Part shown: in pieces, positions 1-64,000 of the stretch | Layout of the letters: each line of letters opens with the position of its first letter | How positions within the stretch are numbered: the first letter of the stretch is position 1 | NCBI GenBank assembly: GCA_964229935.1 | Contig: CAXRGI010000293.1 | Span: 11,385-75,384 of the forward strand | Source: Opitutales bacterium | GTDB taxonomy: Bacteria > Verrucomicrobiota > Verrucomicrobiia > Opitutales > Opitutaceae | Reading direction: 5' to 3' | DNA: 64,000 bases | Program-made: the position numbers and the translations under genes | Notes under the pieces: model-generated | The model's database searches: none | What the model was told of the DNA's origin: nothing | The model's input: only the letters and a program-made list of their open reading frames with translations

Positions 1-352
1 CCCGCAGCTCGGGCGGGCGATCGGCCGAAAGCACGACCAGGGGCACGCCGGCCTCGCGCGCCTCGATCACCGCCGGGAAATAATGCGCTGGCGCCGAACC
101 GCTGGTGCAGAGCAACGCCACCGGCCTCCCGGACTGCTTCGCGAGCCCCAGAGCGAAGAAACCCGCCGATCGCTCGTCCACCACTGCGATCGCCTCGAAC
201 CCGCGATGCGCCGCCGCGGCCATCGCCACCGGCGTCGAGCGGGAACCGGGGGAGATCACCATTCTCCCCACGCCGCAGCGGACGAGCGTCTCCACCAGCA
301 CCCCCGCCCACAGGGAGTTCACGTTGCGCGCATCAGGGACGAAGGGAATCAT
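1..352 (-). CDS. menD: SEPHCHC synthase MenD, N-terminal part (runs off the window start)
   Basis: Manual translation from ATG at 352: [41 protein letters not shown]...[11 protein letters not shown]...[17 protein letters not shown], typical MenD motifs; start overlaps the isochorismate synthase stop (ATGA). Confidence 0.92.
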
Positions 353-1788
353 GACGACGTAGGCGCGCCGATCGCGCCGAGCATGGCCCTAAACTTGAGT
401 TCGGTTTCCGCAAATTCCTTTTCGGGCGTGGAACCCGCGACAATGCCCGCGCCCGCGTAGAGCCGGGCGGAACGTCCGTCGACCAGCGCGCTGCGCAGGC
501 CGACAAAGAACTCCCCTCCTCGCCGCGCGTTCAGCCAGCCGAGTGCGCCGGCGTAAAGGCCGCGTGGGAACCCTTCCAGTTCCCCGATCGCCGCCAGCGC
601 CGCCGCACGCGGGGCGCCGCCGACCGCGGGCGTGGGATGCAGCTCCGCCAGAACGTCGAGCGGGTGCGCGCCATCGCGCAGAAGTCCCCGGACCGGGGTC
701 AGCAGGTGCTGGACGTTCGCCAGCCGCCGCACCTGGGGCGCACCCGAGGCCTCCAGTTCCGAGGCCAGCGGCGCCAACCGCGTGCGGATGTCGGCCAGAA
801 CCTGCTCATGCTCCCGACGGTCCTTCTCGCTGCGGGTCAGACCGGCCGCGAGGGCGGCATCCTCGCTGGCGCTCCCGCCACGAGGCGCCGAACCCGCCAG
901 CGCCTCGGTCTCGAAAACCCCGCGGCTCACCCGCAGCAACCGCTCCGGACTCGCTCCGATGAAGCTCGGTCCGCGGCCGTCGCTGAACGAGAACGAATAA
1001 CAATCCGGAAACCGCTGCCGCAGTCCGTTGAGCGCGACGAGCGGATGGAGCGGCTGGTCCGCCAGCAGGTCGATGGCGCGCGCGAGGACCACCTTGCTGA
1101 TTTCGCCCCGGCTGATCCGCTCCAACCCGCGGGCCACCGCCGCGCGGTAATCGCCCGCCTCGTGCAGGGAAAAGCACGCGGGGCGCGCGGCGGCGGGGCG
1201 CGCCGCCTCCCCTGCCGCCCCCTCGCCCACTTCCCGCAGCCGCCGGTGAGCGCGCCAGACGCGCAGCGCGAGCGCGTCGAGATCCGAATCGGACCCGACC
1301 ACGAGATTCGCCACCGCCGTGCCCGTGCCCCCGGCGAGCGCCACCTGCCAGCGCGGCACAAAAGCCGAAGCCGCCGGAAAGGGTTGGCCCGCCTCGCCCT
1401 CCTCTCGAAACGCGAAGGCCGTGAAAAAATGCGGTCCCCCGAGGGGAGCATTGACGTCCCCCACGGCGATGGTGTGCGCCAGCATCTCCTCCGCCCAGTC
1501 GCGGAGATCCCGGAAGCGACCGGGACCCGCGGCTTCCCGCCGCACCGCGACCTCGGCGCCGGCGAGCGCGGTGCCGATGGAGGGCCTCTCCGCGTAGAAA
1601 TGCGGCTGAGCCGGATCGAAAATGAGCTCGAGGACCGCGAGTGGATCCGGCGCCGGCAGGGCCAGCGAGATGCTGACCAATTTGTCGTGCCGATCACGCT
1701 CCGCCGCGTCGCGGCACGTGGCGAGAAATCCCCGCAACGCATCCGGGGAAGCCGCGTTTTCCGCGGGATGCAGGGGCAGGATCTCCAT
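349..1788 (-). CDS. menF: isochorismate synthase
   Basis: Chorismate-binding motifs [42 protein letters not shown]; coupled to menD. Confidence 0.9.
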
Positions 1789-1811
1789 GGCGTGCCGCTC
1801 CGCCTCTGGCT

Positions 1812-3353
1812 TCAGTTCGCCGTCGCCGGGGCGGGCGGCGCGGGACGCGGGAAGAGCACCAGCGCCTCCGCCACGCGATTACCCGTGAGGCGGTCGCCCC
1901 AGACGAGCTCGTCGCGCCACACCGGCCCGGGCGTGTAACCCAGCACGCCGTTGATGCGCGCGGCCGCCGCGGGCATGACGTGCTGAAGCATGGCGACCGC
2001 CAGACGCAGCGCCTCCGCCATGGTGGCGAGCGACGTGCGAAGGAGCTCCTGGTCCTCGGCGGTGGTCGACTTGCCCAGTTTCCAGGGCGCCCGGCGCTCC
2101 ACATACGCGTTGGTCGCCGTGACGAACGCCATGGTGCGCTCGAGCGCGGTGTGAAACTGGAAACCCTCGCAGAGCCCCACGCACTCGGGTCCCGTCCGCG
2201 CCCACAGGGCCTGCAACTCGCGCTCCGCGTCCTGCGGCGAACCGCACGCCGGCACCGCGGCGCCCGCGAACCGGTTGGTCATGTTCAGCGTGCGGTTGAC
2301 GAGGTTGCCGAGGTTGTTCGCGAGCTCGCTGTTGTAGCGCACGAGGAATTGCTCGGGGGTGAAGTCGCTGTCCTGCCCGACGTTCATCTCCCGCATCAGG
2401 AAGTAGCGGAAAGCGTCGGATCCGAACTGGTCGACGAGGTCCAGCGGGTTGAGCGCGTTGCCGGTGCTCTTGGACATCTTGGCGCCGCGCTGCAGCCACC
2501 AGCCGTGGGCGAGGATGTGGCGCGGCAGCGGCAGGCCGGCCGCCTGCAACATGATCATCCAGTACACCGCGTGCGGCGGCACGAGGATGTCCTTGCCGAT
2601 CACATGGTAGTCGGCGGGCCACACGCCGGGCAGATCGGCGACGGCGGAATAGTAGTTCACCAGCGCGTCGAACCAGACGTAGGTCACGTACCCCTCGTCG
2701 AACGGCAGCGGGATGCCCCACTCGAGCCGCTCCTTGGGACGGGAAATACAGAGGTCGTTGAGGTCCTCCTTGAGGAATTCCTGCACCTGGCTTTGCCGGA
2801 AGCGCGGGAACACGAAGTCGGGGTTGGCCTCGAGAAAGCCGACTAACCACGGCTGGTATTTCTTCAGGCGGAAAAAGTAATTCGATTCGGTGATTTCCGT
2901 GACCTCGCCGAAGATCTCCGGCCAGGAGCCGTCCGGGTTACGGTCCTTATCCTGCAGGAACTGCTCCTGGCGGGCGGAGTAGAACCCGCGGTACTCGGCC
3001 CGGTAGATGTCACCCTGGTCGAAGAGTTGCTGCAAAAGCCGGCGCACGACCTTCTTGTGCCGCTCCTCGGTGGTGCGGATGAAGTCGTCGTTGGTGATCT
3101 GCAGCCGCGGCAGCATCGCACGGAACTCGGCCGAAATCGTGTCGCAGAACACCTGCGGGGCGATGCCGCGCTGGCGGGCACTCGCCTGCACCTTCTGCCC
3201 GTGCTCGTCGGTGCCCGTCAGGAAGCGGACCTGGTCCCCCATCTGCCGGCGAAAGCGGGCGATCACGTCGGTCAGCACCTTTTCATACGCGTGCCCGAGG
3301 TGCGGCGACCCGTTCGCGTAGTCGATGGCGGTGGTGATGTAGAAGGACTTCAT
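1812..3353 (-). CDS. metG: methionine--tRNA ligase (short form)
   Basis: MKSFYITTAIDYANGSPHLGH (HIGH), YVWFDAL, KMSKS; start moved to ATG at 3353 because the ORF-track extension runs through the tRNA. Confidence 0.95.
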   Translation of the reverse strand: MKSFYITTAIDYANGSPHLGHAYEKVLTDVIARFRRQMGDQVRFLTGTDEHGQKVQASARQRGIAPQVFCDTISAEFRAMLPRLQITNDDFIRTTEERHKKVVRRLLQQLFDQGDIYRAEYRGFYSARQEQFLQDKDRNPDGSWPEIFGEVTEITESNYFFRLKKYQPWLVGFLEANPDFVFPRFRQSQVQEFLKEDLNDLCISRPKERLEWGIPLPFDEGYVTYVWFDALVNYYSAVADLPGVWPADYHVIGKDILVPPHAVYWMIMLQAAGLPLPRHILAHGWWLQRGAKMSKSTGNALNPLDLVDQFGSDAFRYFLMREMNVGQDSDFTPEQFLVRYNSELANNLGNLVNRTLNMTNRFAGAAVPACGSPQDAERELQALWARTGPECVGLCEGFQFHTALERTMAFVTATNAYVERRAPWKLGKSTTAEDQELLRTSLATMAEALRLAVAMLQHVMPAAAARINGVLGYTPGPVWRDELVWGDRLTGNRVAEALVLFPRPAPPAPATAN

Positions 3354-3453
3354 GCGGGAACCCGCGAAAGGAAGCGACCCCGGGACAAATGTCGAAGACT
3401 TTGCCCCTTCCGGTTCTACCGTCCCGCCAACCGCGCCGCGCCGTGTCAAAAAT

Positions 3454-3539
<86 letters not shown>

Positions 3540-3610
3540 AGCGCGGGGCGCGGAACGTCGCGACTCGACTTCCGGACGGCAAGCGCATTTTTCGCCCGCA
3601 GCTCCTCGTC

Positions 3611-4456
3611 GTGCACGCCTTTCGCCCATCCTACCGGGGACGCCTCGCGCCCTCGCCCACCGGTCTGCTTCACCTCGGGCACGCGCGCACGTTCTGGATC
3701 GCCGCGCAACGGGCCGCATCGTCCGGCGGCGAGCTGCTGCTGCGCAACGACGACCTCGACGGCGACCGCTGCCGCCCGGAGTTCGTGGACGCGCTGCGCG
3801 AGGATCTGGCCTGGCTCGGCCTCCGCTGGCGCGAGCCGATGATCTCTCAGTCCGCCCGCCTTCCCGCCTACCGCGCGGCCCTGGAGCGCCTGCATGCGGC
3901 GGGGCTCATCTTCCCGTGCACACGTTCGCGGCGCGATGTGCTCGATGCCGCCGGCGCCCCTCATGAGGGCGGTGCGGATGACGAGCCGTTGTATCCGCCG
4001 GCCTTCCGGCCACCCGCCGGGGCACCTCCACCCCCGCTCGGGGCGATCATAACCGCCAATTGGCGCCTCCGCGTGCCGGATGGCGAGGAGATCGCCTTCA
4101 CCGACGGAAGGCTGGGGCGGCAGGCGGCCGTCGCCGGTCGCGACTTCGGCGACTTCCTGGTTTGGCGGCGAGATGGCATCCCCAGCTACCAACTGGCGTG
4201 CGCGGTGGACGACGCCGAGTTCGGCATCACGGAGGTCGTGCGCGGGGAGGACCTCGTCCGCAGCACGTTCCGCCAGCTGCTCCTGTTCCGCGCGCTCGGG
4301 GCCCCGCCGCCCGCCTATTTCCACGCCGCGTTGCTACGCGACGACCAGGGCGCGCGTCTCGCGAAACGCCACGATGCACTGTCACTCCGCGCGTTACGCG
4401 CCGCCGGCCGGAGTCCCGCCGAACTGATCGCCGGGTTCGCGGCCGACCCAACCTGA
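3611..4456 (+). CDS. gluQ: glutamyl-Q tRNA(Asp) synthetase
   Basis: GRLAPSPTGLLHLGH, YQLACAVDD, VVRGEDL, RLAKR; GluRS catalytic domain without anticodon-binding domain. Confidence 0.9.
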   Translation: MHAFRPSYRGRLAPSPTGLLHLGHARTFWIAAQRAASSGGELLLRNDDLDGDRCRPEFVDALREDLAWLGLRWREPMISQSARLPAYRAALERLHAAGLIFPCTRSRRDVLDAAGAPHEGGADDEPLYPPAFRPPAGAPPPPLGAIITANWRLRVPDGEEIAFTDGRLGRQAAVAGRDFGDFLVWRRDGIPSYQLACAVDDAEFGITEVVRGEDLVRSTFRQLLLFRALGAPPPAYFHAALLRDDQGARLAKRHDALSLRALRAAGRSPAELIAGFAADPT

Positions 4457-4494
4457 GTCTCGCCTCGGCGCGCCGCGCCGATTTCTCTCCCGTT

Positions 4495-5028
4495 ATGGCC
4501 AACGCTCCCCGCATCGGCGTCCTCAACATTTCCGACCGCGCCAGCGCGGGCGTGTACGAGGACACTCCGGGCAAGGCCTGCGTGGCCTTGCTGCGCGAGT
4601 GGCTGGCGACCGGGTTCGAGGTCGACTACCGCGTCATCCCCGACGAACAACCGCTGATCGAGGCGGAACTGCGACGCCTGGCGGACGAAACCGGTTGCTG
4701 TCTGGTGGTGACCACCGGTGGCACGGGACCGGCGCCACGGGATGTAACTCCGGAAGCCACGGCGGCGGTCTGCGACAAAATGCTGCCGGGGTTCGGCGAA
4801 CTGATGCGCGCGACGTCGCTCAAGTACGTCCCCACCGCGATTCTTTCGCGCCAGACGGCGGGTATCCGCGGCCGCACCCTGATCGTCAATCTGCCCGGCC
4901 GCCCCAAGGCGATCCGCGAAAACCTGGAGGCTGTCTTCCCGGCGATCCCGTACTGCATCGACCTCATCGGCGGACCCCGCCTCGAGACCCATGAGGCGGT
5001 GATGAAAGCTTTCCGCCCGAAGGCCTGA
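4495..5028 (+). CDS. mog: molybdopterin adenylyltransferase
   Basis: ISDRASAGVYED, TTGGTGPAPRDVTPEAT, ILSRQTAGIRG, NLPGRPKAI. Confidence 0.93.
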   Translation: MANAPRIGVLNISDRASAGVYEDTPGKACVALLREWLATGFEVDYRVIPDEQPLIEAELRRLADETGCCLVVTTGGTGPAPRDVTPEATAAVCDKMLPGFGELMRATSLKYVPTAILSRQTAGIRGRTLIVNLPGRPKAIRENLEAVFPAIPYCIDLIGGPRLETHEAVMKAFRPKA

Positions 5029-5094
5029 AATGAAACGAGACGCCCCGGGACTTGCGCGGCCTGCCGCGGTTTCCACCTTTGAACCAGCTCAACC

Positions 5095-5316
5095 ATGACC
5101 ACGTACGTTTACGAAACGGTTCCGCAGAAACCCGGCTTGGAGCCGCGCCGCTTCGAGGTGCGCCAGTCGATGAACGACGCTCCCCTCACCCGGCATCCCG
5201 AGACGGGCGAACCCGTCCGCCGGGTGATCGCGGGCGGCTTCGGATTTATCGCCCAGAAGGCGGAGCCGCCGCCGCGCCCCTGCGGCTCCCAATGCGGCTG
5301 CTTCGGGCAGAACTGA
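5095..5316 (+). CDS. FmdB-like zinc-ribbon small protein (Cys-less core)
   Basis: MTTYVYE...FEVRQSMNDAPLTRHPETGEPVRRVIAGGFG, the FmdB pattern, plus a C-terminal CxxxCGC. Confidence 0.75.
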   Translation: MTTYVYETVPQKPGLEPRRFEVRQSMNDAPLTRHPETGEPVRRVIAGGFGFIAQKAEPPPRPCGSQCGCFGQN

Positions 5317-5386
5317 ACCGGAACCGCTCCACCTCGGTTTCCGGGACACGCCGCGCGACCGTCGACGGCAGCGCGCGCCGGAGCGC

Positions 5387-5761
5387 TCAGAGCTCCGTGT
5401 ACTTGTCGGACCGTCCCCGCGCCTTCTCGACGGGGTAGCGCCGGGCGTTGGAGGCGAGCTTCGCTTCGATCGCGGACGACACGTCGATTCCCGTCATGTT
5501 GGCGAACTCGAGGGCATAGATGACGACATCCGCGAGTTCCTCCGCGATCCGCTCGCGTTTGGCGGGGTCCCGCGCCAGCGTCGCCGCCTGGTCGGGCGTG
5601 GACCAGAGAAAGTGCTCCATGAGTTCGCCGGCCTCGGCCGCGAGCGCCATGCTGAGGTTTTTCGGCGAGTGAAACTGCTCCCAGTCGCGCGCGCGCACGA
5701 ACGCGAGCACGCTGGACTTCAATTCGGACACGGTGGTCCGGGCGTCGGAAGCGGAGGTCAT
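5387..5761 (-). CDS. MazG-like nucleotide pyrophosphohydrolase
   Basis: RDWEQFHSPKNLSMALAAEAGELMEHF...EELADV...NARRYPVEK. Confidence 0.9.
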   Translation of the reverse strand: MTSASDARTTVSELKSSVLAFVRARDWEQFHSPKNLSMALAAEAGELMEHFLWSTPDQAATLARDPAKRERIAEELADVVIYALEFANMTGIDVSSAIEAKLASNARRYPVEKARGRSDKYTEL

Positions 5762-5823
5762 CCCGCGACGGTGGGGCGGCCGATCCGCCGGCGCAATCTT
5801 GGTGCCGTGGATGAGTTTTTACT

Positions 5824-5839
5824 TGGCACGCTACCTGCA
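5824..5839 (+). promoter_or_regulatory. sigma54 (-24/-12) promoter candidate upstream of the Hsp20 leader
   Basis: TGGCACGCTACCTGCA: GG-N10-GC spacing with a perfect TGGCACG -24 element. Confidence 0.65.
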
Positions 5840-6088
5840 GAGTGCACGTTCGCCACCCGTTTCACGATGACCGTCCGCCAACAGCACCACGTCCGCCGCT
5901 CCGGCGCCTGCTTCATGCAGGCCTGGCAGCGCCCGGGTGCGCCGCGGCCGGCCGTTGTTTCCGTCTGGAACAAAAAAGCCGGCTCGGGCCACCAGAACTG
6001 AACCTCCGCCTCCGCGGAAACGTTCAGCTCTCTGAAGCCCGGCGGTCACCAGACCCCGTGAGGAGACGTTTCCGCATCCCTCCTCCCC

Positions 6089-6472
6089 ATGAAAAGCACG
6101 CTGCTCAGCACCAGAATCCCGTCCTCCTCTCCCGCGCGGGCGGGCCGGAACGCCGCATTCAGGGAACCCGTCTATGAATGCCGCGAGACGGAGCACGGCC
6201 TCCGGTTAACCGTCTACCTGCCCGGAGTGGAGGCTCACGGAGTCGACATCGAGGGAAGCGGCGCCGACCTCACCGTGACCGCCCGCAAGCCGCATCCGTT
6301 GCGGGTGAACTTCGACGCGCTGCACCTTGAGGGGGTTCAGCGGGATTATCTCCTGCGCCTGCGGCTCGGGCACGGATTCAACTTCGGCGCGATGGCGGCG
6401 GAAATCACGCGCGGCGTGCTTACGGTGAATCTACCGAAGCGGACGCGCGCGGCACTGCCCAGGGTGGCCTGA
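6089..6472 (+). CDS. Hsp20/alpha-crystallin family protein
   Basis: LTVYLPGV...VDI...LTVTA...GVLTVNLPK. Confidence 0.85.
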   Translation: MKSTLLSTRIPSSSPARAGRNAAFREPVYECRETEHGLRLTVYLPGVEAHGVDIEGSGADLTVTARKPHPLRVNFDALHLEGVQRDYLLRLRLGHGFNFGAMAAEITRGVLTVNLPKRTRAALPRVA

Positions 6473-6496
6473 GGAAAGAACCGACATTCGGGCAAG

Positions 6497-6530
6497 AAAA
6501 AGGCCGCGTCCCGGAGGACGCGGCCTTTTT
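6497..6530. terminator. bidirectional intrinsic terminator
   Basis: AAAAAGGCCGCGTCC-CGGA-GGACGCGGCCTTTTT between convergent genes. Confidence 0.9.
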
Positions 6531-6547
6531 GTCGGAGCGACCCGGAA

Positions 6548-8137
6548 TCAGGTCTGCTCCTCGAGCTTCACGGCGCGGTATCCGCCGATGCTCTTGAAGT
6601 AGAGCAGCATCGCCAGGTAGATCGCGGCCATGGTGAGCGGGATGTAGGAGTCGACCTTGAGGGTCGCGCGATCGCCCTTCTGGTTGGCGGCCACGATGGC
6701 CTTCTGCTCGGGCGTCCCCTTGTCGCCGGCCTTCTTGGCGGCCTCGAGCTTGCTGCCATCAACCGCGGTGACCGGCTCCAGGAAGAGGAACTTCGAGGGG
6801 GCGGAAGCCTTGTTGGCCTCGTAGACCGCGGCGTTGGTGGTCTTGAGGTTCTCCGCGGTGAAGCGGTCTTTGGCGTAACCGAGGCCGGGGCCGCCGATCA
6901 GGCCGGCGGAGAGCATGCCGATGCCGCCCATGATGGACATGGCGACGGCGCCGGAGCGCGGGTAGCGATCGCCAACCACGGCGAGCATCGTGGGCCAGAA
7001 GAACGTCTTGCCGACCGCGTAGAGGCCGAGGGCGACCAGCGCGATGACGAAGGAGTTCATCCCCGAGGCCATCTGCAGGCCGACGACCGCCAGGATCGCG
7101 GAGGTCAGCAGCAGGCCGACCGGCGAAAGACCGAGTTTGGTCTCGATGAAGTTGGCGCAGAAGCGCAGCCCGAACATGATGGCGGAGGTCCAGACGAAGA
7201 GGATCTTGCCCTGCTCCGGTGTGAAGAGGTTGCCGGTGATGGCCTCGATCCAGCCGTCGGTGCCGAGCTCGACCGCGCCGACGAGCGCGTGGGTGATGAA
7301 GAGCACGAACAGCAGGAACGACCCGAAGGAGAAACGGGTGAGCACGCCGACCGCGATCAGAAGCACGCCGCCGATGGTGAAGCCCATCGCCGCGCCCCCG
7401 AAGAAGAGCGCGAGCAGGTAGCAGACGACAGCCGCACCGAGCAGACCCACGTCCTTGAACATGTCGGCGAAGCTGGCGCCCTTGGCGGCCGCCTCGGACT
7501 TCGGGAACGACTGGCCCATGAACATGATCGCGTAGGCGGCGGTCGGGACGAGGTAGAACGCCAGCTGGCCCTTCCAACCGAAGCCCATCACGTTGCCGAG
7601 CAGGTAGGAGGCGACGGCGCCAACCACCATGCCGAGCGGCCACGAGGCGTGCAGAATGTTGAGATAGTGCGTGCGGTTTTGCGGATAGACCGTGGCGACG
7701 AGCGGGTTGGCCACCGCCTCCAGGGTGCCGTTCGCGTAGGCGAAAATGAACATGCCCCAATAGAGGAAGTCATACGCGTTCTGCTTGGTCGCCATGAATG
7801 TGACCACCGCGGAGAGCACGTGGCCCAGCAGGGCGAGGGCGACCAGCTTGCCGTAGCCCAGCTTGTCGACGATCACGCCGCCGATGATGATGCCGAAGCA
7901 GAACCCGGTGAAGCCGGCGCCTCCGATGGCACCGAGTTGGGTGGCCGTGAAGCCGTACTCCGACGCCCAAGCGCCGAAGATACCGCCGCGGAGCGCGAAG
8001 CCCACGCCGGCGGCCAGGATGGCCATGAAGCCCGCCCAAAGAAGCCTGCTGGCGTTCGGGACGGTGCCTTGGTTGCTGATTGCTGGATTACTCGTCATAC
8101 GGGGATTTTTGCTGGGTTGAGTTGTGGGAACTGACAA
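6548..8137 (-). CDS. MFS transporter (start may be 8098)
   Basis: About 12 hydrophobic segments; [11 protein letters not shown] motif A; [13 protein letters not shown]. Confidence 0.88.
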
Positions 8138-8542
8138 GTGGATGCGCAGGCCGGGACTTCAGTACGTCCGGCAACGGCGGAGAACAGCGGAGAATTTCAA
8201 GGGGTAGAAACGCTGACGGGGGAAGTTGAGCGCGCGCCGTGCGCTGGGCAAGGGCACATTTTCGCGATCCGCGGGTCAGAGCCCGGGATAACGACGTTCG
8301 CCACCAAAGCCCATGAAGAACCTTTTCCTAAAACTCATTTCATCCCGTAACCACTCCGCCCGCAGCCGCCCCGTTTCCGGCGCAAAGAGGCTTCCGATTC
8401 AGGGCCCCGCGATCTCGAGTTCAAACGCGGGCCGCTTCCGTCCGCCCTCGCTGATCGACCCTCCACTGCCCGGCCGCACCGGACTCACCAAGCCGCCAGA
8501 AGGGCCGCGTCTCTTGCCGGCGGATTGATCCCACCGAGAGAC

Positions 8543-9412
8543 TCAAGCGGCAGGCACCACCCAGTCCACGCGGGAGCCGCCGCCCGGTCCCTGCGCCAAT
8601 CGCCGGGCCAGGAAACCGACGATCTCACGCGCCGCCTGGTCGAACTGCCAGGGCGGATTGACCACCGCCAGACCGCAGCCACTGAGGCGTGGACCGCCGG
8701 AAACCGAGGCGATGGTCAACTCGACCGATAGCACCGGCGTCGGCGCCAACCCCGCGAGCGCGCCCAGCAGGTCCTCCGCGCGCGCCCTGCCGGTGAGCGG
8801 ATACCAGAGCGCAAAGACGCCGCCGGCCAGCCGCCGCAGCCCCTCGCGCAAGGAGGCCAGCGCGCGGGCGAGTTCATCCTGCGCCTCGTAGGGCGGGTCG
8901 ATCAGAACCAAGGCCCGGCGCTCCAACGGCGGCAGCACCGCGGCAAGCTCAAGGTAGCCGTCGGCACAACGAACCTCGCTGCGTCGCGTACCCGCCATCG
9001 TCCCACGCAAGGCGTCGCACTCGGCGACATTAAGCTCACAGAGCACCAGCCGGTCCACCGGCCGGGCGAGCGCGGCCGCGATCAGAGGGGATCCGGGGTA
9101 GAAACGGGGGCCGGCCGCAAGGTTGCCCCCGGACCGGTCGTGCTCGCGCACCAGCGAAACGTAGGTCGCGAGCGATCCGGGCAGCACCGGCTCGTCCCAC
9201 AGACGCCCCAAGCCCTCCGGCCACTCGGGTTGGCGCGCGAGAGAATCTCCCGAAGCCGCCGTCGCGAGGTCGTACCGGCCGCGGCCGGCGTGGGTGTCCA
9301 CGAAGACAAAGCCCTTGTCCTTGCGCTGAAGCAGACGGACCAGCTCGACCAGCAGGGCGTGCTTGAGCACGTCGGCGAAATTGCCGGCGTGGAACTGATG
9401 GCGGTAATTCAT
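8543..9412 (-). CDS. rlmJ: 23S rRNA m6A2030 methyltransferase
   Basis: MNYRHQFHAGNFADVLKH, DTHAGRG, YPGSP, LIDPPYE, NPPW. Confidence 0.95.
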   Translation of the reverse strand: MNYRHQFHAGNFADVLKHALLVELVRLLQRKDKGFVFVDTHAGRGRYDLATAASGDSLARQPEWPEGLGRLWDEPVLPGSLATYVSLVREHDRSGGNLAAGPRFYPGSPLIAAALARPVDRLVLCELNVAECDALRGTMAGTRRSEVRCADGYLELAAVLPPLERRALVLIDPPYEAQDELARALASLREGLRRLAGGVFALWYPLTGRARAEDLLGALAGLAPTPVLSVELTIASVSGGPRLSGCGLAVVNPPWQFDQAAREIVGFLARRLAQGPGGGSRVDWVVPAA

Positions 9413-9433
9413 CCGGGCCCGCGCGCGGCCGCC

Positions 9434-9931
9434 TCAGGCGACCGGGACCTTCACGACGGTCTTCCTCACCAGCACCGGAGCAGCCCCGGACCGCAGACCC
9501 GGCATGTGCACGTCGGCCGGGAAAAAGACGGCGACATCGCCCGCCTCCAGCCGCACGCTCGAGGCCCCGGCGACGTCGGCGTGATGCGTGAAGTCGCGTT
9601 CCGGGTCGTAAGGCACCTGCACGGGGCTCCGCGCGGCGTCGATCACCTCGATCACCTCGCCGCCGGCCACGAGCACCTGCACGTCGATGTGGCGGCGATG
9701 CGACTCGAAGAAGCCCTCCGCGCGGGGCTTGGTGTGATAGGCCTGCTCGATCGCGAAGACCCCGTCCCCCAGCTCCACCCGCGCGGATTTCCCGGGCTCC
9801 ACGGCGAGAAGCCGCGCCCGCGCCGCCGAGCCCTCGCGCAAAACTTCCTGCACGTAGGCGAAGGCCACGGCGAACGCCGCGCTGCGCGGACTCTGCGTCC
9901 GCACGGTTTCGAATGATCCCAGGATGGCCAT
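9434..9931 (-). CDS. YhcH/YjgK/YiaL (DUF386) family protein
   Basis: FESHRRHIDVQ...GEVI...FFPADVHMP...KTVVKV. Confidence 0.88.
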   Translation of the reverse strand: MAILGSFETVRTQSPRSAAFAVAFAYVQEVLREGSAARARLLAVEPGKSARVELGDGVFAIEQAYHTKPRAEGFFESHRRHIDVQVLVAGGEVIEVIDAARSPVQVPYDPERDFTHHADVAGASSVRLEAGDVAVFFPADVHMPGLRSGAAPVLVRKTVVKVPVA

Positions 9932-10007
9932 GGGCCGACTGGACGCCGCGCCTCCGGCGCTGGCAAGCCGCGAAAACCCGCCCGGCACCGCGACGGCGCG
10001 TGCCGTC

Positions 10008-11354
10008 TCAGCGGCGCTTTTCCGTGAGCGGCAGCATCACGCCGCGCCGGAAGAGCGTGACCTGGCCGGTGCTCGAGGAGACCACGATCGAGATGCAGTT
10101 GGCCGCCACGCTGATGGCGGCCCCCGCCGCGTGCCGCGCCCCGAGGCCGCCCGGCAGGGCGTGGGTGCTGTCCATCGCCTGGATAAGACTGCCCGCCGAC
10201 TCGACCACGCCGTCGCCCCGGATGAGGAAGGCCCCGTCGATCGAGGAGAACTCCTTCACCGTCTCGTCCATGAACGGGTTGAGGATGTTGCGGTCCTCCT
10301 CTTTGTAACCGTAAAACGGATTCAGGACGAGCGGCTTCGACATCGTCGCGACGCGCTCGTTGTCGCCCACCACGAACAGGCATCCCACCGGACGCCCCTC
10401 GCGGCCCTCCACCGCCAGCTCGGTGGCGACGGCGATGACGCGCTCGAGCACCTCCGGTTTCACATCGGGCGGCAGCAGGTCGGCGGTGGAACCGGTGAGG
10501 AGCGTCTGGAACTCGCGCTCGATGTCGACGACCACGAGCGTGTCGAACTGGTTGCTCCCGGTGATGCCGCCGACGCAGCAGATGCGGTCGGTGAACTTCA
10601 CGACGCCGCGGGTGAGCGCGACGAGCATCGCGCTGCGCAGCTGCGCCAGCCGCTGGCGCGAGAAGGAGCGCACCTGGATCGTCTCGTGGAAGCGCGCCTC
10701 GCCGTCGTCCCCCAGCTCAAGGGCGTTGCGCGTGACGAGGATCGTCTTGAGGCTGGACCGCAGGACGCCCGGCTGGAGCCCCCCGATGAAGGTGTCGCCG
10801 AAGACCACCAGCGCCACGCAACCCGCCCCCTTCGCCACGCGCTCGGCCTCGCGAAACAAGAGGCGGTTGATCCGGTTCTGCTGCGCCTCGATCGCGCGCA
10901 TCCCGCCGAAACCACCGACGAGACGCTCATGCAGCGCGTCGAGGTCGGGCGCGTTGACGAGATTGTCGACCAGGTCCTTGTCCTTCACCTGCCGCGCGAT
11001 CGACGCCAGCACCTGCAGGTAATCGCGGGCTCGCTCGCCCGCGATGAGCATCACGATCAGGTGCACGCGCTCGTCGGCCAGCGCGCCGTCGTGGCGGATG
11101 CCGACCCGGCTGCGCCCGATCGCGAGCACATAGCGCCGGGCCATCTTCACGCGGACGTGGGGCAGCGCGACACCGAAGCCAAGGTAGGTGGTCATGGTGC
11201 TCTCACGGGCCAGCAGGCCGCGCAGGAGCGAGTCGGGTTTCAGGTCGGGAAACTTATCGACGCACACGTCGAGCAGCTCCTGCAGCGCGCCCTCGAGGTC
11301 GAGGCTGCGCAGGTCGACGATGCGGCCGCGGGAGATGATCTTTTCCAGCCGCAT
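10008..11354 (-). CDS. PTS EIIA-domain diadenylate cyclase (DacZ-like)
   Basis: N-terminal EIIA_2 (RES..TTYLG.GVALPH); C-terminal DAC (EGREGRPVG, IDGAF, GLGARHAA, VSSSTG). Confidence 0.85.
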   Translation of the reverse strand: MRLEKIISRGRIVDLRSLDLEGALQELLDVCVDKFPDLKPDSLLRGLLARESTMTTYLGFGVALPHVRVKMARRYVLAIGRSRVGIRHDGALADERVHLIVMLIAGERARDYLQVLASIARQVKDKDLVDNLVNAPDLDALHERLVGGFGGMRAIEAQQNRINRLLFREAERVAKGAGCVALVVFGDTFIGGLQPGVLRSSLKTILVTRNALELGDDGEARFHETIQVRSFSRQRLAQLRSAMLVALTRGVVKFTDRICCVGGITGSNQFDTLVVVDIEREFQTLLTGSTADLLPPDVKPEVLERVIAVATELAVEGREGRPVGCLFVVGDNERVATMSKPLVLNPFYGYKEEDRNILNPFMDETVKEFSSIDGAFLIRGDGVVESAGSLIQAMDSTHALPGGLGARHAAGAAISVAANCISIVVSSSTGQVTLFRRGVMLPLTEKRR

Positions 11355-11382
11355 GGCGCTTCAGACGCTCCGGCGCCGGAGC

Positions 11383-11757
11383 TCAGCGCTCCCACTTGAG
11401 CGCGCCCTTCTTCACCTCGTAGACGAGGCCGAGGACGAGCACGCCGATGAAGAACAGGACCGGACCGAGAATCGGGATCCCGCCGGCGAGAAACTCGCGG
11501 TAGACAAACGTCCACGGGATCAGGATCACCACCTCGAGATCGAAGAGCATGAAGAGCAGCGCGGTGAGCCAGAACTTAACCGAGAAGCGCGTGTGCACGA
11601 GCCCCTCCCCCGCCACGCCGCACTCGTAAGCGCTGTCCTTGATCTTGTTGGGACGGAACCTTTGACCGAAGAGGTGGCTGGCGCCGATCACCCCGCCAGT
11701 GATGAGCGCGGCGAGCACGGCTTGGATCAGGAAAGGCAGGTAATCGGCGGACGTCAT
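11383..11757 (-). CDS. nuoA: NADH-quinone oxidoreductase subunit A
   Basis: KDSAYECG, RFSVKF, FDLE, GLVYE..KGALKW; three TM segments. Confidence 0.92.
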   Translation of the reverse strand: MTSADYLPFLIQAVLAALITGGVIGASHLFGQRFRPNKIKDSAYECGVAGEGLVHTRFSVKFWLTALLFMLFDLEVVILIPWTFVYREFLAGGIPILGPVLFFIGVLVLGLVYEVKKGALKWER

Positions 11758-11900
11758 GACCGGTGAGCAATTGGCCCCACGCCCCACACGGCCGCAAGTG
11801 GTAATTTGGCGATCGCGCGCCCGGGCGTCGCGACGCAGCCAACGCGGAGATTCCCGTTGACGGAGCGTAAGTGCGCGCCTTTGTTCCCCGCTCCTCCAGT

Positions 11901-11976
<76 letters not shown>

Positions 11977-11982
11977 CTTTGG

Positions 11983-12020
11983 ACCCCGCCTCGCCGACAA
12001 CGGTGAGGCGGGGTTTTTTT
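11983..12020 (+). terminator. intrinsic terminator after tRNA-Phe
   Basis: ACCCCGCCTCGCCG-ACAA-CGGTGAGGCGGGGT followed by a T run. Confidence 0.9.
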
Positions 12021-12106
12021 GAGTCGAATCCGCACCATCCGAAATCGGGCATGTCAAAACTGCCCACTGCCAATGGGTAACAAACCCTAGGCCGAGTTGG
12101 CTTTTT

Positions 12107-14626
12107 TTGCTTGGTGACCGGCTGGTTCAGCCGCGGAGTCAGCGCGTGATCCAGCACCGCTCCGGGCTCGTGCTCGTCCTCACCTCCCTTCTCGCGCTAC
12201 TGTCCGAGACGCCGGCTTCCGCTGGCACAACCGACACCGAATCCCCGACCTATCGGATTGCGGTGCACCGAAACTCGCACCCCTTTTCGTTCGTCGGAGA
12301 CGACGAACGCCCCCGTGGGTTTGCTGTCGACCTGCTGAAGGAGATCGCCGTGCGAAGCGGCGCTCGTCTCGAACTCGTTCCGGGTTGGTGGAAGCAGCAT
12401 CTTGAGGCTTTTGCAGAAAAGCGGATCGATGCACTTTGTGGCATCAGTCCGGATGACCCGCGGGACCATGCGGTGATGGACTATTCCATCAAGCTGGTGA
12501 CGGTCCACGCCGTCACCTTCACCCTGAAGGGCAAACCCGCTGTCACGCGCACCGACCACCTGCGGGGCAAGCGTGTGGGGCTAGTAGAAGGCAGCAACTC
12601 GCTCACCCATCTCCGTCAGCGAAATCTACCCGACACCACCCTGGTCATCTACGCCAACCTCTCCGACTTCCGCGAAGGGCTCCGCAAGGGGGAATGCGAC
12701 GTCGCGATCTCCACTAGCCTTTCGCGCAGCGGACTCGAGAACACATCAGGATTTGAGCAAAGCTTTCTTTCCGACCTCACGGTGAGCTTCTACCTGGCGG
12801 TTCAGAAAGGGGACCGCCGTCTGCTTTCCATCATCAACGAAGGATTGGCGCGCGCGCTCCAGGATGGCGCCTACGACCGCATCTTTGCCCGCTGGATCGG
12901 ACCGGTCGAACCACGGCAGATCACCGCAGCCGATCTCCAGCGCTTCCGTCTGCCTGCGCTCATCGTTCTGAGCGCCGTGATCGCCGGCTTTTTCTGGCAA
13001 CGCCATTATGTGCGGAAGATCGAGCGTCACGCCGCCGCCGCCGAAGAGGCGAACCTCGCGAAGTCGCGCTTTCTCGCCTCGATGAGTCACGAGATCCGCA
13101 CGCCCATGAACGGGATCATGGGCATGACGGACCTGTTGATCTCGTCCCACCTCACGCGGGAACAACAGGAGATGGCGACCACCGTGCGCCAATGTTCCGA
13201 CTCCCTTCTGCGGATGATGAACGACGTCCTCGACTTCGCGCAGATGGAGTCCGGCAAACTCACCCTCCAGGCCGCTCCCCTGTCACCCCGTGACGCCGTC
13301 GAGGGCTGCCTCAACTCGCTCGCGATGGCGGCGCTTGAGAAAAACCTGGAGCTCATCCGCGAGATCGATCCCGGCGTGCCCGCGGTGGTGCTGGGTGACT
13401 CCGCCCGGCTCGGGCAGGTGCTCACCAACCTCGTGGGCAACGCCATCAAGTTCACCGAGACCGGACACGTGGTGGTGCGCGTCCGGCCCGCCGGAACGGC
13501 GGTGGGGAGAATGAAACTCGCCTTTGAGGTGCAGGACACCGGCATCGGTATCACTTCCGAGGAAAAGGCGCGCCTTTTCCGGCCTTTCACCCAAGCGAAT
13601 CAGTCGACGACCCGTCGCTACGGGGGAACCGGTCTGGGTCTAGCCATTTGCCGGCAGCTGGTCGAGGCGATGCGGGGAGAGATCGGCATCGAGAGCGCTC
13701 CCGGAAAAGGCTCGACCTTCCACTTCACCGTCTCGTTTGGAGCGGCGGACTCCACCCGGGAAACCGCGCCGGACCTTTCCGGGCACCGGATTCTTGTCGT
13801 CGAGGATCATGCTGTCGCCCTCGCCGCGATCCGCGACGAGCTCACCCACCTCGGGGCGACCGTGACCACGGCCGGCAACAGCGTCGCCGCGGAGCGCCTA
13901 GCCCGCGAGGCACATTTGAGCGGTTCCCCTTTTTCCTCCGCCCTGATCGACCAGAACCTGCCGGAAACCTCCGGCCTCGAGCTGGTCCGCAGCCTGCGAG
14001 AAACGGCTGAACTCGCCGCTCTGCCCGTCATACTCATGACCAATCTGGGCTCCGTCATTCCAGAACTCCAGCTAGCCGAGCTCTCCATCAACGCTGTTTT
14101 GAGAAAGCCGCTACGCCGATCGCTGCTGCTCGAGGAACTGCTGCGCATTCCCCGCGAACCCGGTGGATGTACCCCAAACCACCCGCTGCCGCCGCAAGAC
14201 AACTCCCTGCTGATCGTGGACGATAATCTGGTGAACCTCGGCGTCATGCGCGCGATCCTGGGCCGCCTTGGGCATGAATGCGCGGAAGCCGTCAACGGTC
14301 GCGCCGCCGTCGAGCTTTTCAACCTGCGCCGCTTTCCCGCCGTGTTCATGGATTGCCACATGCCGGAAATGGACGGCTTGGAGGCCACCCGCCGCATCCG
14401 GGCCCTCGAAAAACAACTTCAGGCGCGGCAACCGGACTATCTGCCCGCACTCATCATCGGAGTTACGGGGGATTCGCTTCCCGCCACTCGCGAACGCTGC
14501 TTCGCCGCGGGTATGGATGGTTATCTGACGAAACCCGTCGACCGCCAGATGATCGCGAACGCTCTCGCCGGGCTCCACCGACCTTCCGGTCGGGAAAATC
14601 GAACACCGACCGTCACCCCGGTCTGA
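12107..14626 (+). CDS. hybrid sensor histidine kinase (periplasmic solute-binding domain, HisKA, HATPase, two REC domains); start uncertain
   Basis: PFSF...GFAVDL (SBP family 3), [46 protein letters not shown]. Confidence 0.92.
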
Positions 14627-14659
14627 TCCGGGCCGCAACGCCCGGAAGGCGAAACCATC

Positions 14660-15214
14660 TTAATCGCCGGCGTCCCGACTCCACCGGCCTGCCAGCGTCC
14701 GAACCCGAAGGAAAAGTTCCGCCTCGCCCGGCAAGCCGTGGCGTCGAAGCGCCTCTCTGATCGCTTCCGTCGCCGGCTCCGCGATGCGGTGACGAGGATC
14801 GCCGGGCAAATCCGGACGCACTAACCTCGTGAGCTCCCAGCAAGCCCACGCGCGCCAAACGCGTTGCTCGCGACGCGGCTCGTTCATGCGACCCGCGTAG
14901 TGCTGGAAATGAACCCGCGGATTGCCGAGGAAGACGCCTTCCGGCGTGTGCGCGACAATCCATGCCACCGCGGCGTACGGCATGGGGTGAGCGATCAGTT
15001 CCGGTTCGTCGCCAGAAACATCCGCCCCCATCGCGCGATCGAGGCAGAGCAACGCCCGAGCGGCGAAGCCCGTTTCCCAAAGCGAGGCCCCGTAGCGGAG
15101 GCACTCGAGGTAGAACCTGCCTCCGCGATCGCCGTCCCGGAAGGCGTGCAGCGCACGCCAGTCCATCCCCGACACGGCGGCGGGCAGATGCGGACAGGAA
15201 GGTAATGGCGGCAC
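14660..15214 (-). CDS. hypothetical protein (start uncertain)
   Basis: Globular-looking sequence with FLGNPRVHFQHYAGRM and WRAWACW; candidate GTG start at 15214. Confidence 0.6.
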   Translation of the reverse strand: MPPLPSCPHLPAAVSGMDWRALHAFRDGDRGGRFYLECLRYGASLWETGFAARALLCLDRAMGADVSGDEPELIAHPMPYAAVAWIVAHTPEGVFLGNPRVHFQHYAGRMNEPRREQRVWRAWACWELTRLVRPDLPGDPRHRIAEPATEAIREALRRHGLPGEAELFLRVRTLAGRWSRDAGD

Positions 15215-15352
15215 CGCGCAGTCGTTGGCCGCGAGAGCGCCCGGCGTCAACCGGCGGAGCCGCGGAGGCGGCAATCGCGGGTGAAAACAGACAAAACGGG
15301 GCAACCACGGATGATAAAAACTTTGCGACCTCCGCTCCGGATCCAAACCGAC

Positions 15353-15528
15353 CAACAGGAGCAGACGGAGGAAACGAGGAACGGAGTGAATCTGGAGATA
15401 AGGAGCATGGACATCCGCCCGCCGCTAAACGCGGCCTGCCTTGGACACCCGGTTCTCGCCGTTCCGTGGCTTCCGTGTGTTCCGTGGGCCACCCGGCTCG
15501 GTTTCGCGCCTTTGGTGCATTTCGTGGT
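15353..15528. repeat. cluster of degenerate 9-nt-periodic intergenic repeats
   Basis: caacaggag-cagacggag-gaaacgagg (15353-15379); ttccgtggc-ttccgtgtg-ttccgtggg (15462-15488); tttcgcgcc-tttggtgca-tttcgtggt (15502-15528). Confidence 0.6.
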
Positions 15529-15655
15529 TCCCAGTCTCGGCTTCGCGGCATGACGAAGTTGCGCTTGGCGCGGCCCGCCGTTTCCACGACAACCCCCGCG
15601 CCTGAGCTACTCCGAAGAAAGCCGCGTTCCGCCGTCCGCCACAGCCCATCCACAC

Positions 15656-16288
15656 GTGCACCGCATCGCGTGGTGGAGGTGGCTCGCGCTCCTACCCTTC
15701 GGCATGTTGCTGCGCGCGTGGGGACGTTCCCTCCGTTTCGACGCCACGCCGGAGGACATCCGTAATTACACGCGGCACGACGTGCCGGTCGCCATCGTGC
15801 TGTGGCACAACCGGCTCTTTCTGGCGGCTGAGATCGTGCGTCGCTACCGCACGGGTCGCCCCGCCTATGCGCTGGTGAGCGCCAGCGAGGACGGCGCGTG
15901 GCTCTCGGCGTTTTTCGCGATGGGCGGTCTGCGCACGGTGCGCGGCTCCAGCAGCCGGCTCGGACGCGAGGCCGCATCGGCGTTGGTCGAGGTGCTACAG
16001 TCCGGACGCGACGTCGGCATCACGCCCGACGGTCCGCGCGGGCCTTGTTATGACTTCAAGCCCGGCGCAGTCATCGTGGCGCGGCGAACCCGCGCCCCGA
16101 TGCTGCTGGTCGGCGCCGAGTTCACCTCGTCATGGCGCCTGAAGAGCTGGGACCGTTTTCACCTGCCCAAACCCTTCTCCCGCGTGCGTATGCGCTGCGA
16201 GATCATAGAGCCGGAGCAACTGGCCGACCGCGACGCCGGGATGGAGCTGGTCCGTTCCCGGCTTCTGGCGCTCAACCCCGACCGGTGA
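15656..16288 (+). CDS. DUF374 / lysophospholipid acyltransferase family protein
   Basis: LWHNR, SASEDG, VRGSSSR, ITPDGPRGP, SWDRF..PKPF. Confidence 0.88.
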   Translation: MHRIAWWRWLALLPFGMLLRAWGRSLRFDATPEDIRNYTRHDVPVAIVLWHNRLFLAAEIVRRYRTGRPAYALVSASEDGAWLSAFFAMGGLRTVRGSSSRLGREAASALVEVLQSGRDVGITPDGPRGPCYDFKPGAVIVARRTRAPMLLVGAEFTSSWRLKSWDRFHLPKPFSRVRMRCEIIEPEQLADRDAGMELVRSRLLALNPDR

Positions 16289-16304
16289 TCCGGTCGGGCG
16301 GGCC

Positions 16305-16742
16305 TCAGAACGACGGCCGTACCGTCACGTTCGAGCCGGCCACGGCGGTGTAATCCGCACCGACGCTCCATGAGAGGTCATTCACGAGCACCTTGAAGGC
16401 GATGTCCTGCCGAGCGGCGTCGAGGGAGATGCGCCACACGTCGGCCGCCACGCACGTCATCGGCACGCCGACGGTCCAGCTCAGGCCGCCGCCGGCGCCG
16501 CGAATGTAGAGCGTGTTGCCGAAGCCGACGTCCACCTGCGCGGTGATGGTGGTAAGCGAAGGCTTGGGCGCCGCTAGCCGCGGCGCCGAGGGTGGCGGCG
16601 CCACGACCACGGCAGGCACGGGCTTGATCGCGGCAGGGCGGGCAGGAGAACGCGACGACGCCTTGCGGGCGGGCGCGGGAGACTTCGTCGCTGGGGCGGG
16701 CGACGGCTTGCGGGTGGCGGTTTTCTTCTTGGATGCGCTCAT
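16305..16742 (-). CDS. hypothetical protein: K/P/A-rich N-terminus and CBM20-like C-terminal domain
   Basis: VDVGFGNTLYIRG..GLSW..G.PM.....W...FKVLVND..W. Confidence 0.75.
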   Translation of the reverse strand: MSASKKKTATRKPSPAPATKSPAPARKASSRSPARPAAIKPVPAVVVAPPPSAPRLAAPKPSLTTITAQVDVGFGNTLYIRGAGGGLSWTVGVPMTCVAADVWRISLDAARQDIAFKVLVNDLSWSVGADYTAVAGSNVTVRPSF

Positions 16743-16878
16743 GACGATGGGTGGTTACTGATCCCCAAAACGAGGCGGAGCGTAGCAGATCGGAGGCCAA
16801 CGCACCAGCGGGCGACCGACGGATTTACCGGACCGTCACATGCGGTCGGAATGGAGAGCGGGCCAAAGCCCGCCGGCT

Positions 16879-17295
16879 TCAGGCGAAGACCTCTTCCGGA
16901 CGGAAGAAGCGCGCGATCTCGGCCACGCCATTCTCAACGCTATCGGAAGCGTGGACGACGTTGATCATCATGTCGGTGCCGAAGTCGCCGCGCAGGGTGC
17001 CCTTGGCGGCCTTACGGGAGTCGGTGGGCCCGAGTAGATCGCGCACCCGCTGGACGATATTTTCGCCCTGCAAGGCCACCATGACCACGGGGCGCGAGCT
17101 CATGAAACGCTCGATTTCAGGGTAAAACGGCTTGGAGGCGACGTGCGCGTAGTGCTCCCGGAGCAAAGCGGGGGAAAGGCGCGCCATCTTGCAGGCGATC
17201 ACGTCGAAACCGGCCGCCTCGAAACGGCTGATGACGGTGCCTACCAAGCGCTTCTGCATCGCGTCCGGCTTACAGATGATGAACGTCTTTTCCAT
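16879..17295 (-). CDS. ndk: nucleoside diphosphate kinase
   Basis: EKTFIICKPDA, GTLRGDFG, NVVHASDS. Confidence 0.97.
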   Translation of the reverse strand: MEKTFIICKPDAMQKRLVGTVISRFEAAGFDVIACKMARLSPALLREHYAHVASKPFYPEIERFMSSRPVVMVALQGENIVQRVRDLLGPTDSRKAAKGTLRGDFGTDMMINVVHASDSVENGVAEIARFFRPEEVFA

Positions 17296-17377
17296 ATGAA
17301 CGGGTCAAAGTAGGCGCCCTGAAGGCTTTGGGAAGCCTAGAGTTCGCCGCATCCAAACCTGCGCGAGTCGGGAACGC

Positions 17378-18229
17378 TCAGGCGAACCGGCGAATGCGCG
17401 CCTGCACGTCGTCCTGCAACCGACGGATATGGCCGACGGTGAATTCCTCGAGGGACAGGCCCGGATTCGAGACCAAAGGCGTCAAATCCATCGCCCACGT
17501 GATACCAGTCACGCGATCGGTCGCATGGGACGTGTGGTAGGTGGCGTGCGCCGAACGCCGACCCATCGTGGCGAGGTCGTAGCGCTTGCCGCCGGTGACC
17601 TGCGAGTCGAAGACCTTGAGAAGCTCAAGGGCCAGTTCAGGGTGACGGCCGGCATCTAGTGCAACCTTGTCGGAATCCACCATCCAATCGAGGTCGCGCC
17701 AGACCTCGCAGCCCAAGACCCGCCGCGGAAGTCGGTCGGCGGGAAGCGCTCGAATCGCCTCGAGGCAGCGGTGGAGAACCGCGACATGGGTATCGTGCTT
17801 GTCGGCCGGATTGTGGAGGTAAACCACTTCCGCGCGGCAGCCGCCGAAGATAGCGGCCAGATCGGAGGCCACGCCGGGATGCCCCGGAGTCTTCACGACG
17901 GAACTGGGATGCGCCAGCTGGAGCTGGATCGCGTAACGGCCCATTTTCGCCGCCTTGCGCTGTTCCTCGCGCCGCACGCCCTGCATCTGTTCGTCGGTCA
18001 GGTGCGCATACGGGCCGGTGCGCGGCGAACCGGCGCCATTGGTCACGACGACGCCGCCGAAGGCTTTGCCGGGCGTGTCGAGGCAATCGGAGATCCCGGC
18101 ATGCGCCATGATCTCGATGTCGTCCTGATGGGCGCCGAGGCAGAGGTGCGTGACGCGCGCGAGCGCCTCCTCCGGAGTGGCGTCGTCGCCGGGAACGTAG
18201 AGATCGGCCTGGGGATTAGAGAGTTTCAT
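17378..18229 (-). CDS. PIG-L/LmbE family deacetylase
   Basis: GAHQDDIE, RREEQ, DKHDTH metal and catalytic motifs intact. Confidence 0.88.
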   Translation of the reverse strand: MKLSNPQADLYVPGDDATPEEALARVTHLCLGAHQDDIEIMAHAGISDCLDTPGKAFGGVVVTNGAGSPRTGPYAHLTDEQMQGVRREEQRKAAKMGRYAIQLQLAHPSSVVKTPGHPGVASDLAAIFGGCRAEVVYLHNPADKHDTHVAVLHRCLEAIRALPADRLPRRVLGCEVWRDLDWMVDSDKVALDAGRHPELALELLKVFDSQVTGGKRYDLATMGRRSAHATYHTSHATDRVTGITWAMDLTPLVSNPGLSLEEFTVGHIRRLQDDVQARIRRFA

Positions 18230-18247
18230 CGGAAAGCGGTCCGGAGT

Positions 18248-19642
18248 TCAGCGACGGATAGCCGGCAAACTGGCCGCAGCGACGGCCTGCCCGTGGCGAC
18301 GGTCCTTTTCATCCGGAGTGTGCAGGCGGATTTTTTCCGCCAAATCGGGGAAGTCCGCGCGCAGCACCGCCCGGGCGCGGTCGAGGATGATCTCGCCGCC
18401 CGGGCCCGAGGAGACACGGCCCAGCAGAAGGACGTGACGCAGCTCGTAGTGATCGGCGAAGTGCGCGATCGCATAACCGAAGTCGGTGCCGATGGTTTCG
18501 TAGACCGCACGAGCGCGCGGGTCGCCGGAGGCCATCGCCCGCTGAACCTCGATGAGTTGCTCCGGCAGCGGCATGCGGGCCGGGAAGGCGAATCCGGCGA
18601 CCGCGGCCAAACGACCAACCGCCTGTTGGGAGAAATACTGCACCCCGCAACCGATGTCCCCCGACCACTCGTCGCGCGGCGCCGCCGGGTGGTAGTCCAC
18701 CGGGGCGAACGCCAGTTCGTTCAACCAAGGGGTGATGCCACCCTCCGGGGTGACGTAACCGGCCGCGAGGCTCGTGCCCATCGCGATGCCCAACACCGCG
18801 CCGTCGCCGAGCGACATGGAGCCGGCCAGTGCCGTGACCTCGCCGTCGTTGGCCACCTCGAACGGCACCCCGCCCCAACGCTCCTGCAGCGTGAAAAACA
18901 TCCGGCGCACGTGACGGTCGAACAGGTCCGGCGGCACCCCGCGGAACAGCGAAGCGACCCGCACCTCATTGTTCACGTAGACCCCGGCTGAACTGCCGCC
19001 GATCGCATCGACCCGCGGCAGGTGCGCGGCCGCCCGCCGCAGGGAGTCGTGCACGCCCTCAAGGTGATAGGACGGATCTTTTTGGAAGTAAGGGTCCCAG
19101 GTGATCTCCTCGGAAAAGACGACCTTCCCATCGATCACCGCGGCAGCCTTGCGATCGCTGCCGCCCAGATCGAAGCCGATCCGGCAACCGTCGAGGTGCC
19201 GGCCGATCGCGAGCGAGGCCACCCTGCCCTCAGGCAAGGTCGAGAGAGGCGCCGCCTCGAGCACGAACGCCTCGCGGTACGTCGTCGGGCCCATGAACCG
19301 GAGATCGAAAGCGCGAATACCGTCTTCGGCGTAGACCCGCTTCAGTTCGGCGACGATTTAATCCGCGCCCGCGATCCGCACGCGGCTACCGCCCTTTTGC
19401 CAGAGCAGGAACTTCACCAAGCGCTCCACGTAGGTGAGCGAAAGTGAGGCGGACGGATGTGCGGCCCCGAGCACGCGCGTGTCGTGACGGGAAACCGCGC
19501 CGCCGGTCGAGCTGAGGACCACCGATAGCGGGCGGGCCGCCGGATCGCGGGCCACCAAGGCGCGGTAAGCGCGGTTCCAGAGGGCGGCAGGAGCGAAGTT
19601 CCGCTCCAAACTCGGCGGCAACGAAGGACGGACGTCGATCAT
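18248..19642 (-). pseudogene. ROK-family kinase/regulator interrupted by one in-frame TAA (19358-19360)
   Basis: MIDVRP...KFLLWQKGG...IAGAD*IVAELKRVY... continues in the same frame into GFDLGGSDRK, NDGEVTALAG, NELAFAPVD. Confidence 0.8.
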
Positions 19643-19674
19643 GACGGAAAGAAACTGGGGAGCGGACCCAACCC

Positions 19675-22600
19675 TCAGGCGAGGTGCACCCGCGCGAAAC
19701 CCTCGATCGCCTCGTAATTCGCGAGCCCCAAGCCGTCGTAAGTGTCCGCGAGCGCGCGGTTCTGCTGCTCGGCCTGCTGCCACGGTTCGCGCAGACCGGA
19801 GGCCACCGGCGTCTGGCTGCGCTGGCTCTTGTGGTGGAAGACAGACTGCATCTTCTGCGCGAGTTCGCGCGGGCTGAGCGGAACGGCCATGTCGACGTCG
19901 GCCGCCTCCCACGGCTGATCCACCCCGCGGTACGACCAAGCCCGGCAGTCCTTGAACCAAGCCTCGCCAGCAACCTCACGGCACGCGCGGCGCACCAGCT
20001 CATGACACACCGCCGTGATGGACGTCGGATCGTCACGTTCGCCAGTGAGGAAGATCTGATGCGGCATGGCCTCGCGCAGAAGCTTAACGATCGCATCGAG
20101 ATCCGCCTGCCCCGGCGCGAATTGACGGTAACGGCCGCGCTCGTAGAAAGGGAGATCGAGGAAACTCGCCTGCCCGGGTGCCAGATCGCAGTCGCGCAAC
20201 GAGGCGCGAGCCTCCCCGCGCCGGAGCAGCGCCTTGAGGCGACGGATGCCGGCCGAATCGGCCGCGAAGGCCTTCTTGCCGGCGAGCTCCCGCCGGACGC
20301 CTTCGGTGAAATCGGCCACCGGATCCTTGGTTTGACCCAAGGTGCCGGCGATCTCGCCGACGAGCTCCGCCGCCATCGCGGCCTCCTCATCGGGCACCGC
20401 GAGATTTCCGGAGGTGAGGTAGGCGACGGTGACAATGTGCCCCTGGGCCTTGAGCCGGCGAATCGTGCCGCCCATGCCCAGCACGTCGTGCGAAGGTTCC
20501 GGGCTGAAGACGATGACGCGCTTCGGAAACGGGAAGGCGCGCTCAGGCCGCGATGAGTCGTCGGCATTGGGCTTACCGCCGGGCCAGCCGGTGATCGTGT
20601 GCTGGATCTCGTTAAAGACCCTGATGTTCAGCTGATAGGAAGGACCGTGCTCCGTCAGGAGATCAGCCATGCCGTGCTCACCGTAATCCTCGTCGAGCAA
20701 CTTCAGCACCGGCTTCTTCGCCTGGCGGGACAGCCAGATCACCGCGCGGCGGATCATGGCAGGCGTCCAACGAATCGGGCTGACCAGCCACGGATAACGG
20801 ACGCGCGTGAGTGACGAAGCCGCGGCGCGGTCGATCAGGAAGCGTACCTGCGGGTGACCCTGCAGAAAGCTGGCCGGCAGGGAATCCTGCGGCGCGCCCT
20901 CGACCGCCTCGGCCAGCACCCCGGCTTTGCCCTCGCCCCAGGCGAGGAGCGCGATCCGGCGGGCGTCGAGGATCGTGCCCACTCCCATCGTGATCGCGTG
21001 GCGCGGCACGTTAGCCTCACCGAGAAAATCGCGGGCGGCGTCTCGCCGCGTGAGGCCGTCGAGCGTGACGAGCCGCGTGCGCGACTCGCGCGAGGAGCCG
21101 GGCTCGTTGAAGCCGATGTGGCCGGTACGCCCGATGCCAAGAATCTGAAGGTCAATGCCACCGGCGGCGCGGATCTTTTCCTCGTAGTTCCGGCACCAGC
21201 CGTAGACCTCCGCGCGCGGCACCGTACCGTCCGGCACGTTCACATTCTCCGCCGGGATGTCGATGTGGTTGAAGAGCTGCTCGTGCATGAAGCGCCAGTA
21301 GCTCTCCGGGTGCTCGCGCGTGAGGCCGTGGTACTCGTCGAGATTGAATGTGATGACCCGGCGGAAACTGAGCCCCTTTTCGCGATGCAGCCGGATCAGC
21401 TGGCGGTAGAGCCGGACCGGCGTGGAACCCGTGGCGAGTCCAAGCACCGTCGACCGACCGGCGGCGTCGTTTTTCCGCACCAGCTCGGCAATCTCGTCCG
21501 CGAGACGCGCACACGCTTCGTCGGCGTCCGCGAAAACCTCGGTGGCGATACGCTCCCGCTGTTGGGCTTCCGGCGTCGAGAGAATCGGGGCTCCCGCTCC
21601 GGCGGTTGAAGGAACCGGCTTGGCGGCGTGGCGGCGCACGATCTCTTCCATGCGCTCACGCTGGGCCTCCATGCTGCGCAGCAAAGCGAACTGGCTGCGG
21701 GCACGCTCAAGGTTGTGCGCGGGACGCTTCACCTTGAAGTAGACATCTCCCTGCAGGAAATCGGTCAGGAACCGGATCCCGATCTCGAGCGCGATGAGCC
21801 GCCCCGAGAAGGCGAGGTGGGCGATCTCGGCCTCATTCAGGAAGGAGCGGCTGGCGGCGAGATAGCCCTCGGTCAGGGCGTCGAACAGATCGAGGCGGGC
21901 GTTCACGCGCGATGGGTCGGGCTCGTCCTCGGCGGCCGAGTTGATGGCGGAACGCACCATGTCACCGAAATCGTACAGCGCCGAGCCGGGCATCACGGTG
22001 TCGAGGTCGATCACGCAGATGCCGGCGCCCGTGCGGTCGTCGATCATCACGTTGTTCAGCTTGGTGTCGTTGTGAGTGACCCGCTCTGGAATCTCCCCGC
22101 GCGCGAGCAGATTGAGCACCACGTCGACCATCGGCTCGCGTTCCATCGCGAACGCGATCTCGGCGCGCGCCTCCTTCACCCGCCCCACGCGGTCTTCCTT
22201 CACGGCCTGGCGCAACGCTTCGAAGCGGCGCCGGGTGTCATGGAAATGGGGAATGGTCTCCTGGAGCCGCCCGCCGGGCAGGTCGCTGAGCAGACGCTGG
22301 AACTCCCCGAACGCCCGCGCGCCCTCGCGGGCCATGGAGGGATCGGTGATGACGTCGTAGGACTGCGCGCCCTCGACGAAGATGTAGCAGCGCCATGCGC
22401 CCGACGCGTCGCGGTGCAGGTTGCCGCCCGCGCGCGTAGGGATGAGCGTAAGGGCGCGGCGGATGGCGTCGGGCGCCCCGGAGGCGATGGCGCGCCGGCC
22501 GGCGTGCGCGGTGACCCGCGCGATGTTTTCCATCACGACCTCGACGTTACGGAAGACGTTCTCGTTGATGCGCTGCAGGATGTAACGCGTCGTCACCCCG

Positions 22601-22746
22601 CCCTGCTCGAACGAGACCACATAGGTGTCGTTGATGTGACCGTTGCCGTGCGGCGCTCCCCCGCAGTAGGTGCCGCCCAGCCGGAACGCCGAGGCGACGG
22701 CGCGGAGCGCGGTCGAGTCGAGGGTCTTGAGAGCCATTCCGGCCAT
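19675..22746 (-). CDS. nagB: fusion: APH-like (N-acetylhexosamine kinase-like) phosphotransferase + glucosamine-6-phosphate deaminase + degenerate PIG-L-like domain
   Basis: GNGHINDT, HNDTKLNN, IDLDTVMPG (kinase); LGLATGSTP, FNLDEY, LGIGRTGHIGFNEPGS, ITMGVGTI (NagB); HTITGWPGGKP...FSPEPSHD...HKSQ (long-NagB C-terminal domain). Confidence 0.85.
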   Translation of the reverse strand: MAGMALKTLDSTALRAVASAFRLGGTYCGGAPHGNGHINDTYVVSFEQGGVTTRYILQRINENVFRNVEVVMENIARVTAHAGRRAIASGAPDAIRRALTLIPTRAGGNLHRDASGAWRCYIFVEGAQSYDVITDPSMAREGARAFGEFQRLLSDLPGGRLQETIPHFHDTRRRFEALRQAVKEDRVGRVKEARAEIAFAMEREPMVDVVLNLLARGEIPERVTHNDTKLNNVMIDDRTGAGICVIDLDTVMPGSALYDFGDMVRSAINSAAEDEPDPSRVNARLDLFDALTEGYLAASRSFLNEAEIAHLAFSGRLIALEIGIRFLTDFLQGDVYFKVKRPAHNLERARSQFALLRSMEAQRERMEEIVRRHAAKPVPSTAGAGAPILSTPEAQQRERIATEVFADADEACARLADEIAELVRKNDAAGRSTVLGLATGSTPVRLYRQLIRLHREKGLSFRRVITFNLDEYHGLTREHPESYWRFMHEQLFNHIDIPAENVNVPDGTVPRAEVYGWCRNYEEKIRAAGGIDLQILGIGRTGHIGFNEPGSSRESRTRLVTLDGLTRRDAARDFLGEANVPRHAITMGVGTILDARRIALLAWGEGKAGVLAEAVEGAPQDSLPASFLQGHPQVRFLIDRAAASSLTRVRYPWLVSPIRWTPAMIRRAVIWLSRQAKKPVLKLLDEDYGEHGMADLLTEHGPSYQLNIRVFNEIQHTITGWPGGKPNADDSSRPERAFPFPKRVIVFSPEPSHDVLGMGGTIRRLKAQGHIVTVAYLTSGNLAVPDEEAAMAAELVGEIAGTLGQTKDPVADFTEGVRRELAGKKAFAADSAGIRRLKALLRRGEARASLRDCDLAPGQASFLDLPFYERGRYRQFAPGQADLDAIVKLLREAMPHQIFLTGERDDPTSITAVCHELVRRACREVAGEAWFKDCRAWSYRGVDQPWEAADVDMAVPLSPRELAQKMQSVFHHKSQRSQTPVASGLREPWQQAEQQNRALADTYDGLGLANYEAIEGFARVHLA

Positions 22747-22806
22747 GCAACAGCCGCACGTTTACGGCGCAACTGTCATTTGGCGGCGGCCGCCACCCGA
22801 GCTAAC

Positions 22807-23643
22807 TCAGGCCGCAGCGCGGGCGATCCGCTTGCGTTTCTCGACCCGCGAAGAGACCAGGATCGAGATCTCGAACAACGCGTAAAGCGGCGCCGCGAAG
22901 ATCGTCTGGGTAACCGGGTCGGGGGTCGGCGTCACGATCGCGGCGATGACAAAGATGAGGACGATCGCGTGCCGCCGGTACTTGCGGAGGAACTCCGTGG
23001 TGAGCACCCCGAGCCAGACCAGTAATACGATCACCAGGGGCAACTCAAAAACGGCGCCGGTGCCTAGAACGAGCCAGGTGAGCGTCGTGAAGTAGTTGCC
23101 CGCGGTCCAGCGGGTCTCGAGGCCCATCGCCTGGTTGAGCTCGATGGCGATCCGCACCGTGCTCGGCATGAGCAGGAAAAAGCTGAAGGCGGAGCCGAGC
23201 AGGAAGAGCACCAGCGCCGAAAAGCACAACGGCTTGATCGCCTTCGTCTCCCGCTCGGTCAGCGCCGGCGAGACGAATTGCCCGATGAAGAAGAGGATGA
23301 ACGGGGAGGCCAGCAGCAGCCCCCCGAAGACGCACAGCTGGATGATCATCGTGAACACCTCCATCAGCGAGATGGTGCCCAGCTTGGTGTCGAAATCCGG
23401 GTAATCCTTCGCGACGTGGTCCAGCGGCCAGCGGAGGGCCTCCATCGACTCGGTGACGAAGAAGCCGACGATCACCGCGCAGATCGCGAACGCGATCACG
23501 CTCTTGAGCAGCACCCCGCGTAATTCCTCAATGTGCTGCCAGAAACCCATCGGCTTCTCCCGCGGCGAGACCTGCACCTCGGCGGGAGTATACGGGTCGT
23601 CGGATTGGTTCTCGGGCTGGCTCACGTCGAAAAGGGCGCGCAT
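22807..23643 (-). CDS. tatC: twin-arginine translocase subunit TatC
   Basis: MGFWQHIEELR, FVSPALTERE, FELP, AIVTPTPD, LFEISI. Confidence 0.93.
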   Translation of the reverse strand: MRALFDVSQPENQSDDPYTPAEVQVSPREKPMGFWQHIEELRGVLLKSVIAFAICAVIVGFFVTESMEALRWPLDHVAKDYPDFDTKLGTISLMEVFTMIIQLCVFGGLLLASPFILFFIGQFVSPALTERETKAIKPLCFSALVLFLLGSAFSFFLLMPSTVRIAIELNQAMGLETRWTAGNYFTTLTWLVLGTGAVFELPLVIVLLVWLGVLTTEFLRKYRRHAIVLIFVIAAIVTPTPDPVTQTIFAAPLYALFEISILVSSRVEKRKRIARAAA

Positions 23644-23824
23644 CGTGCGGGCTTTTTTCCAAAACGGAAGCGCGATGTGCGTCGCGGGCCGGTTTGCCTG
23701 CGGATTCGGAAAACACCCCGCCGCCGCCCGCCTGCATCGTTGACACCCCCGTGTCGCGACCTATTGCCTCCACCTTTCCTGCCCGGACGCTAACCCACAA
23801 CTTTTCAACCACATCCTGAACACC

Positions 23825-26605
<2,781 letters not shown>

Positions 26606-26631
26606 GCGGTCCGTTCAGGCTCATCTCCCTC

Positions 26632-26662
26632 AGCCCCGCGCCCGACCGGCGCGGGGCTTTTT
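26632..26662 (+). terminator. intrinsic terminator after ppdK
   Basis: AGCCCCGCGCC-CGACC-GGCGCGGGGCT followed by TTTT. Confidence 0.85.
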
Positions 26663-26843
26663 CTTGGTCCTTGGAAGGGAGGCCGCGAGGGTTCGTACGG
26701 ATTCGCATCGCCCGACCGTCATCCGCGGCAACTGCTGCCCCCGCGGGGGCGAAAGGAGGTCCAGGGAATCACGGTTTGCACGTCTCGTTCCAGCGACGGT
26801 TTTCCCGCTGGTCGCCCGTTCCCGGCGGCGTCAATTCTCCCGT

Positions 26844-28340
26844 GTGCCCCTCCGCCCCTTCATACTTCTCCCGTGCCTCGTGTTCGCCCTCGCGGTGGTT
26901 GCCGCCGCGCAGAGCGCGGCTCCCGCCCGGCCGAATATCCTCTTCGTCCTCTCCGACGACCACAGCTACCCCTTCCTCTCCTGCTACGGCGACACGAACG
27001 TCCGGACGCCCAATATCGACCGGCTCGCCGCCGGCGGCATGCGGTTCCACCGGTTCTTCACCGTCGCCCCGCAATGCGTGCCCTCGCGCGCCGGCTACCT
27101 CACCGGCCGCTCCGCGGTCGCCGCGCGCATGACGCGTTTCTCCGCGGCGCTACCGCGTGACGAGGTGACGTTCCTCGAGCTGTTACGCCAGCAGGGCGGC
27201 TACCACACCGGCATCGCGGGCCGCTCGTTTCATCTCGACGGCTCCGCCCGGAGCGGATCGGCCCGGGGCGGACCCGACATCCGGACCATCATGGACCGCC
27301 ACGGGTTGCGGACGTTCGCGGACCGCGTCGACTACCTGCGGACCGGCTCCGACGAACAGGCCGTCGAGCAGACGGAGGAATTCCTCAAAAGCGTTCCCGC
27401 CGGCAAGCCGTTCGCCCTTTGGCTCAACTTCAGTGATCCGCATCACGTGTGGAACGCGCCGGCCGAGTTCCGGCCATCACCCGCCTCGTTGAAGCTGCCG
27501 CCGCACTGGCCCGACCTGCCGGGCATGCGCGAGCAACTCGCCGATTACTGCGCCGAGGTGAACCGCCTCGATGCGACAATGGGCCGCGTGCTGGCGCTCC
27601 TCGAACGCCTCGGCCGCGCCGCCGACACCCTGGTGGTCTTCGCTGGCGACAACGGTGCGGCCCTGCCGCACGGCAAAGGCTCCCTCTACGATCCCGGTTG
27701 CAACGTGCCGCTCGTCATCCGCTGGCCGGGCGTGGTGCGACCCGACGGCGAATCCCGCACGCTGCTCAGCGGCGAGGACATCGGGCCGACGCTGCTGGCC
27801 GCGGCCGGCCTCGCGCCGGGCCCGCGCATGAGCGGCGTCAGTTTCCTCCCGCTGCTCCGCGGCGAGGCTTTCACGCCGCGCCGCCACGTGTTCACGGAAC
27901 GCGGCCCCCACGGTTCCGCGCCGGTGACGGTGAACATGCGCAGCAGCGGCTATGACCTCTCCCGCGCCGTGCGCTCCGACCGCTACAAACTCATCTATAA
28001 TTGCACGCCCTGGATCCCCTATTCCCCGGTCGACTCGGCCGGCGGCGCCGCCTGGCGCGAGATCACCGCCGCCCACGCCGCTGGAAAACTCTTCTCCGGC
28101 CTCGCTTCCACGTACTTCTCGCAACCGCGCCCGGTCTATGAGCTCTACGACCTCGAGTCCGATCCCTCCGAGCTGAAGAACCTCAGCGGCACTCCGGCGC
28201 TGCGGGAAGTGGAGCAAGGCCTGCGCGTCGCCTTGGCGGAAAAAATGATCCTCGATTGGGATTACCTTCCGCTGCCCGACGTCGACTCGCTCGCCGCGGA
28301 TGGATCCTCCTCTCCGAAAAAGACCAAGAAGAAACAATAA
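26844..28340 (+). CDS. secreted Cys-type sulfatase (sulfamidase-like)
   Basis: Signal peptide; PNILFVLSDDH; CVPSRAGYLTG; GDNG; GKGSLY. Confidence 0.9.
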   Translation: MPLRPFILLPCLVFALAVVAAAQSAAPARPNILFVLSDDHSYPFLSCYGDTNVRTPNIDRLAAGGMRFHRFFTVAPQCVPSRAGYLTGRSAVAARMTRFSAALPRDEVTFLELLRQQGGYHTGIAGRSFHLDGSARSGSARGGPDIRTIMDRHGLRTFADRVDYLRTGSDEQAVEQTEEFLKSVPAGKPFALWLNFSDPHHVWNAPAEFRPSPASLKLPPHWPDLPGMREQLADYCAEVNRLDATMGRVLALLERLGRAADTLVVFAGDNGAALPHGKGSLYDPGCNVPLVIRWPGVVRPDGESRTLLSGEDIGPTLLAAAGLAPGPRMSGVSFLPLLRGEAFTPRRHVFTERGPHGSAPVTVNMRSSGYDLSRAVRSDRYKLIYNCTPWIPYSPVDSAGGAAWREITAAHAAGKLFSGLASTYFSQPRPVYELYDLESDPSELKNLSGTPALREVEQGLRVALAEKMILDWDYLPLPDVDSLAADGSSSPKKTKKKQ

Positions 28341-28344
28341 CCCC

Positions 28345-29817
28345 ATGCACCTCCGACATCTCCTGCCGCTGCTCCTCGTGTTCGCCGCGACCGCGTCCGC
28401 GCCCGCCGCCGAGCGACCCAATTTCATCGTCATTAACATCGATGACCTCGGCTACCGCGAGCTCGGCTCCTGGGGTTCCAACAACCGCACGCCGCACCTT
28501 GACCGCATGGCGGCGGAGGGCCGCAAGCTCCTCAGCCACTATGCTGCGCCGGTCTGCTCGCCGTCGCGCGCGTCGCTGCTCACCGGCTCCTACCCGAAGC
28601 GCGCGTTGCCGATCCCGCATGTGCTGTTCCCAGGTGCGGCCATCGGCCTGCACCCCGACGAGCTCACCATCGCGGAGGTCCTGAAGGGCGCCGGCTACGC
28701 GACCGGTTGCATCGGCAAATGGCACCTCGGCGACCAGAAGCCGTTCCTCCCCCTGCAGCAGGGCTTCGAGATGTACTACGGCATCCCCTACTCCAACGAC
28801 ATGGGCCCCGCCGCGGAGGGCGTGAAGAGCAACTTCGGCGCCCCGCTGCCCAACCCCAAGGGCGCTCCGAAAAAGGGCGCCCCCACCGCCGAGGACGACG
28901 GCACCGGCATCCGCGCCAACCAGCCTCCGCTCCCGATCATGGAGGGCAACACCGTCGTCGGACGCGTCCGCGCCGCCGACCAGACCGAGTACACCCGCGT
29001 CTACACCGAGCGCGCCGTCTCGTTCATCCGGGAGCGCCGCGACCGCCCGTTCTTCCTCTACCTCGCGCACAACGCCGTCCACTTCCCGCTGTACCCGCAC
29101 GCCGAATTCCGCGGCAAGTCCCCCAACGGTCTCCTCGGTGACTGGATCCAGGAGGTAGACTGGAGCGTGGGACAAATCCTTGAATCCCTCCGGAGCCTCG
29201 GCCTCGACCGCCGCACCTTGGTGCTGTTCGTCTCCGATAATGGCGGACCGGTGAACCAGGGCGCGACCAACACGCCCCTCCGGGGCAGCAAGGGCTCCAC
29301 GCTTGAGGGCGGGATGCGCGTCCCCGGCCTCGCTTGGTGGCCCGGGACGATCCCCGCCGGAACCTCCACACCGGCCATCACCGCCATGTGCGATATTCTC
29401 CCCACCCTCGCCTCGCTAGCCGGCGCGCCGCTGCCCGCGGGCCGCCGTCTCGATGGCGTCGATCAATCCCCGATCCTGAAGGGCGACCCCCAGACGCACC
29501 CGCGAGAGACATTCCTTTACCACCGCGGATTCCTCCTCGAGGCGGTGCGATCCGGCTCCTGGAAACTCCATCTGGCCAAAGGGGAACTCTACCACCTCGA
29601 GAACGACATCGGGGAGGCTCGCAACGTCGCCGCCGATCATCCCGACGTCGTCCGCCGCCTCAACGCGATCGCGGCGGCCTCGGACGGCGACCTCGGCCGC
29701 GACGGCGTCGGTCCCGGCTGCCGCCCGCTCGGGCGCGTCGCGCACGCCACCCCGTTGATCGCCGCCGACGGCACCGTGCGCGCCGACGCCGTCGGCCCCC
29801 AGCCGAAATTTCCCTGA
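28345..29817 (+). CDS. secreted Cys-type arylsulfatase
   Basis: Signal peptide; PNFIVINIDDLG; CSPSRASLLTG; GKWHLG; SDNG. Confidence 0.92.
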   Translation: MHLRHLLPLLLVFAATASAPAAERPNFIVINIDDLGYRELGSWGSNNRTPHLDRMAAEGRKLLSHYAAPVCSPSRASLLTGSYPKRALPIPHVLFPGAAIGLHPDELTIAEVLKGAGYATGCIGKWHLGDQKPFLPLQQGFEMYYGIPYSNDMGPAAEGVKSNFGAPLPNPKGAPKKGAPTAEDDGTGIRANQPPLPIMEGNTVVGRVRAADQTEYTRVYTERAVSFIRERRDRPFFLYLAHNAVHFPLYPHAEFRGKSPNGLLGDWIQEVDWSVGQILESLRSLGLDRRTLVLFVSDNGGPVNQGATNTPLRGSKGSTLEGGMRVPGLAWWPGTIPAGTSTPAITAMCDILPTLASLAGAPLPAGRRLDGVDQSPILKGDPQTHPRETFLYHRGFLLEAVRSGSWKLHLAKGELYHLENDIGEARNVAADHPDVVRRLNAIAAASDGDLGRDGVGPGCRPLGRVAHATPLIAADGTVRADAVGPQPKFP

Positions 29818-29847
29818 ACCCGTCGCCCCCTACCCCGCCCGACGCCC

Positions 29848-29880
29848 CCGGGTTCGTAGCGCAATACGTGACGAACCCGG
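29848..29880. repeat. palindromic REP-like hairpin between convergent genes
   Basis: CCGGGTTCGT-AGCGCAATACGTG-ACGAACCCGG (10-bp arms, no U tract). Confidence 0.55.
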
Positions 29881-29887
29881 CGAGGCT

Positions 29888-31759
29888 TCAGAGCGGGATG
29901 TAGGTGACGGAGTTGGTGAGGAGCATCGTGATGAAGACGAGGACCATCACAAGGGGACCGAGGTAGATCCGGCCGGTGAGGGCGAAGAAGGCCCGGTGGA
30001 AGAACGGCAGGAAGAACATCATCGGCACCACGCCGAAGAGCAGGTTCACGTAGAGCCAGCCGTCGGTCCAGAAGACGGTACCGGTGCGCGCGAACGTCGC
30101 GTACTGGATGACGATGATCAGCAGCAGGCCGAGGGAGTTGGCGAGGCCCGCCCATAACCGCCCGCGCCATTCGGGCTGCCCCGCGAAACGCAGCCCGGCG
30201 TTGGCGCGCAGCGAATTCGAGAGGAAGAACACCAGGAAACACGGAAAATACATCGCGAGCTGCGGGAAGACCACCGGTTCCAGCGGCCGTGCGCCGAGGA
30301 AGGTGAAGCGGTAATCCACGTGCCACACCGCGTGAACCACCCCGAGGAGGCCGAAGAAACCCAGGTACACGGCCAGCGCCAGCAGGGCGGTGCGCGCGAG
30401 GTCGCCGGCGCTGATGGCCGCCCCCCAATTCGCCGGGGAAGCGCCCCGAGGGCGGCCGAAGAAACGATACACCCCGAGAAAAAGCCCGACGCCGACCAGA
30501 CCGTTGATGAACGCCCACATCATCACGGCGTTGTTCATGCGCTGCGGGAAAAACCACGTGGGCTCACGATTGGATGCCGCCTTGAACACCTGCTGCGACA
30601 GCTCACAGAGCGGGATGTAGGTCGCGCAGGCAATCGCGGCGCCGGTCACGAACACACCCCAATGCACCCAGCGGCCCGCGCCGACCGGCAACGGAGAAGC
30701 CGGAGGCACCGGCCGAACGATCCGGGCGAACCACGGGATCTCCAGAAGCAGCCGCGCGAACGGCACCAACGCGAGCAGCGCCGCGACCAGCCCCACCAGG
30801 CCGCACAGGTCTTTCCAAAACCAGATCTGGTCCGCCGGTGGCGGCACGTTTTGGAGGCCGAAAACCCGGATGAAAAATTCAATCTGATTCGCGGTCGATT
30901 CACGGTCGTAGGGCTGCAGCGGATGGATCACGCGCTCGTTGAACACGACGCGGAGGTTCCGCGCGGCGACGTCGCCGTAATAGCGGCCGGGCTCGATCTC
31001 GCTCAGCCGCGGCTCGTCCTTCGCGCGCCCCGAGTTCACCAGCCGAAGCGCCTCCGGCGCCCGCCGCATGTCCCCGTGGCCCAGCTCATTCCGGTAGGCG
31101 CCCTCGTCATAAAGGGCATAGCTGATGCCGACGTTGGAGCGCACGTCGCGCAGGACGTTGTCGGTGAGCGTAAGGACGTAACCCGAGACGAACACGGAGT
31201 GCAGCACGCTCGGACGACCGCCCGCCTTCGCCTGCTTGCCGAAGAAGTTCGCCCCGCGGATCGCGGCGTTGCCGCCCGCCGAGTGGCCCGTCGCCGCGAT
31301 GCGCGTCTTGTCGACGTAGTTCAGCGCCGATGTCGAAGCGGCGTATTCCACCATCGCGAACATCCCGTACCCCTCGGTGGTCGCGGCCTGCGTGCTGAGG
31401 GAAGCGCTCGAGGCGCCCTGCGCGTAGGGATCAATCGCGATGGCCACCACCCCGCGCCGCGCCAGCTCGATGGCGATATTGGCCAGTGTTTCCTTGGTCC
31501 GCTGGAAACCCGGCACCACGACGACGAGCGGGGCCGGCGCGTCCTTGGTGGCGCTCCGCGGACGATAGAGGTCGGCCGCGACCCACTGGCCATTCTGGGT
31601 CGGGAGAGTGAACCCGGTGACCTCGACGCGCCCGTGGGAGGTCTGGACCAGGGAGCCCAACCAGCTAGCGACGACGATGACCGCTAGCAGGAGCAGCAAC
31701 CAGCGAGCCGCGCGGGCGGCGGAACCCGCAGGTTTCGCCAGGGTGGTTTCCGTGCTCAA
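29888..31759 (-). CDS. membrane-anchored alpha/beta hydrolase with C-terminal multi-TM domain
   Basis: N-terminal TM, VVVPGF, ELARRG, GHSAGG nucleophile elbow; about 8 C-terminal hydrophobic segments. Confidence 0.8.
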   Translation of the reverse strand: MSTETTLAKPAGSAARAARWLLLLLAVIVVASWLGSLVQTSHGRVEVTGFTLPTQNGQWVAADLYRPRSATKDAPAPLVVVVPGFQRTKETLANIAIELARRGVVAIAIDPYAQGASSASLSTQAATTEGYGMFAMVEYAASTSALNYVDKTRIAATGHSAGGNAAIRGANFFGKQAKAGGRPSVLHSVFVSGYVLTLTDNVLRDVRSNVGISYALYDEGAYRNELGHGDMRRAPEALRLVNSGRAKDEPRLSEIEPGRYYGDVAARNLRVVFNERVIHPLQPYDRESTANQIEFFIRVFGLQNVPPPADQIWFWKDLCGLVGLVAALLALVPFARLLLEIPWFARIVRPVPPASPLPVGAGRWVHWGVFVTGAAIACATYIPLCELSQQVFKAASNREPTWFFPQRMNNAVMMWAFINGLVGVGLFLGVYRFFGRPRGASPANWGAAISAGDLARTALLALAVYLGFFGLLGVVHAVWHVDYRFTFLGARPLEPVVFPQLAMYFPCFLVFFLSNSLRANAGLRFAGQPEWRGRLWAGLANSLGLLLIIVIQYATFARTGTVFWTDGWLYVNLLFGVVPMMFFLPFFHRAFFALTGRIYLGPLVMVLVFITMLLTNSVTYIPL

Positions 31760-31788
31760 GGGATGAAGCCGGGCGGACGGCGCCGAAA

Positions 31789-33615
31789 TTACATTCGGCA
31801 GATGAGGAGTTCGCGCTCGAAGAGCATCTCCTTCGGCAGCCGGTCGCGGAGGTCGAGGAAAAGCTCCTCGTGGCCGATGACCTCGGCGCGCCAGAGAGAA
31901 CGGTCGAATTCCTGCAGGGCCTCGAAGCTCTCGCGCGGATAATCCAATCCGGCCCAGTCGAGGTCATCGTAACGCGGCATCCAGCCGATCGGCGTCTCGC
32001 GACCGAGCGCGCGGCCCCGCGCGCGGTCGACGATCCATTTAAGTACCCGCATGTTCTCGCCGAAGCCGGGCCAGAGGAAGCGTCCGTCGGCGTCCTTGCG
32101 GAACCAGTTCACGTGGAAGATGCGCGGCGTCTCGCGGAGCCGTTTCTGCATCATGATCCAATGGCGGAAATAGTCGCCCATGTGGTAACCGCAGAACGGC
32201 AGCATGGCCATCGGGTCGCGCCGCACCTTGCCGACGGCGCCGGCGGCGGCGGCGGTCATCTCCGACCCCATGGTCGCCCCGATGTACACGCCCGAGCTCC
32301 AATTGAATGCCTGGTACACCAGCGGCATCGTGGTGGCGCGGCGGCCGCCGAAGATGATCGCGCTGATCGGGACGCCCTCGGGGTTCTCCCACGCGGGATC
32401 GATGGTCGGGCACTGCGCGGCCGGCGCGGTGAAGCGCGCATTGGGATGAGCCGCCTTGGCGCCCGCGGTGCGGGCGATCTCCGGGGTCCACTCCTTGCCC
32501 TGCCAGTCGGTGAGCCGCGCGGGCGCCGTCTCGGTCATGCCTTCCCACCAGACACCGCCCTCGGGCGTGAGCGCCACGTTGGTGAAGATCGTGTTGCGCG
32601 CCAGTGCCGCCATGGCGTTGGGGTTAGTTTTCACCGAGGTGCCGGGCGCCACGCCGAAGAATCCCGCCTCCGGGTTGATGGCGTGGAGGCGGCCGTCGGC
32701 GCCGGGGCGGATCCACGCGATGTCGTCACCCACCGTCCAGACCTTCCGGCCGCGCTCTTGAAACGAGGCCGGCGGAACCATCATCGCGAAGTTTGTCTTG
32801 CCGCAGGCGCTGGGAAACGCGGCCGCGACGTAGGTCTTCTCGCCACGCGGATCCTCGACACCGAGGATGAGCATGTGCTCGGCCATCCAGCCTTCGTCGC
32901 GCGCCATGTTCGAAGCGATGCGGAGCGCGAAGCACTTTTTCCCGAGGAGGGCGTTGCCCCCGTAGCCCGAGCCGTAGCTCCAGATCTCACGCGTCTCCGG
33001 AAAATGGACGATGTACTTCTCCGGATTGCACGGCCAGGCGACGTCCTTCTGTCCCGGCGCCAGCGGCGCACCGACGGAATGCAGGCAAGGCACCACGCGT
33101 TTCTCGCCCTTGTCGATCTCGCGGAAGACCGGGAGGCCGATGCGCGCCATGATGCGCATGTTCACCACCACGTACGGCGAGTCGGTGAGCTCGACCCCGA
33201 TCTGCGACATCGGCGAGCCGACCGGTCCCATGCTGAACGGCAACACGTACATCGTGCGCCCGCGCATGCAGCCGGAGAACAGCTCGCGGAGCTTCCGGCG
33301 CATCTCGAAAGGGTTCACCCAGTTGTTGGTCGGACCCGCCGCCTCCCGCGAGTGGGAGCAAATGAAGGTACGGTCCTCAACGCGCGCCACGTCGCTGGCG
33401 TCGCTGCGCGCGTAATAGCACCCGGGCCACAGTTTCTCGTTCAGCCGCGTGAGCGTGCCGGAGCGCACCATCTGCGCGCAGAGGGCGTCATACTCCGCCT
33501 GCGAGCCATCGACCCAATGGATCGCGTCGGGCGCGCATAGCGCGGCCATCTTCTCCACCCAGCGGAGGAGATGCTGGTTGCTCGAGAGCGGTTGGGCGGC
33601 TTGGGAGGTCTTCAC
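31789..33615 (-). CDS. pckG: phosphoenolpyruvate carboxykinase (GTP)
   Basis: [57 protein letters not shown]; GTG start at 33615. Confidence 0.95.
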
Positions 33616-33640
33616 AGGCGGGAAAGGAGTCGCCCGGGGA

Positions 33641-34924
33641 TCAATCTTTCGCAACCGCGCGAAGCGGTCCGGCCTTGGACTCGTCGAGGGCGCCCTCCCA
33701 TTTGGCGATAACGACCGTGGCGACGGCATTGCCGATGAAGTTCGTGACCGCACGGGCCTCGGACATAAAGCGGTCGACGCCCAGGATGAGGGCCATGCCG
33801 GCGACGGGGATCTTTCCGGTCGCGGCGAGCGTCGCAGCCAGGGTGATGAACCCGCTGCCGGTGATGCCCGCGGCGCCCTTGGAGGTGACGAGCAGCACCG
33901 CGAGCAGCCCGAGTTGCTCCCAGAGTGTCATCGGGGTGTCGGTCGCCTGCGCCACAAAGAGCGCGGCCATGGTCAGGTAGATGCAGGTGCCATCGAGGTT
34001 GAACGAGTAACCGGAGGGCACGACGATCCCGACCACCGGCTTGGCGCAGCCGGCCCGTTCCATCTTTTCCATCAGGCCGGGCAGGGCGGACTCCGAGGAG
34101 GAAGTGCCGATGACGAGCAGGAGCTCCTCGCGGATGTAGCGGATGATCCGGAGAATCCGGAAACCGAAGAGCCGCGCGACGGCACCGAGGATGAGCAGGA
34201 TGAAGACCGCGCAGGTGAGGTAAACGCACGCCAGCAACGCGCCGAGACGGGCGAGCGAGCCGAGGCCGAATTGCCCGATGGTGTACGCCATCGCCCCGGC
34301 GGCGGCCAGCGGGGCGAGGCGGGTCACGAGGTTCACGATGCCGAAGAAGACGCGCGCGACCTCGTTGAGGAGATTCAGAATGGGCCGCCCGTGGTCCCCG
34401 ATGCTGCCGAGCGCGAGTCCGAACAAAACCGCGAGTAGCAGCACCTGCAGGATTTCCCCCTCCGCGAAGGCGCTGACGAACGTCTTCGGGATGATGTTCA
34501 TCAGGAATTCCACCGTACCCATCTCCTTCGCCGCCCCGGTGTAGCGGGCGAGGCCCTTGGCATCGAGCGTGGCCGGATCCGCGTGAAACCCGGCGCCGGG
34601 GGTGAAGACGTTGGCCACCACCAGCCCGATGACCAGGGCGAGCGTCGTGATGATCTCGAAATAGAGGAGCGCCTTGGCGCCGACCCGCCCGATCTTCTTC
34701 AGGTCCCCCATTCCCGCCAGCCCCACGACCACGGTGGTGAAGATGATCGGCCCGATGAGCATCTTCACGAGATTCACAAACGCGTCGCCGAACGGACGCA
34801 TCGACACGCCCCACTTGGGCTGCAGGTAGCCCAGCAAGCCGCCGAGGACGATGCCGATCAGCACCTGGATGTAGAGGGAGACGCGCGGAGAGCGCGGCGC
34901 GGTTTGAGTTTCGGACGGGGTCAT
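33641..34924 (-). CDS. dctA: C4-dicarboxylate:cation symporter
   Basis: [48 protein letters not shown]. Confidence 0.93.
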
Positions 34925-35115
34925 GGGGAGGCTTCGCGCCAGCAACCGCAACAGGAGTCCCGCCCGACGCCGGGGGCGAGCCCTCAGTCCGCGCGGTCCG
35001 CTGAAGTTAGGGGTCTTCTCGGAAGCCCAACCCCTGCTAATTTCGACCCGGGGCCGGGTTTGCCGGGAGGTTTTCCCACTCGACACCGCGCGCCGCCCCG
35101 CGCCCTTCTCGCGGC

Positions 35116-35898
35116 GTGGCCGCCTTAAATCCCGTCGAGTTGCGCGACGTCGCCAAATCCTACGGCGACGGACCGCCGGTGCTCACGGGCGTGAACCTCG
35201 CGGCGCGCCCCGGGGACCTTGTCGCGCTCATCGGCCCGAGCGGCTGCGGCAAGTCGACCCTGCTCCGCCTGGTGGCGGGTTTGAACCCGGTCTCGGCCGG
35301 CCGGCTGACGGTCAACGGACGTACTCCGGGCGAGGCGGCGGATGAACTGGCGTTCGTCTTCCAGGAGGCGACCTTGCTCCCGTGGCTGACGGTCGCGCAG
35401 AACGTAGAGGTACCGCTGCGCCTGCGCGGAGTTCCCGCGGAAGAGCGGGCGGAAGCGAGGCGGAAGGTTCTTGAACTGGTGCGGCTCACCGACCGCGCGC
35501 AGGCCTATCCGCGCCAGCTTTCGGGCGGCCAGAAAATGCGCGTCTCCCTCGCGCGGGCCCTGATCGTCTCGCCGAAAATCATCCTTCTCGACGAGCCGTT
35601 CGGCGCGCTCGACGAGATGACGCGCGAGCATCTCAACGAGGAGCTGCTGGGCATCCGCCAAGCGACCGGCTGGACGGCCTTTTTTGTGACGCACTCGGTG
35701 GCGGAGGCGGTGTTCCTTTCCAACCGCATCGTGGTGATGGCGGCCAACCCGGGCCGCGTGCACGCGGAGATCGCGGTTCCCCTGCCCTATCCGCGCACCC
35801 CGGAGACGCGCGTCTCGCGGGCGTACCTCGACCTCGTCGCCCAAGTCTCGCGCGTGCTGCGTTCGGTGGAGGACTCCGCCGGTCCCTTGGCGCCATGA
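35116..35898 (+). CDS. NitT/TauT family ABC transporter ATP-binding protein
   Basis: [28 protein letters not shown]. Confidence 0.92.
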
Positions 35899-36686
35899 GA
35901 AAGCCGCTGCTCAACCTCCTGCTGCCCGCCGCGGCCGGTGTCGCCTTCCTCGGGTGTTGGCAGGGCGTGCACCTTTCGCTTTCGGAGGATTCACGGTTTC
36001 TCCTCCCCTCGCCGGGCGCCGTCGGGCAGGCCATGCTGGACCACCGGGCGACGTTGCTGCGCGCGACGCTCAACACCGCGGAGGGCGCCCTGGCGGGTTT
36101 CGGACTGGCGGTGGCGGTGAGCACGGTGATCTCGATCCTGCTGGCGTTATCCCCGTGGGTGCGCCGCGCGTTCTACCCGTACCTGATGGCGCTGCAGATG
36201 ACCCCGCTGCCCGTGCTCGCGCCGATCTGCGTGATTTGGGTGGGGGCCGGGTTGAAGAGCGTCGCGCTGCTCACCTTCGTGATCTCTTTCTTTCCCCTGG
36301 TGGTGAACACGACGCAGGGGCTGATCTCGACCGACCGCAACCTGGTGGAGCTCTTCCAGCTGTACGGGGCGCGTCCGTGGCAGAAGCTTCTGCTGCTCCG
36401 CGCACCCGCCGCCCTGCCCTACTTTTTCACCGGCCTGCGCATCGCCGCGACCATCGCTCCGATCGGGGCCGTGGTGGCCGACATGAACGCCGGCACCTCG
36501 GCCGGTGACGGCGGCGGGCTCGGTTTCCAGGCGGTCATCTTCGCCAGCCAGGCTCGCTACGCCGCCCTCTTCGCCACCGCCGCCACCACGTGCCTGCTCG
36601 GCTTCGCACTCAACGCCGTCGTGCTGCTGGTCTCATGGCTCTGCCTGCGTCACTGGCACGACTCCTACGAGCGCACCGACCGTTGA
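35895..36686 (+). CDS. NitT/TauT family ABC transporter permease
   Basis: LLPSP, FFP.VVNT..G, LPYFFTGLR; overlaps the ATPase stop. Confidence 0.9.
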   Translation: MRKPLLNLLLPAAAGVAFLGCWQGVHLSLSEDSRFLLPSPGAVGQAMLDHRATLLRATLNTAEGALAGFGLAVAVSTVISILLALSPWVRRAFYPYLMALQMTPLPVLAPICVIWVGAGLKSVALLTFVISFFPLVVNTTQGLISTDRNLVELFQLYGARPWQKLLLLRAPAALPYFFTGLRIAATIAPIGAVVADMNAGTSAGDGGGLGFQAVIFASQARYAALFATAATTCLLGFALNAVVLLVSWLCLRHWHDSYERTDR

Positions 36687-36736
36687 GCGGAGGGCGCGTT
36701 GCAAAGGGCCCGTTCCTGCGCTCCTGTCCGCCCATC

Positions 36737-37702
36737 ATGAAAACCGCCGCGCTGATCGCCCTCGCCCTCGCCGCCCTCCCACCCGCCGCCGCGGCGGAGG
36801 CGCCGCGGAAACTGATCGTGCAGCTGGACTGGATGGCGGAGCCCGAGCACGGCGGTTTCTACCAGGCGCAAGCCCGCGGCTTCTTCCGCGAGGAAGGCCT
36901 CGACGTCACGCTTCTCCCCGGCGGACCGGGCGCCCATGTGATGCCGAGCGTCGCGACCGGAAAAGCCGACATCGGCCAGGCCGATGACGTCGGCACGCTG
37001 ATGCAGCAGGCGGAGGGCATGCCGTTCGTGCAGTTCGCGGCGGTTTTCCAGGATGATCCGGCGGGCATCCTCGTCCATGCCGACAGCCCGGTGCGGACCT
37101 TCGAGGACCTGCAGGGCCGCACGATCATCGCGCGACCGAGCTGGCCGTTCCTCGAGTTCCTCAAGCGCAAATACAACCTGAAGGTGAACGTGGTGGCGCA
37201 AAACTTCTCGAGCGCCGCCTTCCTCGGCAACAAGGAGGCGCTGCAGCAGGGATATTACATCGCCGAGCCGTTCCACATCACGAAGGCCGGCGGAAAGATG
37301 CCGCGTTTCCTCGCGACCTGGGACGCCGGCTACCGCGGCTACGCCGTCCTCATCACAAGCCGGAAGTTCGCGCGAGAGCGTCCCGCGGACCTGCGCGCCT
37401 TCACCCGTGCCTACCTGCGCGGCTGGCGGGACTACCTCGAGGGCGACCCGGCCCCGGCCCACGCGCTGATGAAAAGCGCCAATTCCTCCAACACCGATGA
37501 GTTCATGGATTTCTCGCGCCGGATGATCATCGGCGATCGCCTCGTTACCGGGCGCGACGCCGATGGCGGACCGGACCGGATCGGACGCCTCGAGCCCGCG
37601 CGTTTCGCGCGTCAGATCGCCATGCTGGAGGAACTCGGCCTGATCGCGAAGGGCAAGCTGTCCGCCGACCGCGTGATGACGACGGAGTTTCTGCCGAAGT
37701 GA
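36737..37702 (+). CDS. ABC substrate-binding protein (NMT1/THI5-like)
   Basis: Signal peptide; LDW..EPEHGGFYQA...GFF..EGLDV...GGP. Confidence 0.88.
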   Translation: MKTAALIALALAALPPAAAAEAPRKLIVQLDWMAEPEHGGFYQAQARGFFREEGLDVTLLPGGPGAHVMPSVATGKADIGQADDVGTLMQQAEGMPFVQFAAVFQDDPAGILVHADSPVRTFEDLQGRTIIARPSWPFLEFLKRKYNLKVNVVAQNFSSAAFLGNKEALQQGYYIAEPFHITKAGGKMPRFLATWDAGYRGYAVLITSRKFARERPADLRAFTRAYLRGWRDYLEGDPAPAHALMKSANSSNTDEFMDFSRRMIIGDRLVTGRDADGGPDRIGRLEPARFARQIAMLEELGLIAKGKLSADRVMTTEFLPK

Positions 37703-37781
37703 ACCCGGCGGTCAGCGTTCGCGACCGCCGCGGAAAAGCCACTTGCCAGTCCCGCCGGGCGCGCGAAATCATCCGCGCCCC

Positions 37782-38969
37782 ATGATCATCCGACCGAAGG
37801 TCCGCGGGTTCGTCTGCGTGACCGCCCACCCCGAGGGCTGCGCCGCCCACGTCCAGGACTGGATCAACCACGTGCAAAGCCGCGGCCCGATCGCCGGCGG
37901 CCCGAAGCGCGTCCTCGTGATCGGCGCCTCGACCGGCTACGGCCTAGCCTCGCGGATCACCTCCGCCTTCGGCTGCGGCGCCGCCACGGTCGGCGTGTTT
38001 TTCGAGCGCCCTTCGGAGGAGGGCCGGCCCGCCACTCCGGGTTGGTACAACACCATCGCGGCGACCCGCGCCGCCCGCGCCCGCGGCCTCTACGCCGGCA
38101 ATATCAACGGCGACGCGTTCTCCGACGAGATCAAGCAGCGCACGCTGGAAATGCTCCGCGCCGACGTCGGCCCGGTCGACCTCGTTGTCTACTCCCTCGC
38201 CTCCCCGCGCCGCACCCATCCGCGCACCGGAGCCGTCCATCGTTCCGTCCTGAAGCCGGTCGGCGCCCCCTACACCAACAAGACAGTCGACACCGACAAG
38301 GGCGTCGTCTCCACCGTGACCATCGAGCCGGCCAACGAGGCCGAGATCGCCGACACCACCGCGGTCATGGGCGGCGAGGACTGGGAGATGTGGATGAACG
38401 CGCTCTCCGCGGCCGGCCTGCTCGCGCCCGGCGCGCAGTCGGTCGCCTATTCCTACATCGGGCCCGAGGTCACCTGGGCGATCTACAAGAACGGCACGAT
38501 CGGGCTCGCGAAGAACGACCTTGAGCGCGCCGCCCGCAACATCGATTCCCTCCTCAAGCTCAACGGCGGCGGCCGCGCCTTCATCTCGGTGAACAAGGCG
38601 CTGGTCACCCAGGCCAGCTCCGCGATTCCCGTGGTGCCGCTGTACATCTCGATCCTCTACAAGGTCATGAAGGCCGCCGGCACGCACGAGGGCTGCATCG
38701 AGCAGGTGCAGCGGCTGTTCGCCACGCGCATGTACAACGGGAGCAAGCCGGGGCTCGACGAGGCCGGCCGCGTGCGCATCGACGACTGGGAGATGCGTCC
38801 CGAGATCCAGGCCGCGGTGCGCGACATCTGGCCGCGCGTCACGACCGAGAACCTCGCTGAGCTAACCGACATCGCCGGCTACCGGACCGACTTTCTGAAG
38901 CTCTTCGGCTTCGGCCTGTCCGGGATCAATTACGACGCCGAAACCGAGCCCCACGTGCCGATGCTCTGA
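37782..38969 (+). CDS. fabV: enoyl-ACP reductase FabV / trans-2-enoyl-CoA reductase
   Basis: [58 protein letters not shown]. Confidence 0.95.
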
Positions 38970-38992
38970 GCGGCCCGGCCGCGCCGTTTGCC

Positions 38993-39445
38993 ATGCGTGC
39001 GGTCGTGCAACGCGTCTCCTCCGCCCGTGTCACGGTGGAGGGCGCCGTCACGGGAGAGATCGGCCCGGGTCTGCTGCTGCTCCTCGGCGTCGGCCGCGAG
39101 GACACGCCCGAGGACGCCGCCTGGCTCGCCGCCAAGGTGGCCGCGCTGCGGATATTCGAGGATGAAACCGGACGCATGAACCGCGCGGTGACGGAGACCG
39201 GCGGCGGGATTCTCGTGGTGAGCCAGTTCACGCTCTTCGCCAGCACCCGCAAAGGCACGCGCCCGTCGTTCAACGAAGCGGCGCCACCCGACCGCGCCAT
39301 CCCGTTATACGAGGAGTTCAACCGGCTCGCCGCCGCCGCCCTGGGCCGTCCCGTGCAAACAGGGCGATTCGGCGCGCGCATGGACGTCGCGCTCGTCAAC
39401 GACGGGCCGGTGACAATCCTGATCGATTCCAAAGCCCGCGAGTGA
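38993..39445 (+). CDS. dtd: D-aminoacyl-tRNA deacylase
   Basis: [19 protein letters not shown]. Confidence 0.96.
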
Positions 39446-39493
39446 GGCGGGCCCCGCGCTGGACTCGCGCCCATCGCAGCGTTTGCTCGCGGC

Positions 39494-41719
39494 ATGCGCC
39501 GCTTTTCCCCGCACCTGCCGCTGCTGGCCGCCGCCCTACCCGCCCTCCTCGCCGCCGCCACCCCCGAGGAGGAGGCGCTCCGCCATTTCCGCGACCTCGC
39601 CGAGACGCGCAACTACACCCTTGGCCGGCCCGTCTCGCCGCAGGTCACACCCGACGGCAAGCACGTCGTCTTTCTTCGGTCGCTGCCGCGCGACCCGACG
39701 CTGCGCCTCTTCGAGTTTGATCTGGCCGCCAACCGGGAGCGTGAGCTGCTCACCCCCGCCCAGCTGCTCGGCGGCGCCGAAGAGAACCTGAGCGCCGAGG
39801 AAAAGGCCCGCCGTGAACGCCAACGGCAAAGCCTCAAGGGGTTCACCGCCTACCAGATGTCGCGGGACGGCGCGCGCCTGCTCGTCACCCTTTCCGGACG
39901 CCTCTACCTGTTTGAACGCGCCTCCCTGAAGGTCATCCAGCTTCCCGGATCGGGCTGGATCGACCCGCGCTTTTCGCCCGACGGCCGCCTCGTGGCGGCC
40001 GCCGGGGCCGACCGTGAGCTGCACGTCATCGATCCCGCCGCCGGCACCGCGCGCGCCGTGACCTCCGGCGCCACCGCGACCCTCTCCCATGGAACCGCCG
40101 AGTTCGTCGCGCAGGAGGAGATGAGCCGGAGCCGCGGCTTCTGGTGGTCGCCGGACTCCGCGACGCTGCTGGTCCAGCAGACGGAGGAATCAGGCGTTGA
40201 GGTGCGCCACATCGCCGACCCGCTGCATCCCGAGGCGCCGCCGGCGCGTTTCTTTTACCCGCGCGCCGGGACCGCCAACGCGGTGGTTCGCCTCTTCCTC
40301 GTTTCGCGGGAAGGCGGCGCGACCAAGCCGGTGAGCTGGGACACCAACGCGTTCCCGTACCTCGCCCACGTCAATTGGACGCCGCGCGCGCCGCTCACGA
40401 TCCTCGTGCAGAACCGCGCGCAAACGGAGCAGCGCCTGCTCGCGGTGAACACCGCGACCGGCCGCACCCAGGAACTCCTCCGTGAAACCGACACCGCGTG
40501 GCTGAATCTCGACGACAACGGATCCGGCTCCACATCGGCGTTCCGGCCTCCGCTCTGGCTCGCCGACGGCTCCCGTTTCCTTTGGACGACGGAGCGCAAC
40601 GGCTCTTGGCAGGTCGAGCTGCGCGACGCCTCCGGCGCGCTCGTCCACGAGATCACCCCGGTGACGTTCGGCTACCGCCGCCTGCTGGGAGTCGACGAGG
40701 AGTCCGGCACGGTGTGGGTCGCCGGAGGCGAGGACGCGCGGGAAACGCACGTCTGGACGTTTCCGCTCGGCGGCGGAGCGCGCGGGCGGGCGATCACCCG
40801 CGGTCGCGGGATGCACGGCGCGACCTACGCCCACGAGGCCAGGCTGCTGCTGCGCACCACGGATCTCTTCGACGGCACCTGGCGGCTCGACGTGGTTTCG
40901 GCGGACGACGACCGCGTGGTCGCCACCCTGCCTTCTCTCGCCGAGCCCATTCCGCGCGCCCCGAACACGGAGCTGACGCGCACGGGTGGAGAGCCCTCCT
41001 TCGACGCGGCCGTCACGCGGCCCCGGAGTTTCGACTCCACCGCCAAATACCCGGTGATCCAATGGGTGTACGCGGGCCCGACGAGCAAGACGGTGACCGC
41101 CAACCTGCGGGCTTACCTTCCCGACCAGTGGATGGCGGACCAGGGTTTCATCGTGGTTCGCTTTGACGGCCGGGGCACGCCCTGGCGGGGCCGTGCCTGG
41201 GAGCGCGTGGTGAAAGGAAACCTGCTCGACACCGCCCTCGCCGACCAGATAGCGGCGCTGCGGGCCCTGGCGAAACAGGTGCCGCAAATGGCCCTCGAGC
41301 GCGTCGGCGTGAGCGGCTGGTCGTTCGGGGGCTACTGCGCGGCGATGGCGGCGAGCCGGAGGCCGGATATGTTCCGGTGCGGCGTGGTGGGAGCGCCCGT
41401 GGTGACGTGGGAAAACTACGACACCCACTACACCGAGCGTTACCTCGGCCTGCCCGCCGAGGCGCCGGAGGCATACAGCGTGAGCAACGTCACCACCTAC
41501 GCCGCCGAGGCGCGCCGCCCGTTGCTGCTCGTGCACGGACTCGCCGATGACAATGTCTACTTCCAGCACACGCTCCAGCTCGCCGACGCACTCTTCCGTG
41601 CCGGCAAAACCTACGAGCTCCTGCCGATGATGGGCACCCACATGGTGAGCGATCCGCTGATCCGCATGCGTCAGCAGACACGCATCATGGACTTTCTGCA
41701 GCGCGAACTGCGTCGCTGA
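39494..41719 (+). CDS. S9B dipeptidyl peptidase IV family protein
   Basis: Signal peptide; EFVAQEEM, WWSPD, GWSFGG, DDNV, C-terminal catalytic His. Confidence 0.9.
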   Translation: MRRFSPHLPLLAAALPALLAAATPEEEALRHFRDLAETRNYTLGRPVSPQVTPDGKHVVFLRSLPRDPTLRLFEFDLAANRERELLTPAQLLGGAEENLSAEEKARRERQRQSLKGFTAYQMSRDGARLLVTLSGRLYLFERASLKVIQLPGSGWIDPRFSPDGRLVAAAGADRELHVIDPAAGTARAVTSGATATLSHGTAEFVAQEEMSRSRGFWWSPDSATLLVQQTEESGVEVRHIADPLHPEAPPARFFYPRAGTANAVVRLFLVSREGGATKPVSWDTNAFPYLAHVNWTPRAPLTILVQNRAQTEQRLLAVNTATGRTQELLRETDTAWLNLDDNGSGSTSAFRPPLWLADGSRFLWTTERNGSWQVELRDASGALVHEITPVTFGYRRLLGVDEESGTVWVAGGEDARETHVWTFPLGGGARGRAITRGRGMHGATYAHEARLLLRTTDLFDGTWRLDVVSADDDRVVATLPSLAEPIPRAPNTELTRTGGEPSFDAAVTRPRSFDSTAKYPVIQWVYAGPTSKTVTANLRAYLPDQWMADQGFIVVRFDGRGTPWRGRAWERVVKGNLLDTALADQIAALRALAKQVPQMALERVGVSGWSFGGYCAAMAASRRPDMFRCGVVGAPVVTWENYDTHYTERYLGLPAEAPEAYSVSNVTTYAAEARRPLLLVHGLADDNVYFQHTLQLADALFRAGKTYELLPMMGTHMVSDPLIRMRQQTRIMDFLQRELRR

Positions 41720-41764
41720 GTGCGGGGTAGCGCCACCGCGAGGCGCCAGGATTCCCGTCCGCCC

Positions 41765-41791
41765 GATTCACCAGACGGTGTCTGGTGAATC
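41765..41791. repeat. perfect palindrome upstream of the yhcG-like gene
   Basis: GATTCACCAGAC-GGT-GTCTGGTGAATC (12-bp arms). Confidence 0.9.
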
Positions 41792-41881
41792 ACCGGGCCG
41801 CCCGGCGACATCGGCGCCTCTACCGCTTTTTCGGGTCAGGGCGGAATCGCGGCAAAAGCGGCCGGTCGCGTTTCTCCCCGA

Positions 41882-42985
41882 ATGACCAAATCAGACGGCC
41901 CGCGGGAAAACACCGGTTCACAAGCGAGCTTGCGCCGCGCCCCCGCGACCTACGCGCGGCTAGTCGCGGACCTAGGGTGTATGCTGGTGGAGGCGAGACA
42001 GGTGTCCGCCCGCGCCGTCAACGCGGTGATGACGGCCACGTACTGGGAGTTCGGCCGCCGCATCGTTGACTTCGAGCAGCGCGGAGCCGCCCGCGCCGAC
42101 TACGGCGCCCGGCTTCTGCGCCGACTTGCGCACGATCTCACCCGCCGGCACGGGCGCGGCTTCTCCCTCTCCAATCTGCAGAATTTCCGCGCGTTCTACC
42201 TGCTCTGGCCAATTCACCAGACAGCGTCTGGTGAATCCAGCCGCGGCCGGGCGCGGCCGGTTTTCGGCCTGCCGTGGTCGCATTATGTGCGGCTACTGAC
42301 CGTGAAGGACTGTGCGGCCCGCCGCTTCTACGAGGCGGAGGCGTTGCGCGACGGCTGGTCCGTGCGGCAGCTTGACCGCCAGATCGCCACGGCGTTCCAC
42401 GAACGCACATTGCTGTCCCGCGCCCGCGGAAATTTTTCAGTGCGCCCCGCGACGCAGCGGAGCCGCGAAAGGCTGAGACCCGAGGATGAAATCAAGCACC
42501 CCCTGGTCCTTGAATTCCTGGATCTGCACGAGGCGCACTCGGAGTCGGATCTCGAGGAAGCGCTCCTGCTTCATCTCGAGAAATTCCTGCTCGAGCTCGG
42601 CGGCGACTTCGCGTTCGTGGGCCGGCAGCGTCGCCTGAGGATCGGAGCCGAATGGTACCGCGTGGACCTGCTCTTCTTCCACCGACGGCTCCGCTGCCTT
42701 GTGGTGATCGATCTCAAGATCGGCCGTCTCACCCACGCGGACACGGGGCAGATGAACGTTTACCTGAATTACGCCAGCCGCCACTGGAGGCGGAAGGGCG
42801 AGAATCTTCCGGTGGGGCTCATTCTTTGCTCCGAGCAGGATGAAGCGCTGGCGCAGTACGCGCTGAAGGGGATGGGAAGGCGGATCCTTACCCGCGAATA
42901 CCGCCTGGCGCTCCCACCCGAGGCGGCGCTGGTGGAGCAATTGCAGCACGCCCGGCTACGTCTCGAGGTCAAGGCCCCCCGGTGA
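41882..42985 (+). CDS. YhcG/DUF1016 family PD-(D/E)XK nuclease-domain protein
   Basis: VNAVMTATYWEFG, GFSLSNL..FR.FY, LPWSHY, WSVRQLDRQI, FLLELG.DFAFVGRQ, VDLLFFHR.L.C.VVIDLK, GQMNVYL. Confidence 0.92.
   Translation: MTKSDGPRENTGSQASLRRAPATYARLVADLGCMLVEARQVSARAVNAVMTATYWEFGRRIVDFEQRGAARADYGARLLRRLAHDLTRRHGRGFSLSNLQNFRAFYLLWPIHQTASGESSRGRARPVFGLPWSHYVRLLTVKDCAARRFYEAEALRDGWSVRQLDRQIATAFHERTLLSRARGNFSVRPATQRSRERLRPEDEIKHPLVLEFLDLHEAHSESDLEEALLLHLEKFLLELGGDFAFVGRQRRLRIGAEWYRVDLLFFHRRLRCLVVIDLKIGRLTHADTGQMNVYLNYASRHWRRKGENLPVGLILCSEQDEALAQYALKGMGRRILTREYRLALPPEAALVEQLQHARLRLEVKAPR
42212..42236. repeat. in-frame second copy of the palindrome inside the yhcG-like ORF
   Basis: ATTCACCAGAC-AGC-GTCTGGTGAAT, encoding IHQTASGE; 23/25 identical to 41766-41790. 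Confidence 0.9.
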
Positions 42986-43030
42986 AGACCTTGGTCCCGG
43001 TGCCGGCTCCTCCAGCGAACGCTGGATCCA

Positions 43031-44137
43031 TCAGGGCAGCAGATACACCTCGACGAGGGCCACGCCCGTCGTGCTGCCGGCCCCGGCAACCCGGCAGGTG
43101 TAGGCGCCCGGCTCGAGGGTGAGAACGAGCGCGCTGTCCCGGCTGCCGGCGGCCAGCGCGAACGCACCCGTCTCGACCCCGGCGGTGGCGATCGCCGCAC
43201 CGTTCGCCTGTTCCTGCCAGTTGTCGTTCGTCGCGATGGCGCTTGAACCGCGGAAGACGGTGAGCACGGGGTCCGCGAGCGTCCCGGCGACGCCGAAGGC
43301 GGCCAACCCCGGCCCCACCGCGCGAACCAGCACACGGCGCGGGGCGGCGCCGCTGATGACGAGACCGGGGATGAGCACATTGTCCCCCGACCCCACGAAC
43401 GCGCGCGTGGAAAGGTTGGCCAGCTGGCCCGCGGCGCTTCCCGACGCCGGCGCCGCGCCTGCAAGGATCTCCACCGGCAACTGGCTCACATCGAGATCCG
43501 GCGCGGTGTTCCATCGCTTAACCCATCCGGGTGGCGCCGCGACCGTGGTCCGAAGAACCACGGTGTTGTCGAGGTCGAGATCCGACGTCCAGATGAACTT
43601 CGCCCCGGTGAAAGCCTCGGCCGCGTAGTCGCCGTCCGGCCGGACCCGTTCGGCGGTGTACTCCGTGGCCCGTTCCCAGCCGCTGTCGTCAAACCCCGGC
43701 AGGTGCCAGCCGGCCGGGAGAGCGGCGCGCTCGACGGTGGGGCGATTGACGTCACGGTTGGCCGGGGCGCGGAAGAAGCATTTCGCCTTCCAGGAGCCAC
43801 TGGTCACCGTGCCGTCGCCCAGCCGCAGGATGAAGCCGGCGTCGCCGATGCGATTCCCGTACTCAAGACCCCCGGAGGGGGTAGCGTTGTCCTTGGCCAG
43901 CACCGCGATCGTCAGCGGGTACTCCGGCAGGATCCGCACGGAAATCTGATTGTGCGGGATGAAGTCGATCGCGTCGACGGCGACCAGCTTGCCGTTGACG
44001 AAAATCGCGCACCAGTTGTCCGCGAAGGCATTGAGCGTGATGGTGTCGGCGATCACCGGCTTCACCTGCGCGGGCAAGGTACCAGCGGTGGCCGCCAGCA
44101 AAGCGAGCCACGGGAAAATCGGCGGGGGCGATCTCAC
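43031..44137 (-). CDS. secreted protein: unnamed 'ADNW' domain + one LxNxSxR repeat domain
   Basis: Signal peptide; N-terminal part is a close paralog of 62564-63292 (ADNW..NGKLVAVD..DFIPHN..PEYP.TIAV.AKDNA..IGD.GF..FDDSGWE.ATEY..FIWT.DLDLDN); C-terminal LANLSTR...ALVEVY. Confidence 0.85.
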   Translation of the reverse strand: MRSPPPIFPWLALLAATAGTLPAQVKPVIADTITLNAFADNWCAIFVNGKLVAVDAIDFIPHNQISVRILPEYPLTIAVLAKDNATPSGGLEYGNRIGDAGFILRLGDGTVTSGSWKAKCFFRAPANRDVNRPTVERAALPAGWHLPGFDDSGWERATEYTAERVRPDGDYAAEAFTGAKFIWTSDLDLDNTVVLRTTVAAPPGWVKRWNTAPDLDVSQLPVEILAGAAPASGSAAGQLANLSTRAFVGSGDNVLIPGLVISGAAPRRVLVRAVGPGLAAFGVAGTLADPVLTVFRGSSAIATNDNWQEQANGAAIATAGVETGAFALAAGSRDSALVLTLEPGAYTCRVAGAGSTTGVALVEVYLLP

Positions 44138-44772
44138 GCCGCGGCTCTCCCCGGGACCGGCGGCACTCCCTCGTGGGCCGCGCGCACGCTCACACGCAGG
44201 ACCAGGCGCAGGCGATGGATTCGCACCTTGAGCGCGTTCAGGCTGACGCCCTCGCGGGCGGCGATGGCGCCGTAACTTTCACCATCGATCAACTGGCGCA
44301 CGACGCGGCGCTCGCGCGGGCCGAACTGCCGGAGGGCAACCTCGAGCGCCTCGAGGATCTCGCGGTGCCGGGCGGGCTGCCGGTCGTCCGGGAGGGAGAC
44401 CAGCGTGGCCTCGTCCGCCGTGCCCACGGGCCGGCAACGCGCGCGCCGCAAGTGGTCGAGCGCGGAGTTGCGGGCGAGCGTGAACAGCCACGTCTCGAAC
44501 CGCTCGGGCTCACGCAGCCCGCGGATGCGTCGCACCATCTTGATCCAGACCGCCTGCAGGAGGTCCTCGACCTCGTGCGAGTGAGGGACACGGGGTCGCA
44601 GGAATCCCGCGACGCGGACGCGGTAGCGCCGGATGAGTTCGGCCTGCGCCGCGGCCTCGCCCAGACGGGCGCGCCGTACCAGAGCGAGGAGTTCGTGGTC
44701 GGGCTCCGGCGCGGGCGAAACCGCGGAAGCCGCGAACGGGCTGTTTCCCAATCCTTTGGCCAGGGTGTACAT
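44134..44772 (-). CDS. ECF RNA polymerase sigma factor
   Basis: Region 2 EDLLQ.VWIK...FETWLFTLARN..LDHLRR; region 4 SYGAIA...LKVRIHRLR. Confidence 0.85.
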   Translation of the reverse strand: MYTLAKGLGNSPFAASAVSPAPEPDHELLALVRRARLGEAAAQAELIRRYRVRVAGFLRPRVPHSHEVEDLLQAVWIKMVRRIRGLREPERFETWLFTLARNSALDHLRRARCRPVGTADEATLVSLPDDRQPARHREILEALEVALRQFGPRERRVVRQLIDGESYGAIAAREGVSLNALKVRIHRLRLVLRVSVRAAHEGVPPVPGRAAA

Positions 44773-44774
44773 GT

Positions 44775-47700
44775 TCAGGGCACGTCGTAGAGTTCCAGCA
44801 GAGCCACCCCGGTGGAGCCGCCGACGCCGCTCACTTGGGCGGTGTAGGCTCCGGGTTCGAAGATCATCAGCACGGCGGCGTCCTTGGAGTTGGCGCCGAG
44901 CGCGAAGGAGCCGGCCTGCGCGGCGGCCGCGGCCACCGCCGCCCCGCCGCCGGACGCGTTCCAATCATCGTTCTGCTGGAGTGGAACCGTCCCGCCCTGC
45001 CGGTAGATCGCGAGCTGCGGATCCGCCAGGGCACCCGCCACTCCGAGCGCCGTCAGGGCGGGGCCCACGCCGCGGATCAGGAGCCTTTTGGGCTCCGGCC
45101 CGGAGACCACGAAGCCCGCGATCAGCACCTCGGCGCCAGTTCCGGCCCGGGTCCGCGCCGACAAATTCAGCAGCGGGGCCGCCCCGGCCACCGGCGCCAC
45201 ATCGTACGCCTCGATCAGCGCCACGCCCGTGGCGCCTTTCCCGGTGAGTTGCACGGTGTAGGCACCCGCCGCCGGCTGGACCAGCAGCGCCGCATCCCGG
45301 CTGCCCGCCGGGAGCGCGAAAGCTCCGGCCTGCGCGGCGACCGCCGGCAATCGCGCGCCGTCCACCCCGGTGCTCCAGTCATCGTTGGCACCCTGGGAGC
45401 CGCCGCCGGCCCGGAAGAGCGTGAGCACCGGATCGGCGAGGACGCCGCCCACCCCGAAGGCTCCCAGCGTGGGCCCGATGCCGCGCACCAGCAGCGACGG
45501 CGCCGTTCCCGGGCCGACATAGAAGCCGACGATCAGCGTCTCACTATCGGCGCCGGACACCGAACGGACGGAAATATTGGCGAGGCGGGCGGAGCCGAGC
45601 GTCAGCACGGCGTTGGCGGAGGTCGCCGTACCGGCGGCGTTCGTCACCGCCAGAGTATAGGTTCCCGCGTCGCCGGACTTCACGGCGGACAGCGTCAGGG
45701 CGGCGTTGGTGGCCCCGGAAATCGCCGTCCCGTTGCGGCGCCATTGATAAGTGAGCGGACCATCGCCGGAGGCCGCCGCGCCGAGGGTGACATTCGTGCC
45801 CGCGGTCGCGGTCTGAAACGGCCGGGGCTGCTCGGTGATCACCGGGAGGGATGCGCGGGGGACGGAGCGCACCGCGAAAACCGGATAGGACGAAGTCATC
45901 AGCTCGTAACTGACGATCCCCTGCGCCCCACGCGGCGGGCCGGCGGCGGCGGGCACGCTGTTGTTGACCCCGAGCTCGAGGAGCCACGCGCTGGACGGCG
46001 TGCCGTTCGACCGCAGCACCGTCGAGGACCAATAGGCGGTGGCGGGCGTGGAGGCCGGAGGGAACAGCACCCGGTTCACGCTTGCCTGCGCGTTGTTGGC
46101 GGTCGTCGCCGACGCCAGGGTGTAGTCGGTCAAGGTCTGCAGCTCCTTGATGTTGGGCAGGCGCCAGTCGGAATAGCCGGCGAACACGAGGTTCTCGACG
46201 TGCGCGAGCGCGGCCGACCAGGTCATCGCGGAAGCCGGCACCTGGGTCCACATCAGGCCGGTGTCGGCGTCGGTGATCGTGCCATCGAGGTTATTGACGT
46301 AGTGGTGGGCGTTGGACGCCGGCGCGCCGCGCACGAAACGGGCGTGGTAGCGGAAGCGGCCGCCGGCCGAGAGGGTCTCGCCCTTGGGCTTCGGTCCCAG
46401 GCCACCGCCGGAGTTCACGCTCCAGACGCGGGCCGCGTCGGCGCCGTAGATGTCGCTGGTCCACCAGTACTCGGCGGCCCCGGCGGGATTCACTGGAAAA
46501 AACGCGGTGTTCATCGCGGCCGGATTGCCGTTGTTGAAGTTCATCAGGCTGAACAGCTCGGCGGGCGTGGGCAGACGCCAGTCGCTGTAGCCTCCCGTGC
46601 CGACGGCGGAGGCCCGCACCGCGGCGGCGTCCCACGTCATTTCCCCGGCGTCGACCTTCTGCCACATGAGCCCGGTGACGAGATCGGTGACGGTCCCGTC
46701 GCCATTGTCCCGGTACGAGGGGGCGTTGATCGTGTAATCCGAGTCCTCGCCGAACGCCGGTGTCGCGTCGAGGGTCTGGCCCGTGTCGGGCAGGCGGGCG
46801 AGGCCGGGGCTGGCCACCGGGTAGGCCGTGAGCCGGTTGTTTCCGCTGTTGTAGGTGGTGGTGGTTGGGCTAATGCCGGGCCGGCGCCAGGTGATCGTGA
46901 GCGTCTTGGGATTGGGGGTGCGGTTGATGCGCCAGCAGAGGTCGTAGGTCACGCCCGCGACCGTGTAGCGCATCAAGTATTCGTCGGGTGAAGGCGTGCC
47001 CGTCGCCGACTCGACCAGGTTGCCGGCCGCGTCGGCCTCGAGGGCCACCGGATTCCGGAAGCCGGTGATGCGGGCCCCGGTGATCGCCTGGGCGACGTAT
47101 CCCCCCGTGTTGTTCTGCCGGATGGCCTGCACGGTCGGCTGCCCGTCGACCTGGCCGCCGAAATTGATCACGTTGCCGCGGAACGCTGCGGGCAGATACG
47201 GGTTCTGCGGGCCGGTCGCCGCGCTGCCGATCGCGTGGTAGTGGTACTGCCACGGGCCGTGCTCGTGGCCGCCGTTGGCGTCCAGCGCCTGGCGGGGCGA
47301 TCCGTCGGGCTCGGTGTATCCGTATATAGGATAGCCGTCGAGCGCCCAGGCGACCGGCTTGTCGATGCCCAGCCGCGCCTGGAGATGCACGGGCGCTATA
47401 TGGTAGTGATAGTCGTCCGCGAGGCCGCAGTGCCCGCCGTAGAGGTCGAGTTCCCCGATCTCGTAAGAGAATACCCCGCGGTTGTTGCGCGGGTTGAAGA
47501 CGGCGATCCCGTCCGCGGCCACCGCGATGGCGCCCCGCTGGAAGTTTCCGGCCGAGATGGGGATGGGCGAGGCGGCGGGTGTCGGCACGAGCGGCAGGCG
47601 CCAGACGTTGGGCTTGCCGAAGCCGATCGAGCCCTGGTCGCGCTCGGGGTTCGTGGTCCCGGCGAAGTACGAGACCGGCAGGGGAACCTGCTGCTGCCAC

Positions 47701-48071
47701 GAGGTGATGCCCACCATCGGGGTGGGCATGAGCGCGGGGTCCGGCATGCCGTCACCCTCCACATAGAAGGTGGTGGCGTCGTAGTAGGCGCGCACGTGCG
47801 GCTTGAAGGGCGCGAAGGAAGCGGCCATCACCGCGCCGTAGCCGGCGGGCGCGACCGGGGAGGCGGCGGTGGAAACCTCGCCCGCGGAGGCGGCCGGCGC
47901 CAGCGCGGCCCGCTGCTCCGCGATCAGCTGCGCCATGAGCTCGGCGCGGGCGGCGGCCACGGCCGGACTCACCGGGGCCGGGTCATGCCACGAATGCGCG
48001 CCCAGCCGCGCGGTGGCCAGGAGCAGGCACGCGGCGGCGGTCGTGCGGGCGTTGATCCTAGGGGACTTCAT
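44775..48071 (-). CDS. large secreted protein: YHYH domain + 2x DUF1566 + Ig-like + 2x LxNxSxR repeat
   Basis: GGHCG..DDYHYH, ALDGYPIYG, YHYHA; LPDTGQ..GEDSDY, DNGDGTVTD.VTGLMW..DWRLP twice; TYQWRRNG...DAGTY; LANISVR and LLNLSAR. Confidence 0.88.
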   Translation of the reverse strand: MKSPRINARTTAAACLLLATARLGAHSWHDPAPVSPAVAAARAELMAQLIAEQRAALAPAASAGEVSTAASPVAPAGYGAVMAASFAPFKPHVRAYYDATTFYVEGDGMPDPALMPTPMVGITSWQQQVPLPVSYFAGTTNPERDQGSIGFGKPNVWRLPLVPTPAASPIPISAGNFQRGAIAVAADGIAVFNPRNNRGVFSYEIGELDLYGGHCGLADDYHYHIAPVHLQARLGIDKPVAWALDGYPIYGYTEPDGSPRQALDANGGHEHGPWQYHYHAIGSAATGPQNPYLPAAFRGNVINFGGQVDGQPTVQAIRQNNTGGYVAQAITGARITGFRNPVALEADAAGNLVESATGTPSPDEYLMRYTVAGVTYDLCWRINRTPNPKTLTITWRRPGISPTTTTYNSGNNRLTAYPVASPGLARLPDTGQTLDATPAFGEDSDYTINAPSYRDNGDGTVTDLVTGLMWQKVDAGEMTWDAAAVRASAVGTGGYSDWRLPTPAELFSLMNFNNGNPAAMNTAFFPVNPAGAAEYWWTSDIYGADAARVWSVNSGGGLGPKPKGETLSAGGRFRYHARFVRGAPASNAHHYVNNLDGTITDADTGLMWTQVPASAMTWSAALAHVENLVFAGYSDWRLPNIKELQTLTDYTLASATTANNAQASVNRVLFPPASTPATAYWSSTVLRSNGTPSSAWLLELGVNNSVPAAAGPPRGAQGIVSYELMTSSYPVFAVRSVPRASLPVITEQPRPFQTATAGTNVTLGAAASGDGPLTYQWRRNGTAISGATNAALTLSAVKSGDAGTYTLAVTNAAGTATSANAVLTLGSARLANISVRSVSGADSETLIVGFYVGPGTAPSLLVRGIGPTLGAFGVGGVLADPVLTLFRAGGGSQGANDDWSTGVDGARLPAVAAQAGAFALPAGSRDAALLVQPAAGAYTVQLTGKGATGVALIEAYDVAPVAGAAPLLNLSARTRAGTGAEVLIAGFVVSGPEPKRLLIRGVGPALTALGVAGALADPQLAIYRQGGTVPLQQNDDWNASGGGAAVAAAAAQAGSFALGANSKDAAVLMIFEPGAYTAQVSGVGGSTGVALLELYDVP

Positions 48072-50559
48072 AGATCTCGATCAGCGCCACGCCGGTGGAG
48101 TTACCCACGCCGCTGACCTGCGCGGTGTAGGCACCCGGCTCCAGCGTGACGAGCAGCGCGGCGTCCCGCGAATTGGGCGCCAGCGAGAAGGCTCCCACCT
48201 GCCCGGCCGCGAGGCCCACCTGCGGGGCGTTGGTCGCGGTGAGCCAGTTGTCGTTCTGGGCCATCGCCGAGGCGGAACCCTGACGGTAGAGGGAAAGCTG
48301 CGGATCGGCCAGCACACCGCCGACCCCGAACTGGGCGAGCGCCGGGCCGACTCCGCGGATGAGCACGCGCTTGGTGACGTTGCCGGCGACCACAAAACCC
48401 GCGATGAGTATGTCTCCCCCGGTGCCGACCTGCGAACGCGCGGAGATGTTGACCAACCGCGCGGTGTCCGCGGCCGCGGCGTTGTCGTAGGCCTCCATCA
48501 GGGCGATGCCGGTGGCCGCCGCCTTGCCCGTGATCTGCGCGGTGTACGGGCCGGGGGCGAGCGGCGTGAGCAACGCGGCGTCACGGGCGTTCGCCGTCAG
48601 GGCGAATGCCCCCGAACGCGCGGCCGCGGCGGAAATCTGCGTTGCGTTGGCGGCGGATCCCCAGTCGTCGTTGGCGGCAACCGCCGCGCCCGTCCCGGTC
48701 GTGAGGGTAAGCACCGGGTCGGCAAGCGCGCCGGTCACCCCGAATCCCGTCAGCGCGGGTCCGATTCCGCGAACGAGCAGCGGCAACGGCTGGCCCGGGC
48801 CGACCACGAAGCCGGCGATCAGGGTGCGGTCGCCGGTGCCGGCGCCGGAGCGGACGGAAAGGTTCACCAACCGGCTCGCCCCCAGCTCCAAGGAGACGGT
48901 GGTGGAGAGAACCGAACCCGCGGAGGTGGAGACGAGCACGGAGTAGGATCCCGCGTCGGCGGCCCTCATGCCGGGGATGGAGTGCTGGGCGGCGGTGGCG
49001 CCGGCGATGGCGACGCCGTCGCGGCGCCATTGGTAGGAGATCGGCAGCGTGCTGACCGCGGAAACCGAGAAGGTCGCCGTGGCGCCCGCGGCCACCGCGA
49101 GGTTGACCGGTTGCTGGGTGATCGTCGGTGCGGGCTGGGCCTCGACCATCGACCCGATGGTGTAGGTGTAGGAGACCATGCCGTTTTTGCGCTCCGCCGT
49201 CTCGTCGGCCGGGAGGAAGGCGCGCACATAGTCAACCTTCACCCCGGTGGGCGCGACGGTGACGCGGGCGTAACCCGAGTTCGGGACGCGATCGCCGGTC
49301 AGATAGGCGTCGGAGTTGAAGAGTGAGTAGTTCGGATCGGCCGGATTCGGCATCGCCTGATAGATCACACCATCGAGTTGCTGCCGGACCCAGATGTGGT
49401 CGTGCGCGCCGAAAAAGATGGTGACCTTGTTGTCGACGAAGAGCTGGTGGATGGTCTTGGGCCAGGTAGGCCGGCGGGCCGAGAAGCCCGGAGTGCCGTT
49501 CGCGTTGAGGCCGCCCCATTCGTAGCGGGTCGCCGGCTCGATGCCTCCGCGCCCGGTGCCCATGACGTGATGGGCGAACACGAACTTGAAGCGGGCCCGG
49601 CTGCCCTCGAGCGTCCGCTTCAGCCACTGGTACTGCGCTTCGCCGTGGGTCACGAGCCACGGGTCCGAGGTCTTCGGACCGCCGTAGAAATCGTTGTCGG
49701 CCACGACCGGCGAACCCCAGTAGGGGTCGATGCACACGAAAAGCGCGTCACCCCACGTCCACGCGAAGTAGTTCCGCAGGAGACCGATGTGCTCGATGAG
49801 CTCCGGATTGCCGCTGTAGAAGGCGTCGGGGGCGGGCTGCGGATAGAGGGAGTTGCGCGCGTTCTGCGCCCAGACGGCGACGTTGTTGGGCGTGCCGTCG
49901 AGCAGGTAGCGGGCGGCCTGCTCGTGGTTCCCGTTGACGAGGAAGACGGGGGTCGTGCGGCCGAGGATCCCAAGGTAGGGACGCTGGATCAGGTAGCGCT
50001 CGACGACCTGCGGCTGCGTGACGGCGCGCGGGTTCGCCTGGTTGATGGTGTCGACGCTGAAATCGTCGCCCAGCATCACGAAAAAATCCGCCGTGGCGCC
50101 CGCGACGTTCTGCATCGCCCTGGTGTAGAGGGCCGCATCGAACATCTGCCGCGCGCGCTCGGGATGGGAATCGCCCTGCACGCCGAAAACGAACGAGGCG
50201 CCCGGCGGACGGGCGGTCATGAACGAGAACTCGGAGCCGGCGTCGTAGCCGGCCGCCGCCGGGGCCTTGAATCGAATCCGGTAGAAATGGCGGGTGCCCG
50301 CCGCGAGCCCCTTCAGCTCGATCTCGCGCGGCTGGTTGGCGGGCAGGTCGACCGCCGCCGACTGCGCGTCGTACACCCCGGGGCGCGTCCCGTACTCCAG
50401 GTAGAGGGAGACGGCCGAGGGAGAGATGACATTGGCGGCCATCAGCGTGTCGGTCGGCCTTCCCAGCACGAGCGTGCCGGGAAACTCGGCCGAAGAGGCC
50501 CGTCCGGCGAGGAGAAGGCCGGCGAGGAGCGACGTCAGGCAGCGGAGCGCGCGGTTCAT
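48058..50559 (-). CDS. secreted calcineurin-like metallophosphoesterase + Ig-like + 2x LxNxSxR repeat
   Basis: LGRPT FN3-like N-domain; GDSH, LGDDF, GNHE, AHH, AHDH; SYQWRRDG; start set at MNRALR so that the regulatory box lies upstream. Confidence 0.87.
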   Translation of the reverse strand: MNRALRCLTSLLAGLLLAGRASSAEFPGTLVLGRPTDTLMAANVISPSAVSLYLEYGTRPGVYDAQSAAVDLPANQPREIELKGLAAGTRHFYRIRFKAPAAAGYDAGSEFSFMTARPPGASFVFGVQGDSHPERARQMFDAALYTRAMQNVAGATADFFVMLGDDFSVDTINQANPRAVTQPQVVERYLIQRPYLGILGRTTPVFLVNGNHEQAARYLLDGTPNNVAVWAQNARNSLYPQPAPDAFYSGNPELIEHIGLLRNYFAWTWGDALFVCIDPYWGSPVVADNDFYGGPKTSDPWLVTHGEAQYQWLKRTLEGSRARFKFVFAHHVMGTGRGGIEPATRYEWGGLNANGTPGFSARRPTWPKTIHQLFVDNKVTIFFGAHDHIWVRQQLDGVIYQAMPNPADPNYSLFNSDAYLTGDRVPNSGYARVTVAPTGVKVDYVRAFLPADETAERKNGMVSYTYTIGSMVEAQPAPTITQQPVNLAVAAGATATFSVSAVSTLPISYQWRRDGVAIAGATAAQHSIPGMRAADAGSYSVLVSTSAGSVLSTTVSLELGASRLVNLSVRSGAGTGDRTLIAGFVVGPGQPLPLLVRGIGPALTGFGVTGALADPVLTLTTGTGAAVAANDDWGSAANATQISAAAARSGAFALTANARDAALLTPLAPGPYTAQITGKAAATGIALMEAYDNAAAADTARLVNISARSQVGTGGDILIAGFVVAGNVTKRVLIRGVGPALAQFGVGGVLADPQLSLYRQGSASAMAQNDNWLTATNAPQVGLAAGQVGAFSLAPNSRDAALLVTLEPGAYTAQVSGVGNSTGVALIEIYEVP

Positions 50560-50612
50560 GGGACGACGCCTCGAGAGTAGGAGCGCCGCATGACGGCCAG
50601 CCCGGAGGGAGG

Positions 50613-50628
50613 ATGAAATTTCGTTCAT
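50613..50628 (-). promoter_or_regulatory. response-regulator-type box 1
   Basis: Transcribed strand ATGAACGAAATTTCAT, 19 nt, then TCAT (50593-50590). Confidence 0.75.
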
Positions 50629-50645
50629 GTTGCGCCCCGGTGCGC

Positions 50646-52445
50646 TCACCGGTACGCCGTGGCGGGGCGGAAGACCTGATGCAGCACCCCTCCGGAAGCG
50701 CCGCCCTCCATCATCCCGCCGCCGGTGAGGTGGATGAGGCCGTTGATGAAAGAACATCCGGTCACGCCGTGCACCGGTACCGGCATGGGCGGAAGCTTGA
50801 TCCACACATTGCGCGCCGGGTCGTAGACGTCGTGATCGGGGAAGACGCCCGTCGGCGTATCGTTGGTGCCCTCGCCGCCGAAGGCGTGGATGTAGCCGTG
50901 CGCCACCACCGCGTTCAGTCCGCCCCGGGGCCGGGGCATCGGCGCCCGCGTGCTCCACTGGTTGGCCACCGGGTCATAGACCTCCACCACGGCGGTCATC
51001 GCGCTCTCGAACCCCGACTCGAGCCGGCCGCCCATCACGTAGAACTTCCCGCCGAGGGCCACCGCGCCGACATGATTCCGCTGCGAGGGGAGATCGGGGA
51101 GCGTACGCCAGGAGTTGGCGGCGGGATCGTAAACCGCGAAATCGTTGCCGCGGGGCGGACGTCCGCCGGCCACGTAGATCTTGCCGTCGATCACCGCGCC
51201 CGCCCCGCCCCCGCGCGCGGTGGGCATGGGCGCGCGCGTGGACCACGTTCTCCGTGCCGGATCGTACTCGTAGACGGTGTTCACCCACGGACCGCTTCCG
51301 CCCGCGGAAGGCTGGCCGCCGATGACGTACAGGCGGCCGTTGACCGCCGCCGAGACCGTGTGGTTGAGCGCCACCGGCAGCGGCGCGCCCAGGGACCAGG
51401 AGTCCGTCGCGGTGTCGTACACCTGCACGGTCGGCACGCTCACGCGTGTCGCGGGATAGCCTCCGACGATGTAAATCCTTCCGTCCAGTTCCGCGACGGA
51501 CATCTCGGAGTTGGGCTCCAGCAGATTGGCCCGCGCGCTCCACTCCCCCTCCTTCAGCGTGACGGCGCCGGGCGGCACCACATAAAGCTCGACCAGGGCG
51601 GTGCCCGACGTGCCGCCGACCCCCGAGACCACCGCCGAGTAGGCGCCCGGCGAGACGGTTACCAGCATCGCCGCGTCGCGGCCGCCGGCCGTCAGGGCGA
51701 ACGCCCCGACCGCGGCCGCGGCATTGGCGAGTTCCGCCGCTTGCTCCGAGGCCGACCAATTGTCGTTGGTCCACAGAGCGCGCCCGTCGCGGTACAGCGT
51801 GATCGTGGGGTCGGCGAGCGCGCCCGCGACCCCGAACCCGGCGAGCGCGGGCCCGACGGCGCGGATGAGGAGCCTCATCGTGCCCGTGCCGCCCACGACA
51901 AAGCCCGGGATCAGCACGTTGTCACCCGTGCCCACGAAGGCGCGGGTCGAGGCGTTGACGATCGCCGGGCCGATGCCCGGAGCGGTGTCATAAACCTCCA
52001 CCAGCGCGACGCCCGAACCGGAGTCGGCGGCGAGGACCGGCGCCGAGTGGTCGCCGGAACGCAAGGAGGCGACCAAAGCGGCATCGCGGCTTCCGCCGGG
52101 AAAAGCGAAGGCTCCGACCCGCGCCATCACGGCCGCGTCGGCGGTGGTCCAGTTGTCGTTCTCCGCCAGCCGCGTGGATCCGCCGAACAACTCGACGCGC
52201 GGATCGGCGAGCGTGCCTGCGACGCCGAAGGCGCCCAGCCCCGGGCCCGCGGCGCGCACGAGCACCGGCTTGGAGCCCGCTCCGGCGAGCACGAAGCCGG
52301 GGATGGGCGTGCCGGCGGCGCCGCCCACCGGGGCGCGGGTCGCGATGTTGACGAGATACGCCCCCTGGGCGGCCGCGCCGGGGGCGAGGAGCAGCGCGGC
52401 GGCGGCCGGCAGCAGGGGATGAAGGAGGGCAGCGAGGATCTTCAT
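50646..52445 (-). CDS. secreted protein: 2x LxNxSxR repeat + six-bladed Kelch propeller
   Basis: Signal peptide; LVNIATR and IVNASTR; six IY..GG...YD....W Kelch repeats. Confidence 0.88.
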   Translation of the reverse strand: MKILAALLHPLLPAAAALLLAPGAAAQGAYLVNIATRAPVGGAAGTPIPGFVLAGAGSKPVLVRAAGPGLGAFGVAGTLADPRVELFGGSTRLAENDNWTTADAAVMARVGAFAFPGGSRDAALVASLRSGDHSAPVLAADSGSGVALVEVYDTAPGIGPAIVNASTRAFVGTGDNVLIPGFVVGGTGTMRLLIRAVGPALAGFGVAGALADPTITLYRDGRALWTNDNWSASEQAAELANAAAAVGAFALTAGGRDAAMLVTVSPGAYSAVVSGVGGTSGTALVELYVVPPGAVTLKEGEWSARANLLEPNSEMSVAELDGRIYIVGGYPATRVSVPTVQVYDTATDSWSLGAPLPVALNHTVSAAVNGRLYVIGGQPSAGGSGPWVNTVYEYDPARRTWSTRAPMPTARGGGAGAVIDGKIYVAGGRPPRGNDFAVYDPAANSWRTLPDLPSQRNHVGAVALGGKFYVMGGRLESGFESAMTAVVEVYDPVANQWSTRAPMPRPRGGLNAVVAHGYIHAFGGEGTNDTPTGVFPDHDVYDPARNVWIKLPPMPVPVHGVTGCSFINGLIHLTGGGMMEGGASGGVLHQVFRPATAYR

Positions 52446-52460
52446 GGGTGGGTGGAAATC

Positions 52461-55073
52461 TCAGTTGGCGGGAGCGATCGTGTAGGTGTGGGCGATCGTC
52501 CGGTTGCGCAGGGAGGCGGTCTCCTGCGTGGGCAAGGCCGCGCGGACGTACTCCACCTTGGCGTTCGCCGGAGAAACCGTGACTCGGAGATGCCCCGAGT
52601 TGGGCAGGATGACGCCCGTGGTGTACTCGCCCTCCCGCGAGCTTCCGGTGGAGAAGTTACCGGTGCCAGGCTGCGGGCACTCCTGGTAGACAACGCCGTC
52701 GAGGGTCTGATAGCCGTAGAAATGGTCGTGGCCGTGGAAAACCGCGCTGACCTTGTTCGCGACCAGCAGCGCGTGGATCGGCTGCCCCCAGCCGGGCCGC
52801 TTTTCCGCGAATCCCTCGGTGCCGTCGAGATTCCTGCCTCCCCACTCGTAACGGTGCGCGGTCTCCACGCCGCCGCGGGCGGAGGTCGTGCCCCCCACCA
52901 GATGGTGGAGGAAGAGGAACTTGTAACGCGCGCGACTGCCCTCGAGCGTGCGCTTGAGCCAGTCGTATTGCGTCCGCCCAAGGGTCCAGCGCCAGTTGTC
53001 GGGCGGGTTGGAATTGGGATTCTGCGTGGTGTTTCCGAATGGATCGAGCACCACGAACAGGGCCTCGCCCCACTCCCAGGCGTAGTAATTCTCCAGCAGC
53101 TCGTCCTTGCCGGCCACCTGCCGGGTTTCCCGGCTGCCGGAGTAGAAGGCGTCGGGCACCGGCGTCGGGTAGTAGAGCTTCCGGGCAAGCAAGTTCCAGG
53201 AGCTGTTGTTGCTGTTACGCGCGGTCGTTCGGTCGGCCTCGTACACGTAGCGGTACTCCGCCTCGTGGTTGCCCAGGGTGTAGAAGAACGGGACGGAGTG
53301 GCAGAGCTCCTCGAAGTAGGCGCGCAGCGCCACCGCGCGGTATTCCACCGCATCATAGTTCAGCTGAATCCCGGGCAGGATCGTCGCGAGTTTGTCCGTC
53401 ATGAAGATGTCCCCGAGGTCGACGTGGAAATCCGGGGCGTCGGCCCCCATGTTGCGCATCGCGAGCCGGAGCAGGCCGGGATTCGTCACCTCATCGAGAT
53501 GGGGATCGGCGGTGACGGTGAAGGTGAAGGTCTCCCCGCGCGGGCGTTGCGTGCGAAAACTGCGTTCCCCGCGGGCGCGGAAGACCGACTCCCCTGGCGC
53601 GCGGTAGCGGACCCGGTAGAAATAACGGCGGTTCGACTCGAGCGGCGCGGCGGGGTCGGCCGATTGCAGCGTGATCTCGATGGGCGTGCCTCCGGGGTAG
53701 GTGGCCGCCGAGGTGCGGCCCGTGTAGACCCCGGACACGGTGCCGTACTCCGCGTAAACCTCGAGCGTCGCCGAGGCCTCGAGGTTGAGCGCCACGCTCT
53801 TCTGCGTCGGGATCCCGAGAAACTCCGCCGAGGTGAAAAGGGCATCGGTGAGCTGGCTGCCCACCAGGTAGGCGTTGGTCGCGCTGGTCGCGGACCCTCC
53901 CCGGTCATCGCGCGCCGCGACCGTGTACGAAACGGTCGCGCCCGCGGGCTGGACGGGAATCACGGCGCCGTACACGCCGTCCCCTGCCGCCCCGTCGCCG
54001 CTCCGGCCGTCGTCGGCCATCGGGAGCGACACCGGCGCGCCGCCGGCCGCATAGGAGAGCCGCACCTCGGTGACCTTCGCCCCGGCGGGGGCCTGCACCA
54101 GGGCCGTGACAGTGGTGGCGTCGAGAAAGTTGGGCGCGGCCGGCGCAGTCGTCACCGCGGAAACGACGAAACCCGCCGTCGAGGACGCGGCCGGGGCGGG
54201 CGTCTCGCTGTAGAGCTCCACCAGAGCCGTGCCGGTGCCGTTGTTCACCCCGCTGACCACCGCGGAGTAGGAACCGGCGGGGAGCGAGACGAGGAGCGCG
54301 GCGTCGCGGCTGCCCGCCGGGAGGTTGAAGGCCCCGAAGGCCGCGCCCGCCGCCGCGATCTCGGCCGCATTCGCCGCCGCGGACCAGTTGTCGTTGGAAC
54401 CCAGCGCCGAGTTGCCCCGGTACAGCGTGAGGGTGGGATCGTTCAGCACGCCGCCCACCCCGAAGGAGGCGAGCGTCGGACCCACCGCCCGGATGAGCAC
54501 CTTCACGGCCCCGGGACCGCTGATCACGAAACCGGGGATGAGGACGTTGTCTCCCGTGCCGACGAACGCGCGGGTGGAAGCGTTCACCAAATAGGACGAG
54601 CCGGTCGGCGAGGCGTCATAGGTCTCCAGCAGGACGACCCCGCTGGTTCCCTCGGGAGCCGTGACGGGGGCCGTGAACGGACCGGGGGCCACGGGCAGCA
54701 CCAAAGCGGCGTCCCGGCTGCCGTTCGCGAAGGCGAAGGCGCCGACGCCGCCCATGACGCCCGCGTCGGACGGCAGCCAGTTGTCGTTGCTCGCCACGAC
54801 GGAGCCTCCGCTGACGAGGCCGAGCCGCGGATCCGCGAGCGCGTTGCCTACGCCGAAGGCGGAAAGCGCGGGCCCGGCGGCGCGCACGATCACCTGCTTC
54901 TGGCCCGTGCCCGCCACCACGAAGCCCGGGATGGGCGTGCCCGCGGTGCCGCCCAGGGCCACGCGCGCGGAGACGTTGACGAGGCGCGCGGAGGAGGGTT
55001 CGGCGGCGGACACGATCGCGAGGAACCGGAGGAAAAGGATCGCGGCCAGAAAAGGGGTGAGGCGTGGGTGCAC
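52461..55073 (-). CDS. secreted protein: 2x LxNxSxR repeat + DDG-motif Ig-like domain + metallophosphoesterase
   Basis: LVNVSAR and LVNASTR; MADDGRSGDGAAGDGVY; ADPH, LGDIF, GNHE, LHH, GHDH. Confidence 0.88.
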   Translation of the reverse strand: MHPRLTPFLAAILFLRFLAIVSAAEPSSARLVNVSARVALGGTAGTPIPGFVVAGTGQKQVIVRAAGPALSAFGVGNALADPRLGLVSGGSVVASNDNWLPSDAGVMGGVGAFAFANGSRDAALVLPVAPGPFTAPVTAPEGTSGVVLLETYDASPTGSSYLVNASTRAFVGTGDNVLIPGFVISGPGAVKVLIRAVGPTLASFGVGGVLNDPTLTLYRGNSALGSNDNWSAAANAAEIAAAGAAFGAFNLPAGSRDAALLVSLPAGSYSAVVSGVNNGTGTALVELYSETPAPAASSTAGFVVSAVTTAPAAPNFLDATTVTALVQAPAGAKVTEVRLSYAAGGAPVSLPMADDGRSGDGAAGDGVYGAVIPVQPAGATVSYTVAARDDRGGSATSATNAYLVGSQLTDALFTSAEFLGIPTQKSVALNLEASATLEVYAEYGTVSGVYTGRTSAATYPGGTPIEITLQSADPAAPLESNRRYFYRVRYRAPGESVFRARGERSFRTQRPRGETFTFTVTADPHLDEVTNPGLLRLAMRNMGADAPDFHVDLGDIFMTDKLATILPGIQLNYDAVEYRAVALRAYFEELCHSVPFFYTLGNHEAEYRYVYEADRTTARNSNNSSWNLLARKLYYPTPVPDAFYSGSRETRQVAGKDELLENYYAWEWGEALFVVLDPFGNTTQNPNSNPPDNWRWTLGRTQYDWLKRTLEGSRARYKFLFLHHLVGGTTSARGGVETAHRYEWGGRNLDGTEGFAEKRPGWGQPIHALLVANKVSAVFHGHDHFYGYQTLDGVVYQECPQPGTGNFSTGSSREGEYTTGVILPNSGHLRVTVSPANAKVEYVRAALPTQETASLRNRTIAHTYTIAPAN

Positions 55074-55117
55074 GGGAAAAGGTGACCGGAAAAGATGAAG
55101 CGGCGGGCGGAGCCTGG

Positions 55118-55133
55118 ATTAAAAGTTGTTCAT
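55118..55133 (-). promoter_or_regulatory. response-regulator-type box 2
   Basis: Transcribed strand ATGAACAACTTTTAAT, 19 nt, then TCAT (55098-55095). Confidence 0.78.
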
Positions 55134-55163
55134 GCAAGGGGCGTCCGGGCGCGGCCCCGGGCC

Positions 55164-56189
55164 TCACCGGGGCTCACCCCGTCGCGCGCCACCCGCCTTG
55201 CCCGACTCCCCTCCCCGGCGGCGGGCGAGTCCGGGATCAACGGGCGGTTTATCACGCGCACCAGCCACCGCGGTTCCGCCGCGCACCGCCCGCACCAGGA
55301 GCCGCTCGCCCTTCAAGGCATGCGTCGCGATGCCGGTGGCAAAGGAGACCTGCCATGCGCGCTCGGGGCGGTTATTCTCGCTGGTGGCAGACCAATGGGC
55401 CCCGGGAGCCGCGTCGGGAAACCACTCCGGAGACAACGGCCGCGATGCTCCGTCATCGCAAAGCGAGCGCAGTTCCTTGATGTTCGGCAGCCGCCATTCC
55501 CCGCTCCCGCCCAGATTCAGGCGCGCGCAGTAGGCCAGCGCTTCCTCCCAAGTCATAGCCTCGGCGGGCGCCTCGCGCTGCCAGACCAACCCCGTCGCCT
55601 CGTCCGCGACTGTCCCCGGCGCCCCCGCGCGCAGACGGGGACCCTCGGCTGGCGCCGCGCCACGCACGCAGAGCGCATGGAATCGCTTCGCGCCGCCCGC
55701 GCTGATCGTCTCGCGCACCGGATGGGGACCGATTCCTCCTCCGGCGTTGGCCACCCAGACGCGGGATTCGTCCCCGGCGCGGTTCGTGGCTGACCACCAG
55801 TACTCCGCCGCGGTGCGAGTGAAACCCGCGGGATCGAGGGCCGGCCGGCTTCGCCCGTGATTGAGCACCGCGAACAACTCCTGGCTTGTGGGCAACCGCC
55901 AGTCCGCGTGGCCGGCCAGCCGTAGGTCGCGCGCATGGGCCCGCGCCGCTTCCCAGGTCATCTCCCCGCCGTCGCTCCGCTGCCACATGAGTCCGGTGAT
56001 CTCGTCGGTCACGGTGCCGTCGCCGTTGTCCCGCATTCGGGGTCCCGCGCCCGCGAAGTCGGAATCCTCGCCGAATGTCCGCGTATGGCGGGCGGTCTGC
56101 CCGGTATCGGGCAGCGGGCCGCCGGAAACAGTCGCGACGGCAAGGAGCAGGAGCCAGATGGAACCATTGGTCCGGAGTCGTGGTTTCAC
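55164..56189 (-). CDS. secreted 2x DUF1566 (Lcl C-terminal-like) protein
   Basis: Signal peptide; LPDTGQ..FGEDSD, DNGDGTVTD.ITGLMW..DWRLP, D.ATGLVW..EWRLPNIKEL. Confidence 0.88.
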   Translation of the reverse strand: MKPRLRTNGSIWLLLLAVATVSGGPLPDTGQTARHTRTFGEDSDFAGAGPRMRDNGDGTVTDEITGLMWQRSDGGEMTWEAARAHARDLRLAGHADWRLPTSQELFAVLNHGRSRPALDPAGFTRTAAEYWWSATNRAGDESRVWVANAGGGIGPHPVRETISAGGAKRFHALCVRGAAPAEGPRLRAGAPGTVADEATGLVWQREAPAEAMTWEEALAYCARLNLGGSGEWRLPNIKELRSLCDDGASRPLSPEWFPDAAPGAHWSATSENNRPERAWQVSFATGIATHALKGERLLVRAVRGGTAVAGARDKPPVDPGLARRRGGESGKAGGARRGEPR

Positions 56190-56234
56190 CCCTCCATCAG
56201 GCGCCCGGCGGATGAACCGCGGGCCCGCGCCCGG

Positions 56235-56250
56235 GTTAAAATCCTTTCAT
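56235..56250 (-). promoter_or_regulatory. response-regulator-type box 3
   Basis: Transcribed strand ATGAAAGGATTTTAAC, 19 nt, then TCAT (56215-56212). Confidence 0.75.
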
Positions 56251-56272
56251 CCGCTTCACCGCCCGCCCGGGG

Positions 56273-56288
56273 ATTAACATCTTTTAAT
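56273..56288 (+). promoter_or_regulatory. response-regulator-type box 4, upstream of the regulator gene
   Basis: ATTAACATCTTTTAAT, followed by TTGCGC-N16-GCTCAT before the GTG start. Confidence 0.7.
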
Positions 56289-56333
56289 TTTTGGCCGCTT
56301 GCGCCGGTTCCCCGCGACCCGCTCATTGCCGGA

Positions 56334-57029
56334 GTGAAGATCCTGGTGCTCGAGGACGACCGGAAGCTGGCGGCGCTGGTCCGCAAAGGGCTCGAGGCGC
56401 AGGGCTTCGCGGTGGACTTCTGCCACCATGGCGACGACGCCTTCGCGCTCGCGTCGACCCGCTCCTACGACGCGCTGGTGCTGGACATCATGGTCCCGGG
56501 CCGGGACGGGCTCAGCATCCTGCGGAACCTGCGGGACCGCCGGATCGCCGTGCCCGTGGTGCTCGTCACCGCCCGCAGCGCGCTCAACGAGCGCCTGGAG
56601 GGCCTGAACCTCGGCGCCGACGATTACCTCACGAAGCCGTTCTATGTGGACGAGCTGATCGCGCGGCTCCACGCCGTCGCCCGGCGCGCCGCCGGCAACG
56701 CGCTCACGCTCCTCCAGAACGGCGCCGTCACCGTGAATCTCATCACCCGCGAGGTCCTGCGTTCGGGCAAGCCCGTGGAGCTCACCGCCCGCGAGTTCTC
56801 CCTGCTCACCTACCTGATGCGGTCGCCGGGCCAGACCTTCACCCGGGCGCAGATCTGCGAGCATGTCTGGAACTATCACTTCGATCCGGGCACCAATCTG
56901 GTGGATGTCTACGTGCAGCGTCTCCGGCGGAAACTCCAGGACGGGGAGGAAAATCCGCTGATCGGAACGGTGCGCGGCGTGGGCTACCGCGCGCGCGCCC
57001 TTCCCTCCTCTCCCCGCGCCGGAGCATGA
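56334..57029 (+). CDS. OmpR-family response regulator (CusR/CzcR-like)
   Basis: ILVLEDD, LDIMVPGRDG, GADDYLTKPF, LTAREFSLL, VW.YHFDPGTNLVDVYV.RLR.K, TVRGVGY. Confidence 0.93.
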   Translation: MKILVLEDDRKLAALVRKGLEAQGFAVDFCHHGDDAFALASTRSYDALVLDIMVPGRDGLSILRNLRDRRIAVPVVLVTARSALNERLEGLNLGADDYLTKPFYVDELIARLHAVARRAAGNALTLLQNGAVTVNLITREVLRSGKPVELTAREFSLLTYLMRSPGQTFTRAQICEHVWNYHFDPGTNLVDVYVQRLRRKLQDGEENPLIGTVRGVGYRARALPSSPRAGA

Positions 57030-58483
57030 CCTCTTTCCGCGTCAGGCTGGCCCTCCTGGTCGGCCTCTCCACCGCCGCGCTGCTCCTGGCAGCCGCCTTC
57101 CTCGCCTGGAACCTCACCTCGGACCTCAACCTCGAGCGGCTGGACCGCAGCCTGCAGCAAATCGCGCGCGCCAACCTCGGGCGGGTGGCGGACGGCAGTC
57201 ACTGGGGCCGTCTGGACGCCGCGTTCGGCGTCGTCTCGGGCCGCGACAGCACGCCCGCCTACGTGGTCTGGGTGCGGAACAACGACCGCGTGGTCTACCG
57301 TTCGACCGGTTGGCCGGCGGAACTGCGGGCGGAGGACTTTGCCGCGGCCGAAACGTACGAGGGCGGGCGCGTCATCACCGACCCGCCGCCACCGCCGCGC
57401 AAAACGGGCCTCTCCGCCAGCAATCCCCCACTGCCGGTGCGGGATCCCCGGCTACTGACCGTCGCCGCGGGCACCGGAAGCTGGCGGGTCCTCGTCACGG
57501 GCAATCCGTACACGCGGTTGGTGCTGGCCGCCAATCTTGACGAGGCCAACGAGGACCTGCTGCGGCTTCGCCAACGCTTTCTGGCCGTGCTCCCGCTCAT
57601 CCTCCTCGTGGTCGGGTTGGCGGCGTGGTGGCTCGCGACCCGCGCCCTCGGCCCGGTGACCGCCCTGACCCGCGCCGCCGAGGGGATCACCGCCCAGGGA
57701 CTCAGCCAGCGCATCTCCGCCCCCGCCCACGACCGGGAATTCGAGCGGCTTGTGACCGTCTTCAACGGGATGCTCGACCGCCTCGAGCAATCGTTCCACC
57801 AGGCCCGGCGTTTCAGCGCCGACGCCTCGCACGAGCTCAAAACGCCGCTCGCCCTGCTGCAGGCCGAGCTGGAGCAGGCGCTCCACGCCGCCCCCTCCGG
57901 TTCCCCGCAGCAGCAGCTTTGCTCCAGTCTCCTCGAGGAGATCCACCGCCTGAAGGCCATCCTCGAGAAACTGCTGCTCCTGTCCCTTGCCGACAGCGGC
58001 CGCCTCTCCCTGGAGCGCGCCGACGTCGATCTCGCCGCCGTGATCCGGGACGTGCTGGAGGACGGCGCCGCGCTCGCACCCACCCTCCGCATCGAGCCGG
58101 AAATCCCCGAACACCTCGACGTCCCGGCCGACCGGGTTCTCGTGGAGCAGGCGCTCCACAACCTCGTGGGCAACGCGGTGAAGTACAACCGGGCCGGTGG
58201 TGTGGTGCGGGTGGCGCTGGCCCGCCGGGGGGACGTCGCGGAACTGCGGGTGGGCAACACGGGGCCCGGGCTGGGTGACACCGAACGCCAGCGGCTGTTC
58301 GAGCGGTTTTACCGCGGGGACCCCGCGCGCACCCGTGGCCGCGCCGGCGGCACCGGCCTGGGACTGAGCCTCTCCCGCGAGATCCTGCGCGCCCACGGCG
58401 GCGACCTCGTGCTCGGGCGCACCGAAACCGATTTCACGGAATTCGTCGCCACTCTGCCCGCGGCCGCGCCCCGGAGCAGCTGA
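57026..58483 (+). CDS. sensor histidine kinase (two TM, HAMP, HisKA, HATPase; CusS/CzcS-like)
   Basis: FNGMLDRLE.SF..ARRFSADASHELKTPL, NLVGNAVKY, NTGPG, GTGLGLS. Confidence 0.93.
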   Translation: MTSFRVRLALLVGLSTAALLLAAAFLAWNLTSDLNLERLDRSLQQIARANLGRVADGSHWGRLDAAFGVVSGRDSTPAYVVWVRNNDRVVYRSTGWPAELRAEDFAAAETYEGGRVITDPPPPPRKTGLSASNPPLPVRDPRLLTVAAGTGSWRVLVTGNPYTRLVLAANLDEANEDLLRLRQRFLAVLPLILLVVGLAAWWLATRALGPVTALTRAAEGITAQGLSQRISAPAHDREFERLVTVFNGMLDRLEQSFHQARRFSADASHELKTPLALLQAELEQALHAAPSGSPQQQLCSSLLEEIHRLKAILEKLLLLSLADSGRLSLERADVDLAAVIRDVLEDGAALAPTLRIEPEIPEHLDVPADRVLVEQALHNLVGNAVKYNRAGGVVRVALARRGDVAELRVGNTGPGLGDTERQRLFERFYRGDPARTRGRAGGTGLGLSLSREILRAHGGDLVLGRTETDFTEFVATLPAAAPRSS

Positions 58484-58496
58484 GGCTCCGCGCGGC

Positions 58497-59999
58497 TCAG
58501 CGACCCCGGACCTCGTAACGGTGGGTTACGGCGCCGGTGCGGCGCGTGGCGTTTTCCGCGGAGTCGGGATACGCCCGCACGTACTCGACCACCGCGCGTT
58601 CAGGGTCCACCGCGACGCGGAGGATACCCGACGCGCCCTGCTTCACGCCGCTCTTGTAGCCGTACTCCTCGAGGCTGCGGATGTTGTCGAAACGCTGGTG
58701 CCCGGGCTGCGGCACAAGCTGATAGATGATGCCGTCACGCTCCTGCTGCACGTAGAGGTGGTCGTGACCGTGGAAGACAATCGCGGGTCCCCGGCGCACG
58801 AGCAGGTCGTGGATCGGCGCCTCCCAACCCGGGCGCTTCTGGGCGAACGTGTTCCGGCCGTCGAGTTCACGGCCGCCCCACTCGAAGAAAAACGACGCCT
58901 CGGAGCCGCCGCGGCCCTCGGGGGTCTCCCCGCCCACCAGATGGTGCAGGAAAACGAAGGTGTGGCGCGCGCGGCTCGTCGCGAGCGTGCGCCGCAGCCA
59001 CTCGTACTGCTCCCGGCCGAGCGTCCGGTTCCAGTTGTCGCCCCGCCCGCCGCCCCCGCGCTCGCCGCGCGAGGAGTACCAGTACGGGTCCAGTGCGATG
59101 AAGAGGGCGTCGCCCCACTCCCAGGCGTAGTAATTCTGCAGCAGGCCCAGTTCCGGGTGCGCGGTGCCGTTGCCGGTGTAGAAGGCGTCCGGCACCGGAT
59201 TGGGAAAATACCGCTTCCGCATCCCGTTCGACCATGCGGCCATCGAATCGGGGCCGGAACCGCCGCGCGCGGGCTGCTCGCCGTCGTGGTTGCCGAGCAC
59301 GAGGAACACCGGCGCGCTGTGCCCCACGAGGCTGAAGTAGTGGCGCTGCGCAAGATACTGGGGCGCGGCGTCCGTGAACTTCAGATACTTGTCCACCATG
59401 AACGTGTCGCCGAGGTCGACGTGGAAATCCGTCCGCGCCGCGAGCGCGTTGGCGAGCGACTTGCGGTACACCGCGGGATCCGTGCCAAAATCGAGGTGCG
59501 GATCGGCCTGCACGGTGAAGGTGAACGCCGCCCCCGCCGGACGCGCCGTGTGAAAGCTGCGCTCCGGCGTGCGCTCGAATTCACCGGATCCCCCACTCCG
59601 CGAGCGGAACTCGTAAAACACGCGGGCGTTGGCCGGCAGGCCGGTAAGAGCCACCTCCACCGGCTCCCCCGCCGCGAAACGCCGCGGCGGCGTGATCTTG
59701 GCCAGCTGTCCCGGGGCAAAACCGTACGCCACCTGCCCCTCCCGCGCCTGATAGCAGAGCACGCTGAGCACCGCGGAATCGCGGGTCGGACGGCCGAGGA
59801 TCAGGTCGTACTCCAGCGCCGGAACTTCCGTGCGGAAGGCGGGCGTGGGCATCCTGGCCTCGCCGCGGCCCTGACCGCCTCCGCCACCACCGCCTCCCTT
59901 GCGGCCACCATCGGCCCGCGGCTCACCGGCGCACAATGCCGCGGCGACCGTCAACCCCAACACCCACGCCAGCCGGGGACACTTCGTGACAACGTTCAT
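58497..59999 (-). CDS. secreted calcineurin-like metallophosphoesterase (free form)
   Basis: Signal peptide; ILGRPT; ADPH, LGDTF, GNHD, LHH, GHDH; paralog of 48058 and 52461. Confidence 0.88.
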   Translation of the reverse strand: MNVVTKCPRLAWVLGLTVAAALCAGEPRADGGRKGGGGGGGGQGRGEARMPTPAFRTEVPALEYDLILGRPTRDSAVLSVLCYQAREGQVAYGFAPGQLAKITPPRRFAAGEPVEVALTGLPANARVFYEFRSRSGGSGEFERTPERSFHTARPAGAAFTFTVQADPHLDFGTDPAVYRKSLANALAARTDFHVDLGDTFMVDKYLKFTDAAPQYLAQRHYFSLVGHSAPVFLVLGNHDGEQPARGGSGPDSMAAWSNGMRKRYFPNPVPDAFYTGNGTAHPELGLLQNYYAWEWGDALFIALDPYWYSSRGERGGGGRGDNWNRTLGREQYEWLRRTLATSRARHTFVFLHHLVGGETPEGRGGSEASFFFEWGGRELDGRNTFAQKRPGWEAPIHDLLVRRGPAIVFHGHDHLYVQQERDGIIYQLVPQPGHQRFDNIRSLEEYGYKSGVKQGASGILRVAVDPERAVVEYVRAYPDSAENATRRTGAVTHRYEVRGR

Positions 60000-61441
60000 C
60001 GCTGTTTTCCTCCTCCGCCCCCGCCGCCTTTGCCGCCACCCTTGCCTCCCCGACGCTCGCCGCCTTCGCGCGGATCGTTCGGATCGGACGCCTTGGCCGG
60101 ATCATAATCGGGATTCGGCCGCGCCATCTGCGCGCTCACCTCCTTGAGATAAGCGTCGAGCCGCGCCCCGAGTTCCGCCGCTTTCTCCGGCATGCTTCCG
60201 GCCAGATTCCGCGATTCTCCGGGATCCTTCTCCAGCTCGAATAGACGCGTCTGCTTCGTCTCGTAATTGCGGATGAGTTTGTAGCCGCCGAGCAGGATGG
60301 CCGTGGCGGGACCGCCGTTCCCGAGATCGTAGTGCGGAAAGTGGAAAACCAGCTCCTCCCGCGTGCGCCGCACCGCCCCGCGGCCGGCGGGATCCCGCAG
60401 CACCGCCACGAGGCTGCCGCCCTCCACCCCCGCCGGCAGCGGCGTCTTCGCGCCCGCGAGCTCCGCGATCGTCGGCAGGATATCGCAGGCCGTCGCCGGC
60501 ACCCGGGAGCAGACGTCGCCCGCGATGCCGGGACCGCTGATGAGAAACGGCACGCGCAAACCGCCCTCGAGCACCGAGCCCTTGCCGCCCGAAAGGGGCG
60601 CATTGTTCGTGCGGCCCTGCCCTCCGTGGTCGGCCGTGTAGAAGATGTACGTCGATCCCGTCAGCCCGAGCCGTTCGATGCCGTCGAGCAGCAGGCCGAA
60701 GGTCTTGTCGATCTCATCGGCGTCGGCCGTGGCGGAATCGCGCCCGGGCCGCGCACCTTCCTTCCGCTCCTGGTTGGGATAATGCGAGAGCTGCAGGTAG
60801 AACGGTTTCCCGGCGGCCTTGGCCTTCGCCATGAACGCGATGCCGCGCTCGGTCATGCCGAAGGCCTGCTTCGGATTGGGGCTGGCGACGTTGTCGGGAC
60901 CGCCATTCGAGGTCGCGCCGTCGCTCGCGTCGAAACCATGCCGCGCCGGATCGGTCCGCCCGACGTGCCACTTGCCGAAATGGGCCGTGGTGTAGCCGTT
61001 CTCCTTCAGCAACTCGGCGACCGTGAGTTCCCCCGTCGGCATCTCCAGCAACGGCTCCGGCGGAATGAGCGCGGTCCGCGGCGTGCCGCCGTCGCGTCCG
61101 GCACCCACGTAGGTCATGCGCAGCGCGGCCGGACCCCGGCCGGTGAACAGGGCCGCGCGCGAAGGGGTGCACCGCGGGGACAGCGCGTAGCCGTAGGTGA
61201 AGCGCATCCCGCTCCGCGCCAGCCGCTCCAGCGCCGGCGTGCTGAAGACCCGGCTGCGCGAGGCCGGCACCCGGTCGTCCATCTGCACCGAGGTCTGCGC
61301 CCAACCCTGGGCCTCGGCCATCAACACCACGAAATTCGGCGGCGCCGCGTCGGCGGCTCGCATCGCGCCGGTCGAGCTACCCGCTAGCACGAGCGATGTG
61401 AGCACCGCCCGTCCGAACCGTCTCCTGGTCATGATCATCAT
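59996..61441 (-). CDS. sulfatase-family protein, possible Tat substrate
   Basis: TRRRF signal; CTPSRAALFTG; GKWH; ADHG; first metal motif reads AEAQGW instead of DDxGW. Confidence 0.85.
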   Translation of the reverse strand: MMIMTRRRFGRAVLTSLVLAGSSTGAMRAADAAPPNFVVLMAEAQGWAQTSVQMDDRVPASRSRVFSTPALERLARSGMRFTYGYALSPRCTPSRAALFTGRGPAALRMTYVGAGRDGGTPRTALIPPEPLLEMPTGELTVAELLKENGYTTAHFGKWHVGRTDPARHGFDASDGATSNGGPDNVASPNPKQAFGMTERGIAFMAKAKAAGKPFYLQLSHYPNQERKEGARPGRDSATADADEIDKTFGLLLDGIERLGLTGSTYIFYTADHGGQGRTNNAPLSGGKGSVLEGGLRVPFLISGPGIAGDVCSRVPATACDILPTIAELAGAKTPLPAGVEGGSLVAVLRDPAGRGAVRRTREELVFHFPHYDLGNGGPATAILLGGYKLIRNYETKQTRLFELEKDPGESRNLAGSMPEKAAELGARLDAYLKEVSAQMARPNPDYDPAKASDPNDPREGGERRGGKGGGKGGGGGGGKQR

Positions 61442-61443
61442 GG

Positions 61444-62553
61444 TTATTCCTCCTCACGCTTCTTCTTGCCGTCCTTGCCCTTGCCGCCCCCGCCGCCGCG
61501 GCGGTCGCCGGCGCGGTACGTTTCCTCGCGCACGGTGCCGTCGGTCGCCGTGAACCGGAACTTCCAGACCCCTTCGCCGACCTGCTCATAGTCGATGGCG
61601 CCCGCACTGCCGCGGACGTCGTACTGGAGCGCATAGGACTTTTCCGGCGTGATCGTTTTGAAGCCCGTGATCTTCGCGCCGCGCAGCACCTGGAGCGCTT
61701 CGCGCACGCCCTGCGCCCGCGGCTGCGGGTCGACCTGCTCCTCGCGCTCGGTCACGACGCCGCGGAAGCCGCCGTTCAGATAAGGGTACTTCGCCGTGGC
61801 GTGGTAGTGGTAGCCGATCGGCGCGTGATCGTGCCCGTTCCAGCGGTCCAGACCCTTGGGCTCGGAATCATCCGCCTCGGTGAGACCGTGGATCGGATAG
61901 CCGTCGAGCGCGTACGCCACCGGCAGCGCCTTGCCCAGCACCGCCTGCAGGTGCAGCGGCGCGACGTGGTAATGGTAATCATCGGCCCGGCCGCAATGCC
62001 CGCCCCACTGGTCGAGTTCGCCGATCTCCTGCGAGACCGCGCCGCGGTTGTTCTGCGGGTTGAAAATCGGGATGCCGTTCGCCGCGAGGGCGATCGCTCC
62101 GCGCAGGAAGCGGTCGCGGATGGTCACGCCACCGTCCGGCGCCGGCACCGGACGCAGCGGGATGCGCCACGCGTTGGCGCCGCGGTACGGCTGCGGCAGC
62201 GGCACCTGCTGCTGCCATGCGGTGATCCCCACCATCATGTTGTGCGCGGGAAGGCCGTTAGACTCGACATACAGGAAGTCGGAGTCGGCTCGCACCCGCA
62301 CCACCGGGGCGAACCTGCCAAACGCGGCGGCCGCGGACGGCAGATCGGCCGACGGGGAGGCTGCGCCCAGTTGCGCCAGCAACGGCGGCAGGTACAAGGA
62401 GACCTGCTCGGGACGGAACTCGCGCGCGACGCGGCGGTCGATCGCGTCGTGGGCGCCGTCACCGGTCAGGTGCGCGAAGGAAGCGGTGGAGGCGCCGGCG
62501 AGGAAAGCGACCGCACGTGAGGCGCGGCAGAGGCGGTGGAAAGTGGTCTTCAT
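61444..62553 (-). CDS. secreted YHYH-domain protein (free form)
   Basis: MVGITAWQQQVPLP, GAIALAANGIPIFNP.NNRG, GGHCGRADDYHYH, ALDGYPIHG, YHYHA. Confidence 0.88.
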   Translation of the reverse strand: MKTTFHRLCRASRAVAFLAGASTASFAHLTGDGAHDAIDRRVAREFRPEQVSLYLPPLLAQLGAASPSADLPSAAAAFGRFAPVVRVRADSDFLYVESNGLPAHNMMVGITAWQQQVPLPQPYRGANAWRIPLRPVPAPDGGVTIRDRFLRGAIALAANGIPIFNPQNNRGAVSQEIGELDQWGGHCGRADDYHYHVAPLHLQAVLGKALPVAYALDGYPIHGLTEADDSEPKGLDRWNGHDHAPIGYHYHATAKYPYLNGGFRGVVTEREEQVDPQPRAQGVREALQVLRGAKITGFKTITPEKSYALQYDVRGSAGAIDYEQVGEGVWKFRFTATDGTVREETYRAGDRRGGGGGKGKDGKKKREEE

Positions 62554-62563
62554 GGCGTTGTCC

Positions 62564-63292
62564 TCAGCGCGCCGGAGCGCCCGTCACATCGAGATCCGGC
62601 TTGGTGTTCCAGCGCGGCTTCCAGCCGGGTTTCTCGACGCGGGTGCGGAAGATCACGGTGTTGTCGAGGTCGAGATCGCCGGTCCAGATGAACTTCGCTC
62701 CCTGGAAGTCGGCTTTGTAGAACGGCTCCTTCGGGTTCACGCGCTCCTCGGTGTACTCGGTGGCGCGCTCCCAGCCGGAGTCATCGAAGTCGACCGCAAA
62801 CCAGTCGGCCGGGATCGGCGTGTGCTCGACCTTCGGGTTCGCGGGGTCGCGGTTCAAGGGGCCGCGGAAAAACGACTTCGCCTTCCAGCTGGCGTTGGTG
62901 ACGGTGCCGTCGCCGAACTTCAGGGCAAAGCCGCCGTCGCCGATGCTCGATCCGTACTCGGTGCCCGTGCGGGGGTCGGCGTTGTCCTTGGCCATCACTG
63001 CGATCGTCATCGGGTATTCCGGCAGGATATCGACCGACACCACATTGTGGGGGATGAAGTCGATCGGATCCACGGCCACCAGCCGGCCGTTGATGTACAG
63101 CATGAACCAGTTGTCGGCGTAGATGTTCGCCCGGACCGTGTCGGCCAGGGTCGGTTTCACCACTCCGGGAGTCCCGCCCCCCTTTCCTTTTCCCCGGCCT
63201 TTGCCGGCGGGGGCCTGGGCGGACTCGGCTCCCGCGCAAACGGCGGCCACGACCAGTCCGAGCAGAAACGCGCGCACGAAACCGGACTTCAT
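62564..63292 (-). CDS. secreted protein with the unnamed 'ADNW' domain (free form)
   Basis: Signal peptide and GK-rich linker; paralog of the N-terminal domain of 43031-44137. Confidence 0.85.
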   Translation of the reverse strand: MKSGFVRAFLLGLVVAAVCAGAESAQAPAGKGRGKGKGGGTPGVVKPTLADTVRANIYADNWFMLYINGRLVAVDPIDFIPHNVVSVDILPEYPMTIAVMAKDNADPRTGTEYGSSIGDGGFALKFGDGTVTNASWKAKSFFRGPLNRDPANPKVEHTPIPADWFAVDFDDSGWERATEYTEERVNPKEPFYKADFQGAKFIWTGDLDLDNTVIFRTRVEKPGWKPRWNTKPDLDVTGAPAR

Positions 63293-63336
63293 GACCCACG
63301 AAACCACGGGCACATGACGCCACGGCGCTGGCGCGG

Positions 63337-63352
63337 ATTAAAAATTATTCAT
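63337..63352 (-). promoter_or_regulatory. response-regulator-type box 5
   Basis: Transcribed strand ATGAATAATTTTTAAT, 19 nt, then TCAT (63317-63314). Confidence 0.78.
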
Positions 63353-63366
63353 CCCGCCGCGGCGGG

Positions 63367-64000
63367 TCATTCGTCCAAACCACCGGCCTTCTCGGCCTTC
63401 CGCCACTTGGGGCGGGCGCCGGAGGCGGCCTGGGCGGCGCTGGCCTCGATGCGCGCGATGCGCTCGCTGTCCCGCTCCTTACCGACGAGGTCGAAGTGGA
63501 TCGGGCAGCCATTGAGGCTGAACTCGTCGACCAGTCCGGCCTCCAGGTAGCGACGGTAGGACTCGGAGAGCTTCTCCTCGCGGTTGCAGAACAGCCGGAT
63601 GCGGAAGGGCCGGTTGCCGGTCTGCGTGGCGTAGTAGATGCGGAATCGACGGCCGGAGATCGCCGGCGGCGGGTTGCGCTCCGCCAGATAGGCGAGCGTC
63701 TGGTTCAGGCGACCCGTCGGGATCTTCTTGTCGAGCGTGCGGTGCAGGCGCACCGCAGCGTTGAGCATGCGGTCGATCTCATGCCCGCTGAGCGCGGAGA
63801 CGAAGATCACCGGGGAACCCGGGGTGAAGAACAGGCGGTCGAACAGCGCCTTCTCGTATTTTTCGCGGTAGTCCCGCTCGCTGTCGTAAGGCTCGAAACC
63901 GCCCTGCTTCCGGAAGGCCTCCTGCACGAGGTCCCACTTGTTCACGACGACGACGATCGGCTTGCCCTCCTTCACGGCCTCGCCGGCGATCGCCTTGTCC
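63367..64000 (-). CDS. der: ribosome biogenesis GTPase Der, C-terminal part (starts beyond the window)
   Basis: VVNKWDL, FVSALSG, TGRLN, RIYYATQ...P...LFCN...SYRRYL KH-like domain. Confidence 0.92.
   Translation of the reverse strand, partial: DKAIAGEAVKEGKPIVVVVNKWDLVQEAFRKQGGFEPYDSERDYREKYEKALFDRLFFTPGSPVIFVSALSGHEIDRMLNAAVRLHRTLDKKIPTGRLNQTLAYLAERNPPPAISGRRFRIYYATQTGNRPFRIRLFCNREEKLSESYRRYLEAGLVDEFSLNGCPIHFDLVGKERDSERIARIEASAAQAASGARPKWRKAEKAGGLDE

Follow-up and report, generated by a model that had tools for sequence, protein, structure and literature searches.

The pair of palindromes found at a YhcG/DUF1016 nuclease gene of an Opitutales bacterium suggests a site of DNA breakage and rejoining rather than a switch that turns the gene on or off. 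With a probability of roughly 0.55, the upstream copy, P(up), is a recombination junction or scar copy, and palindromes of this type are the places where DUF1016 genes are broken and rejoined. The gene-internal copy, P(int), is the local case of a palindrome that occupies one fixed linker spot in most YhcG/DUF1016 genes. All positions refer to the window, i.e. the whole stretch of 64,000 nucleotides that was analysed, and the relevant features are the following:

39494 to 41719, forward strand: gene of an S9/DPP-IV family peptidase (Pfam Peptidase_S9 and DPPIV_N), the upstream neighbour, used as synteny anchor.
41765 to 41791, no strand assigned: P(up), a stand-alone non-coding palindrome with 12-bp arms (GATTCACCAGAC...GTCTGGTGAATC) and the 3-nt loop GGT.
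41765 to 42994, forward strand: indel of about 1.23 kb relative to the related genome G005, holding P(up), the leader, the DUF1016 ORF and 9 nt; its left limit is approximate.
41792 to 41881, forward strand: 90-nt leader between the palindrome and the ORF, reaching from P(up) to the DUF1016 start codon.
41882 to 42985, forward strand: YhcG/DUF1016 gene of 367 aa, with an N-terminal helical domain, a linker and a C-terminal PD-(D/E)XK nuclease domain.
42212 to 42236, forward strand: P(int), an in-frame coding palindrome with 11-bp arms and the loop AGC, encoding IHQTASGE.

The original prediction had placed the same palindrome upstream of and inside the ORF, and both copies of ATTCACCAGAC-NNN-GTCTGGTGAAT (25 bases) are indeed found, at 41766-41790 and 42212-42236, with the correction that the upstream arms really measure 12 bp. 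P(up) lies 446 bp upstream of P(int), 45 nt past the stop codon of the S9 peptidase gene and 90 nt ahead of the DUF1016 ATG (91 nt for the end of the 25-base core), while P(int) covers residues 111-118 of the encoded protein, in the inter-domain linker. As likewise claimed, the 11-bp arms are the same in both copies (22/22 bases) and the loops, GGT and AGC, differ at 2 of 3 bases. A palindrome search permitting up to 3 mismatches gave two matches in the window and none in each of 100 shuffles, and a chance origin of the pair is excluded. When the search was extended to the whole host genome (4,314,410 bases in 411 contigs, 86% complete), the same two sites only were returned, with none in the reversed control. 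The 11-mer arm itself occurs five times on both strands of the genome, four times inside the two palindromes, at an expectation of 0.69; a REP unlinked to DUF1016, which the original prediction had named as a competing possibility, is not borne out by this search. Likeness between the copies stops at the arms, as the scores of their 60-nt flanks, in either orientation, are reached by 637, 628, 869 and 958 of 1000 shuffles and are thus at chance level. Hence, a duplication with similarity extending past the arms, put forward at the same time as an argument against the idea, is not seen. A 9-of-11 match to the left of both copies in a MAFFT alignment was set aside as evidence because of these flank shuffles. 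As a hairpin, P(up) has a calculated dG of -19.3 kcal/mol as RNA and -12.1 kcal/mol as DNA, and a search of 41400-42600 against Rfam 15 gave nothing at either copy, the single match being sraL with 18.3 bits (gathering score 39, E 0.18). P(int) is written in rare codons (ACA 3.6%, TCT 2.9%, ATT 10.7% and GGT 16% of their synonymous sets; joint probability 1.4e-6), with a GC3 of 0.38 compared to 0.81 for the ORF; therefore, it is the DNA symmetry that is maintained and not the peptide. The predicted structure shows coil at P(int), residues 113-123 having a pLDDT below 50.

The ORF belongs to the YhcG/DUF1016 family (PF17761 and PF06250), as both Pfam domains score above their curated cut-offs: DUF1016_N at residues 35-175 (E 6.9e-38, 130.3 bits, cut-off 32.8) and YhcG_C at residues 203-352 (E 6.8e-52, 175.9 bits, cut-off 32.5). 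PADLOC assigns it as candidate defence gene PDC-S02 (E 8.5e-123), and it is the only DUF1016 gene in the host genome. In an alignment of 21 DUF1016 sequences, D262 is invariant and D277 and K279 are nearly invariant; on our own reading, these residues would represent the catalytic D...(D/E)xK of a PD-(D/E)XK nuclease. Top matches in Foldseek were NucS/EndoMS (E 1.5e-4 to 5e-4), the nearest fold, and a search by sequence for a solved structure of the window's DUF1016 protein returned none. With its restriction-endonuclease-like fold in the structural model and its PD-(D/E)XK residues, the protein is a predicted nuclease. A promoter consensus scan of 41500-43200 gave no promoter-like site. One contig from an RNA library covers 41549-41911 and crosses P(up), a weak hint considering that DNA can occur in such libraries.

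According to the original prediction, DUF1016 proteins carry a variable linker with QTxSxE-like repeats, which is what the DUF1016 alignment displays, and it is in this linker that palindromes accumulate. Perfect linker palindromes whose arms reach 9 bp or more are present in 21 of 29 loci from the genus and in 33 of 80 loci from across phyla; in the latter set, palindrome density amounts to 1.96 per kb in the linker versus 0.031 per kb in the rest of the gene and 0.15 per kb in the flanks. If one mismatch is permitted, 64 palindromes are found in 52 of 101 genes, 48 of them perfect and 46 symmetric down to a single central base. Their arms comprise 60 distinct sequences, i.e. they are gene-specific yet symmetric. 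Together with the rare codons of P(int), these numbers support the earlier view that selection or maintenance concerns the symmetry of the DNA and not the peptide. The palindrome is in frame and often has the shape ATT...CAGAC-N-GTCTG...AAT, and the copy at 42212-42236 is a member of this family. Among 401 genomes of the phylum, the pattern ATTNNNCAGACNNNGTCTGNNNAAT matched 37 sites in 26 genomes (reversed control: 1 site), with 1 to 4 sites per positive genome; 20 of 25 loci lie inside DUF1016 genes at the fixed spot and the remaining 5 are stand-alone or relic palindromes. The yhcG gene of E. coli K-12 carries three palindrome units, one of which also reads IHQT.SGE.

Comparison with close relatives shows that P(up) marks the 5' edge of the 1.2-kb indel that holds the DUF1016 gene. 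Within the genus, 22 of 60 genomes contain a match to the anchoring S9 peptidase at E <= 1e-60. In G005, 45 nt separate the peptidase stop from the homologue of window position 42995 onward, with neither palindrome nor DUF1016 in between, the left limit of the indel being blurred by divergence. In the closest relative, G018, whose peptidase is 93% identical, other DNA is located where the window has the DUF1016 gene, and the best DUF1016 match in that genome reaches just E 7e-6, on another contig. There, homology runs through the 45 nt past the peptidase stop, with 4 differences, and on to the palindrome, whose arms equal those of P(up) and whose loop is AGT; it stops at the right edge of the palindrome and resumes at window position 63356. 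The count of 0/24 arm changes versus 4/45 flank changes (P about 0.11, hand arithmetic) is not significant and neither shows nor excludes selection on the P(up) arms. G005, G024 and G471 lack a palindrome with perfect arms of at least 8 bp in the first 400 nt past the same peptidase gene, and P(up) is present in a metagenome contig of 99% identity. In assembled contigs of four public runs covering 41000-43200, neither palindrome has a joint or contains a variant, rare forms being invisible in contigs. One RNA-library contig displays an odd joint that goes back 472, from 42478 to 42007, and is unrelated to the palindromes.

Stand-alone copies located exactly at synteny breaks occur in two distant lineages, Verrucomicrobiota and E. 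coli. E. coli K-12 has the order gltD-P1-8.3 kb-yhcG-P2-nanQ. In an avian strain, the order is gltD-P-nanQ, and this single P is flanked on its left side as P1 is and on its right side as P2 is; in an O157 strain, the order is gltD-yhcG-P2-nanQ, with an internal palindrome bearing the arms of P1. Among 30 evenly spaced genomes of 5417, 5 matches break off at the right edge of P. Additionally, one yhcG gene (L173) is truncated exactly at the palindrome, and three relic loci (L210, L211 and L218) retain a palindrome that has outlasted its gene. Of the metagenome loci with the exact window palindrome, 10 of 80 are without a DUF1016 match to this query, and some stand-alone copies in metagenome contigs and intergenic DNA adjoin unrelated genes. 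Also the genes themselves change at this place. A survey of 11,476 pairs from 152 DUF1016 genes revealed mosaics such as L016/L017, whose identity rises from 46% ahead of the linker to 90% behind it, or L215 and L220, which share 29% with L230 before the linker and 70% after it. The family thus displays a palindrome, a constraint at the DNA level and mosaic genes that switch in the linker.

In the reading that we prefer, P(up) and P(int) would be the same type of DNA element in different settings. The symmetry of P(int) would be upheld during replication by arm-to-arm copying, with template switching as the most likely process, and the disordered linker peptide, which joins the first N-terminal helical block to the remainder of the protein, would merely tolerate the palindrome. 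P(up) would be a stand-alone copy at the 5' edge of the segment that brought the gene to this locus or keeps it there, and breakage and rejoining at palindromes would leave copies stranded at the borders of insertions and deletions, able to outlive the gene. We infer that these arrangements stem from breakage and rejoining at the palindrome, that either an enzyme or a replication error is responsible, and that P(up) originated in this way. Simple decay of a duplicated gene does not account for the 22 identical arm bases amid unrelated flanks; what is needed is recent copying of just the palindrome, recombination at its edges or selection on the arms. As no DUF1016 coding relic lies beside P(up), the notion of a scar left by an older gene copy rests on the analogy to E. 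coli. Among genes not chosen by palindrome search, flank copies are uncommon: a few of 137 genes have one within 200 nt, in a list that includes biased loci. From the suggestions made originally, that of a small element going with the gene comes closest to the evidence, in the form of a junction or scar bordering an insertion, but its extension to a multi-copy mobile repeat does not hold. A more specific proposal would assign the cutting to the gene product, the palindrome being a cis site of hairpin- or cruciform-directed cut-and-rejoin by the DUF1016 nuclease and copies such as 41765-41791 being att-like footprints of a self-mobilising defence-gene module. The gene would then bear its own recombination site in the linker, at which N-terminal blocks, nuclease halves and adjoining DNA could be swapped or moved, and RhuM genes, with their own palindrome at a fixed spot, might follow the same principle; we regard this proposal as distinctly unlikely.

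In place of a junction, the original prediction had named the protein's own recognition site as one possible function of the palindrome. The DUF1016 protein would bind its own palindrome, with P(up) as operator and P(int) as a second site for looping or as a roadblock. Sites for dimeric DNA-binding proteins typically have perfect dyad symmetry, which 46 of the 64 palindromes possess down to one central base; moreover, upstream and internal arms agree in all 22 bases, P(up) ends 91 nt ahead of the ATG, and at locus L089 a perfect upstream palindrome resembles the gene's own degenerate linker palindrome. The upstream palindromes of L154, L179 and L056, however, differ from the linker palindromes of their own genes, most genes have no flank copy at all, and flank copies occur downstream too. 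P(up) is retained in G018, which has other DNA instead of the gene, stand-alone copies lie beside unrelated genes, and promoter consensus is lacking nearby. The anticipated co-variation of flank and linker is seen as a match in the window, as a resemblance at L089 and as a partial match in E. coli, but breaks down at L154, L179 and L056, so that across homologues the upstream site does not co-vary with the gene's own palindrome in the way expected of an operator. An initial upstream bias of flank copies (window, L154, L179, L056, L078 and L089) was gone once downstream copies were counted, with 5 upstream versus 6 downstream within 200 nt of 137 genes in a set that includes palindrome-picked loci. 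Sharing of 10-mers between linker and flank at 80 loci (30/79 upstream and 36/80 downstream versus 35/79, 23/80, 31/78 and 30/78 in controls) was too noisy to be used. Autoregulation is therefore quite unlikely. A function of P(up) as RNA hairpin, protecting or ending the 3' end of the peptidase mRNA or stabilising the 5' leader of DUF1016, with the likeness to P(int) reflecting origin only, draws on its position 45 nt past the peptidase stop, on its strong stem (RNA dG -19.3 kcal/mol) and on its retention in G018 despite different downstream DNA. Nonetheless, CACCGGGCC trails the stem instead of a U-tract, a terminator scan of 41500-43200 gave no site, and P(up) is thus not an intrinsic (Rho-independent) terminator. 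The RNA-library contig mentioned above runs across P(up), which is weak evidence given possible DNA in such libraries, and G005, G024 and G471 do without such a palindrome past the same gene. There is also no excess of G.U pairs on the sense strand (2 G.T/T.G versus 9 A.C/C.A among 16 mismatches), and an RNA stem has no need of symmetry down to the central base. As the sole explanation, the RNA hairpin is unlikely, while as a secondary use it is compatible with the junction reading, and a regulatory or RNA role of P(up) could coexist with the latter.

Two further explanations concern how the palindrome might have been copied. A small mobile palindromic repeat (REP/RAYT-, MITE- or RPE-like), moved by a transposase, could have landed both in the linker and upstream. 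It would fit the copied part being the palindrome alone with dissimilar flanks, the stand-alone copies in intergenic DNA of many metagenome contigs and the single Y1_Tnp gene of the genome. Against it, the genome contains just two copies, both at the DUF1016 gene, the Y1_Tnp gene resides on contig C321 and the window on C293 of a fragmented assembly, positive genomes among the 401 of the phylum have 1 to 4 sites with 20 of 25 loci in DUF1016 genes, and the arm sequences are gene-specific. With neither many dispersed copies nor a linked Y1 gene, the pair does not classify as REP/BIME with RAYT, and a mobile repeat is highly improbable. Partial duplication, by which a gene segment containing the linker was copied upstream and decayed until the self-correcting palindrome alone was recognisable, is decidedly improbable as well. 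Palindromes do outlast their genes at L210, L211 and L218, and differing loops between identical arms are what mutual arm correction predicts. Yet arm-to-arm correction keeps each copy symmetric and not two copies alike, while 22/22 bases agree here; besides, a mere 45 nt separate the peptidase stop from P(up), and the family profile run over 41720-41881 with all filters off gave negative scores for a DUF1016 coding relic.

The junction reading is relevant beyond this locus, as YhcG/DUF1016, one of the most common nuclease families still lacking characterisation, is listed as a candidate phage-defence gene and travels with many mobile elements. A perfect, gene-specific DNA palindrome at one coding spot across phyla is unusual in itself, and copies at indel borders in both Verrucomicrobiota and E. 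coli point to an undescribed reshuffling of defence genes and their surroundings. The two-P arrangement of K-12 and the natural single-P strains make the question directly testable in E. coli. Even the dullest reading, a self-perpetuating quasipalindrome outliving its gene, would leave a clear case in nature of template-switch homogenisation at work on a protein family, with palindromes as markers of past gene turnover.

Among known systems, integron attC sites are conserved in structure and variable in sequence, border gene cassettes and are recombined as folded strands; they follow the cassette ORF, are imperfect and carry extrahelical bases. In contrast, the DUF1016 palindrome is perfect, bulge-free and located within coding sequence, and is unlike attC in these features. 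REPs number in the tens to hundreds in a genome, without ties to one gene, whereas the window palindrome has two copies, both at the DUF1016 gene. REPs are described as short extragenic palindromes able to form hairpins (PMC7967276). Rickettsia palindromic elements (RPEs) are in-frame insertions in genes (PMC4316617) and mitochondrial genes of Nematomorpha contain coding palindromes (PMC6649704); both resemble P(int) in being palindromic DNA translated within a functional protein. RPEs, however, measure 100-150 nt and occur in many unrelated genes, and the Nematomorpha repeats reach up to 284 bp with both arms encoding conserved protein regions, while the DUF1016 palindrome is 25-29 bp long and lies in a disordered linker, at one homologous site within a single family. 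The Rpn (YhgA-like) PD-(D/E)XK nucleases of E. coli have been associated with RecA-independent DNA transfer and phage defence and possess a variable internal repeat region (PMC5350276, PMC10400941). They share the superfamily with DUF1016 but represent a different Pfam family, and as the accessible text of these papers describes no palindrome site, the link is one by analogy. Quasipalindrome template switching homogenises the arms of inverted repeats and can mimic compensatory change (PMC7202029, PMC8604942, PMC8794818). It fits the DUF1016 palindromes (48/64 perfect, symmetry to the central base) and would explain the upkeep of symmetry, but neither the one fixed spot from bacteria to archaea nor the stand-alone copies at indel borders. 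For the DUF1016 linker palindrome itself, a literature search found no paper. The window locus has the protein position, shape, frame and gene-specific perfect arms of other DUF1016 linker palindromes, and is set apart from them by an additional non-coding palindrome that has the same arms and can be placed exactly at a synteny break versus two close relatives. The new element here is hence the role of the upstream copy, P(up), at the edge of an insertion.

The gene at 41882..42985 (367 aa), the only DUF1016 gene of its genome, encodes a YhcG/DUF1016 protein with DUF1016_N at residues 35-175 and YhcG_C at 203-352; in PADLOC, its match is the candidate defence family PDC-S02 (E 8.5e-123). A sequence search of solved structures returned no relative of this protein. 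In a predicted model (mean pLDDT 74), the C-terminal domain is nearest to NucS/EndoMS, with a less clear likeness to the nuclease domains of Card1/Can2 and to restriction enzymes. Since this nearest fold is accompanied by an invariant D262 and a nearly invariant D277-x-K279 in the protein alignment, the gene, which looks intact, probably encodes an active PD-(D/E)XK nuclease. An RNA-library contig over the middle of the gene (run X15, window 42007-42478) contains a joint that goes back 472 nt (42478 to 42007) and includes 11 additional letters, which could reflect a circular or duplicated form or an error of assembly.

According to the original prediction, the same palindrome occurs upstream of and inside this open reading frame, and a pattern scan of the window confirms this, returning exactly these two sites.

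Features at the DUF1016 gene (forward-strand positions of the window)
41766-41790, upstream copy, ATTCACCAGAC-GGT-GTCTGGTGAAT, from the pattern scan
42212-42236, internal copy, ATTCACCAGAC-AGC-GTCTGGTGAAT, from the pattern scan
41765-42994, indel consisting of palindrome, 90-nt leader, ORF and 9 nt, from the comparison with relatives

One extra base pair gives the upstream copy 12-bp arms (41765-41791), and the internal copy lies in frame, encoding the peptide IHQTASGE. With up to three mismatches allowed, the window holds only these two matches, with none in each of 100 shuffles. They are also the only sites in the assembly (4,314,410 bases in 411 contigs, 86% complete, 67.5% G+C), in which a reversed control gave none. 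Because the two copies have 60-nt flanks that are, in either orientation, no more alike than shuffled sequence, and because just two sites exist in the whole assembly, both at the DUF1016 gene, the palindrome is neither a genome-wide REP nor part of a duplication reaching past the arms. The only near-matches elsewhere in the genome are a palindrome with 7-bp arms (ACCAGAC-CAG-GTCTGGT, G000:C295:7866-7882) and a single 11-mer arm (G000:C310:4857-4867).

Palindromes of this kind are a family-wide property of the linker. A search of 60 genus relatives gave DUF1016 matches in 29 of 61 genomes, and 21 of these 29 loci carry a perfect linker palindrome (arms 9-16 bp, centre 1-3 nt), frequently as two or three units spaced 36-70 nt apart. 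The arms vary from gene to gene, for example ATTCGGCAGAC, ATTTCCGAGAC, AATTCTCTCACA and CAATTGGGCAACGG. A variable linker with QTxSxE-like repeats, which the original prediction described, is indeed visible in the protein alignment between two conserved blocks, with units such as IRQTVSAE, IWQTVSAK, ILAQAVPEL and IVQQPV. The enrichment extends across phyla.

Perfect palindromes (arms at least 9 bp) in a cross-phylum sample of 80 DUF1016 loci, one archaeon among them
Linker window: 33 palindromes (33/80 loci) in 16,824 nt, 1.96/kb
Rest of gene: 2 palindromes in 64,687 nt, 0.031/kb
Flanks: 62 palindromes in 412,962 nt, 0.15/kb

With one mismatch allowed, 64 linker palindromes were found in 52 of 101 genes; 48 of the 64 are perfect, symmetry extends to a single central base in 46, and 60 distinct arm sequences occur among them. 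In the window, the eight codons of the internal copy are rare for the genome (ACA 3.6% of Thr, TCT 2.9% of Ser, ATT 10.7% of Ile, GGT 16% of Gly), for this peptide such a codon choice has a joint probability of 1.4e-6, and its GC3 of 0.38 compares with 0.81 for the ORF. The corresponding part of the AlphaFold model is coil (residues 109-131), with pLDDT below 50 at 113-123. Hence, given the rare codons, the low-pLDDT coil and the gene-specific yet symmetric arms, it is DNA symmetry which is maintained in a tolerant linker and not the peptide, in line with the earlier claim of selection on the hairpin. A selected sense-strand RNA hairpin is without support, since the symmetry reaches the central base and only 2 of 16 single mismatches are G.T/T.G, which would wobble in mRNA (9 are A.C/C.A), although these numbers are small and may be biased by coding constraints. 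A literature search returned no published description of the linker palindrome in the text accessible, and the accessible portions of PMC7967276 and PMC4316617 contain no link between DUF1016 genes and palindromes. As further observations, one metagenomic DUF1016 gene carries the same palindrome core, extended to perfect 22-bp arms (45 bp), at a contig end (L153:1491-1535), and frame shifts or breaks into pieces around the linker affect several DUF1016 genes (L021, i.e. G016:C408; L223, L228, L232), with the N-terminal block of L021 being read in the wrong frame inside one open frame; the linker may thus also be a frameshift hotspot. A tandem pair of DUF1016 genes, the first in two pieces, occurs in one Verrucomicrobiota genome (L225:105-2427).

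The decisive evidence on the upstream copy is synteny, examined in relatives using the preceding S9 peptidase as anchor, which matched at E <= 1e-60 in 22 of 60 genus genomes. In the closest relative, G018, the peptidase has 93% identity to the C-terminal query of 299 residues, and the best DUF1016 match (E 7e-6) lies on a different contig. Here, the first 45 nt past the peptidase stop are homologous and differ from the window at 4 positions; a palindrome with unchanged arms (GATTCACCAGACA-G-TGTCTGGTGAATC) follows, and homology stops exactly at its right edge. Beyond it come 142 unrelated bases and a homologue of window 63356-63528 (90.8% identity). Window 41791-63355 (~21.5 kb) is missing at the corresponding place in G018. 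In relative G005 (87%), the homologue of window 42995 onward begins 45 nt past the peptidase stop, with neither palindrome nor DUF1016 in between, and G024 and G471 (89%) have different DNA after the peptidase. From the synteny of these four relatives, the ~1.23-kb segment 41765-42994 is an indel which starts with the palindrome and ends 9 nt past the DUF1016 stop. The same alignments show that the palindrome is able to remain by itself where synteny breaks. Both copies, again at a distance of 446 bp, are also present in L146, a contig of the same species from a metagenome (protein 99% identical), with AGT instead of GGT as upstream loop. Compared to G018, changes number 0/24 in the arms and 4/45 in the flanks (P ~0.11 by our own arithmetic), which is evidence neither for selection on these arms nor for neutrality. 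The peptidase frame stays open past its TGA (window 41717-41788) and ends at a TGA within the right arm of the upstream copy, and a 22-codon ATG-started frame passes through the upstream palindrome of metagenomic locus L179 (1463-1531), stopping just beyond; both open frames are probably due to chance.

Stand-alone copies recur in more distant genomes. From the 93 stretches that a metagenome scan for the exact window palindrome returned, 80 loci were retrieved. The palindrome lies within a DUF1016 homologue in 65 of them, at just 25-65% identity to the window protein, at or past an N-terminal piece in three, L173 among them, and 40 and 86 nt upstream of a DUF1016 ATG in two (L154 and L179), while ten are without a DUF1016 match to this query. 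Neighbours in those of the latter that were scanned include a serine recombinase, ParB, a JetA-like DUF3375, a NACHT protein, GntR/KsgA and an RNase T-like gene. In L173, a yhcG adjoining nanK-yhcH is truncated exactly at the palindrome. A stand-alone intergenic copy flanked by a GntR regulator gene and ksgA (L167/L172, ~1501-1560) is followed ~20 nt on by the beginning of a second family-shaped unit (…ATTTATCCAGACGCTGT…), and these loci look like gene-less remains of a two-unit linker. A degenerate pattern found 37 sites, spread over 26 of 401 genomes of the phylum (control, 1 site). Of 25 loci, 20 belong to DUF1016 genes, 15 of which are intact, 2 truncated by a contig end and 3 fragmented, and the remaining five are relics or stand-alone. 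Around 137 non-redundant full-length genes, loci picked for a palindrome included, perfect palindromes (arms at least 10 bp, centre up to 3 nt) reach 0.19/kb within 200 nt upstream and 0.22/kb within 200 nt downstream, compared to 0.041/kb farther away, although not all near ones are family-shaped; flank copies hence occur on both sides of the gene. Protein identities before and after the linker correlate with r 0.75 (152 genes, 11,476 pairs), and mosaics switch at the linker in L016/L017 (46% vs 90%) and in L215 and L220 vs L230 (29% vs 70%).

We favour, at a probability of roughly 0.55, that the upstream copy marks the border of the gene's insertion as a junction or scar. Regulation by the encoded protein, as originally suggested, would fit the identical arms and the position, but co-variation fails: the linker palindromes of the L154 and L179 genes (CAGATTCGTCAGGCA... 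and AATTTCTCCAACAG...) differ from their upstream ones, as do the linker units of L056, while in L089 both resemble each other. As persistence of the palindrome in G018 is likewise left unexplained, an operator is distinctly unlikely. An RNA role, with a hairpin either at the 3' end of the peptidase mRNA or in the leader, is compatible as a secondary use but also unlikely, since a U-tract is absent, the terminator scan found none and, as a weak point, one RNA-library contig runs across the upstream copy. A decayed partial duplication is very unlikely: identical arms beside chance-level flanks are left unexplained, and no coding relic is detectable. Least probable of all is a REP- or MITE-like mobile repeat, contradicted by the low copy numbers in genome and phylum and by the location of the genome's only Y1 transposase gene on another contig.

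For the favoured junction copy, the starting point is the perfect linker palindrome, whose symmetry is kept at DNA level. Arm-to-arm template switching during replication, a described mutational process homogenising inverted-repeat arms (PMC7202029, PMC8604942, PMC8794818, in the portions available), would keep each copy perfect and let the arm sequence drift, giving the look of covariation. These palindromes may further be preferred places of breakage and rejoining, as the observed pattern suggests: gene halves would be exchanged, segments bounded by two copies lost and single copies left at borders, the window's upstream copy being one of them. Its arms, identical to those of the resident gene, could stem from recent copying of just the palindrome, from recombination between two copies, or from sister-allele remains as in K-12. 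Cutting might be due to host enzymes acting on a hairpin or cruciform, slippage between the 25-bp repeats could act instead, and the DUF1016 nuclease itself is a quite improbable agent.

Fixed-spot coding palindromes are not confined to DUF1016. RhuM genes (PF13310) of the same phylum (L256-L285) represent a second family, having their own perfect 21-27-bp palindrome (type AACTATCCGGAAATTCCGGATAGTT) in 16 of 30 loci. Its place is fixed, on the first codons of the PF13310 match; arms vary between genes, and the shape is unlike that of DUF1016.

An independent parallel is found in E. coli. The K-12 yhcG linker has three palindrome units, and a stationary-phase ncRNA, G0-10703, is described in the accessible text of PMC7967276 as a divergent transcript overlapping the yhcG 5' UTR by 128 bp (L286:1640-1830). 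A perfect, family-shaped palindrome, P2 (ATTCTGCAGAC-AGT-...), lies 16 nt past the yhcG stop and adjoins nanQ, and another, P1 (ATTCGCCAGAC-TGT-...), lies 16 nt past gltD, 8.3 kb upstream. An avian strain has the order gltD-P-nanQ, its single palindrome P combining the left flank and arm type of P1 with the right flank of P2. In an O157:H7 strain the order is gltD-yhcG-P2-nanQ; a palindrome past gltD is absent, and the internal palindrome of its yhcG carries the arms of P1. A query of the gltD end and P1 matched 5417 genomes, 1161 of them K-12-like; among 30 evenly spaced records whose match ends were examined, 7 span the whole query, 5 stop at base 258, where the palindrome has its right edge, 17 stop at base 220, just past gltD, and 1 matches elsewhere. 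With these arrangements and match ends, a second, very distant lineage has a variable segment bounded by stand-alone copies, with breakpoints coinciding with palindrome edges. The window adds a clean case of a stand-alone copy marking a synteny break, and, together with the E. coli parallel, a role of these palindromes in recombination thereby becomes testable.

Follow-up and report, generated by a model that had tools for sequence, protein, structure and literature searches.

What task do ten predicted exported proteins share with the two-component system and the ECF sigma factor encoded among them? The genes in question lie in a window of 64,000 nt, the whole stretch of DNA that we analyzed, from contig CAXRGI010000293.1 of a freshwater Opitutales bacterium (GCA_964229935.1), where they form a block of about 20 kb (43031-63352) with 13 genes in five transcription units. 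Assigning gene families by Pfam and NCBIfam searches, we counted two YHYH proteins, two proteins termed ADNW, three metallophosphoesterases, one sulfatase, one DUF1566 protein, and one Kelch protein in the exported set; the remaining three genes encode the ECF sigma factor, an OmpR-type response regulator, and its kinase (Table 1). A signal-peptide-like N-terminal segment was recognized by eye on 10/10 nonregulatory products, and export of all ten is predicted from these N-termini. The layout given in the original prediction, with ten secreted proteins and an ECF sigma factor on the minus strand and a regulator-kinase pair on the plus strand, was thus borne out by the family searches, export being judged by eye, and the position between yhcG and der was confirmed by PF06250/PF17761 and KH_dom-like hits. 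The G+C content of the block is 67 to 72%, compared to 63 to 72% across the rest of the window, and its catalytic families have no paralogs elsewhere in the genome. Short metatranscriptome contigs from one dataset map at ≥99% identity to nine of the structural genes, a weak sign of expression, as RNA contigs cannot prove transcription.

Table 1. Genes, transcription units, and box copies of the block, with its two flanking genes (positions in the 64,000-nt window).
Feature	Position	Strand	Description
yhcG	41882-42985		flank of block; PF06250 and PF17761
ADNW_b	43031..44137	-	368 aa; signal peptide, ADNW domain, one 130-aa module
ECF sigma	44134..44772	-	212 aa; start codon 2 nt downstream of the YHYH_L stop
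YHYH_L	44775..48071	-	1098 aa; YHYH, two Lcl_C, Ig, two 130-aa modules
MP850	48058..50559	-	833 aa; PAP-like metallophosphoesterase, Ig domain, two 130-aa modules
Box E	50613..50628	-	ATGAACGAAATTTCAT; exact, perfect palindrome; 53 nt upstream of ATG at 50559
Kelch protein	50646..52445	-	599 aa; two N-terminal 130-aa modules, six-blade Kelch propeller
MP870	52461..55073	-	two N-terminal 130-aa modules, then PAP-like metallophosphoesterase
Box D	55118..55133	-	ATGAACAACTTTTAAT; exact; 44 nt upstream of the MP870 GTG
DUF1566 protein	55164..56189	-	341 aa; two Lcl_C/DUF1566 domains (PF07603), 186 bits
DUF1566-gene box	56235..56250	-	ATGAAAGGATTTTAAC; one mismatch; 44 nt upstream of GTG
Regulator-gene box	56273..56288	+	ATTAACATCTTTTAAT; one mismatch; 45 nt upstream of GTG
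Response regulator	56334..57029	+	231 aa; OmpR/PhoB family, GTG start
Sensor histidine kinase	57026..58483	+	485 aa; HAMP, HisKA, HATPase
MP500	58497..59999	-	500 aa; PAP-like metallophosphoesterase
Sulfatase	59996..61441	-	481 aa; formylglycine-type S1; CTPSR motif, RRRF in leader
YHYH_s	61444..62553	-	369 aa; PF14240; Gly/Lys-rich tail at end
ADNW_a	62564..63292	-	242 aa; signal peptide, Gly/Lys-rich linker, β-sandwich of about 200 aa
Box A	63337..63352	-	ATGAATAATTTTTAAT; exact; 44 nt upstream of ATG at 63292
der	63367 onward		flank of block; KH_dom-like of EngA
Unit: ADNW_a, YHYH_s, sulfatase, MP500		-	operon headed by box A
Unit: DUF1566 gene		-	own box
Unit: regulator and kinase genes		+	own box
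Unit: MP870 and Kelch		-	headed by box D
Unit: MP850, YHYH_L, ECF sigma, ADNW_b		-	headed by box E

The clearest sign that these genes belong together is a 16-bp box with the consensus ATGAA-N6-TTMAT, present in five copies that each head one transcription unit. By chance, 0.02 exact copies would be expected in the window, no shuffled sequence reached four matches, and the exact pattern occurs nowhere outside the block in the whole 4.3-Mb assembly. In a weight-matrix scan of the genome, the five boxes occupied the top five ranks, with 24 to 30 bits compared to 22.4 for the next best site, the matrix having been built in part from these same boxes. At the four promoters of exported units, the box is followed after 19 nt by a second short element, TCAT here and TAAT or TAAC in relatives, and the geometry box-N19-T(A/C)A(T/C)-21..23-start is preserved in loci with an orthologous regulator; on the regulator side, TTGAC follows the box at a distance of 10 nt. 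Related loci totaling 1.26 Mb contained 19 strict box sites, of which 18 were accompanied by a regulator with at least 66% identity to the one described here. Because the geometry is kept and recurrence of the box is tied to the orthologous regulator, the data support a single regulon in which the exported proteins come with a two-component system and an ECF sigma factor of their own. It is most likely the response regulator that binds the box at all five promoters, and the copy upstream of its own gene suggests autoregulation. The claim that all the genes share one upstream box therefore holds per operon, with five boxes for five units, but not per gene; likewise, of the "co-regulated extracellular machine" first put forward, co-regulation stands on the box and its conserved geometry, while the word "machine" goes too far.

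The kinase has two transmembrane segments enclosing a periplasmic domain of about 155 aa, and its start overlaps the regulator stop by 4 nt. The ECF sigma factor belongs to its family by TIGR02937 (80.4 bits against a cut-off of 42.9), with Sigma70_r2 at 61.2 bits and Sigma70_r4_2 at 23.1 bits, just under its own cut-off, and no anti-sigma gene was recognizable beside it. As the sigma gene is embedded in a unit headed by the box, the arrangement is that of a cascade from the two-component system to the ECF sigma factor. The original prediction had called the two-component system heavy-metal-type and had it sensing metal, a reading that is not supported for the kinase. TIGR01386 and TIGR01387 are indeed the top-ranked NCBIfam families, but the scores (250 bits against 292.55 for the kinase and 212 against 279.2 for the regulator) fall below the curated cut-offs. 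Among 17 orthologs, the periplasmic sensor domain has a single invariant histidine (H59) and no conserved methionine or cysteine, and no conserved metal-ligand pattern is apparent; by sequence, it matched no solved sensor structure, metal sensors included. Moreover, no metal efflux, oxidase, or chaperone genes lie between yhcG and der. We also rejected the regulator as PhoB, its score of 190 bits being below both the equivalog cut-off of 296.2 and the 243 bits of a better candidate on contig C60 of the same genome.

Metal fares better in the YHYH proteins. PF14240 matches YHYH_s and YHYH_L with 38.4 and 36.2 bits (threshold 25), covering the first 109 to 118 of 193 profile positions, and YHYH_L has Lcl_C in two stretches (147 bits). 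Both are predicted to begin with histidine once the signal peptide is removed (SFA/HLTGDGAHD in YHYH_s and LGA/HSWHD in YHYH_L, the slash marking the cleavage), as is the third YHYH protein of the genome. In most of 83 homologs, too, a histidine directly follows the signal peptide (a crude pattern placed it there in 44 of 80 ORFs, against 7 for the next residue, and most of the rest were recognized by eye), so that a histidine start for most mature YHYH proteins, a point new to this analysis, is predicted. DDYHYH is invariant in 35 homologs, the invariant residues comprising H186, H194, H196, D191, D192, E179, and D181. In the YHYH_s model, residues 1 to 64 fall below pLDDT 50, so the first histidine is not placed in the fold; the confident core matched no solved fold, and every structural neighbor of YHYH in the Atlas is itself a YHYH cluster. 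An N-terminal histidine chelates metals in other protein families (PMC12537917), and a three-histidine site has been predicted for a PF14240 protein (bioRxiv 10.64898/2026.10.18.759936). Metal binding by YHYH through its N-terminal histidine and His/Asp cluster is thus plausible. In sum, the metal link proposed originally is kept for YHYH, on account of that histidine and the invariant His/Asp clusters, but not for sensing by the kinase. The family extends to diatoms, according to the literature.

All three phosphoesterases retain their catalytic motifs, which had not been noted before. MP500 and MP870 keep five motifs (DxH, GD, GNH[DE], H, and GHxH), and MP850 reads AHDH at the last; PF00149 scores are 30 to 34 bits against 21.5. 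Their nearest solved relatives are purple acid phosphatases, at an E value of only about 1e-6, but the tyrosine ligand of GDxxY that characterizes that family is missing (the motifs read GDTFM, GDIFM, and GDDFS). A PhoD-like phosphatase (PF09423) was also discarded, with 23.8 and 24.2 bits under a threshold of 27. The sulfatase scores 117.9 bits with PF00884 and carries the C-x-P-x-R maturation motif as CTPSR, which identifies it as a type I sulfatase. Its best solved relative is 9FO1, named an S1_16 κ-carrageenan sulfatase (E 1.3e-67), and its predicted closest kinship is accordingly with the carbohydrate S1_16 sulfatases, also a new assignment. The Kelch protein exceeds the Pfam NANM cut-off as well.

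The ADNW proteins had no Pfam or NCBIfam family hit. The domain of ADNW_b, whose gene overlaps the sigma gene by 4 nt, is 60% identical to that of ADNW_a, and the family as a whole has more than 1,800 cluster representatives, the best 120 hits being 65 to 89% identical and coming from Verrucomicrobiota and Planctomycetota. A Foldseek search with the ADNW model gave no match. The best structural match of the model was the Ca-dependent, L-rhamnose-binding CBM67 of Streptomyces avermitilis Rha78A (PDB: 3W5N), with a VIA Z score of 7.9 and an rmsd of 3.3 over 119 residues at 24% identity. Using hhalign, alignment to 13 PF08531 domains gave 85.6% probability and an E value of 5.5e-06 over 53 columns, a local match spanning the DGT..SWK..GP..W..FDD..W block, and Atlas feature scores against CBM67 and rhamnosidase N-domains were 0.81 to 0.87. 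ADNW may therefore be a distant CBM67/Bac_rhamnosid_N-like β-sandwich, a relationship proposed here for the first time from the modeled fold. Unlike CBM67, it was never fused to a GH78 catalytic domain among the cases examined, occurring alone or fused to YHYH or PEBP. The carbohydrate signals of the block had escaped the original prediction.

Comparison across genomes separates a core from its accessories. Among 80 ADNW loci drawn from Verrucomicrobiota, Planctomycetota, and Armatimonadota, YHYH was present in 76 to 78, a sulfatase in 66, phosphoesterases in 55 to 56, and a two-component system in 40 to 41, while Kelch and DUF1566 genes occurred in only 12 to 16. The expectation that the families travel together is thus upheld in 55 to 78 of the 80 loci. 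The order ADNW, YHYH(-PBP), sulfatase, Metallophos recurs with an ECF sigma factor in control in one Gemmataceae genome and with the orthologous two-component system in Opitutaceae genomes; elsewhere, unrelated kinases or ECF/anti-sigma pairs drive the core. YHYH, EF-hand, PEBP, and ADNW are joined within single chains, in varied combinations, in more than 500 proteins. We consider it strongly supported that ADNW, YHYH, the sulfatase, and a PAP-like phosphoesterase of about 490 aa form an evolutionary core conserved across PVC phyla; the core genes are found together in hundreds of related species. The sulfatase is not always of one subfamily, since in many loci it is only 25 to 40% identical, and a census of neighboring genes found no glycoside hydrolase, lyase, transporter, permease, or binding-protein family recurring in the core.

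Taken together, the S1_16-like sulfatase, the CBM67-like ADNW, the lectin-type DUF1566, and the NanM-like Kelch protein point to an anionic glycan at least as strongly as to metal precipitation. We tentatively propose, at somewhat less than an even chance, that the regulon serves to take phosphate and sulfate esters off anionic glycoconjugates outside the cell. A periplasmic signal would act through the two-component system on the box-headed promoters and switch on the five units. The cell would then secrete a carbohydrate-type formylglycine sulfatase and three metallophosphoesterases with active binuclear centers, which would cleave these esters from an extracellular, anionic glycoconjugate. 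Sugar- or ligand-binding modules (ADNW, DUF1566, and the Kelch propeller) might hold this substrate. Retention of the proteins on the surface or on the polymer may be due to cationic Gly/Lys tails or to the 130-aa module, and YHYH, as a putative metal-binding component, might supply or hold metal or be a catalyst itself. The outcome would be either phosphate and sulfate released for uptake or an exposed glycan. Nutrient harvesting is an odd fit, because the core is devoid of glycoside hydrolase, lyase, transporter, and binding-protein genes, and a second phosphate-harvesting system needs a reason when a better PhoB candidate exists elsewhere in the genome.

It is also conceivable, if rather unlikely, that YHYH and ADNW, separate here but fused with EF-hand and PEBP modules in hundreds of other genomes, are at the heart of an extracellular metalloprotein system not described so far, amounting to either a new class of metal-dependent enzyme or a new way of capturing metal on the cell surface. 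As an enzyme class, it would act together with the sulfatase and the phosphoesterases on glycans that bear sulfate or phosphate groups. In either form, the system would be controlled by envelope sensors of its own in PVC bacteria of freshwater and soil, and it would have relatives in Bacteroidota, Acidobacteriota, and Actinomycetota.

We are similarly doubtful about a metal-responsive surface system, in which the kinase would sense, for example, Cu or Zn and YHYH would capture or sequester the metal at the surface, the released phosphate would precipitate or buffer it, or a scarce metal would be acquired. The heavy-metal subfamilies do score best for kinase and regulator, and the metal-binding features of YHYH described above, including the precedent of proven N-terminal-histidine metal binders and the predicted three-histidine site, fit such a role. 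YHYH is fused to DUF305/DUF4142 in Gemmatimonadota, and one related locus has a sulfatase joined to a multicopper oxidase; both fusions lead toward metal biology and away from glycans. Of 140 neighboring ORFs of related loci, 3 contain Cu-oxidase domains. Against it stand the subcut-off scores and the sensor domain with its lone invariant histidine, as well as the absence of an efflux pump, P-type ATPase, permease, or chaperone from both block and core. The same core is placed under unrelated regulators in other lineages, and a carbohydrate-type sulfatase with lectin-like modules has no obvious role in metal precipitation.

Envelope remodeling or stress, with the cascade sensing damage or change at the cell's own surface and the enzymes trimming phosphate and sulfate from its own polymers, seems improbable. 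A two-component system joined to an ECF sigma factor that has no anti-sigma resembles CseBC-SigE, the Gly/Lys tails and the Verrucomicrobial surface module suggest retention on the producer, and the core has no uptake genes. However, envelope biosynthesis genes are not linked, we know of no sulfated envelope polymers in these phyla, and the high identity of ADNW among phyla whose envelopes differ agrees better with a shared substrate outside the cell. Finally, that unrelated secreted-protein genes merely accumulated around a chance AT-rich motif is scarcely credible, for although the 130-aa module found in 5 of the 10 exported proteins is a generic one, with 68 places in the genome, and Kelch and DUF1566 are seldom conserved, the box statistics and genome-wide exclusivity, the covariation of the box with an orthologous regulator at conserved spacing, and the conserved synteny and gene fusions all contradict it.

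Two very widespread secreted families without a known function, YHYH and the unnamed ADNW, gain a defined context here: fixed partner enzymes, a YHYH-ADNW fusion, a regulator with a readable operator, and cultured carriers of the fused form, among them Prosthecobacter and Brevifollis. With this context, the role of the two families becomes testable by ordinary genetics and biochemistry. An anionic glycan substrate or metal capture, if true, would bear on the P, S, or trace-metal supply of abundant freshwater PVC bacteria.

No match to a characterized pathway was found in the literature searched. With N-terminal-histidine metalloproteins (LPMOs, CopC, DUF4198, DUF6702, and the Ang-1/Ang-2 "anglerases"; PMC12537917), YHYH shares the histidine after the cleavage site, and metallophosphatase genes are frequent neighbors of Ang-2 (Franco Cairo et al. 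2025, PMC12537917); YHYH has, however, 0 occurrences among the N-terminal-histidine families of that paper, and the HupE/UreJ permease of that comparison is absent from the block. In CusRS, CopRS, and CzcRS (TIGR01386, TIGR01387), as in the block, an OmpR-family regulator is paired with a HAMP-HisKA kinase whose periplasmic loop measures about 150 aa, the operator beside the promoter is a 16-bp inverted or direct repeat, and the regulator gene has its own box, but the block lacks cus, cop, and czc efflux and oxidase genes, and its regulon consists of esterases and binding proteins.

Sulfatase-containing polysaccharide utilization loci of marine and gut bacteria likewise combine a carbohydrate-type S1 sulfatase and carbohydrate-binding-like modules with a dedicated envelope sensor. 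In contrast to them, the block has no glycoside hydrolase, lyase, SusCD, or TonB transporter and is dominated by three phosphoesterases and two YHYH proteins. In the Pho regulon (PhoB/PhoR with PhoD, PhoX, and purple-acid-like phosphatases), a two-component system also drives several exported phosphoesterases, and Pho boxes, like the box described here, consist of two half-sites spaced by about one helical turn and abut the promoter. The kinase of the block differs in its large periplasmic domain, no pst or phoU accompanies it, and to our knowledge, sulfatases, YHYH, and lectin-like proteins are not members of the Pho regulon. CseBC-SigE of Streptomyces coelicolor is an envelope-stress circuit in which a two-component system activates an ECF sigma gene; in the block, by contrast, the ECF sigma gene is embedded among genes for secreted proteins.

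The window occupies 64 kb of an 80.7-kb contig in an assembly of 4.3 Mb that is 86% complete, and its closest public relative is an Opitutae metagenome-assembled genome from Lake Erken (ADNW 95% identical). In freshwater and river metagenomes from about ten studies, we found DNA that matches the block at 95% identity or more; one river-metagenome run covers the block in full at ~15-20x, and two runs may represent the source samples. The block's G+C content of 67-72% lies inside the range of the remaining window (63-72%). The G+C content of ~70% comes with many spurious open reading frames, and reading frames were picked by third-position G+C combined with family matches. Thirteen genes lie between yhcG and der. 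Within units, neighboring genes either overlap by 4 nt or stand 2-15 nt apart, and on the strength of these tight junctions we grouped the genes into five units. All ten nonregulatory products carry a signal-peptide-like N terminus, as judged by eye.

Features of the block and of two other contigs of the same genome (window positions unless another locus is named; MP500, MP870, and MP850 are metallophosphoesterases)
Feature	Position	Strand	Unit
yhcG	41882-42985	plus	
ADNW_a	62564-63292	minus	A
YHYH_s	61444-62553	minus	A
Sulfatase		minus	A
Sulfatase leader	61340-61441	minus	A
MP500	58497-59999	minus	A
Regulator, OmpR-type	56334-57029	plus	B
Kinase, HAMP/HisKA/HATPase	57026-58483	plus	B
DUF1566		minus	C
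MP870	52461-55073	minus	D
Kelch		minus	D
MP850	48058-50559	minus	E
YHYH_L	44775-48071	minus	E
ECF sigma		minus	E
ADNW_b	43031-44137	minus	E
der	63367 onward	minus	
Box sites	63337, 56273, 56235, 55118, 50613		
Regulator side of box	56289-56330		
130-aa modules, nine copies	43034-54986		
Stretch matched in metagenomes	43401-63400		
Gene run on contig C105	L097:470-4926		
Second module on contig C131	L094:1503-5592		

The five units are linked by a 16-bp box, ATGAA-N6-TTMAT. Three exact sites, one of them palindromic, occur in the window, where 0.02 would be expected by chance, and two further sites differ by one mismatch; each of the five stands at the head of one unit. The spacing is also regular: TCAT follows the box by exactly 19 nt on the transcribed strand at four of the five sites, and the start codon comes 44 nt past the box in three units, as against 45 nt for the regulator unit and 53 nt for unit E. 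The exact pattern was found nowhere else in the 4.3-Mb assembly. When the genome was scanned with a weight matrix, the five sites ranked 1-5, a result that is supportive rather than independent, since the matrix was partly derived from the same sites.

Independent support came from 80 related loci (1.26 Mb), in which the box tracks the orthologous regulator. Of 19 strict box sites, 18 fell within the ten loci that carry a regulator sharing 66% identity or more with that of the window, and no strict site was found in loci with a different two-component system; among the related loci without a regulator match, L042 alone has one. In the orthologous-regulator loci, TAAT, TAAC, or TCAT stands 19 nt past the box and the start codon another 21-23 nt on. 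The regulator side follows a geometry unlike that of the structural-gene promoters, with TTGAC exactly 10 nt past the box in five orthologous loci (L018, L019, L021, L024, and L048) and TTGCG in its place in the window. We conclude that the geometry of the candidate promoters is under selection. The box is very probably the operator of the window's regulator, and the case that the five units form one predicted regulon with a conserved operator is strong. A reading of the box as an ECF promoter was rejected, as its GAAC lies ~29 nt from the downstream element, by our reckoning too far for a -35/-10 pair.

Two further sites in the genome were set aside. On contig C105, a ceramidase-like gene (N-terminal part of PF04734) shares a one-strand run with FGGY kinase and sulfatase genes and has a box-like site (ATGAACATAAATTAAC, 19.2 bits) 37 nt upstream of its start; this site has neither the N19 element nor the 44-nt spacing and was not accepted as a member of the regulon. 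The site at C349:11908, within the end of a coding frame, looks like chance. A sigma-70 consensus scan for promoters found none, terminator-like sites were rarer than in shuffled sequence, and a literature search on the UzcR motif returned nothing usable. Expression of the structural genes is faintly hinted at by one metatranscriptome library, in which short contigs of at least 99% identity fell on nine of them. No contig covered 54.0-58.0 kb (the two-component system and DUF1566), a gap from which we conclude nothing because such contigs are incapable of showing absence.

The gene content recurs far beyond this genome. Although ADNW_a matched nothing in Pfam or NCBIfam, a search with it returned 1857 cluster representatives; the best 120 matches, among them named records of Gemmataceae and Planctomycetota, have identities of 65-89%, and an alignment of 23 sequences has more than 70 invariant positions. 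Neighborhoods were viewed on four long contigs. On an Opitutaceae chromosome, the regulator and kinase genes run divergently from ADNW, and the locus also has two phosphoesterases, YHYH-Lcl_C, YHYH-PBP, and a sulfatase. A Gemmataceae contig carries an ECF sigma, a possible anti-sigma (313 aa, FecR-like by a weak DUF4880 match), ADNW, YHYH-PBP, a sulfatase, and a Metallophos protein, and a third contig holds a near-complete window set, embedded ECF sigma included. On Chthoniobacteraceae contig JANNXQ010000107.1 (L006/L039), giant fusions lie beside ADNW, one of 2506 aa with YHYH, Lcl_C, ASH, and sulfatase and one of 1926 aa that combines sulfatase with multicopper-oxidase domains, and the phosphoesterase gene is apparently split into ORFs of 251 and 187 aa.

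A scan of a genome collection placed relatives in 415 stretches. In the best 80 of these loci, many of them incomplete, tblastn with the window proteins matched YHYH in 76-78, the sulfatase in 66, the phosphoesterases in 55-56, and the two-component system in 40-41, with lower counts for Kelch (16), DUF1566 (12), and the ECF sigma (5). These counts define a core of ADNW, YHYH, sulfatase, and a ~490-aa phosphoesterase, which is conserved across phyla. What regulates it varies by lineage, being an ECF/anti-sigma pair in some and a two-component system, orthologous or unrelated, in others. Among 140 other neighboring ORFs, a Pfam census turned up no transporter or permease that recurs; it did list a few ceramidase-like (5), multicopper-oxidase (3), and FGE (2) proteins. 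A search of the window's own genome at E <1e-15 found no paralogs of ADNW, YHYH_s, or the catalytic phosphoesterase domains off the window's contig. A smaller second module on contig C131 encodes a canonical YHYH protein (PF14240, 226 bits) that has a Gly/Lys tail and, directly behind the signal peptide, His; the gene is divergent from its own regulator-kinase pair, which is followed by an ECF sigma 48% identical to the window's; no ATGAA-N6-TTMAT lies between this YHYH gene and the pair.

Fusions strongly support a functional link between YHYH and ADNW. More than 500 longer proteins combine the ADNW domain with YHYH, EF-hand, and PEBP in varied arrangements, mostly in Verrucomicrobia (including the cultured Prosthecobacter fluviatilis KACC 12649, P. 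debontii, and Brevifollis gellanilyticus), and structure-based Atlas searches agree. In the window, the adjacent ADNW_a and YHYH_s genes thus represent this common fusion in split form, which argues for joint function. Complex prediction with the YHYH core and the ADNW domain scored 0.00, which we count neither for nor against binding.

For ADNW, the structure model (pLDDT 76) matched nothing in the PDB at E ≤0.001 with Foldseek, and a sequence search of the PDB gave nothing meaningful. In a full VIA-align pass, the top structures were CBM67-containing rhamnosidases and a mushroom lectin (Z 7.9, 7.1, and 6.9; 23-26% identity). Language-model features pointed to PF08531 and PF21209, and hhalign against 13 PF08531 domains drawn from related genomes gave 85.6% probability (E 5.5e-06). 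We therefore take ADNW as a likely distant member of the CBM67/PF08531-type beta-sandwich class.

The predicted catalytic motifs of the phosphoesterases and the sulfatase appear intact, a point that their sequences strongly support. All five metallophosphoesterase motifs are kept in the three paralogs, from which the PAP tyrosine is absent. The nearest solved relatives of the family profile are purple acid phosphatases (E ~1e-6); PhoD scores were under the cut-off, and PDB sequence searches with MP500 and MP870 gave nothing meaningful. The sulfatase has the formylglycine motif CTPSR, and its closest match is a kappa-carrageenan S1_16 sulfatase (E 1.3e-67), with further carbohydrate sulfatases next in rank. 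Its leader, MMIMTRRRFGRAVL, contains RRRF and looks similar to a twin-arginine export motif; the nine remaining leaders are Sec-like by appearance. Literature searches for DUF1566 with sulfatase found only papers on diversity-generating retroelements. We infer that the substrate would be an anionic glycoconjugate stripped of phosphate and sulfate esters outside the cell.

Five of the ten exported proteins also bear one or two copies of a ~130-aa module (LANLSTR ... LVEVY). The genome has 68 sites of it, spread over 32 contigs (59 sites outside the window), usually as tandem pairs and often behind an Ig domain. The module has no Pfam name and is found on numerous otherwise unrelated secreted proteins across the phylum; its Atlas neighbors bear it on CHRD, peptidase M10, and cupredoxin proteins of Verrucomicrobiota. 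It seems to be a surface or secretion appendage used phylum-wide rather than a marker of this system.

A serious rival reading, that the block responds to metal, draws on features of YHYH and on some of its fusions in other phyla, where Atlas searches found YHYH joined to SHD1, T9SS tails, TIG, dockerin, and DUF305/DUF4142. The invariant YHYH residues include H186, D191, D192, H194, H196, E179, and D181. In nearly all Verrucomicrobial and several Planctomycete homologs, His is the first residue past the predicted signal-peptide cleavage, often inside HxxGDxxHD or HPGHDHG. A His at such an N terminus chelates transition metals in four other families (Franco Cairo et al., PMC12537917), YHYH being outside the families covered. 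Our literature search on YHYH/PF14240 found only a diatom survey and a 2026 preprint, which calls the family uncharacterized and predicts that a PF14240 protein has a three-His site (bioRxiv 10.64898/2026.10.18.759936). Under either reading, YHYH may well bind metal. The YHYH core (residues 70-350) was modeled at pLDDT >90; Foldseek matched nothing in the PDB at E ≤0.001, and a PDB sequence search gave nothing meaningful. The sole VIA-align match was a small C-terminal beta-meander (293-354), so that residues 70-290 were barely probed; no solved match to the modeled core was found, and we do not claim a new fold.

The kinase, however, lends the metal-response reading nothing. Both kinase and regulator score best against heavy-metal subfamilies, yet under the cut-offs. 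Conserved positions of the periplasmic domain in 17 orthologous kinases comprise one His, several Trp, Pro, and Arg residues, and a PPPP..NPxLP stretch, with no Met or Cys among them; the sensor domain alone matched no solved structure by sequence. A better PhoB candidate than the window's regulator is present elsewhere in the genome.

Removal of phosphate and sulfate esters from an extracellular glycoconjugate is the reading we favor. Beside the related clusters of other genomes, in which ADNW and YHYH are commonly fused, this locus adds the predicted two-component operator and the split ADNW/YHYH form.

What the first reader, a model, noticed from the sequence alone, without database searches (positions are those of the whole stretch)
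50590..63352. Five copies of a 16-bp ATGAA-N6-TT(A/C)AT box with fixed promoter geometry define the regulon
Seen: AT-rich boxes in GC-rich DNA at 50613, 55118, 56235, 56273 and 63337, each about 45-55 nt upstream of a start codon. In all four minus-strand cases the box is followed by CC and, exactly 19 nt after its end, by TCAT (CGTCAT, CTTCAT, GTTCAT, CGTCAT). The downstream half-site therefore sits at the -35 position, 17 nt from an xxTCAT hexamer. A matching TTGCCA-N17-AATCAT precedes fabV, which suggests xxTCAT is the -10 element in this organism. From memory, CusR/CzcR/UzcR-type regulators bind similar 5-6-5 boxes (ATGAC-N6-GTCAT, ATTAC-N6-GTAAT, ATTAC-N6-TTAA). Inference: these are class II activation sites for the regulator at 56334, which also autoregulates through box 4.
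Basis: partly seen in the sequence, partly recalled or inferred. Interest (0 to 1): 0.85.

Follow-up and report, generated by a model that had tools for sequence, protein, structure and literature searches.

The report
Regulator boxes before secreted-enzyme genes

Summary
All five boxes sit at the stated coordinates. The strict motif occurs nowhere else in the 4.3-Mb draft genome, and all four minus-strand boxes are followed by CC-N17-TCAT.

The boxes and the N19 + T(C/A)AT spacing are conserved before orthologous genes (metallophosphoesterase, YHYH, sulfatase, DUF1566, a 242-aa unknown) across the genus and beyond. Among 24 genus genomes, 12 of 12 with the kinase orthologue carry the composite site, against 1 of 12 without it. 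The regulator is 43% identical to E. coli CusR, and the box has the CusR/CopR 5-6-5 dyad form. Reading the boxes as this regulator's sites, with autoregulation, is well supported.

The "class II, xxTCAT = -10" geometry is not supported. Aligning 39 promoters shows a further element exactly 10 bp after TCAT: a hexamer TWnnnT whose last T is kept in 38 of 39. It reads TTAAAT, TAAATT or TAGAGT in lower-GC relatives, and in the genus the start codon follows 5-7 nt later.

The regulator's own promoter has TTGCGC/TTGACC and its -10 at the same box-relative coordinates. The genome is rich in leaderless genes. So the box is centred near -53.5, the mRNAs are probably leaderless, and TCAT (about -26 to -23) most likely acts as a lone third half-site replacing the missing -35, as in a pho box.

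Nothing has been tested experimentally.

The parts
50613..50628 (-). Box 1, a perfect dyad ATGAA-N6-TTCAT. It is an internal promoter between the Kelch gene and the 833-aa metallophosphoesterase gene.
   Evidence: The orthologous site is kept in G011 and G005.
50590..50593 (-). TCAT element of promoter 1 (positions 36-39 from the box start)
50574..50579 (-). Proposed -10 hexamer TACTCT of promoter 1 (positions 50-55). The ATG at 50559 lies 14 nt downstream.
55118..55133 (-). Box 2, before the 870-aa metallophosphoesterase gene (52461-55073) and the Kelch gene (50646-52445)
55095..55098 (-). TCAT element of promoter 2
55079..55084 (-). Proposed -10 hexamer CACCTT of promoter 2. The GTG at 55073 lies 5 nt downstream.
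56235..56250 (-). Box 3 (ATGAAAGGATTTTAAC), before the 341-aa Lcl_C/DUF1566 gene (55164-56189)
56212..56215 (-). TCAT element of promoter 3
56196..56201 (-). Proposed -10 hexamer CCTGAT of promoter 3. The GTG at 56189 lies 6 nt downstream.
56273..56288 (+). Box 4 (ATTAACATCTTTTAAT), the autoregulatory site upstream of the regulator's own promoter
56299..56304 (+). -35 hexamer TTGCGC of the regulator promoter (positions 27-32 from the box). It reads TTGACC in most orthologues.
56322..56327 (+). -10 hexamer CTCATT of the regulator promoter (positions 50-55). The GTG lies 6 nt downstream.
56334..57029 (+). OmpR-family response regulator, 43% identical to E. coli CusR
57026..58483 (+). Sensor histidine kinase (HAMP-HisKA-HATPase). 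Its periplasmic domain cannot be aligned to CusS.
63337..63352 (-). Box 5, before the operon of the 242-aa unknown, YHYH, sulfatase and metallophosphoesterase genes (58497-63292)
63314..63317 (-). TCAT element of promoter 5
63298..63303 (-). Proposed -10 hexamer TTTCGT of promoter 5, preceded by TGg. The ATG at 63292 lies 5 nt downstream.
43031..50559 (-). Distal genes of the box 1/2 transcription unit: the 833-aa metallophosphoesterase-Ig protein, the 1098-aa YHYH-Lcl_C-Ig protein, an ECF-type sigma factor (about 44134-44700) and a 368-aa protein

Best explanation
The five boxes are binding sites for the phosphorylated CusR/CopR-like response regulator encoded at 56334. They define a small, local regulon of secreted proteins: three PhoD/PAP-like metallophosphoesterases, a sulfatase, YHYH proteins, DUF1566/Lcl_C proteins, a Kelch protein, a conserved 242-aa unknown and, at the operon tail, an ECF sigma.

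All five promoters share one coordinate system, counted from the first base of the box:
- box at positions 1-16;
- the -35 slot at 27-32;
- the -10 hexamer at 50-55;
- the start codon at about 61-64.

The box is therefore centred near -53.5, upstream of the -35 slot, not at -35. Transcription probably starts at or within a few bases of the start codon, giving leaderless mRNA.

The regulator's own promoter carries a real -35 (TTGCGC; TTGACC in relatives), so it has basal expression plus positive feedback.

The four target promoters have no -35. Instead they carry a conserved K-T-(C/A)-A-T at positions 35-39, ending exactly 10 bp upstream of the -10. It has the same sequence and orientation as the proximal half of the box. 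I infer that it is a lone third half-site where a further regulator protomer sits and recruits sigma region 4, as PhoB does at a pho box. That would make these promoters fully dependent on the activated regulator.

Shown by sequence and comparison: the elements, their fixed spacing, their conservation and their co-occurrence with the two-component system.
Inferred: who binds them, the transcription start sites and the direction of regulation.
The signal is unknown. The kinase's sensor domain is unlike that of CusS.
For: 1. Specificity. The strict motif is found only in this locus in 4.3 Mb. The weight-matrix scores of the five boxes are separated from all other hits.

2. Conservation. Boxes precede orthologues of the same gene families in G005, G024, G001, G003, G004, G010, G019, G020, G023, G046 and G051, although gene order is rearranged. 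They also precede 242-aa orthologues in other Verrucomicrobiota as ATGACAAAACTGTAAT.

3. Co-occurrence. The composite pattern gives 92 hits against 7 control hits in 61 genus genomes. Among G001-G024, 12 of 12 genomes with a kinase orthologue have it, against 1 of 12 without.

4. Family likeness. The regulator is 43% identical to E. coli CusR, and its best NCBIfam model is the heavy-metal regulator family. The CusR box AAAATGACAAnnTTGTCATTTT and the Pseudomonas CusR/CopR/CzcR palindrome are 5-6-5 dyads in divergent spacers that control both operons (PMC11195947).

5. The -10 at positions 50-55. In 20 promoters: T50 12/20, W51 16/20, T55 19/20, with the neighbouring columns unconserved. In 19 further promoters T55 is 19/19, and lower-GC relatives read TTAAAT, TAAATT, TAATTT, TAGAGT or TAAGCT.

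6. Twelve regulator promoters place TTGMSS at 27-32 and a hexamer ending in T at 55, 6-8 nt before GTG/ATG.

7. Leaderless genes are common. The distance from TTGAC/TTGCC/TTGCG to the first start codon of an ORF peaks at 35 nt (52 against a background of about 7), and the controls are flat. Aligned on the start codon, T at -7 is 0.49, T at -8 is 0.37 and A at -11 is 0.31.

8. T[CA]AT is found in 19 of 20 target promoters and 0 of 12 regulator promoters. It is not enriched at -27 to -23 genome-wide. In other families it extends to TGTCAT/TGTAAT.

9. Pho boxes lie 10 bp upstream of the -10 (PMC1906773).

10. In E. coli, TAAAGT lies at positions 50-55 from the CusR box on the cusC side.
Against: - There are no binding data, no mapped transcription start and no expression data under any condition. 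The RNA contigs laid on the locus cannot show starts.
- The -10 hexamers in this GC-rich genome are weak (CACCTT, CCTGAT), so the assignment rests on comparison, not on the window alone.
- In promoter 1 and its G005 orthologue the start codon is 14 nt from the hexamer, so a short leader is needed there.
- A lone half-site 23 bp from its neighbour, with no recognisable partner at positions 24-28, is unusual for OmpR/PhoB-family regulators, and I know of no described precedent.
- E. coli cusC has TCAG one base off at that place, not TCAT.
- The regulator and the kinase both score below the curated cut-offs of the heavy-metal families.
- No metal-handling genes are in the regulon.
Confidence: 0.68

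Rival explanations
1. The box is a class II site whose downstream half replaces the -35, and xxTCAT 17 nt further on is the -10. Transcripts would start about 7 nt after TCAT and carry 14-23-nt leaders.
For: The geometry is exact in all four promoters and widely conserved. A TTMAT-N17-hexamer spacing is what a sigma-70 promoter needs. One tRNA-Arg promoter reads TTGACG-N17-CTTCAT. Both promoters could also coexist.
Against: - This model leaves unexplained the equally fixed TWnnnT hexamer 10 bp downstream, which is an obvious -10 in lower-GC relatives.
- It does not explain why the regulator's own -35 and -10 fall on positions 27-32 and 50-55.
- xxTCAT has no A at -11 and has A at -8, against this genome's -10 profile.
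- TCAT is absent from general promoters.
- The supporting fabV example has an 18-nt spacer.
Confidence: 0.13
2. The boxes are recognised by a different dimeric transcription factor, not by the adjacent response regulator. The neighbourhood would then be coincidental or reflect co-regulation of the regulator gene.
For: No binding data exist. The genome encodes at least four other OmpR-family regulators of similar score, and cross-recognition of one box by several regulators is documented in Pseudomonas (PMC11195947).
Against: - The box is kept next to the regulator gene in every orthologous locus examined.
- The composite sites are present in 12 of 12 genomes with the kinase orthologue and 1 of 12 without.
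- The box type matches the regulator's nearest family.
Confidence: 0.1
3. The conserved elements are a promoter for the ECF-type sigma factor encoded at the tail of the operon (about 44134-44700). The box half or TCAT would be the -35 and the downstream hexamer the -10.
For: An ECF-type sigma gene (Sigma70_r2/r4_2) lies in the same transcription unit. Two promoters read CGTC at the TCAT element.
Against: - The box is a dyad (perfect in box 1), which points to a dimeric factor, not a sigma.
- GAAC to CGTC is 27 nt and TCAT to the downstream hexamer is 10 nt, whereas ECF promoters need about 16-17 nt.
- Only 2 of 4 promoters have CGTC.
- The same box sits upstream of an ordinary TTGACC-N17 promoter at the regulator gene.
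Confidence: 0.03

Closest known systems
E. coli CusR box in the cusRS / cusCFBA divergent spacer
   Same: It is a 16-bp 5-6-5 dyad (ATGAC-N6-GTCAT) lying between the regulator operon and a divergent target operon, and it controls both (PMC11195947, PMC10920338). The regulators are 43% identical. In the E. coli sequence a TAAAGT hexamer lies at positions 50-55 from the box start, the same offset as here.
   Different: - The half-sites here are ATGAA/TTMAT (ATGAC in more distant species of the genus).
- There are five sites and four target operons rather than one.
- The targets are secreted phosphoesterases, a sulfatase and YHYH/DUF1566 proteins, not a metal efflux pump.
- The T(C/A)AT element is not present in that form in E. 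coli.
- The kinase's sensor domain cannot be aligned to CusS.
- I could not verify the mapped cusC start site.
Pseudomonas CopR / CusR / CzcR sites (palindrome ATTCATnnATGTAAT as printed; CTGACA-N5-GTAAT; GAAAC-N6-GTAAT)
   Same: The half-site family is the same, with a dominant downstream GTAAT-type half (PMC11195947). Relatives of this locus in other Verrucomicrobiota use ATGACAAAACTGTAAT, which fits the CopR consensus.
   Different: Those systems respond to copper or zinc and control pco, cop and czc genes. No third half-site or leaderless arrangement is described in the paper I read.
PhoB pho box promoters
   Same: The activator site replaces the -35 and ends 10 bp upstream of a TAN3T -10 (PMC1906773). 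The pho half-site CTGTCAT contains GTCAT. The regulon consists of secreted phosphoesterases.
   Different: Pho boxes are tandem direct repeats. Here a full dyad lies 19 bp upstream and only a single half-site sits in the pho-box position. The regulator scores 190 bits against the PhoB cut-off of 296, and a better PhoB candidate lies on contig C60.
Caulobacter UzcR
   Same: From memory only: a metal-responsive OmpR-family regulator with a 5-6-5-like motif controlling many extracytoplasmic proteins.
   Different: Not checked. The papers found by my search were not read for the motif, so this remains a lead, not a comparison.

Membership tests
Heavy-metal response regulator family (TIGR01387, cztR/silR/copR) | Score above the curated family cut-off | tested here: not met
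   It is the best-scoring family, but at 212 bits against a cut-off of 279.2. The regulator is 43% identical to E. coli CusR over 219 residues.
Heavy-metal response regulator family (CusR/CopR type) | Binds a 5-6-5 dyad box of ATGAC/GTCAT or GTAAT type in the spacer next to its own operon | tested here: met
   This holds at the sequence level only. The dyad boxes lie next to the regulator gene in all orthologous loci, and the form matches PMC11195947. Binding itself cannot be tested here.
Heavy-metal sensor kinase family (TIGR01386, CusS type) | Score above the cut-off and a CusS-like periplasmic metal-binding domain | tested here: not met
   The score is 250 bits against a cut-off of 292.55. 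BLASTP against E. coli CusS aligns only residues 141-479, at 29% identity. The sensor domain does not align.
Metal-resistance regulon | Targets are metal efflux, oxidase or sequestration genes | tested here: not met
   The targets are Metallophos/PhoD-like, Sulfatase, YHYH, Lcl_C and Kelch proteins and an unknown. No RND, P-type ATPase or multicopper oxidase gene is in the locus.
Class II (-35-overlapping) activator site | Site overlaps the -35 position relative to the true -10 and start site | tested here: not met
   The best-supported -10 is at positions 50-55, which puts the box at -61 to -46. Only the lone T(C/A)AT element lies in the promoter core. Start sites are unmapped.
PhoB / pho box | PhoB equivalog, and tandem direct repeats ending 10 bp upstream of the -10 | tested here: inconclusive
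   The 10-bp spacing of the proximal element is met (PMC1906773). The tandem repeat is not met. The PhoB cut-off is not met (190 against 296.2), and a better candidate exists elsewhere in the genome (243 bits).
ECF sigma promoter | AAC-type -35 and CGT-type -10 about 16-17 nt apart, without dyad symmetry | tested here: not met
   The spacings are 27 and 10 nt, CGTC occurs in only 2 of 4 promoters, and the box is a dyad.
Leaderless mRNA promoters | -10 hexamer ending 5-8 nt before the start codon, with the start site at the start codon | tested here: inconclusive
   The spacing is met in 17 of 20 target promoters and 12 of 12 regulator promoters, and there is a genome-wide peak at 35 nt. The start sites themselves cannot be tested, because the available RNA runs are contigs.

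The most novel reading that the evidence does not exclude
A promoter design conserved across Verrucomicrobiota for CopR/CusR-type regulators: a distal dyad box centred near -53.5, plus a single extra half-site ending 10 bp upstream of the -10. The half-site would take over the role of the missing -35 (PhoB-like recruitment of sigma) and drive leaderless mRNAs. In this genus the design would have been taken over from metal resistance to control a secreted phosphoesterase/sulfatase/YHYH toolkit in response to a non-CusS-type signal.
Probability: 0.35. Interest if true: 0.6.

Novelty: new variant of a known kind. Interest (0 to 1): 0.47.

Why it matters
- It gives a testable regulatory map for an uncultured but widespread freshwater Opitutae lineage. 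The locus was found nearly intact in DNA runs from seven freshwater, riverine or marine studies. The map names one two-component system, five sites, four operons of secreted enzymes and an ECF sigma downstream.
- It shows that a CusR/CopR-type box need not mark metal-resistance genes, which matters for annotation by motif.
- The box + N19 + half-site + N10 + -10 arrangement recurs in several families of the order and in other Verrucomicrobiota. If confirmed, it would be a distinct way for an OmpR-family activator to replace a -35.
- The genome-wide signal for leaderless genes is useful for gene-start calling in these MAGs.

Tried and rejected
- Base frequencies upstream of "confident" start codons. 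The selection rule (an in-frame stop just upstream) created a stop-codon artefact, so this says nothing about a -10. It did show the lack of a Shine-Dalgarno signal.
- Composition downstream of TTGAC in "non-coding" DNA. My coding mask covered only 70% of the genome and the signal was swamped.
- Metatranscriptome runs X17-X20 laid on 44500-63999. Fragments identical to locus genes occur in them, but the runs are contigs. They give no starts, strand or expression level, and DNA carry-over cannot be excluded.
- The strict 16-bp motif across the genus. Many hits are chance palindromes or coding ATGAA...TTCAT, so only the composite pattern was informative.
- Literature. I found no usable paper on Verrucomicrobia promoter consensus (one search failed on syntax and was not repeated). 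The UzcR motif was not retrieved. Munson et al. 2000 on the cusC start site is not held, so the -53.5 position of the E. coli CusR box is unverified.
- Second full box at the TCAT element: positions 24-28 are C/G-rich with no ATGAA-like partner. Rejected.
- Sigma-54 reading of elements near -24 and -12: no GG/GC consensus. Rejected on sight.
- A search of solved structures returned only generic OmpR-family regulators and no CusR-DNA complex.

Full report
**What is there.** The window is contig C293 of a 4.3-Mb, 411-contig draft genome that is 86% complete. The closest public record is an uncultured Opitutae MAG from a lake, and other relatives are labelled Opitutaceae. Near-identical DNA occurs in many freshwater and riverine metagenomes.

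The strict pattern ATGAA-N6-TTMAT has 0.02 expected matches in window shuffles and 3 observed. Those 3 are its only occurrences in the whole draft genome. With a weight matrix built from the sites, the five boxes score 24.9-28.7 bits, the next genomic hit scores 22.6, and everything else is under 20. All four minus-strand boxes are followed by CC, then 17 nt, then TCAT. None of the roughly 55 weaker hits has T[CA]AT at that offset.

There are small corrections. Box 3 ends in C. Box 4 is ATTAA-N6-TTAAT and lacks the TCAT geometry. The fabV promoter is TTGCCA-N18-AATCAT, not N17.

**Genes.**
- Box 2 precedes an 870-aa Metallophos/PhoD-like protein and a 599-aa Kelch protein.
- Box 1, 18 nt after the Kelch stop codon, precedes an 833-aa Metallophos-Ig protein, a 1098-aa YHYH-Lcl_C-Ig protein, an ECF-type sigma and a 368-aa protein.
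- Box 3 precedes a 341-aa Lcl_C (DUF1566) protein.
- Box 4 precedes the OmpR-family regulator and its HAMP-HisKA kinase.
- Box 5 precedes a 242-aa protein with no family, a YHYH protein, a sulfatase and a third Metallophos protein.

The regulator's best NCBIfam model is the heavy-metal regulator family (212 bits, cut-off 279). The kinase's best model is the heavy-metal kinase family (250 bits, cut-off 293). The regulator is 43% identical to E. coli CusR. The kinase aligns to CusS only from residue 141 on, so the sensor domain is different.

**Comparative test of the boxes.** Kinase orthologues (58-100% identity) occur in 12 of 24 sampled genomes of the genus. In every locus with enough flank, a box lies next to the regulator gene. 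Further boxes precede orthologues of the same gene families, although gene order differs. More distant species use ATGAC instead of ATGAA in the first half. G010 has a perfect ATGAC-N6-GTCAT, which is the E. coli CusR form (PMC11195947).

The composite pattern (box + N19 + TMAY) gives 92 hits against 7 for the reversed control in 61 genus genomes. Among G001-G024 it is present in 12 of 12 genomes with the kinase orthologue and in 1 of 12 without. These genomes are related, so this is not a formal test.

The 242-aa protein has 276 relatives across Verrucomicrobiota and Planctomycetota. In about a dozen of the 80 loci fetched, its gene is preceded by a CopR-like ATGACAAAACTGTAAT with the same downstream geometry. 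I conclude that the boxes are sites of this regulator family and, most probably, of the adjacent regulator.

**The promoter geometry.** I aligned 20 target promoters from about ten species on the box. Three conserved blocks stand in otherwise unconserved GC-rich DNA:
- the box (positions 1-16);
- K-T-M-A-T (positions 35-39; T36 19/20, A38 20/20);

The start codon follows 5-7 nt later in 17 of 20. In a second set not used to find the pattern, T55 holds in 19 of 19. In relatives with 45-62% GC the hexamer reads TTAAAT, TAAATT, TAATTT, TAGAGT or TAAGCT, a plain -10, and is often preceded by TGn. In G025 the hexamer TGTAAT is kept although the start codon is 40 nt away. So T55 belongs to the promoter, not to the translation start.

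Twelve regulator promoters, read from the box toward the regulator gene, have 10 nt, then TTGACC/TTGCGC at 27-32, then 17 nt, then a hexamer ending in T at position 55, then 6-8 nt to GTG/ATG. Both kinds of promoter therefore share one frame. In that frame the box spans about -61 to -46 (centre about -53.5) and TCAT lies at about -26 to -23.

In the E. coli cusR-cusC spacer, TAAAGT also lies at positions 50-55 from the CusR box. I could not verify the mapped start site.

**Is a -10 that close to the start codon credible here?** Yes. tRNA genes are preceded by TTGAC/TTGCC-type -35 elements with weak downstream hexamers. Genome-wide, the distance from TTGAC/TTGCC/TTGCG to the first start codon of GC3-rich ORFs has a sharp peak at 34-37 nt (26, 52, 35, 22 against a background of about 7). 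Two control words are flat. That distance is 6 + 17 + 6 + 6 nt, the signature of leaderless genes.

Aligned on the start codon, these promoters show T at -7 (0.49), T at -8 (0.37) and A at -11 (0.31). There is no Shine-Dalgarno signal. The hexamers at 50-55 fit this profile. xxTCAT, with no A at -11 and with A at -8, does not.

**What is TCAT?**
- It is not a general promoter element. T[CA]AT is not enriched at -27 to -23 before the 2188 candidate starts.
- It is present in 19 of 20 target promoters, which lack a -35, and in 0 of 12 regulator promoters, which have one.
- Its sequence (GTCAT, TTCAT, GTAAT, TTAAT; TGTCAT/TGTAAT in other families) and its orientation equal those of the proximal half of the box.
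- It stays 10 bp from the -10 even where the box-to-TCAT distance is 18 instead of 19 (L021 and L034).
- Pho boxes lie 10 bp upstream of the -10 and replace the -35 (PMC1906773).

My inference is that TCAT is a lone third half-site through which the activated regulator, anchored on the distal dyad, substitutes for the -35. This step is the least certain. No partner half-site is visible at positions 24-28, and I know of no described precedent.

**Rivals.**
Coexistence of two starts cannot be excluded.
- An ECF promoter is excluded by the dyad symmetry and the spacings.
- A different factor binding the boxes is possible but disfavoured by the co-occurrence data.
- A true Pho regulon is unlikely, because a better PhoB candidate exists on C60.

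**Verdict.** The assignment to the regulator and the autoregulation are supported by comparison. The proposed promoter anatomy should be replaced by: box (about -53.5), empty -35 slot, T(C/A)AT half-site, N10, -10, leaderless start.

This is a new variant of the known CusR/CopR box system, with an unusual regulon and an extra element. The earlier notes of this scan on the same stretch gave the ECF sigma and the Opitutae lead, and I confirmed both.

Noticed in passing
whole genome G000 (for example window 37743-37784, fabV; 56299-56336, regulator gene): Leaderless genes appear to be common. The distance from a TTGAC/TTGCC/TTGCG -35 to the first start codon peaks sharply at 35 nt (52 cases against a background of about 7). 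There is no Shine-Dalgarno signal, and C is preferred at -1/-2 before the start codon.
   Followed up: partly
G011:C211:20786-20824: The same-species genome G011 (kinase 100% identical) has a fifth composite site, ATGACATTCTGTTAAT-N19-TCAT, on another contig. The site type matches the one before the 833-aa phosphoesterase orthologue in G023, and it recurs in G012, G043 and G068. G000's 86%-complete assembly lacks it, so the regulon here may be larger than the window shows.
   Followed up: no
window 62564-63292 (-): The 242-aa secreted protein matches no Pfam or NCBIfam family. It is nevertheless 60-86% identical to 276 relatives across Verrucomicrobiota and Planctomycetota, and it is the most widely conserved member of the box regulon.
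   Followed up: partly
L062 (G025:C27) 9935-10861: In another family of the order, the box-N19-TCAT-N10-TGTAAT promoter faces a 276-aa Gly/Pro/Arg-rich secreted protein with two EF-hand-like DxDxDG loops. This hints at a link to calcium or another metal.
   Followed up: no
L052 (G005:C32) 10219-13010: In G005 the box and promoter upstream of the kinase are followed by only a short ORF. The regulator orthologue lies 2.7 kb away behind its own box (GTTAAAATGTTGTAAT). The regulator-kinase pair has been split by a rearrangement.
   Followed up: no
window 43031-44964 (-): An ECF-type sigma gene (Sigma70_r2/r4_2) and a 368-aa protein with no family end the box 1/2 transcription unit. The two-component system may therefore switch on a second regulatory layer. 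No box lies directly before them.
   Followed up: partly
L021 (G008:C21) and L034 (G010:C3:739201): A further gene (N-terminus MIAR...) carries ATGAAC-N4-GTTCAT-type boxes with N18 instead of N19 before TCAT, then N10, TAGGCT/TAGTCT, N6 and ATG. TCAT keeps its distance to the -10, not to the box.
   Followed up: no
L094 (E. coli K-12 595512-595566): In the E. coli cusR-cusC spacer the CusR box is followed after 33 nt by TAAAGT on the cusC side. On the cusR side it is followed after 32 nt by TACTCT. These are the same offsets, or one base off, as the -10 proposed here.
   Followed up: partly
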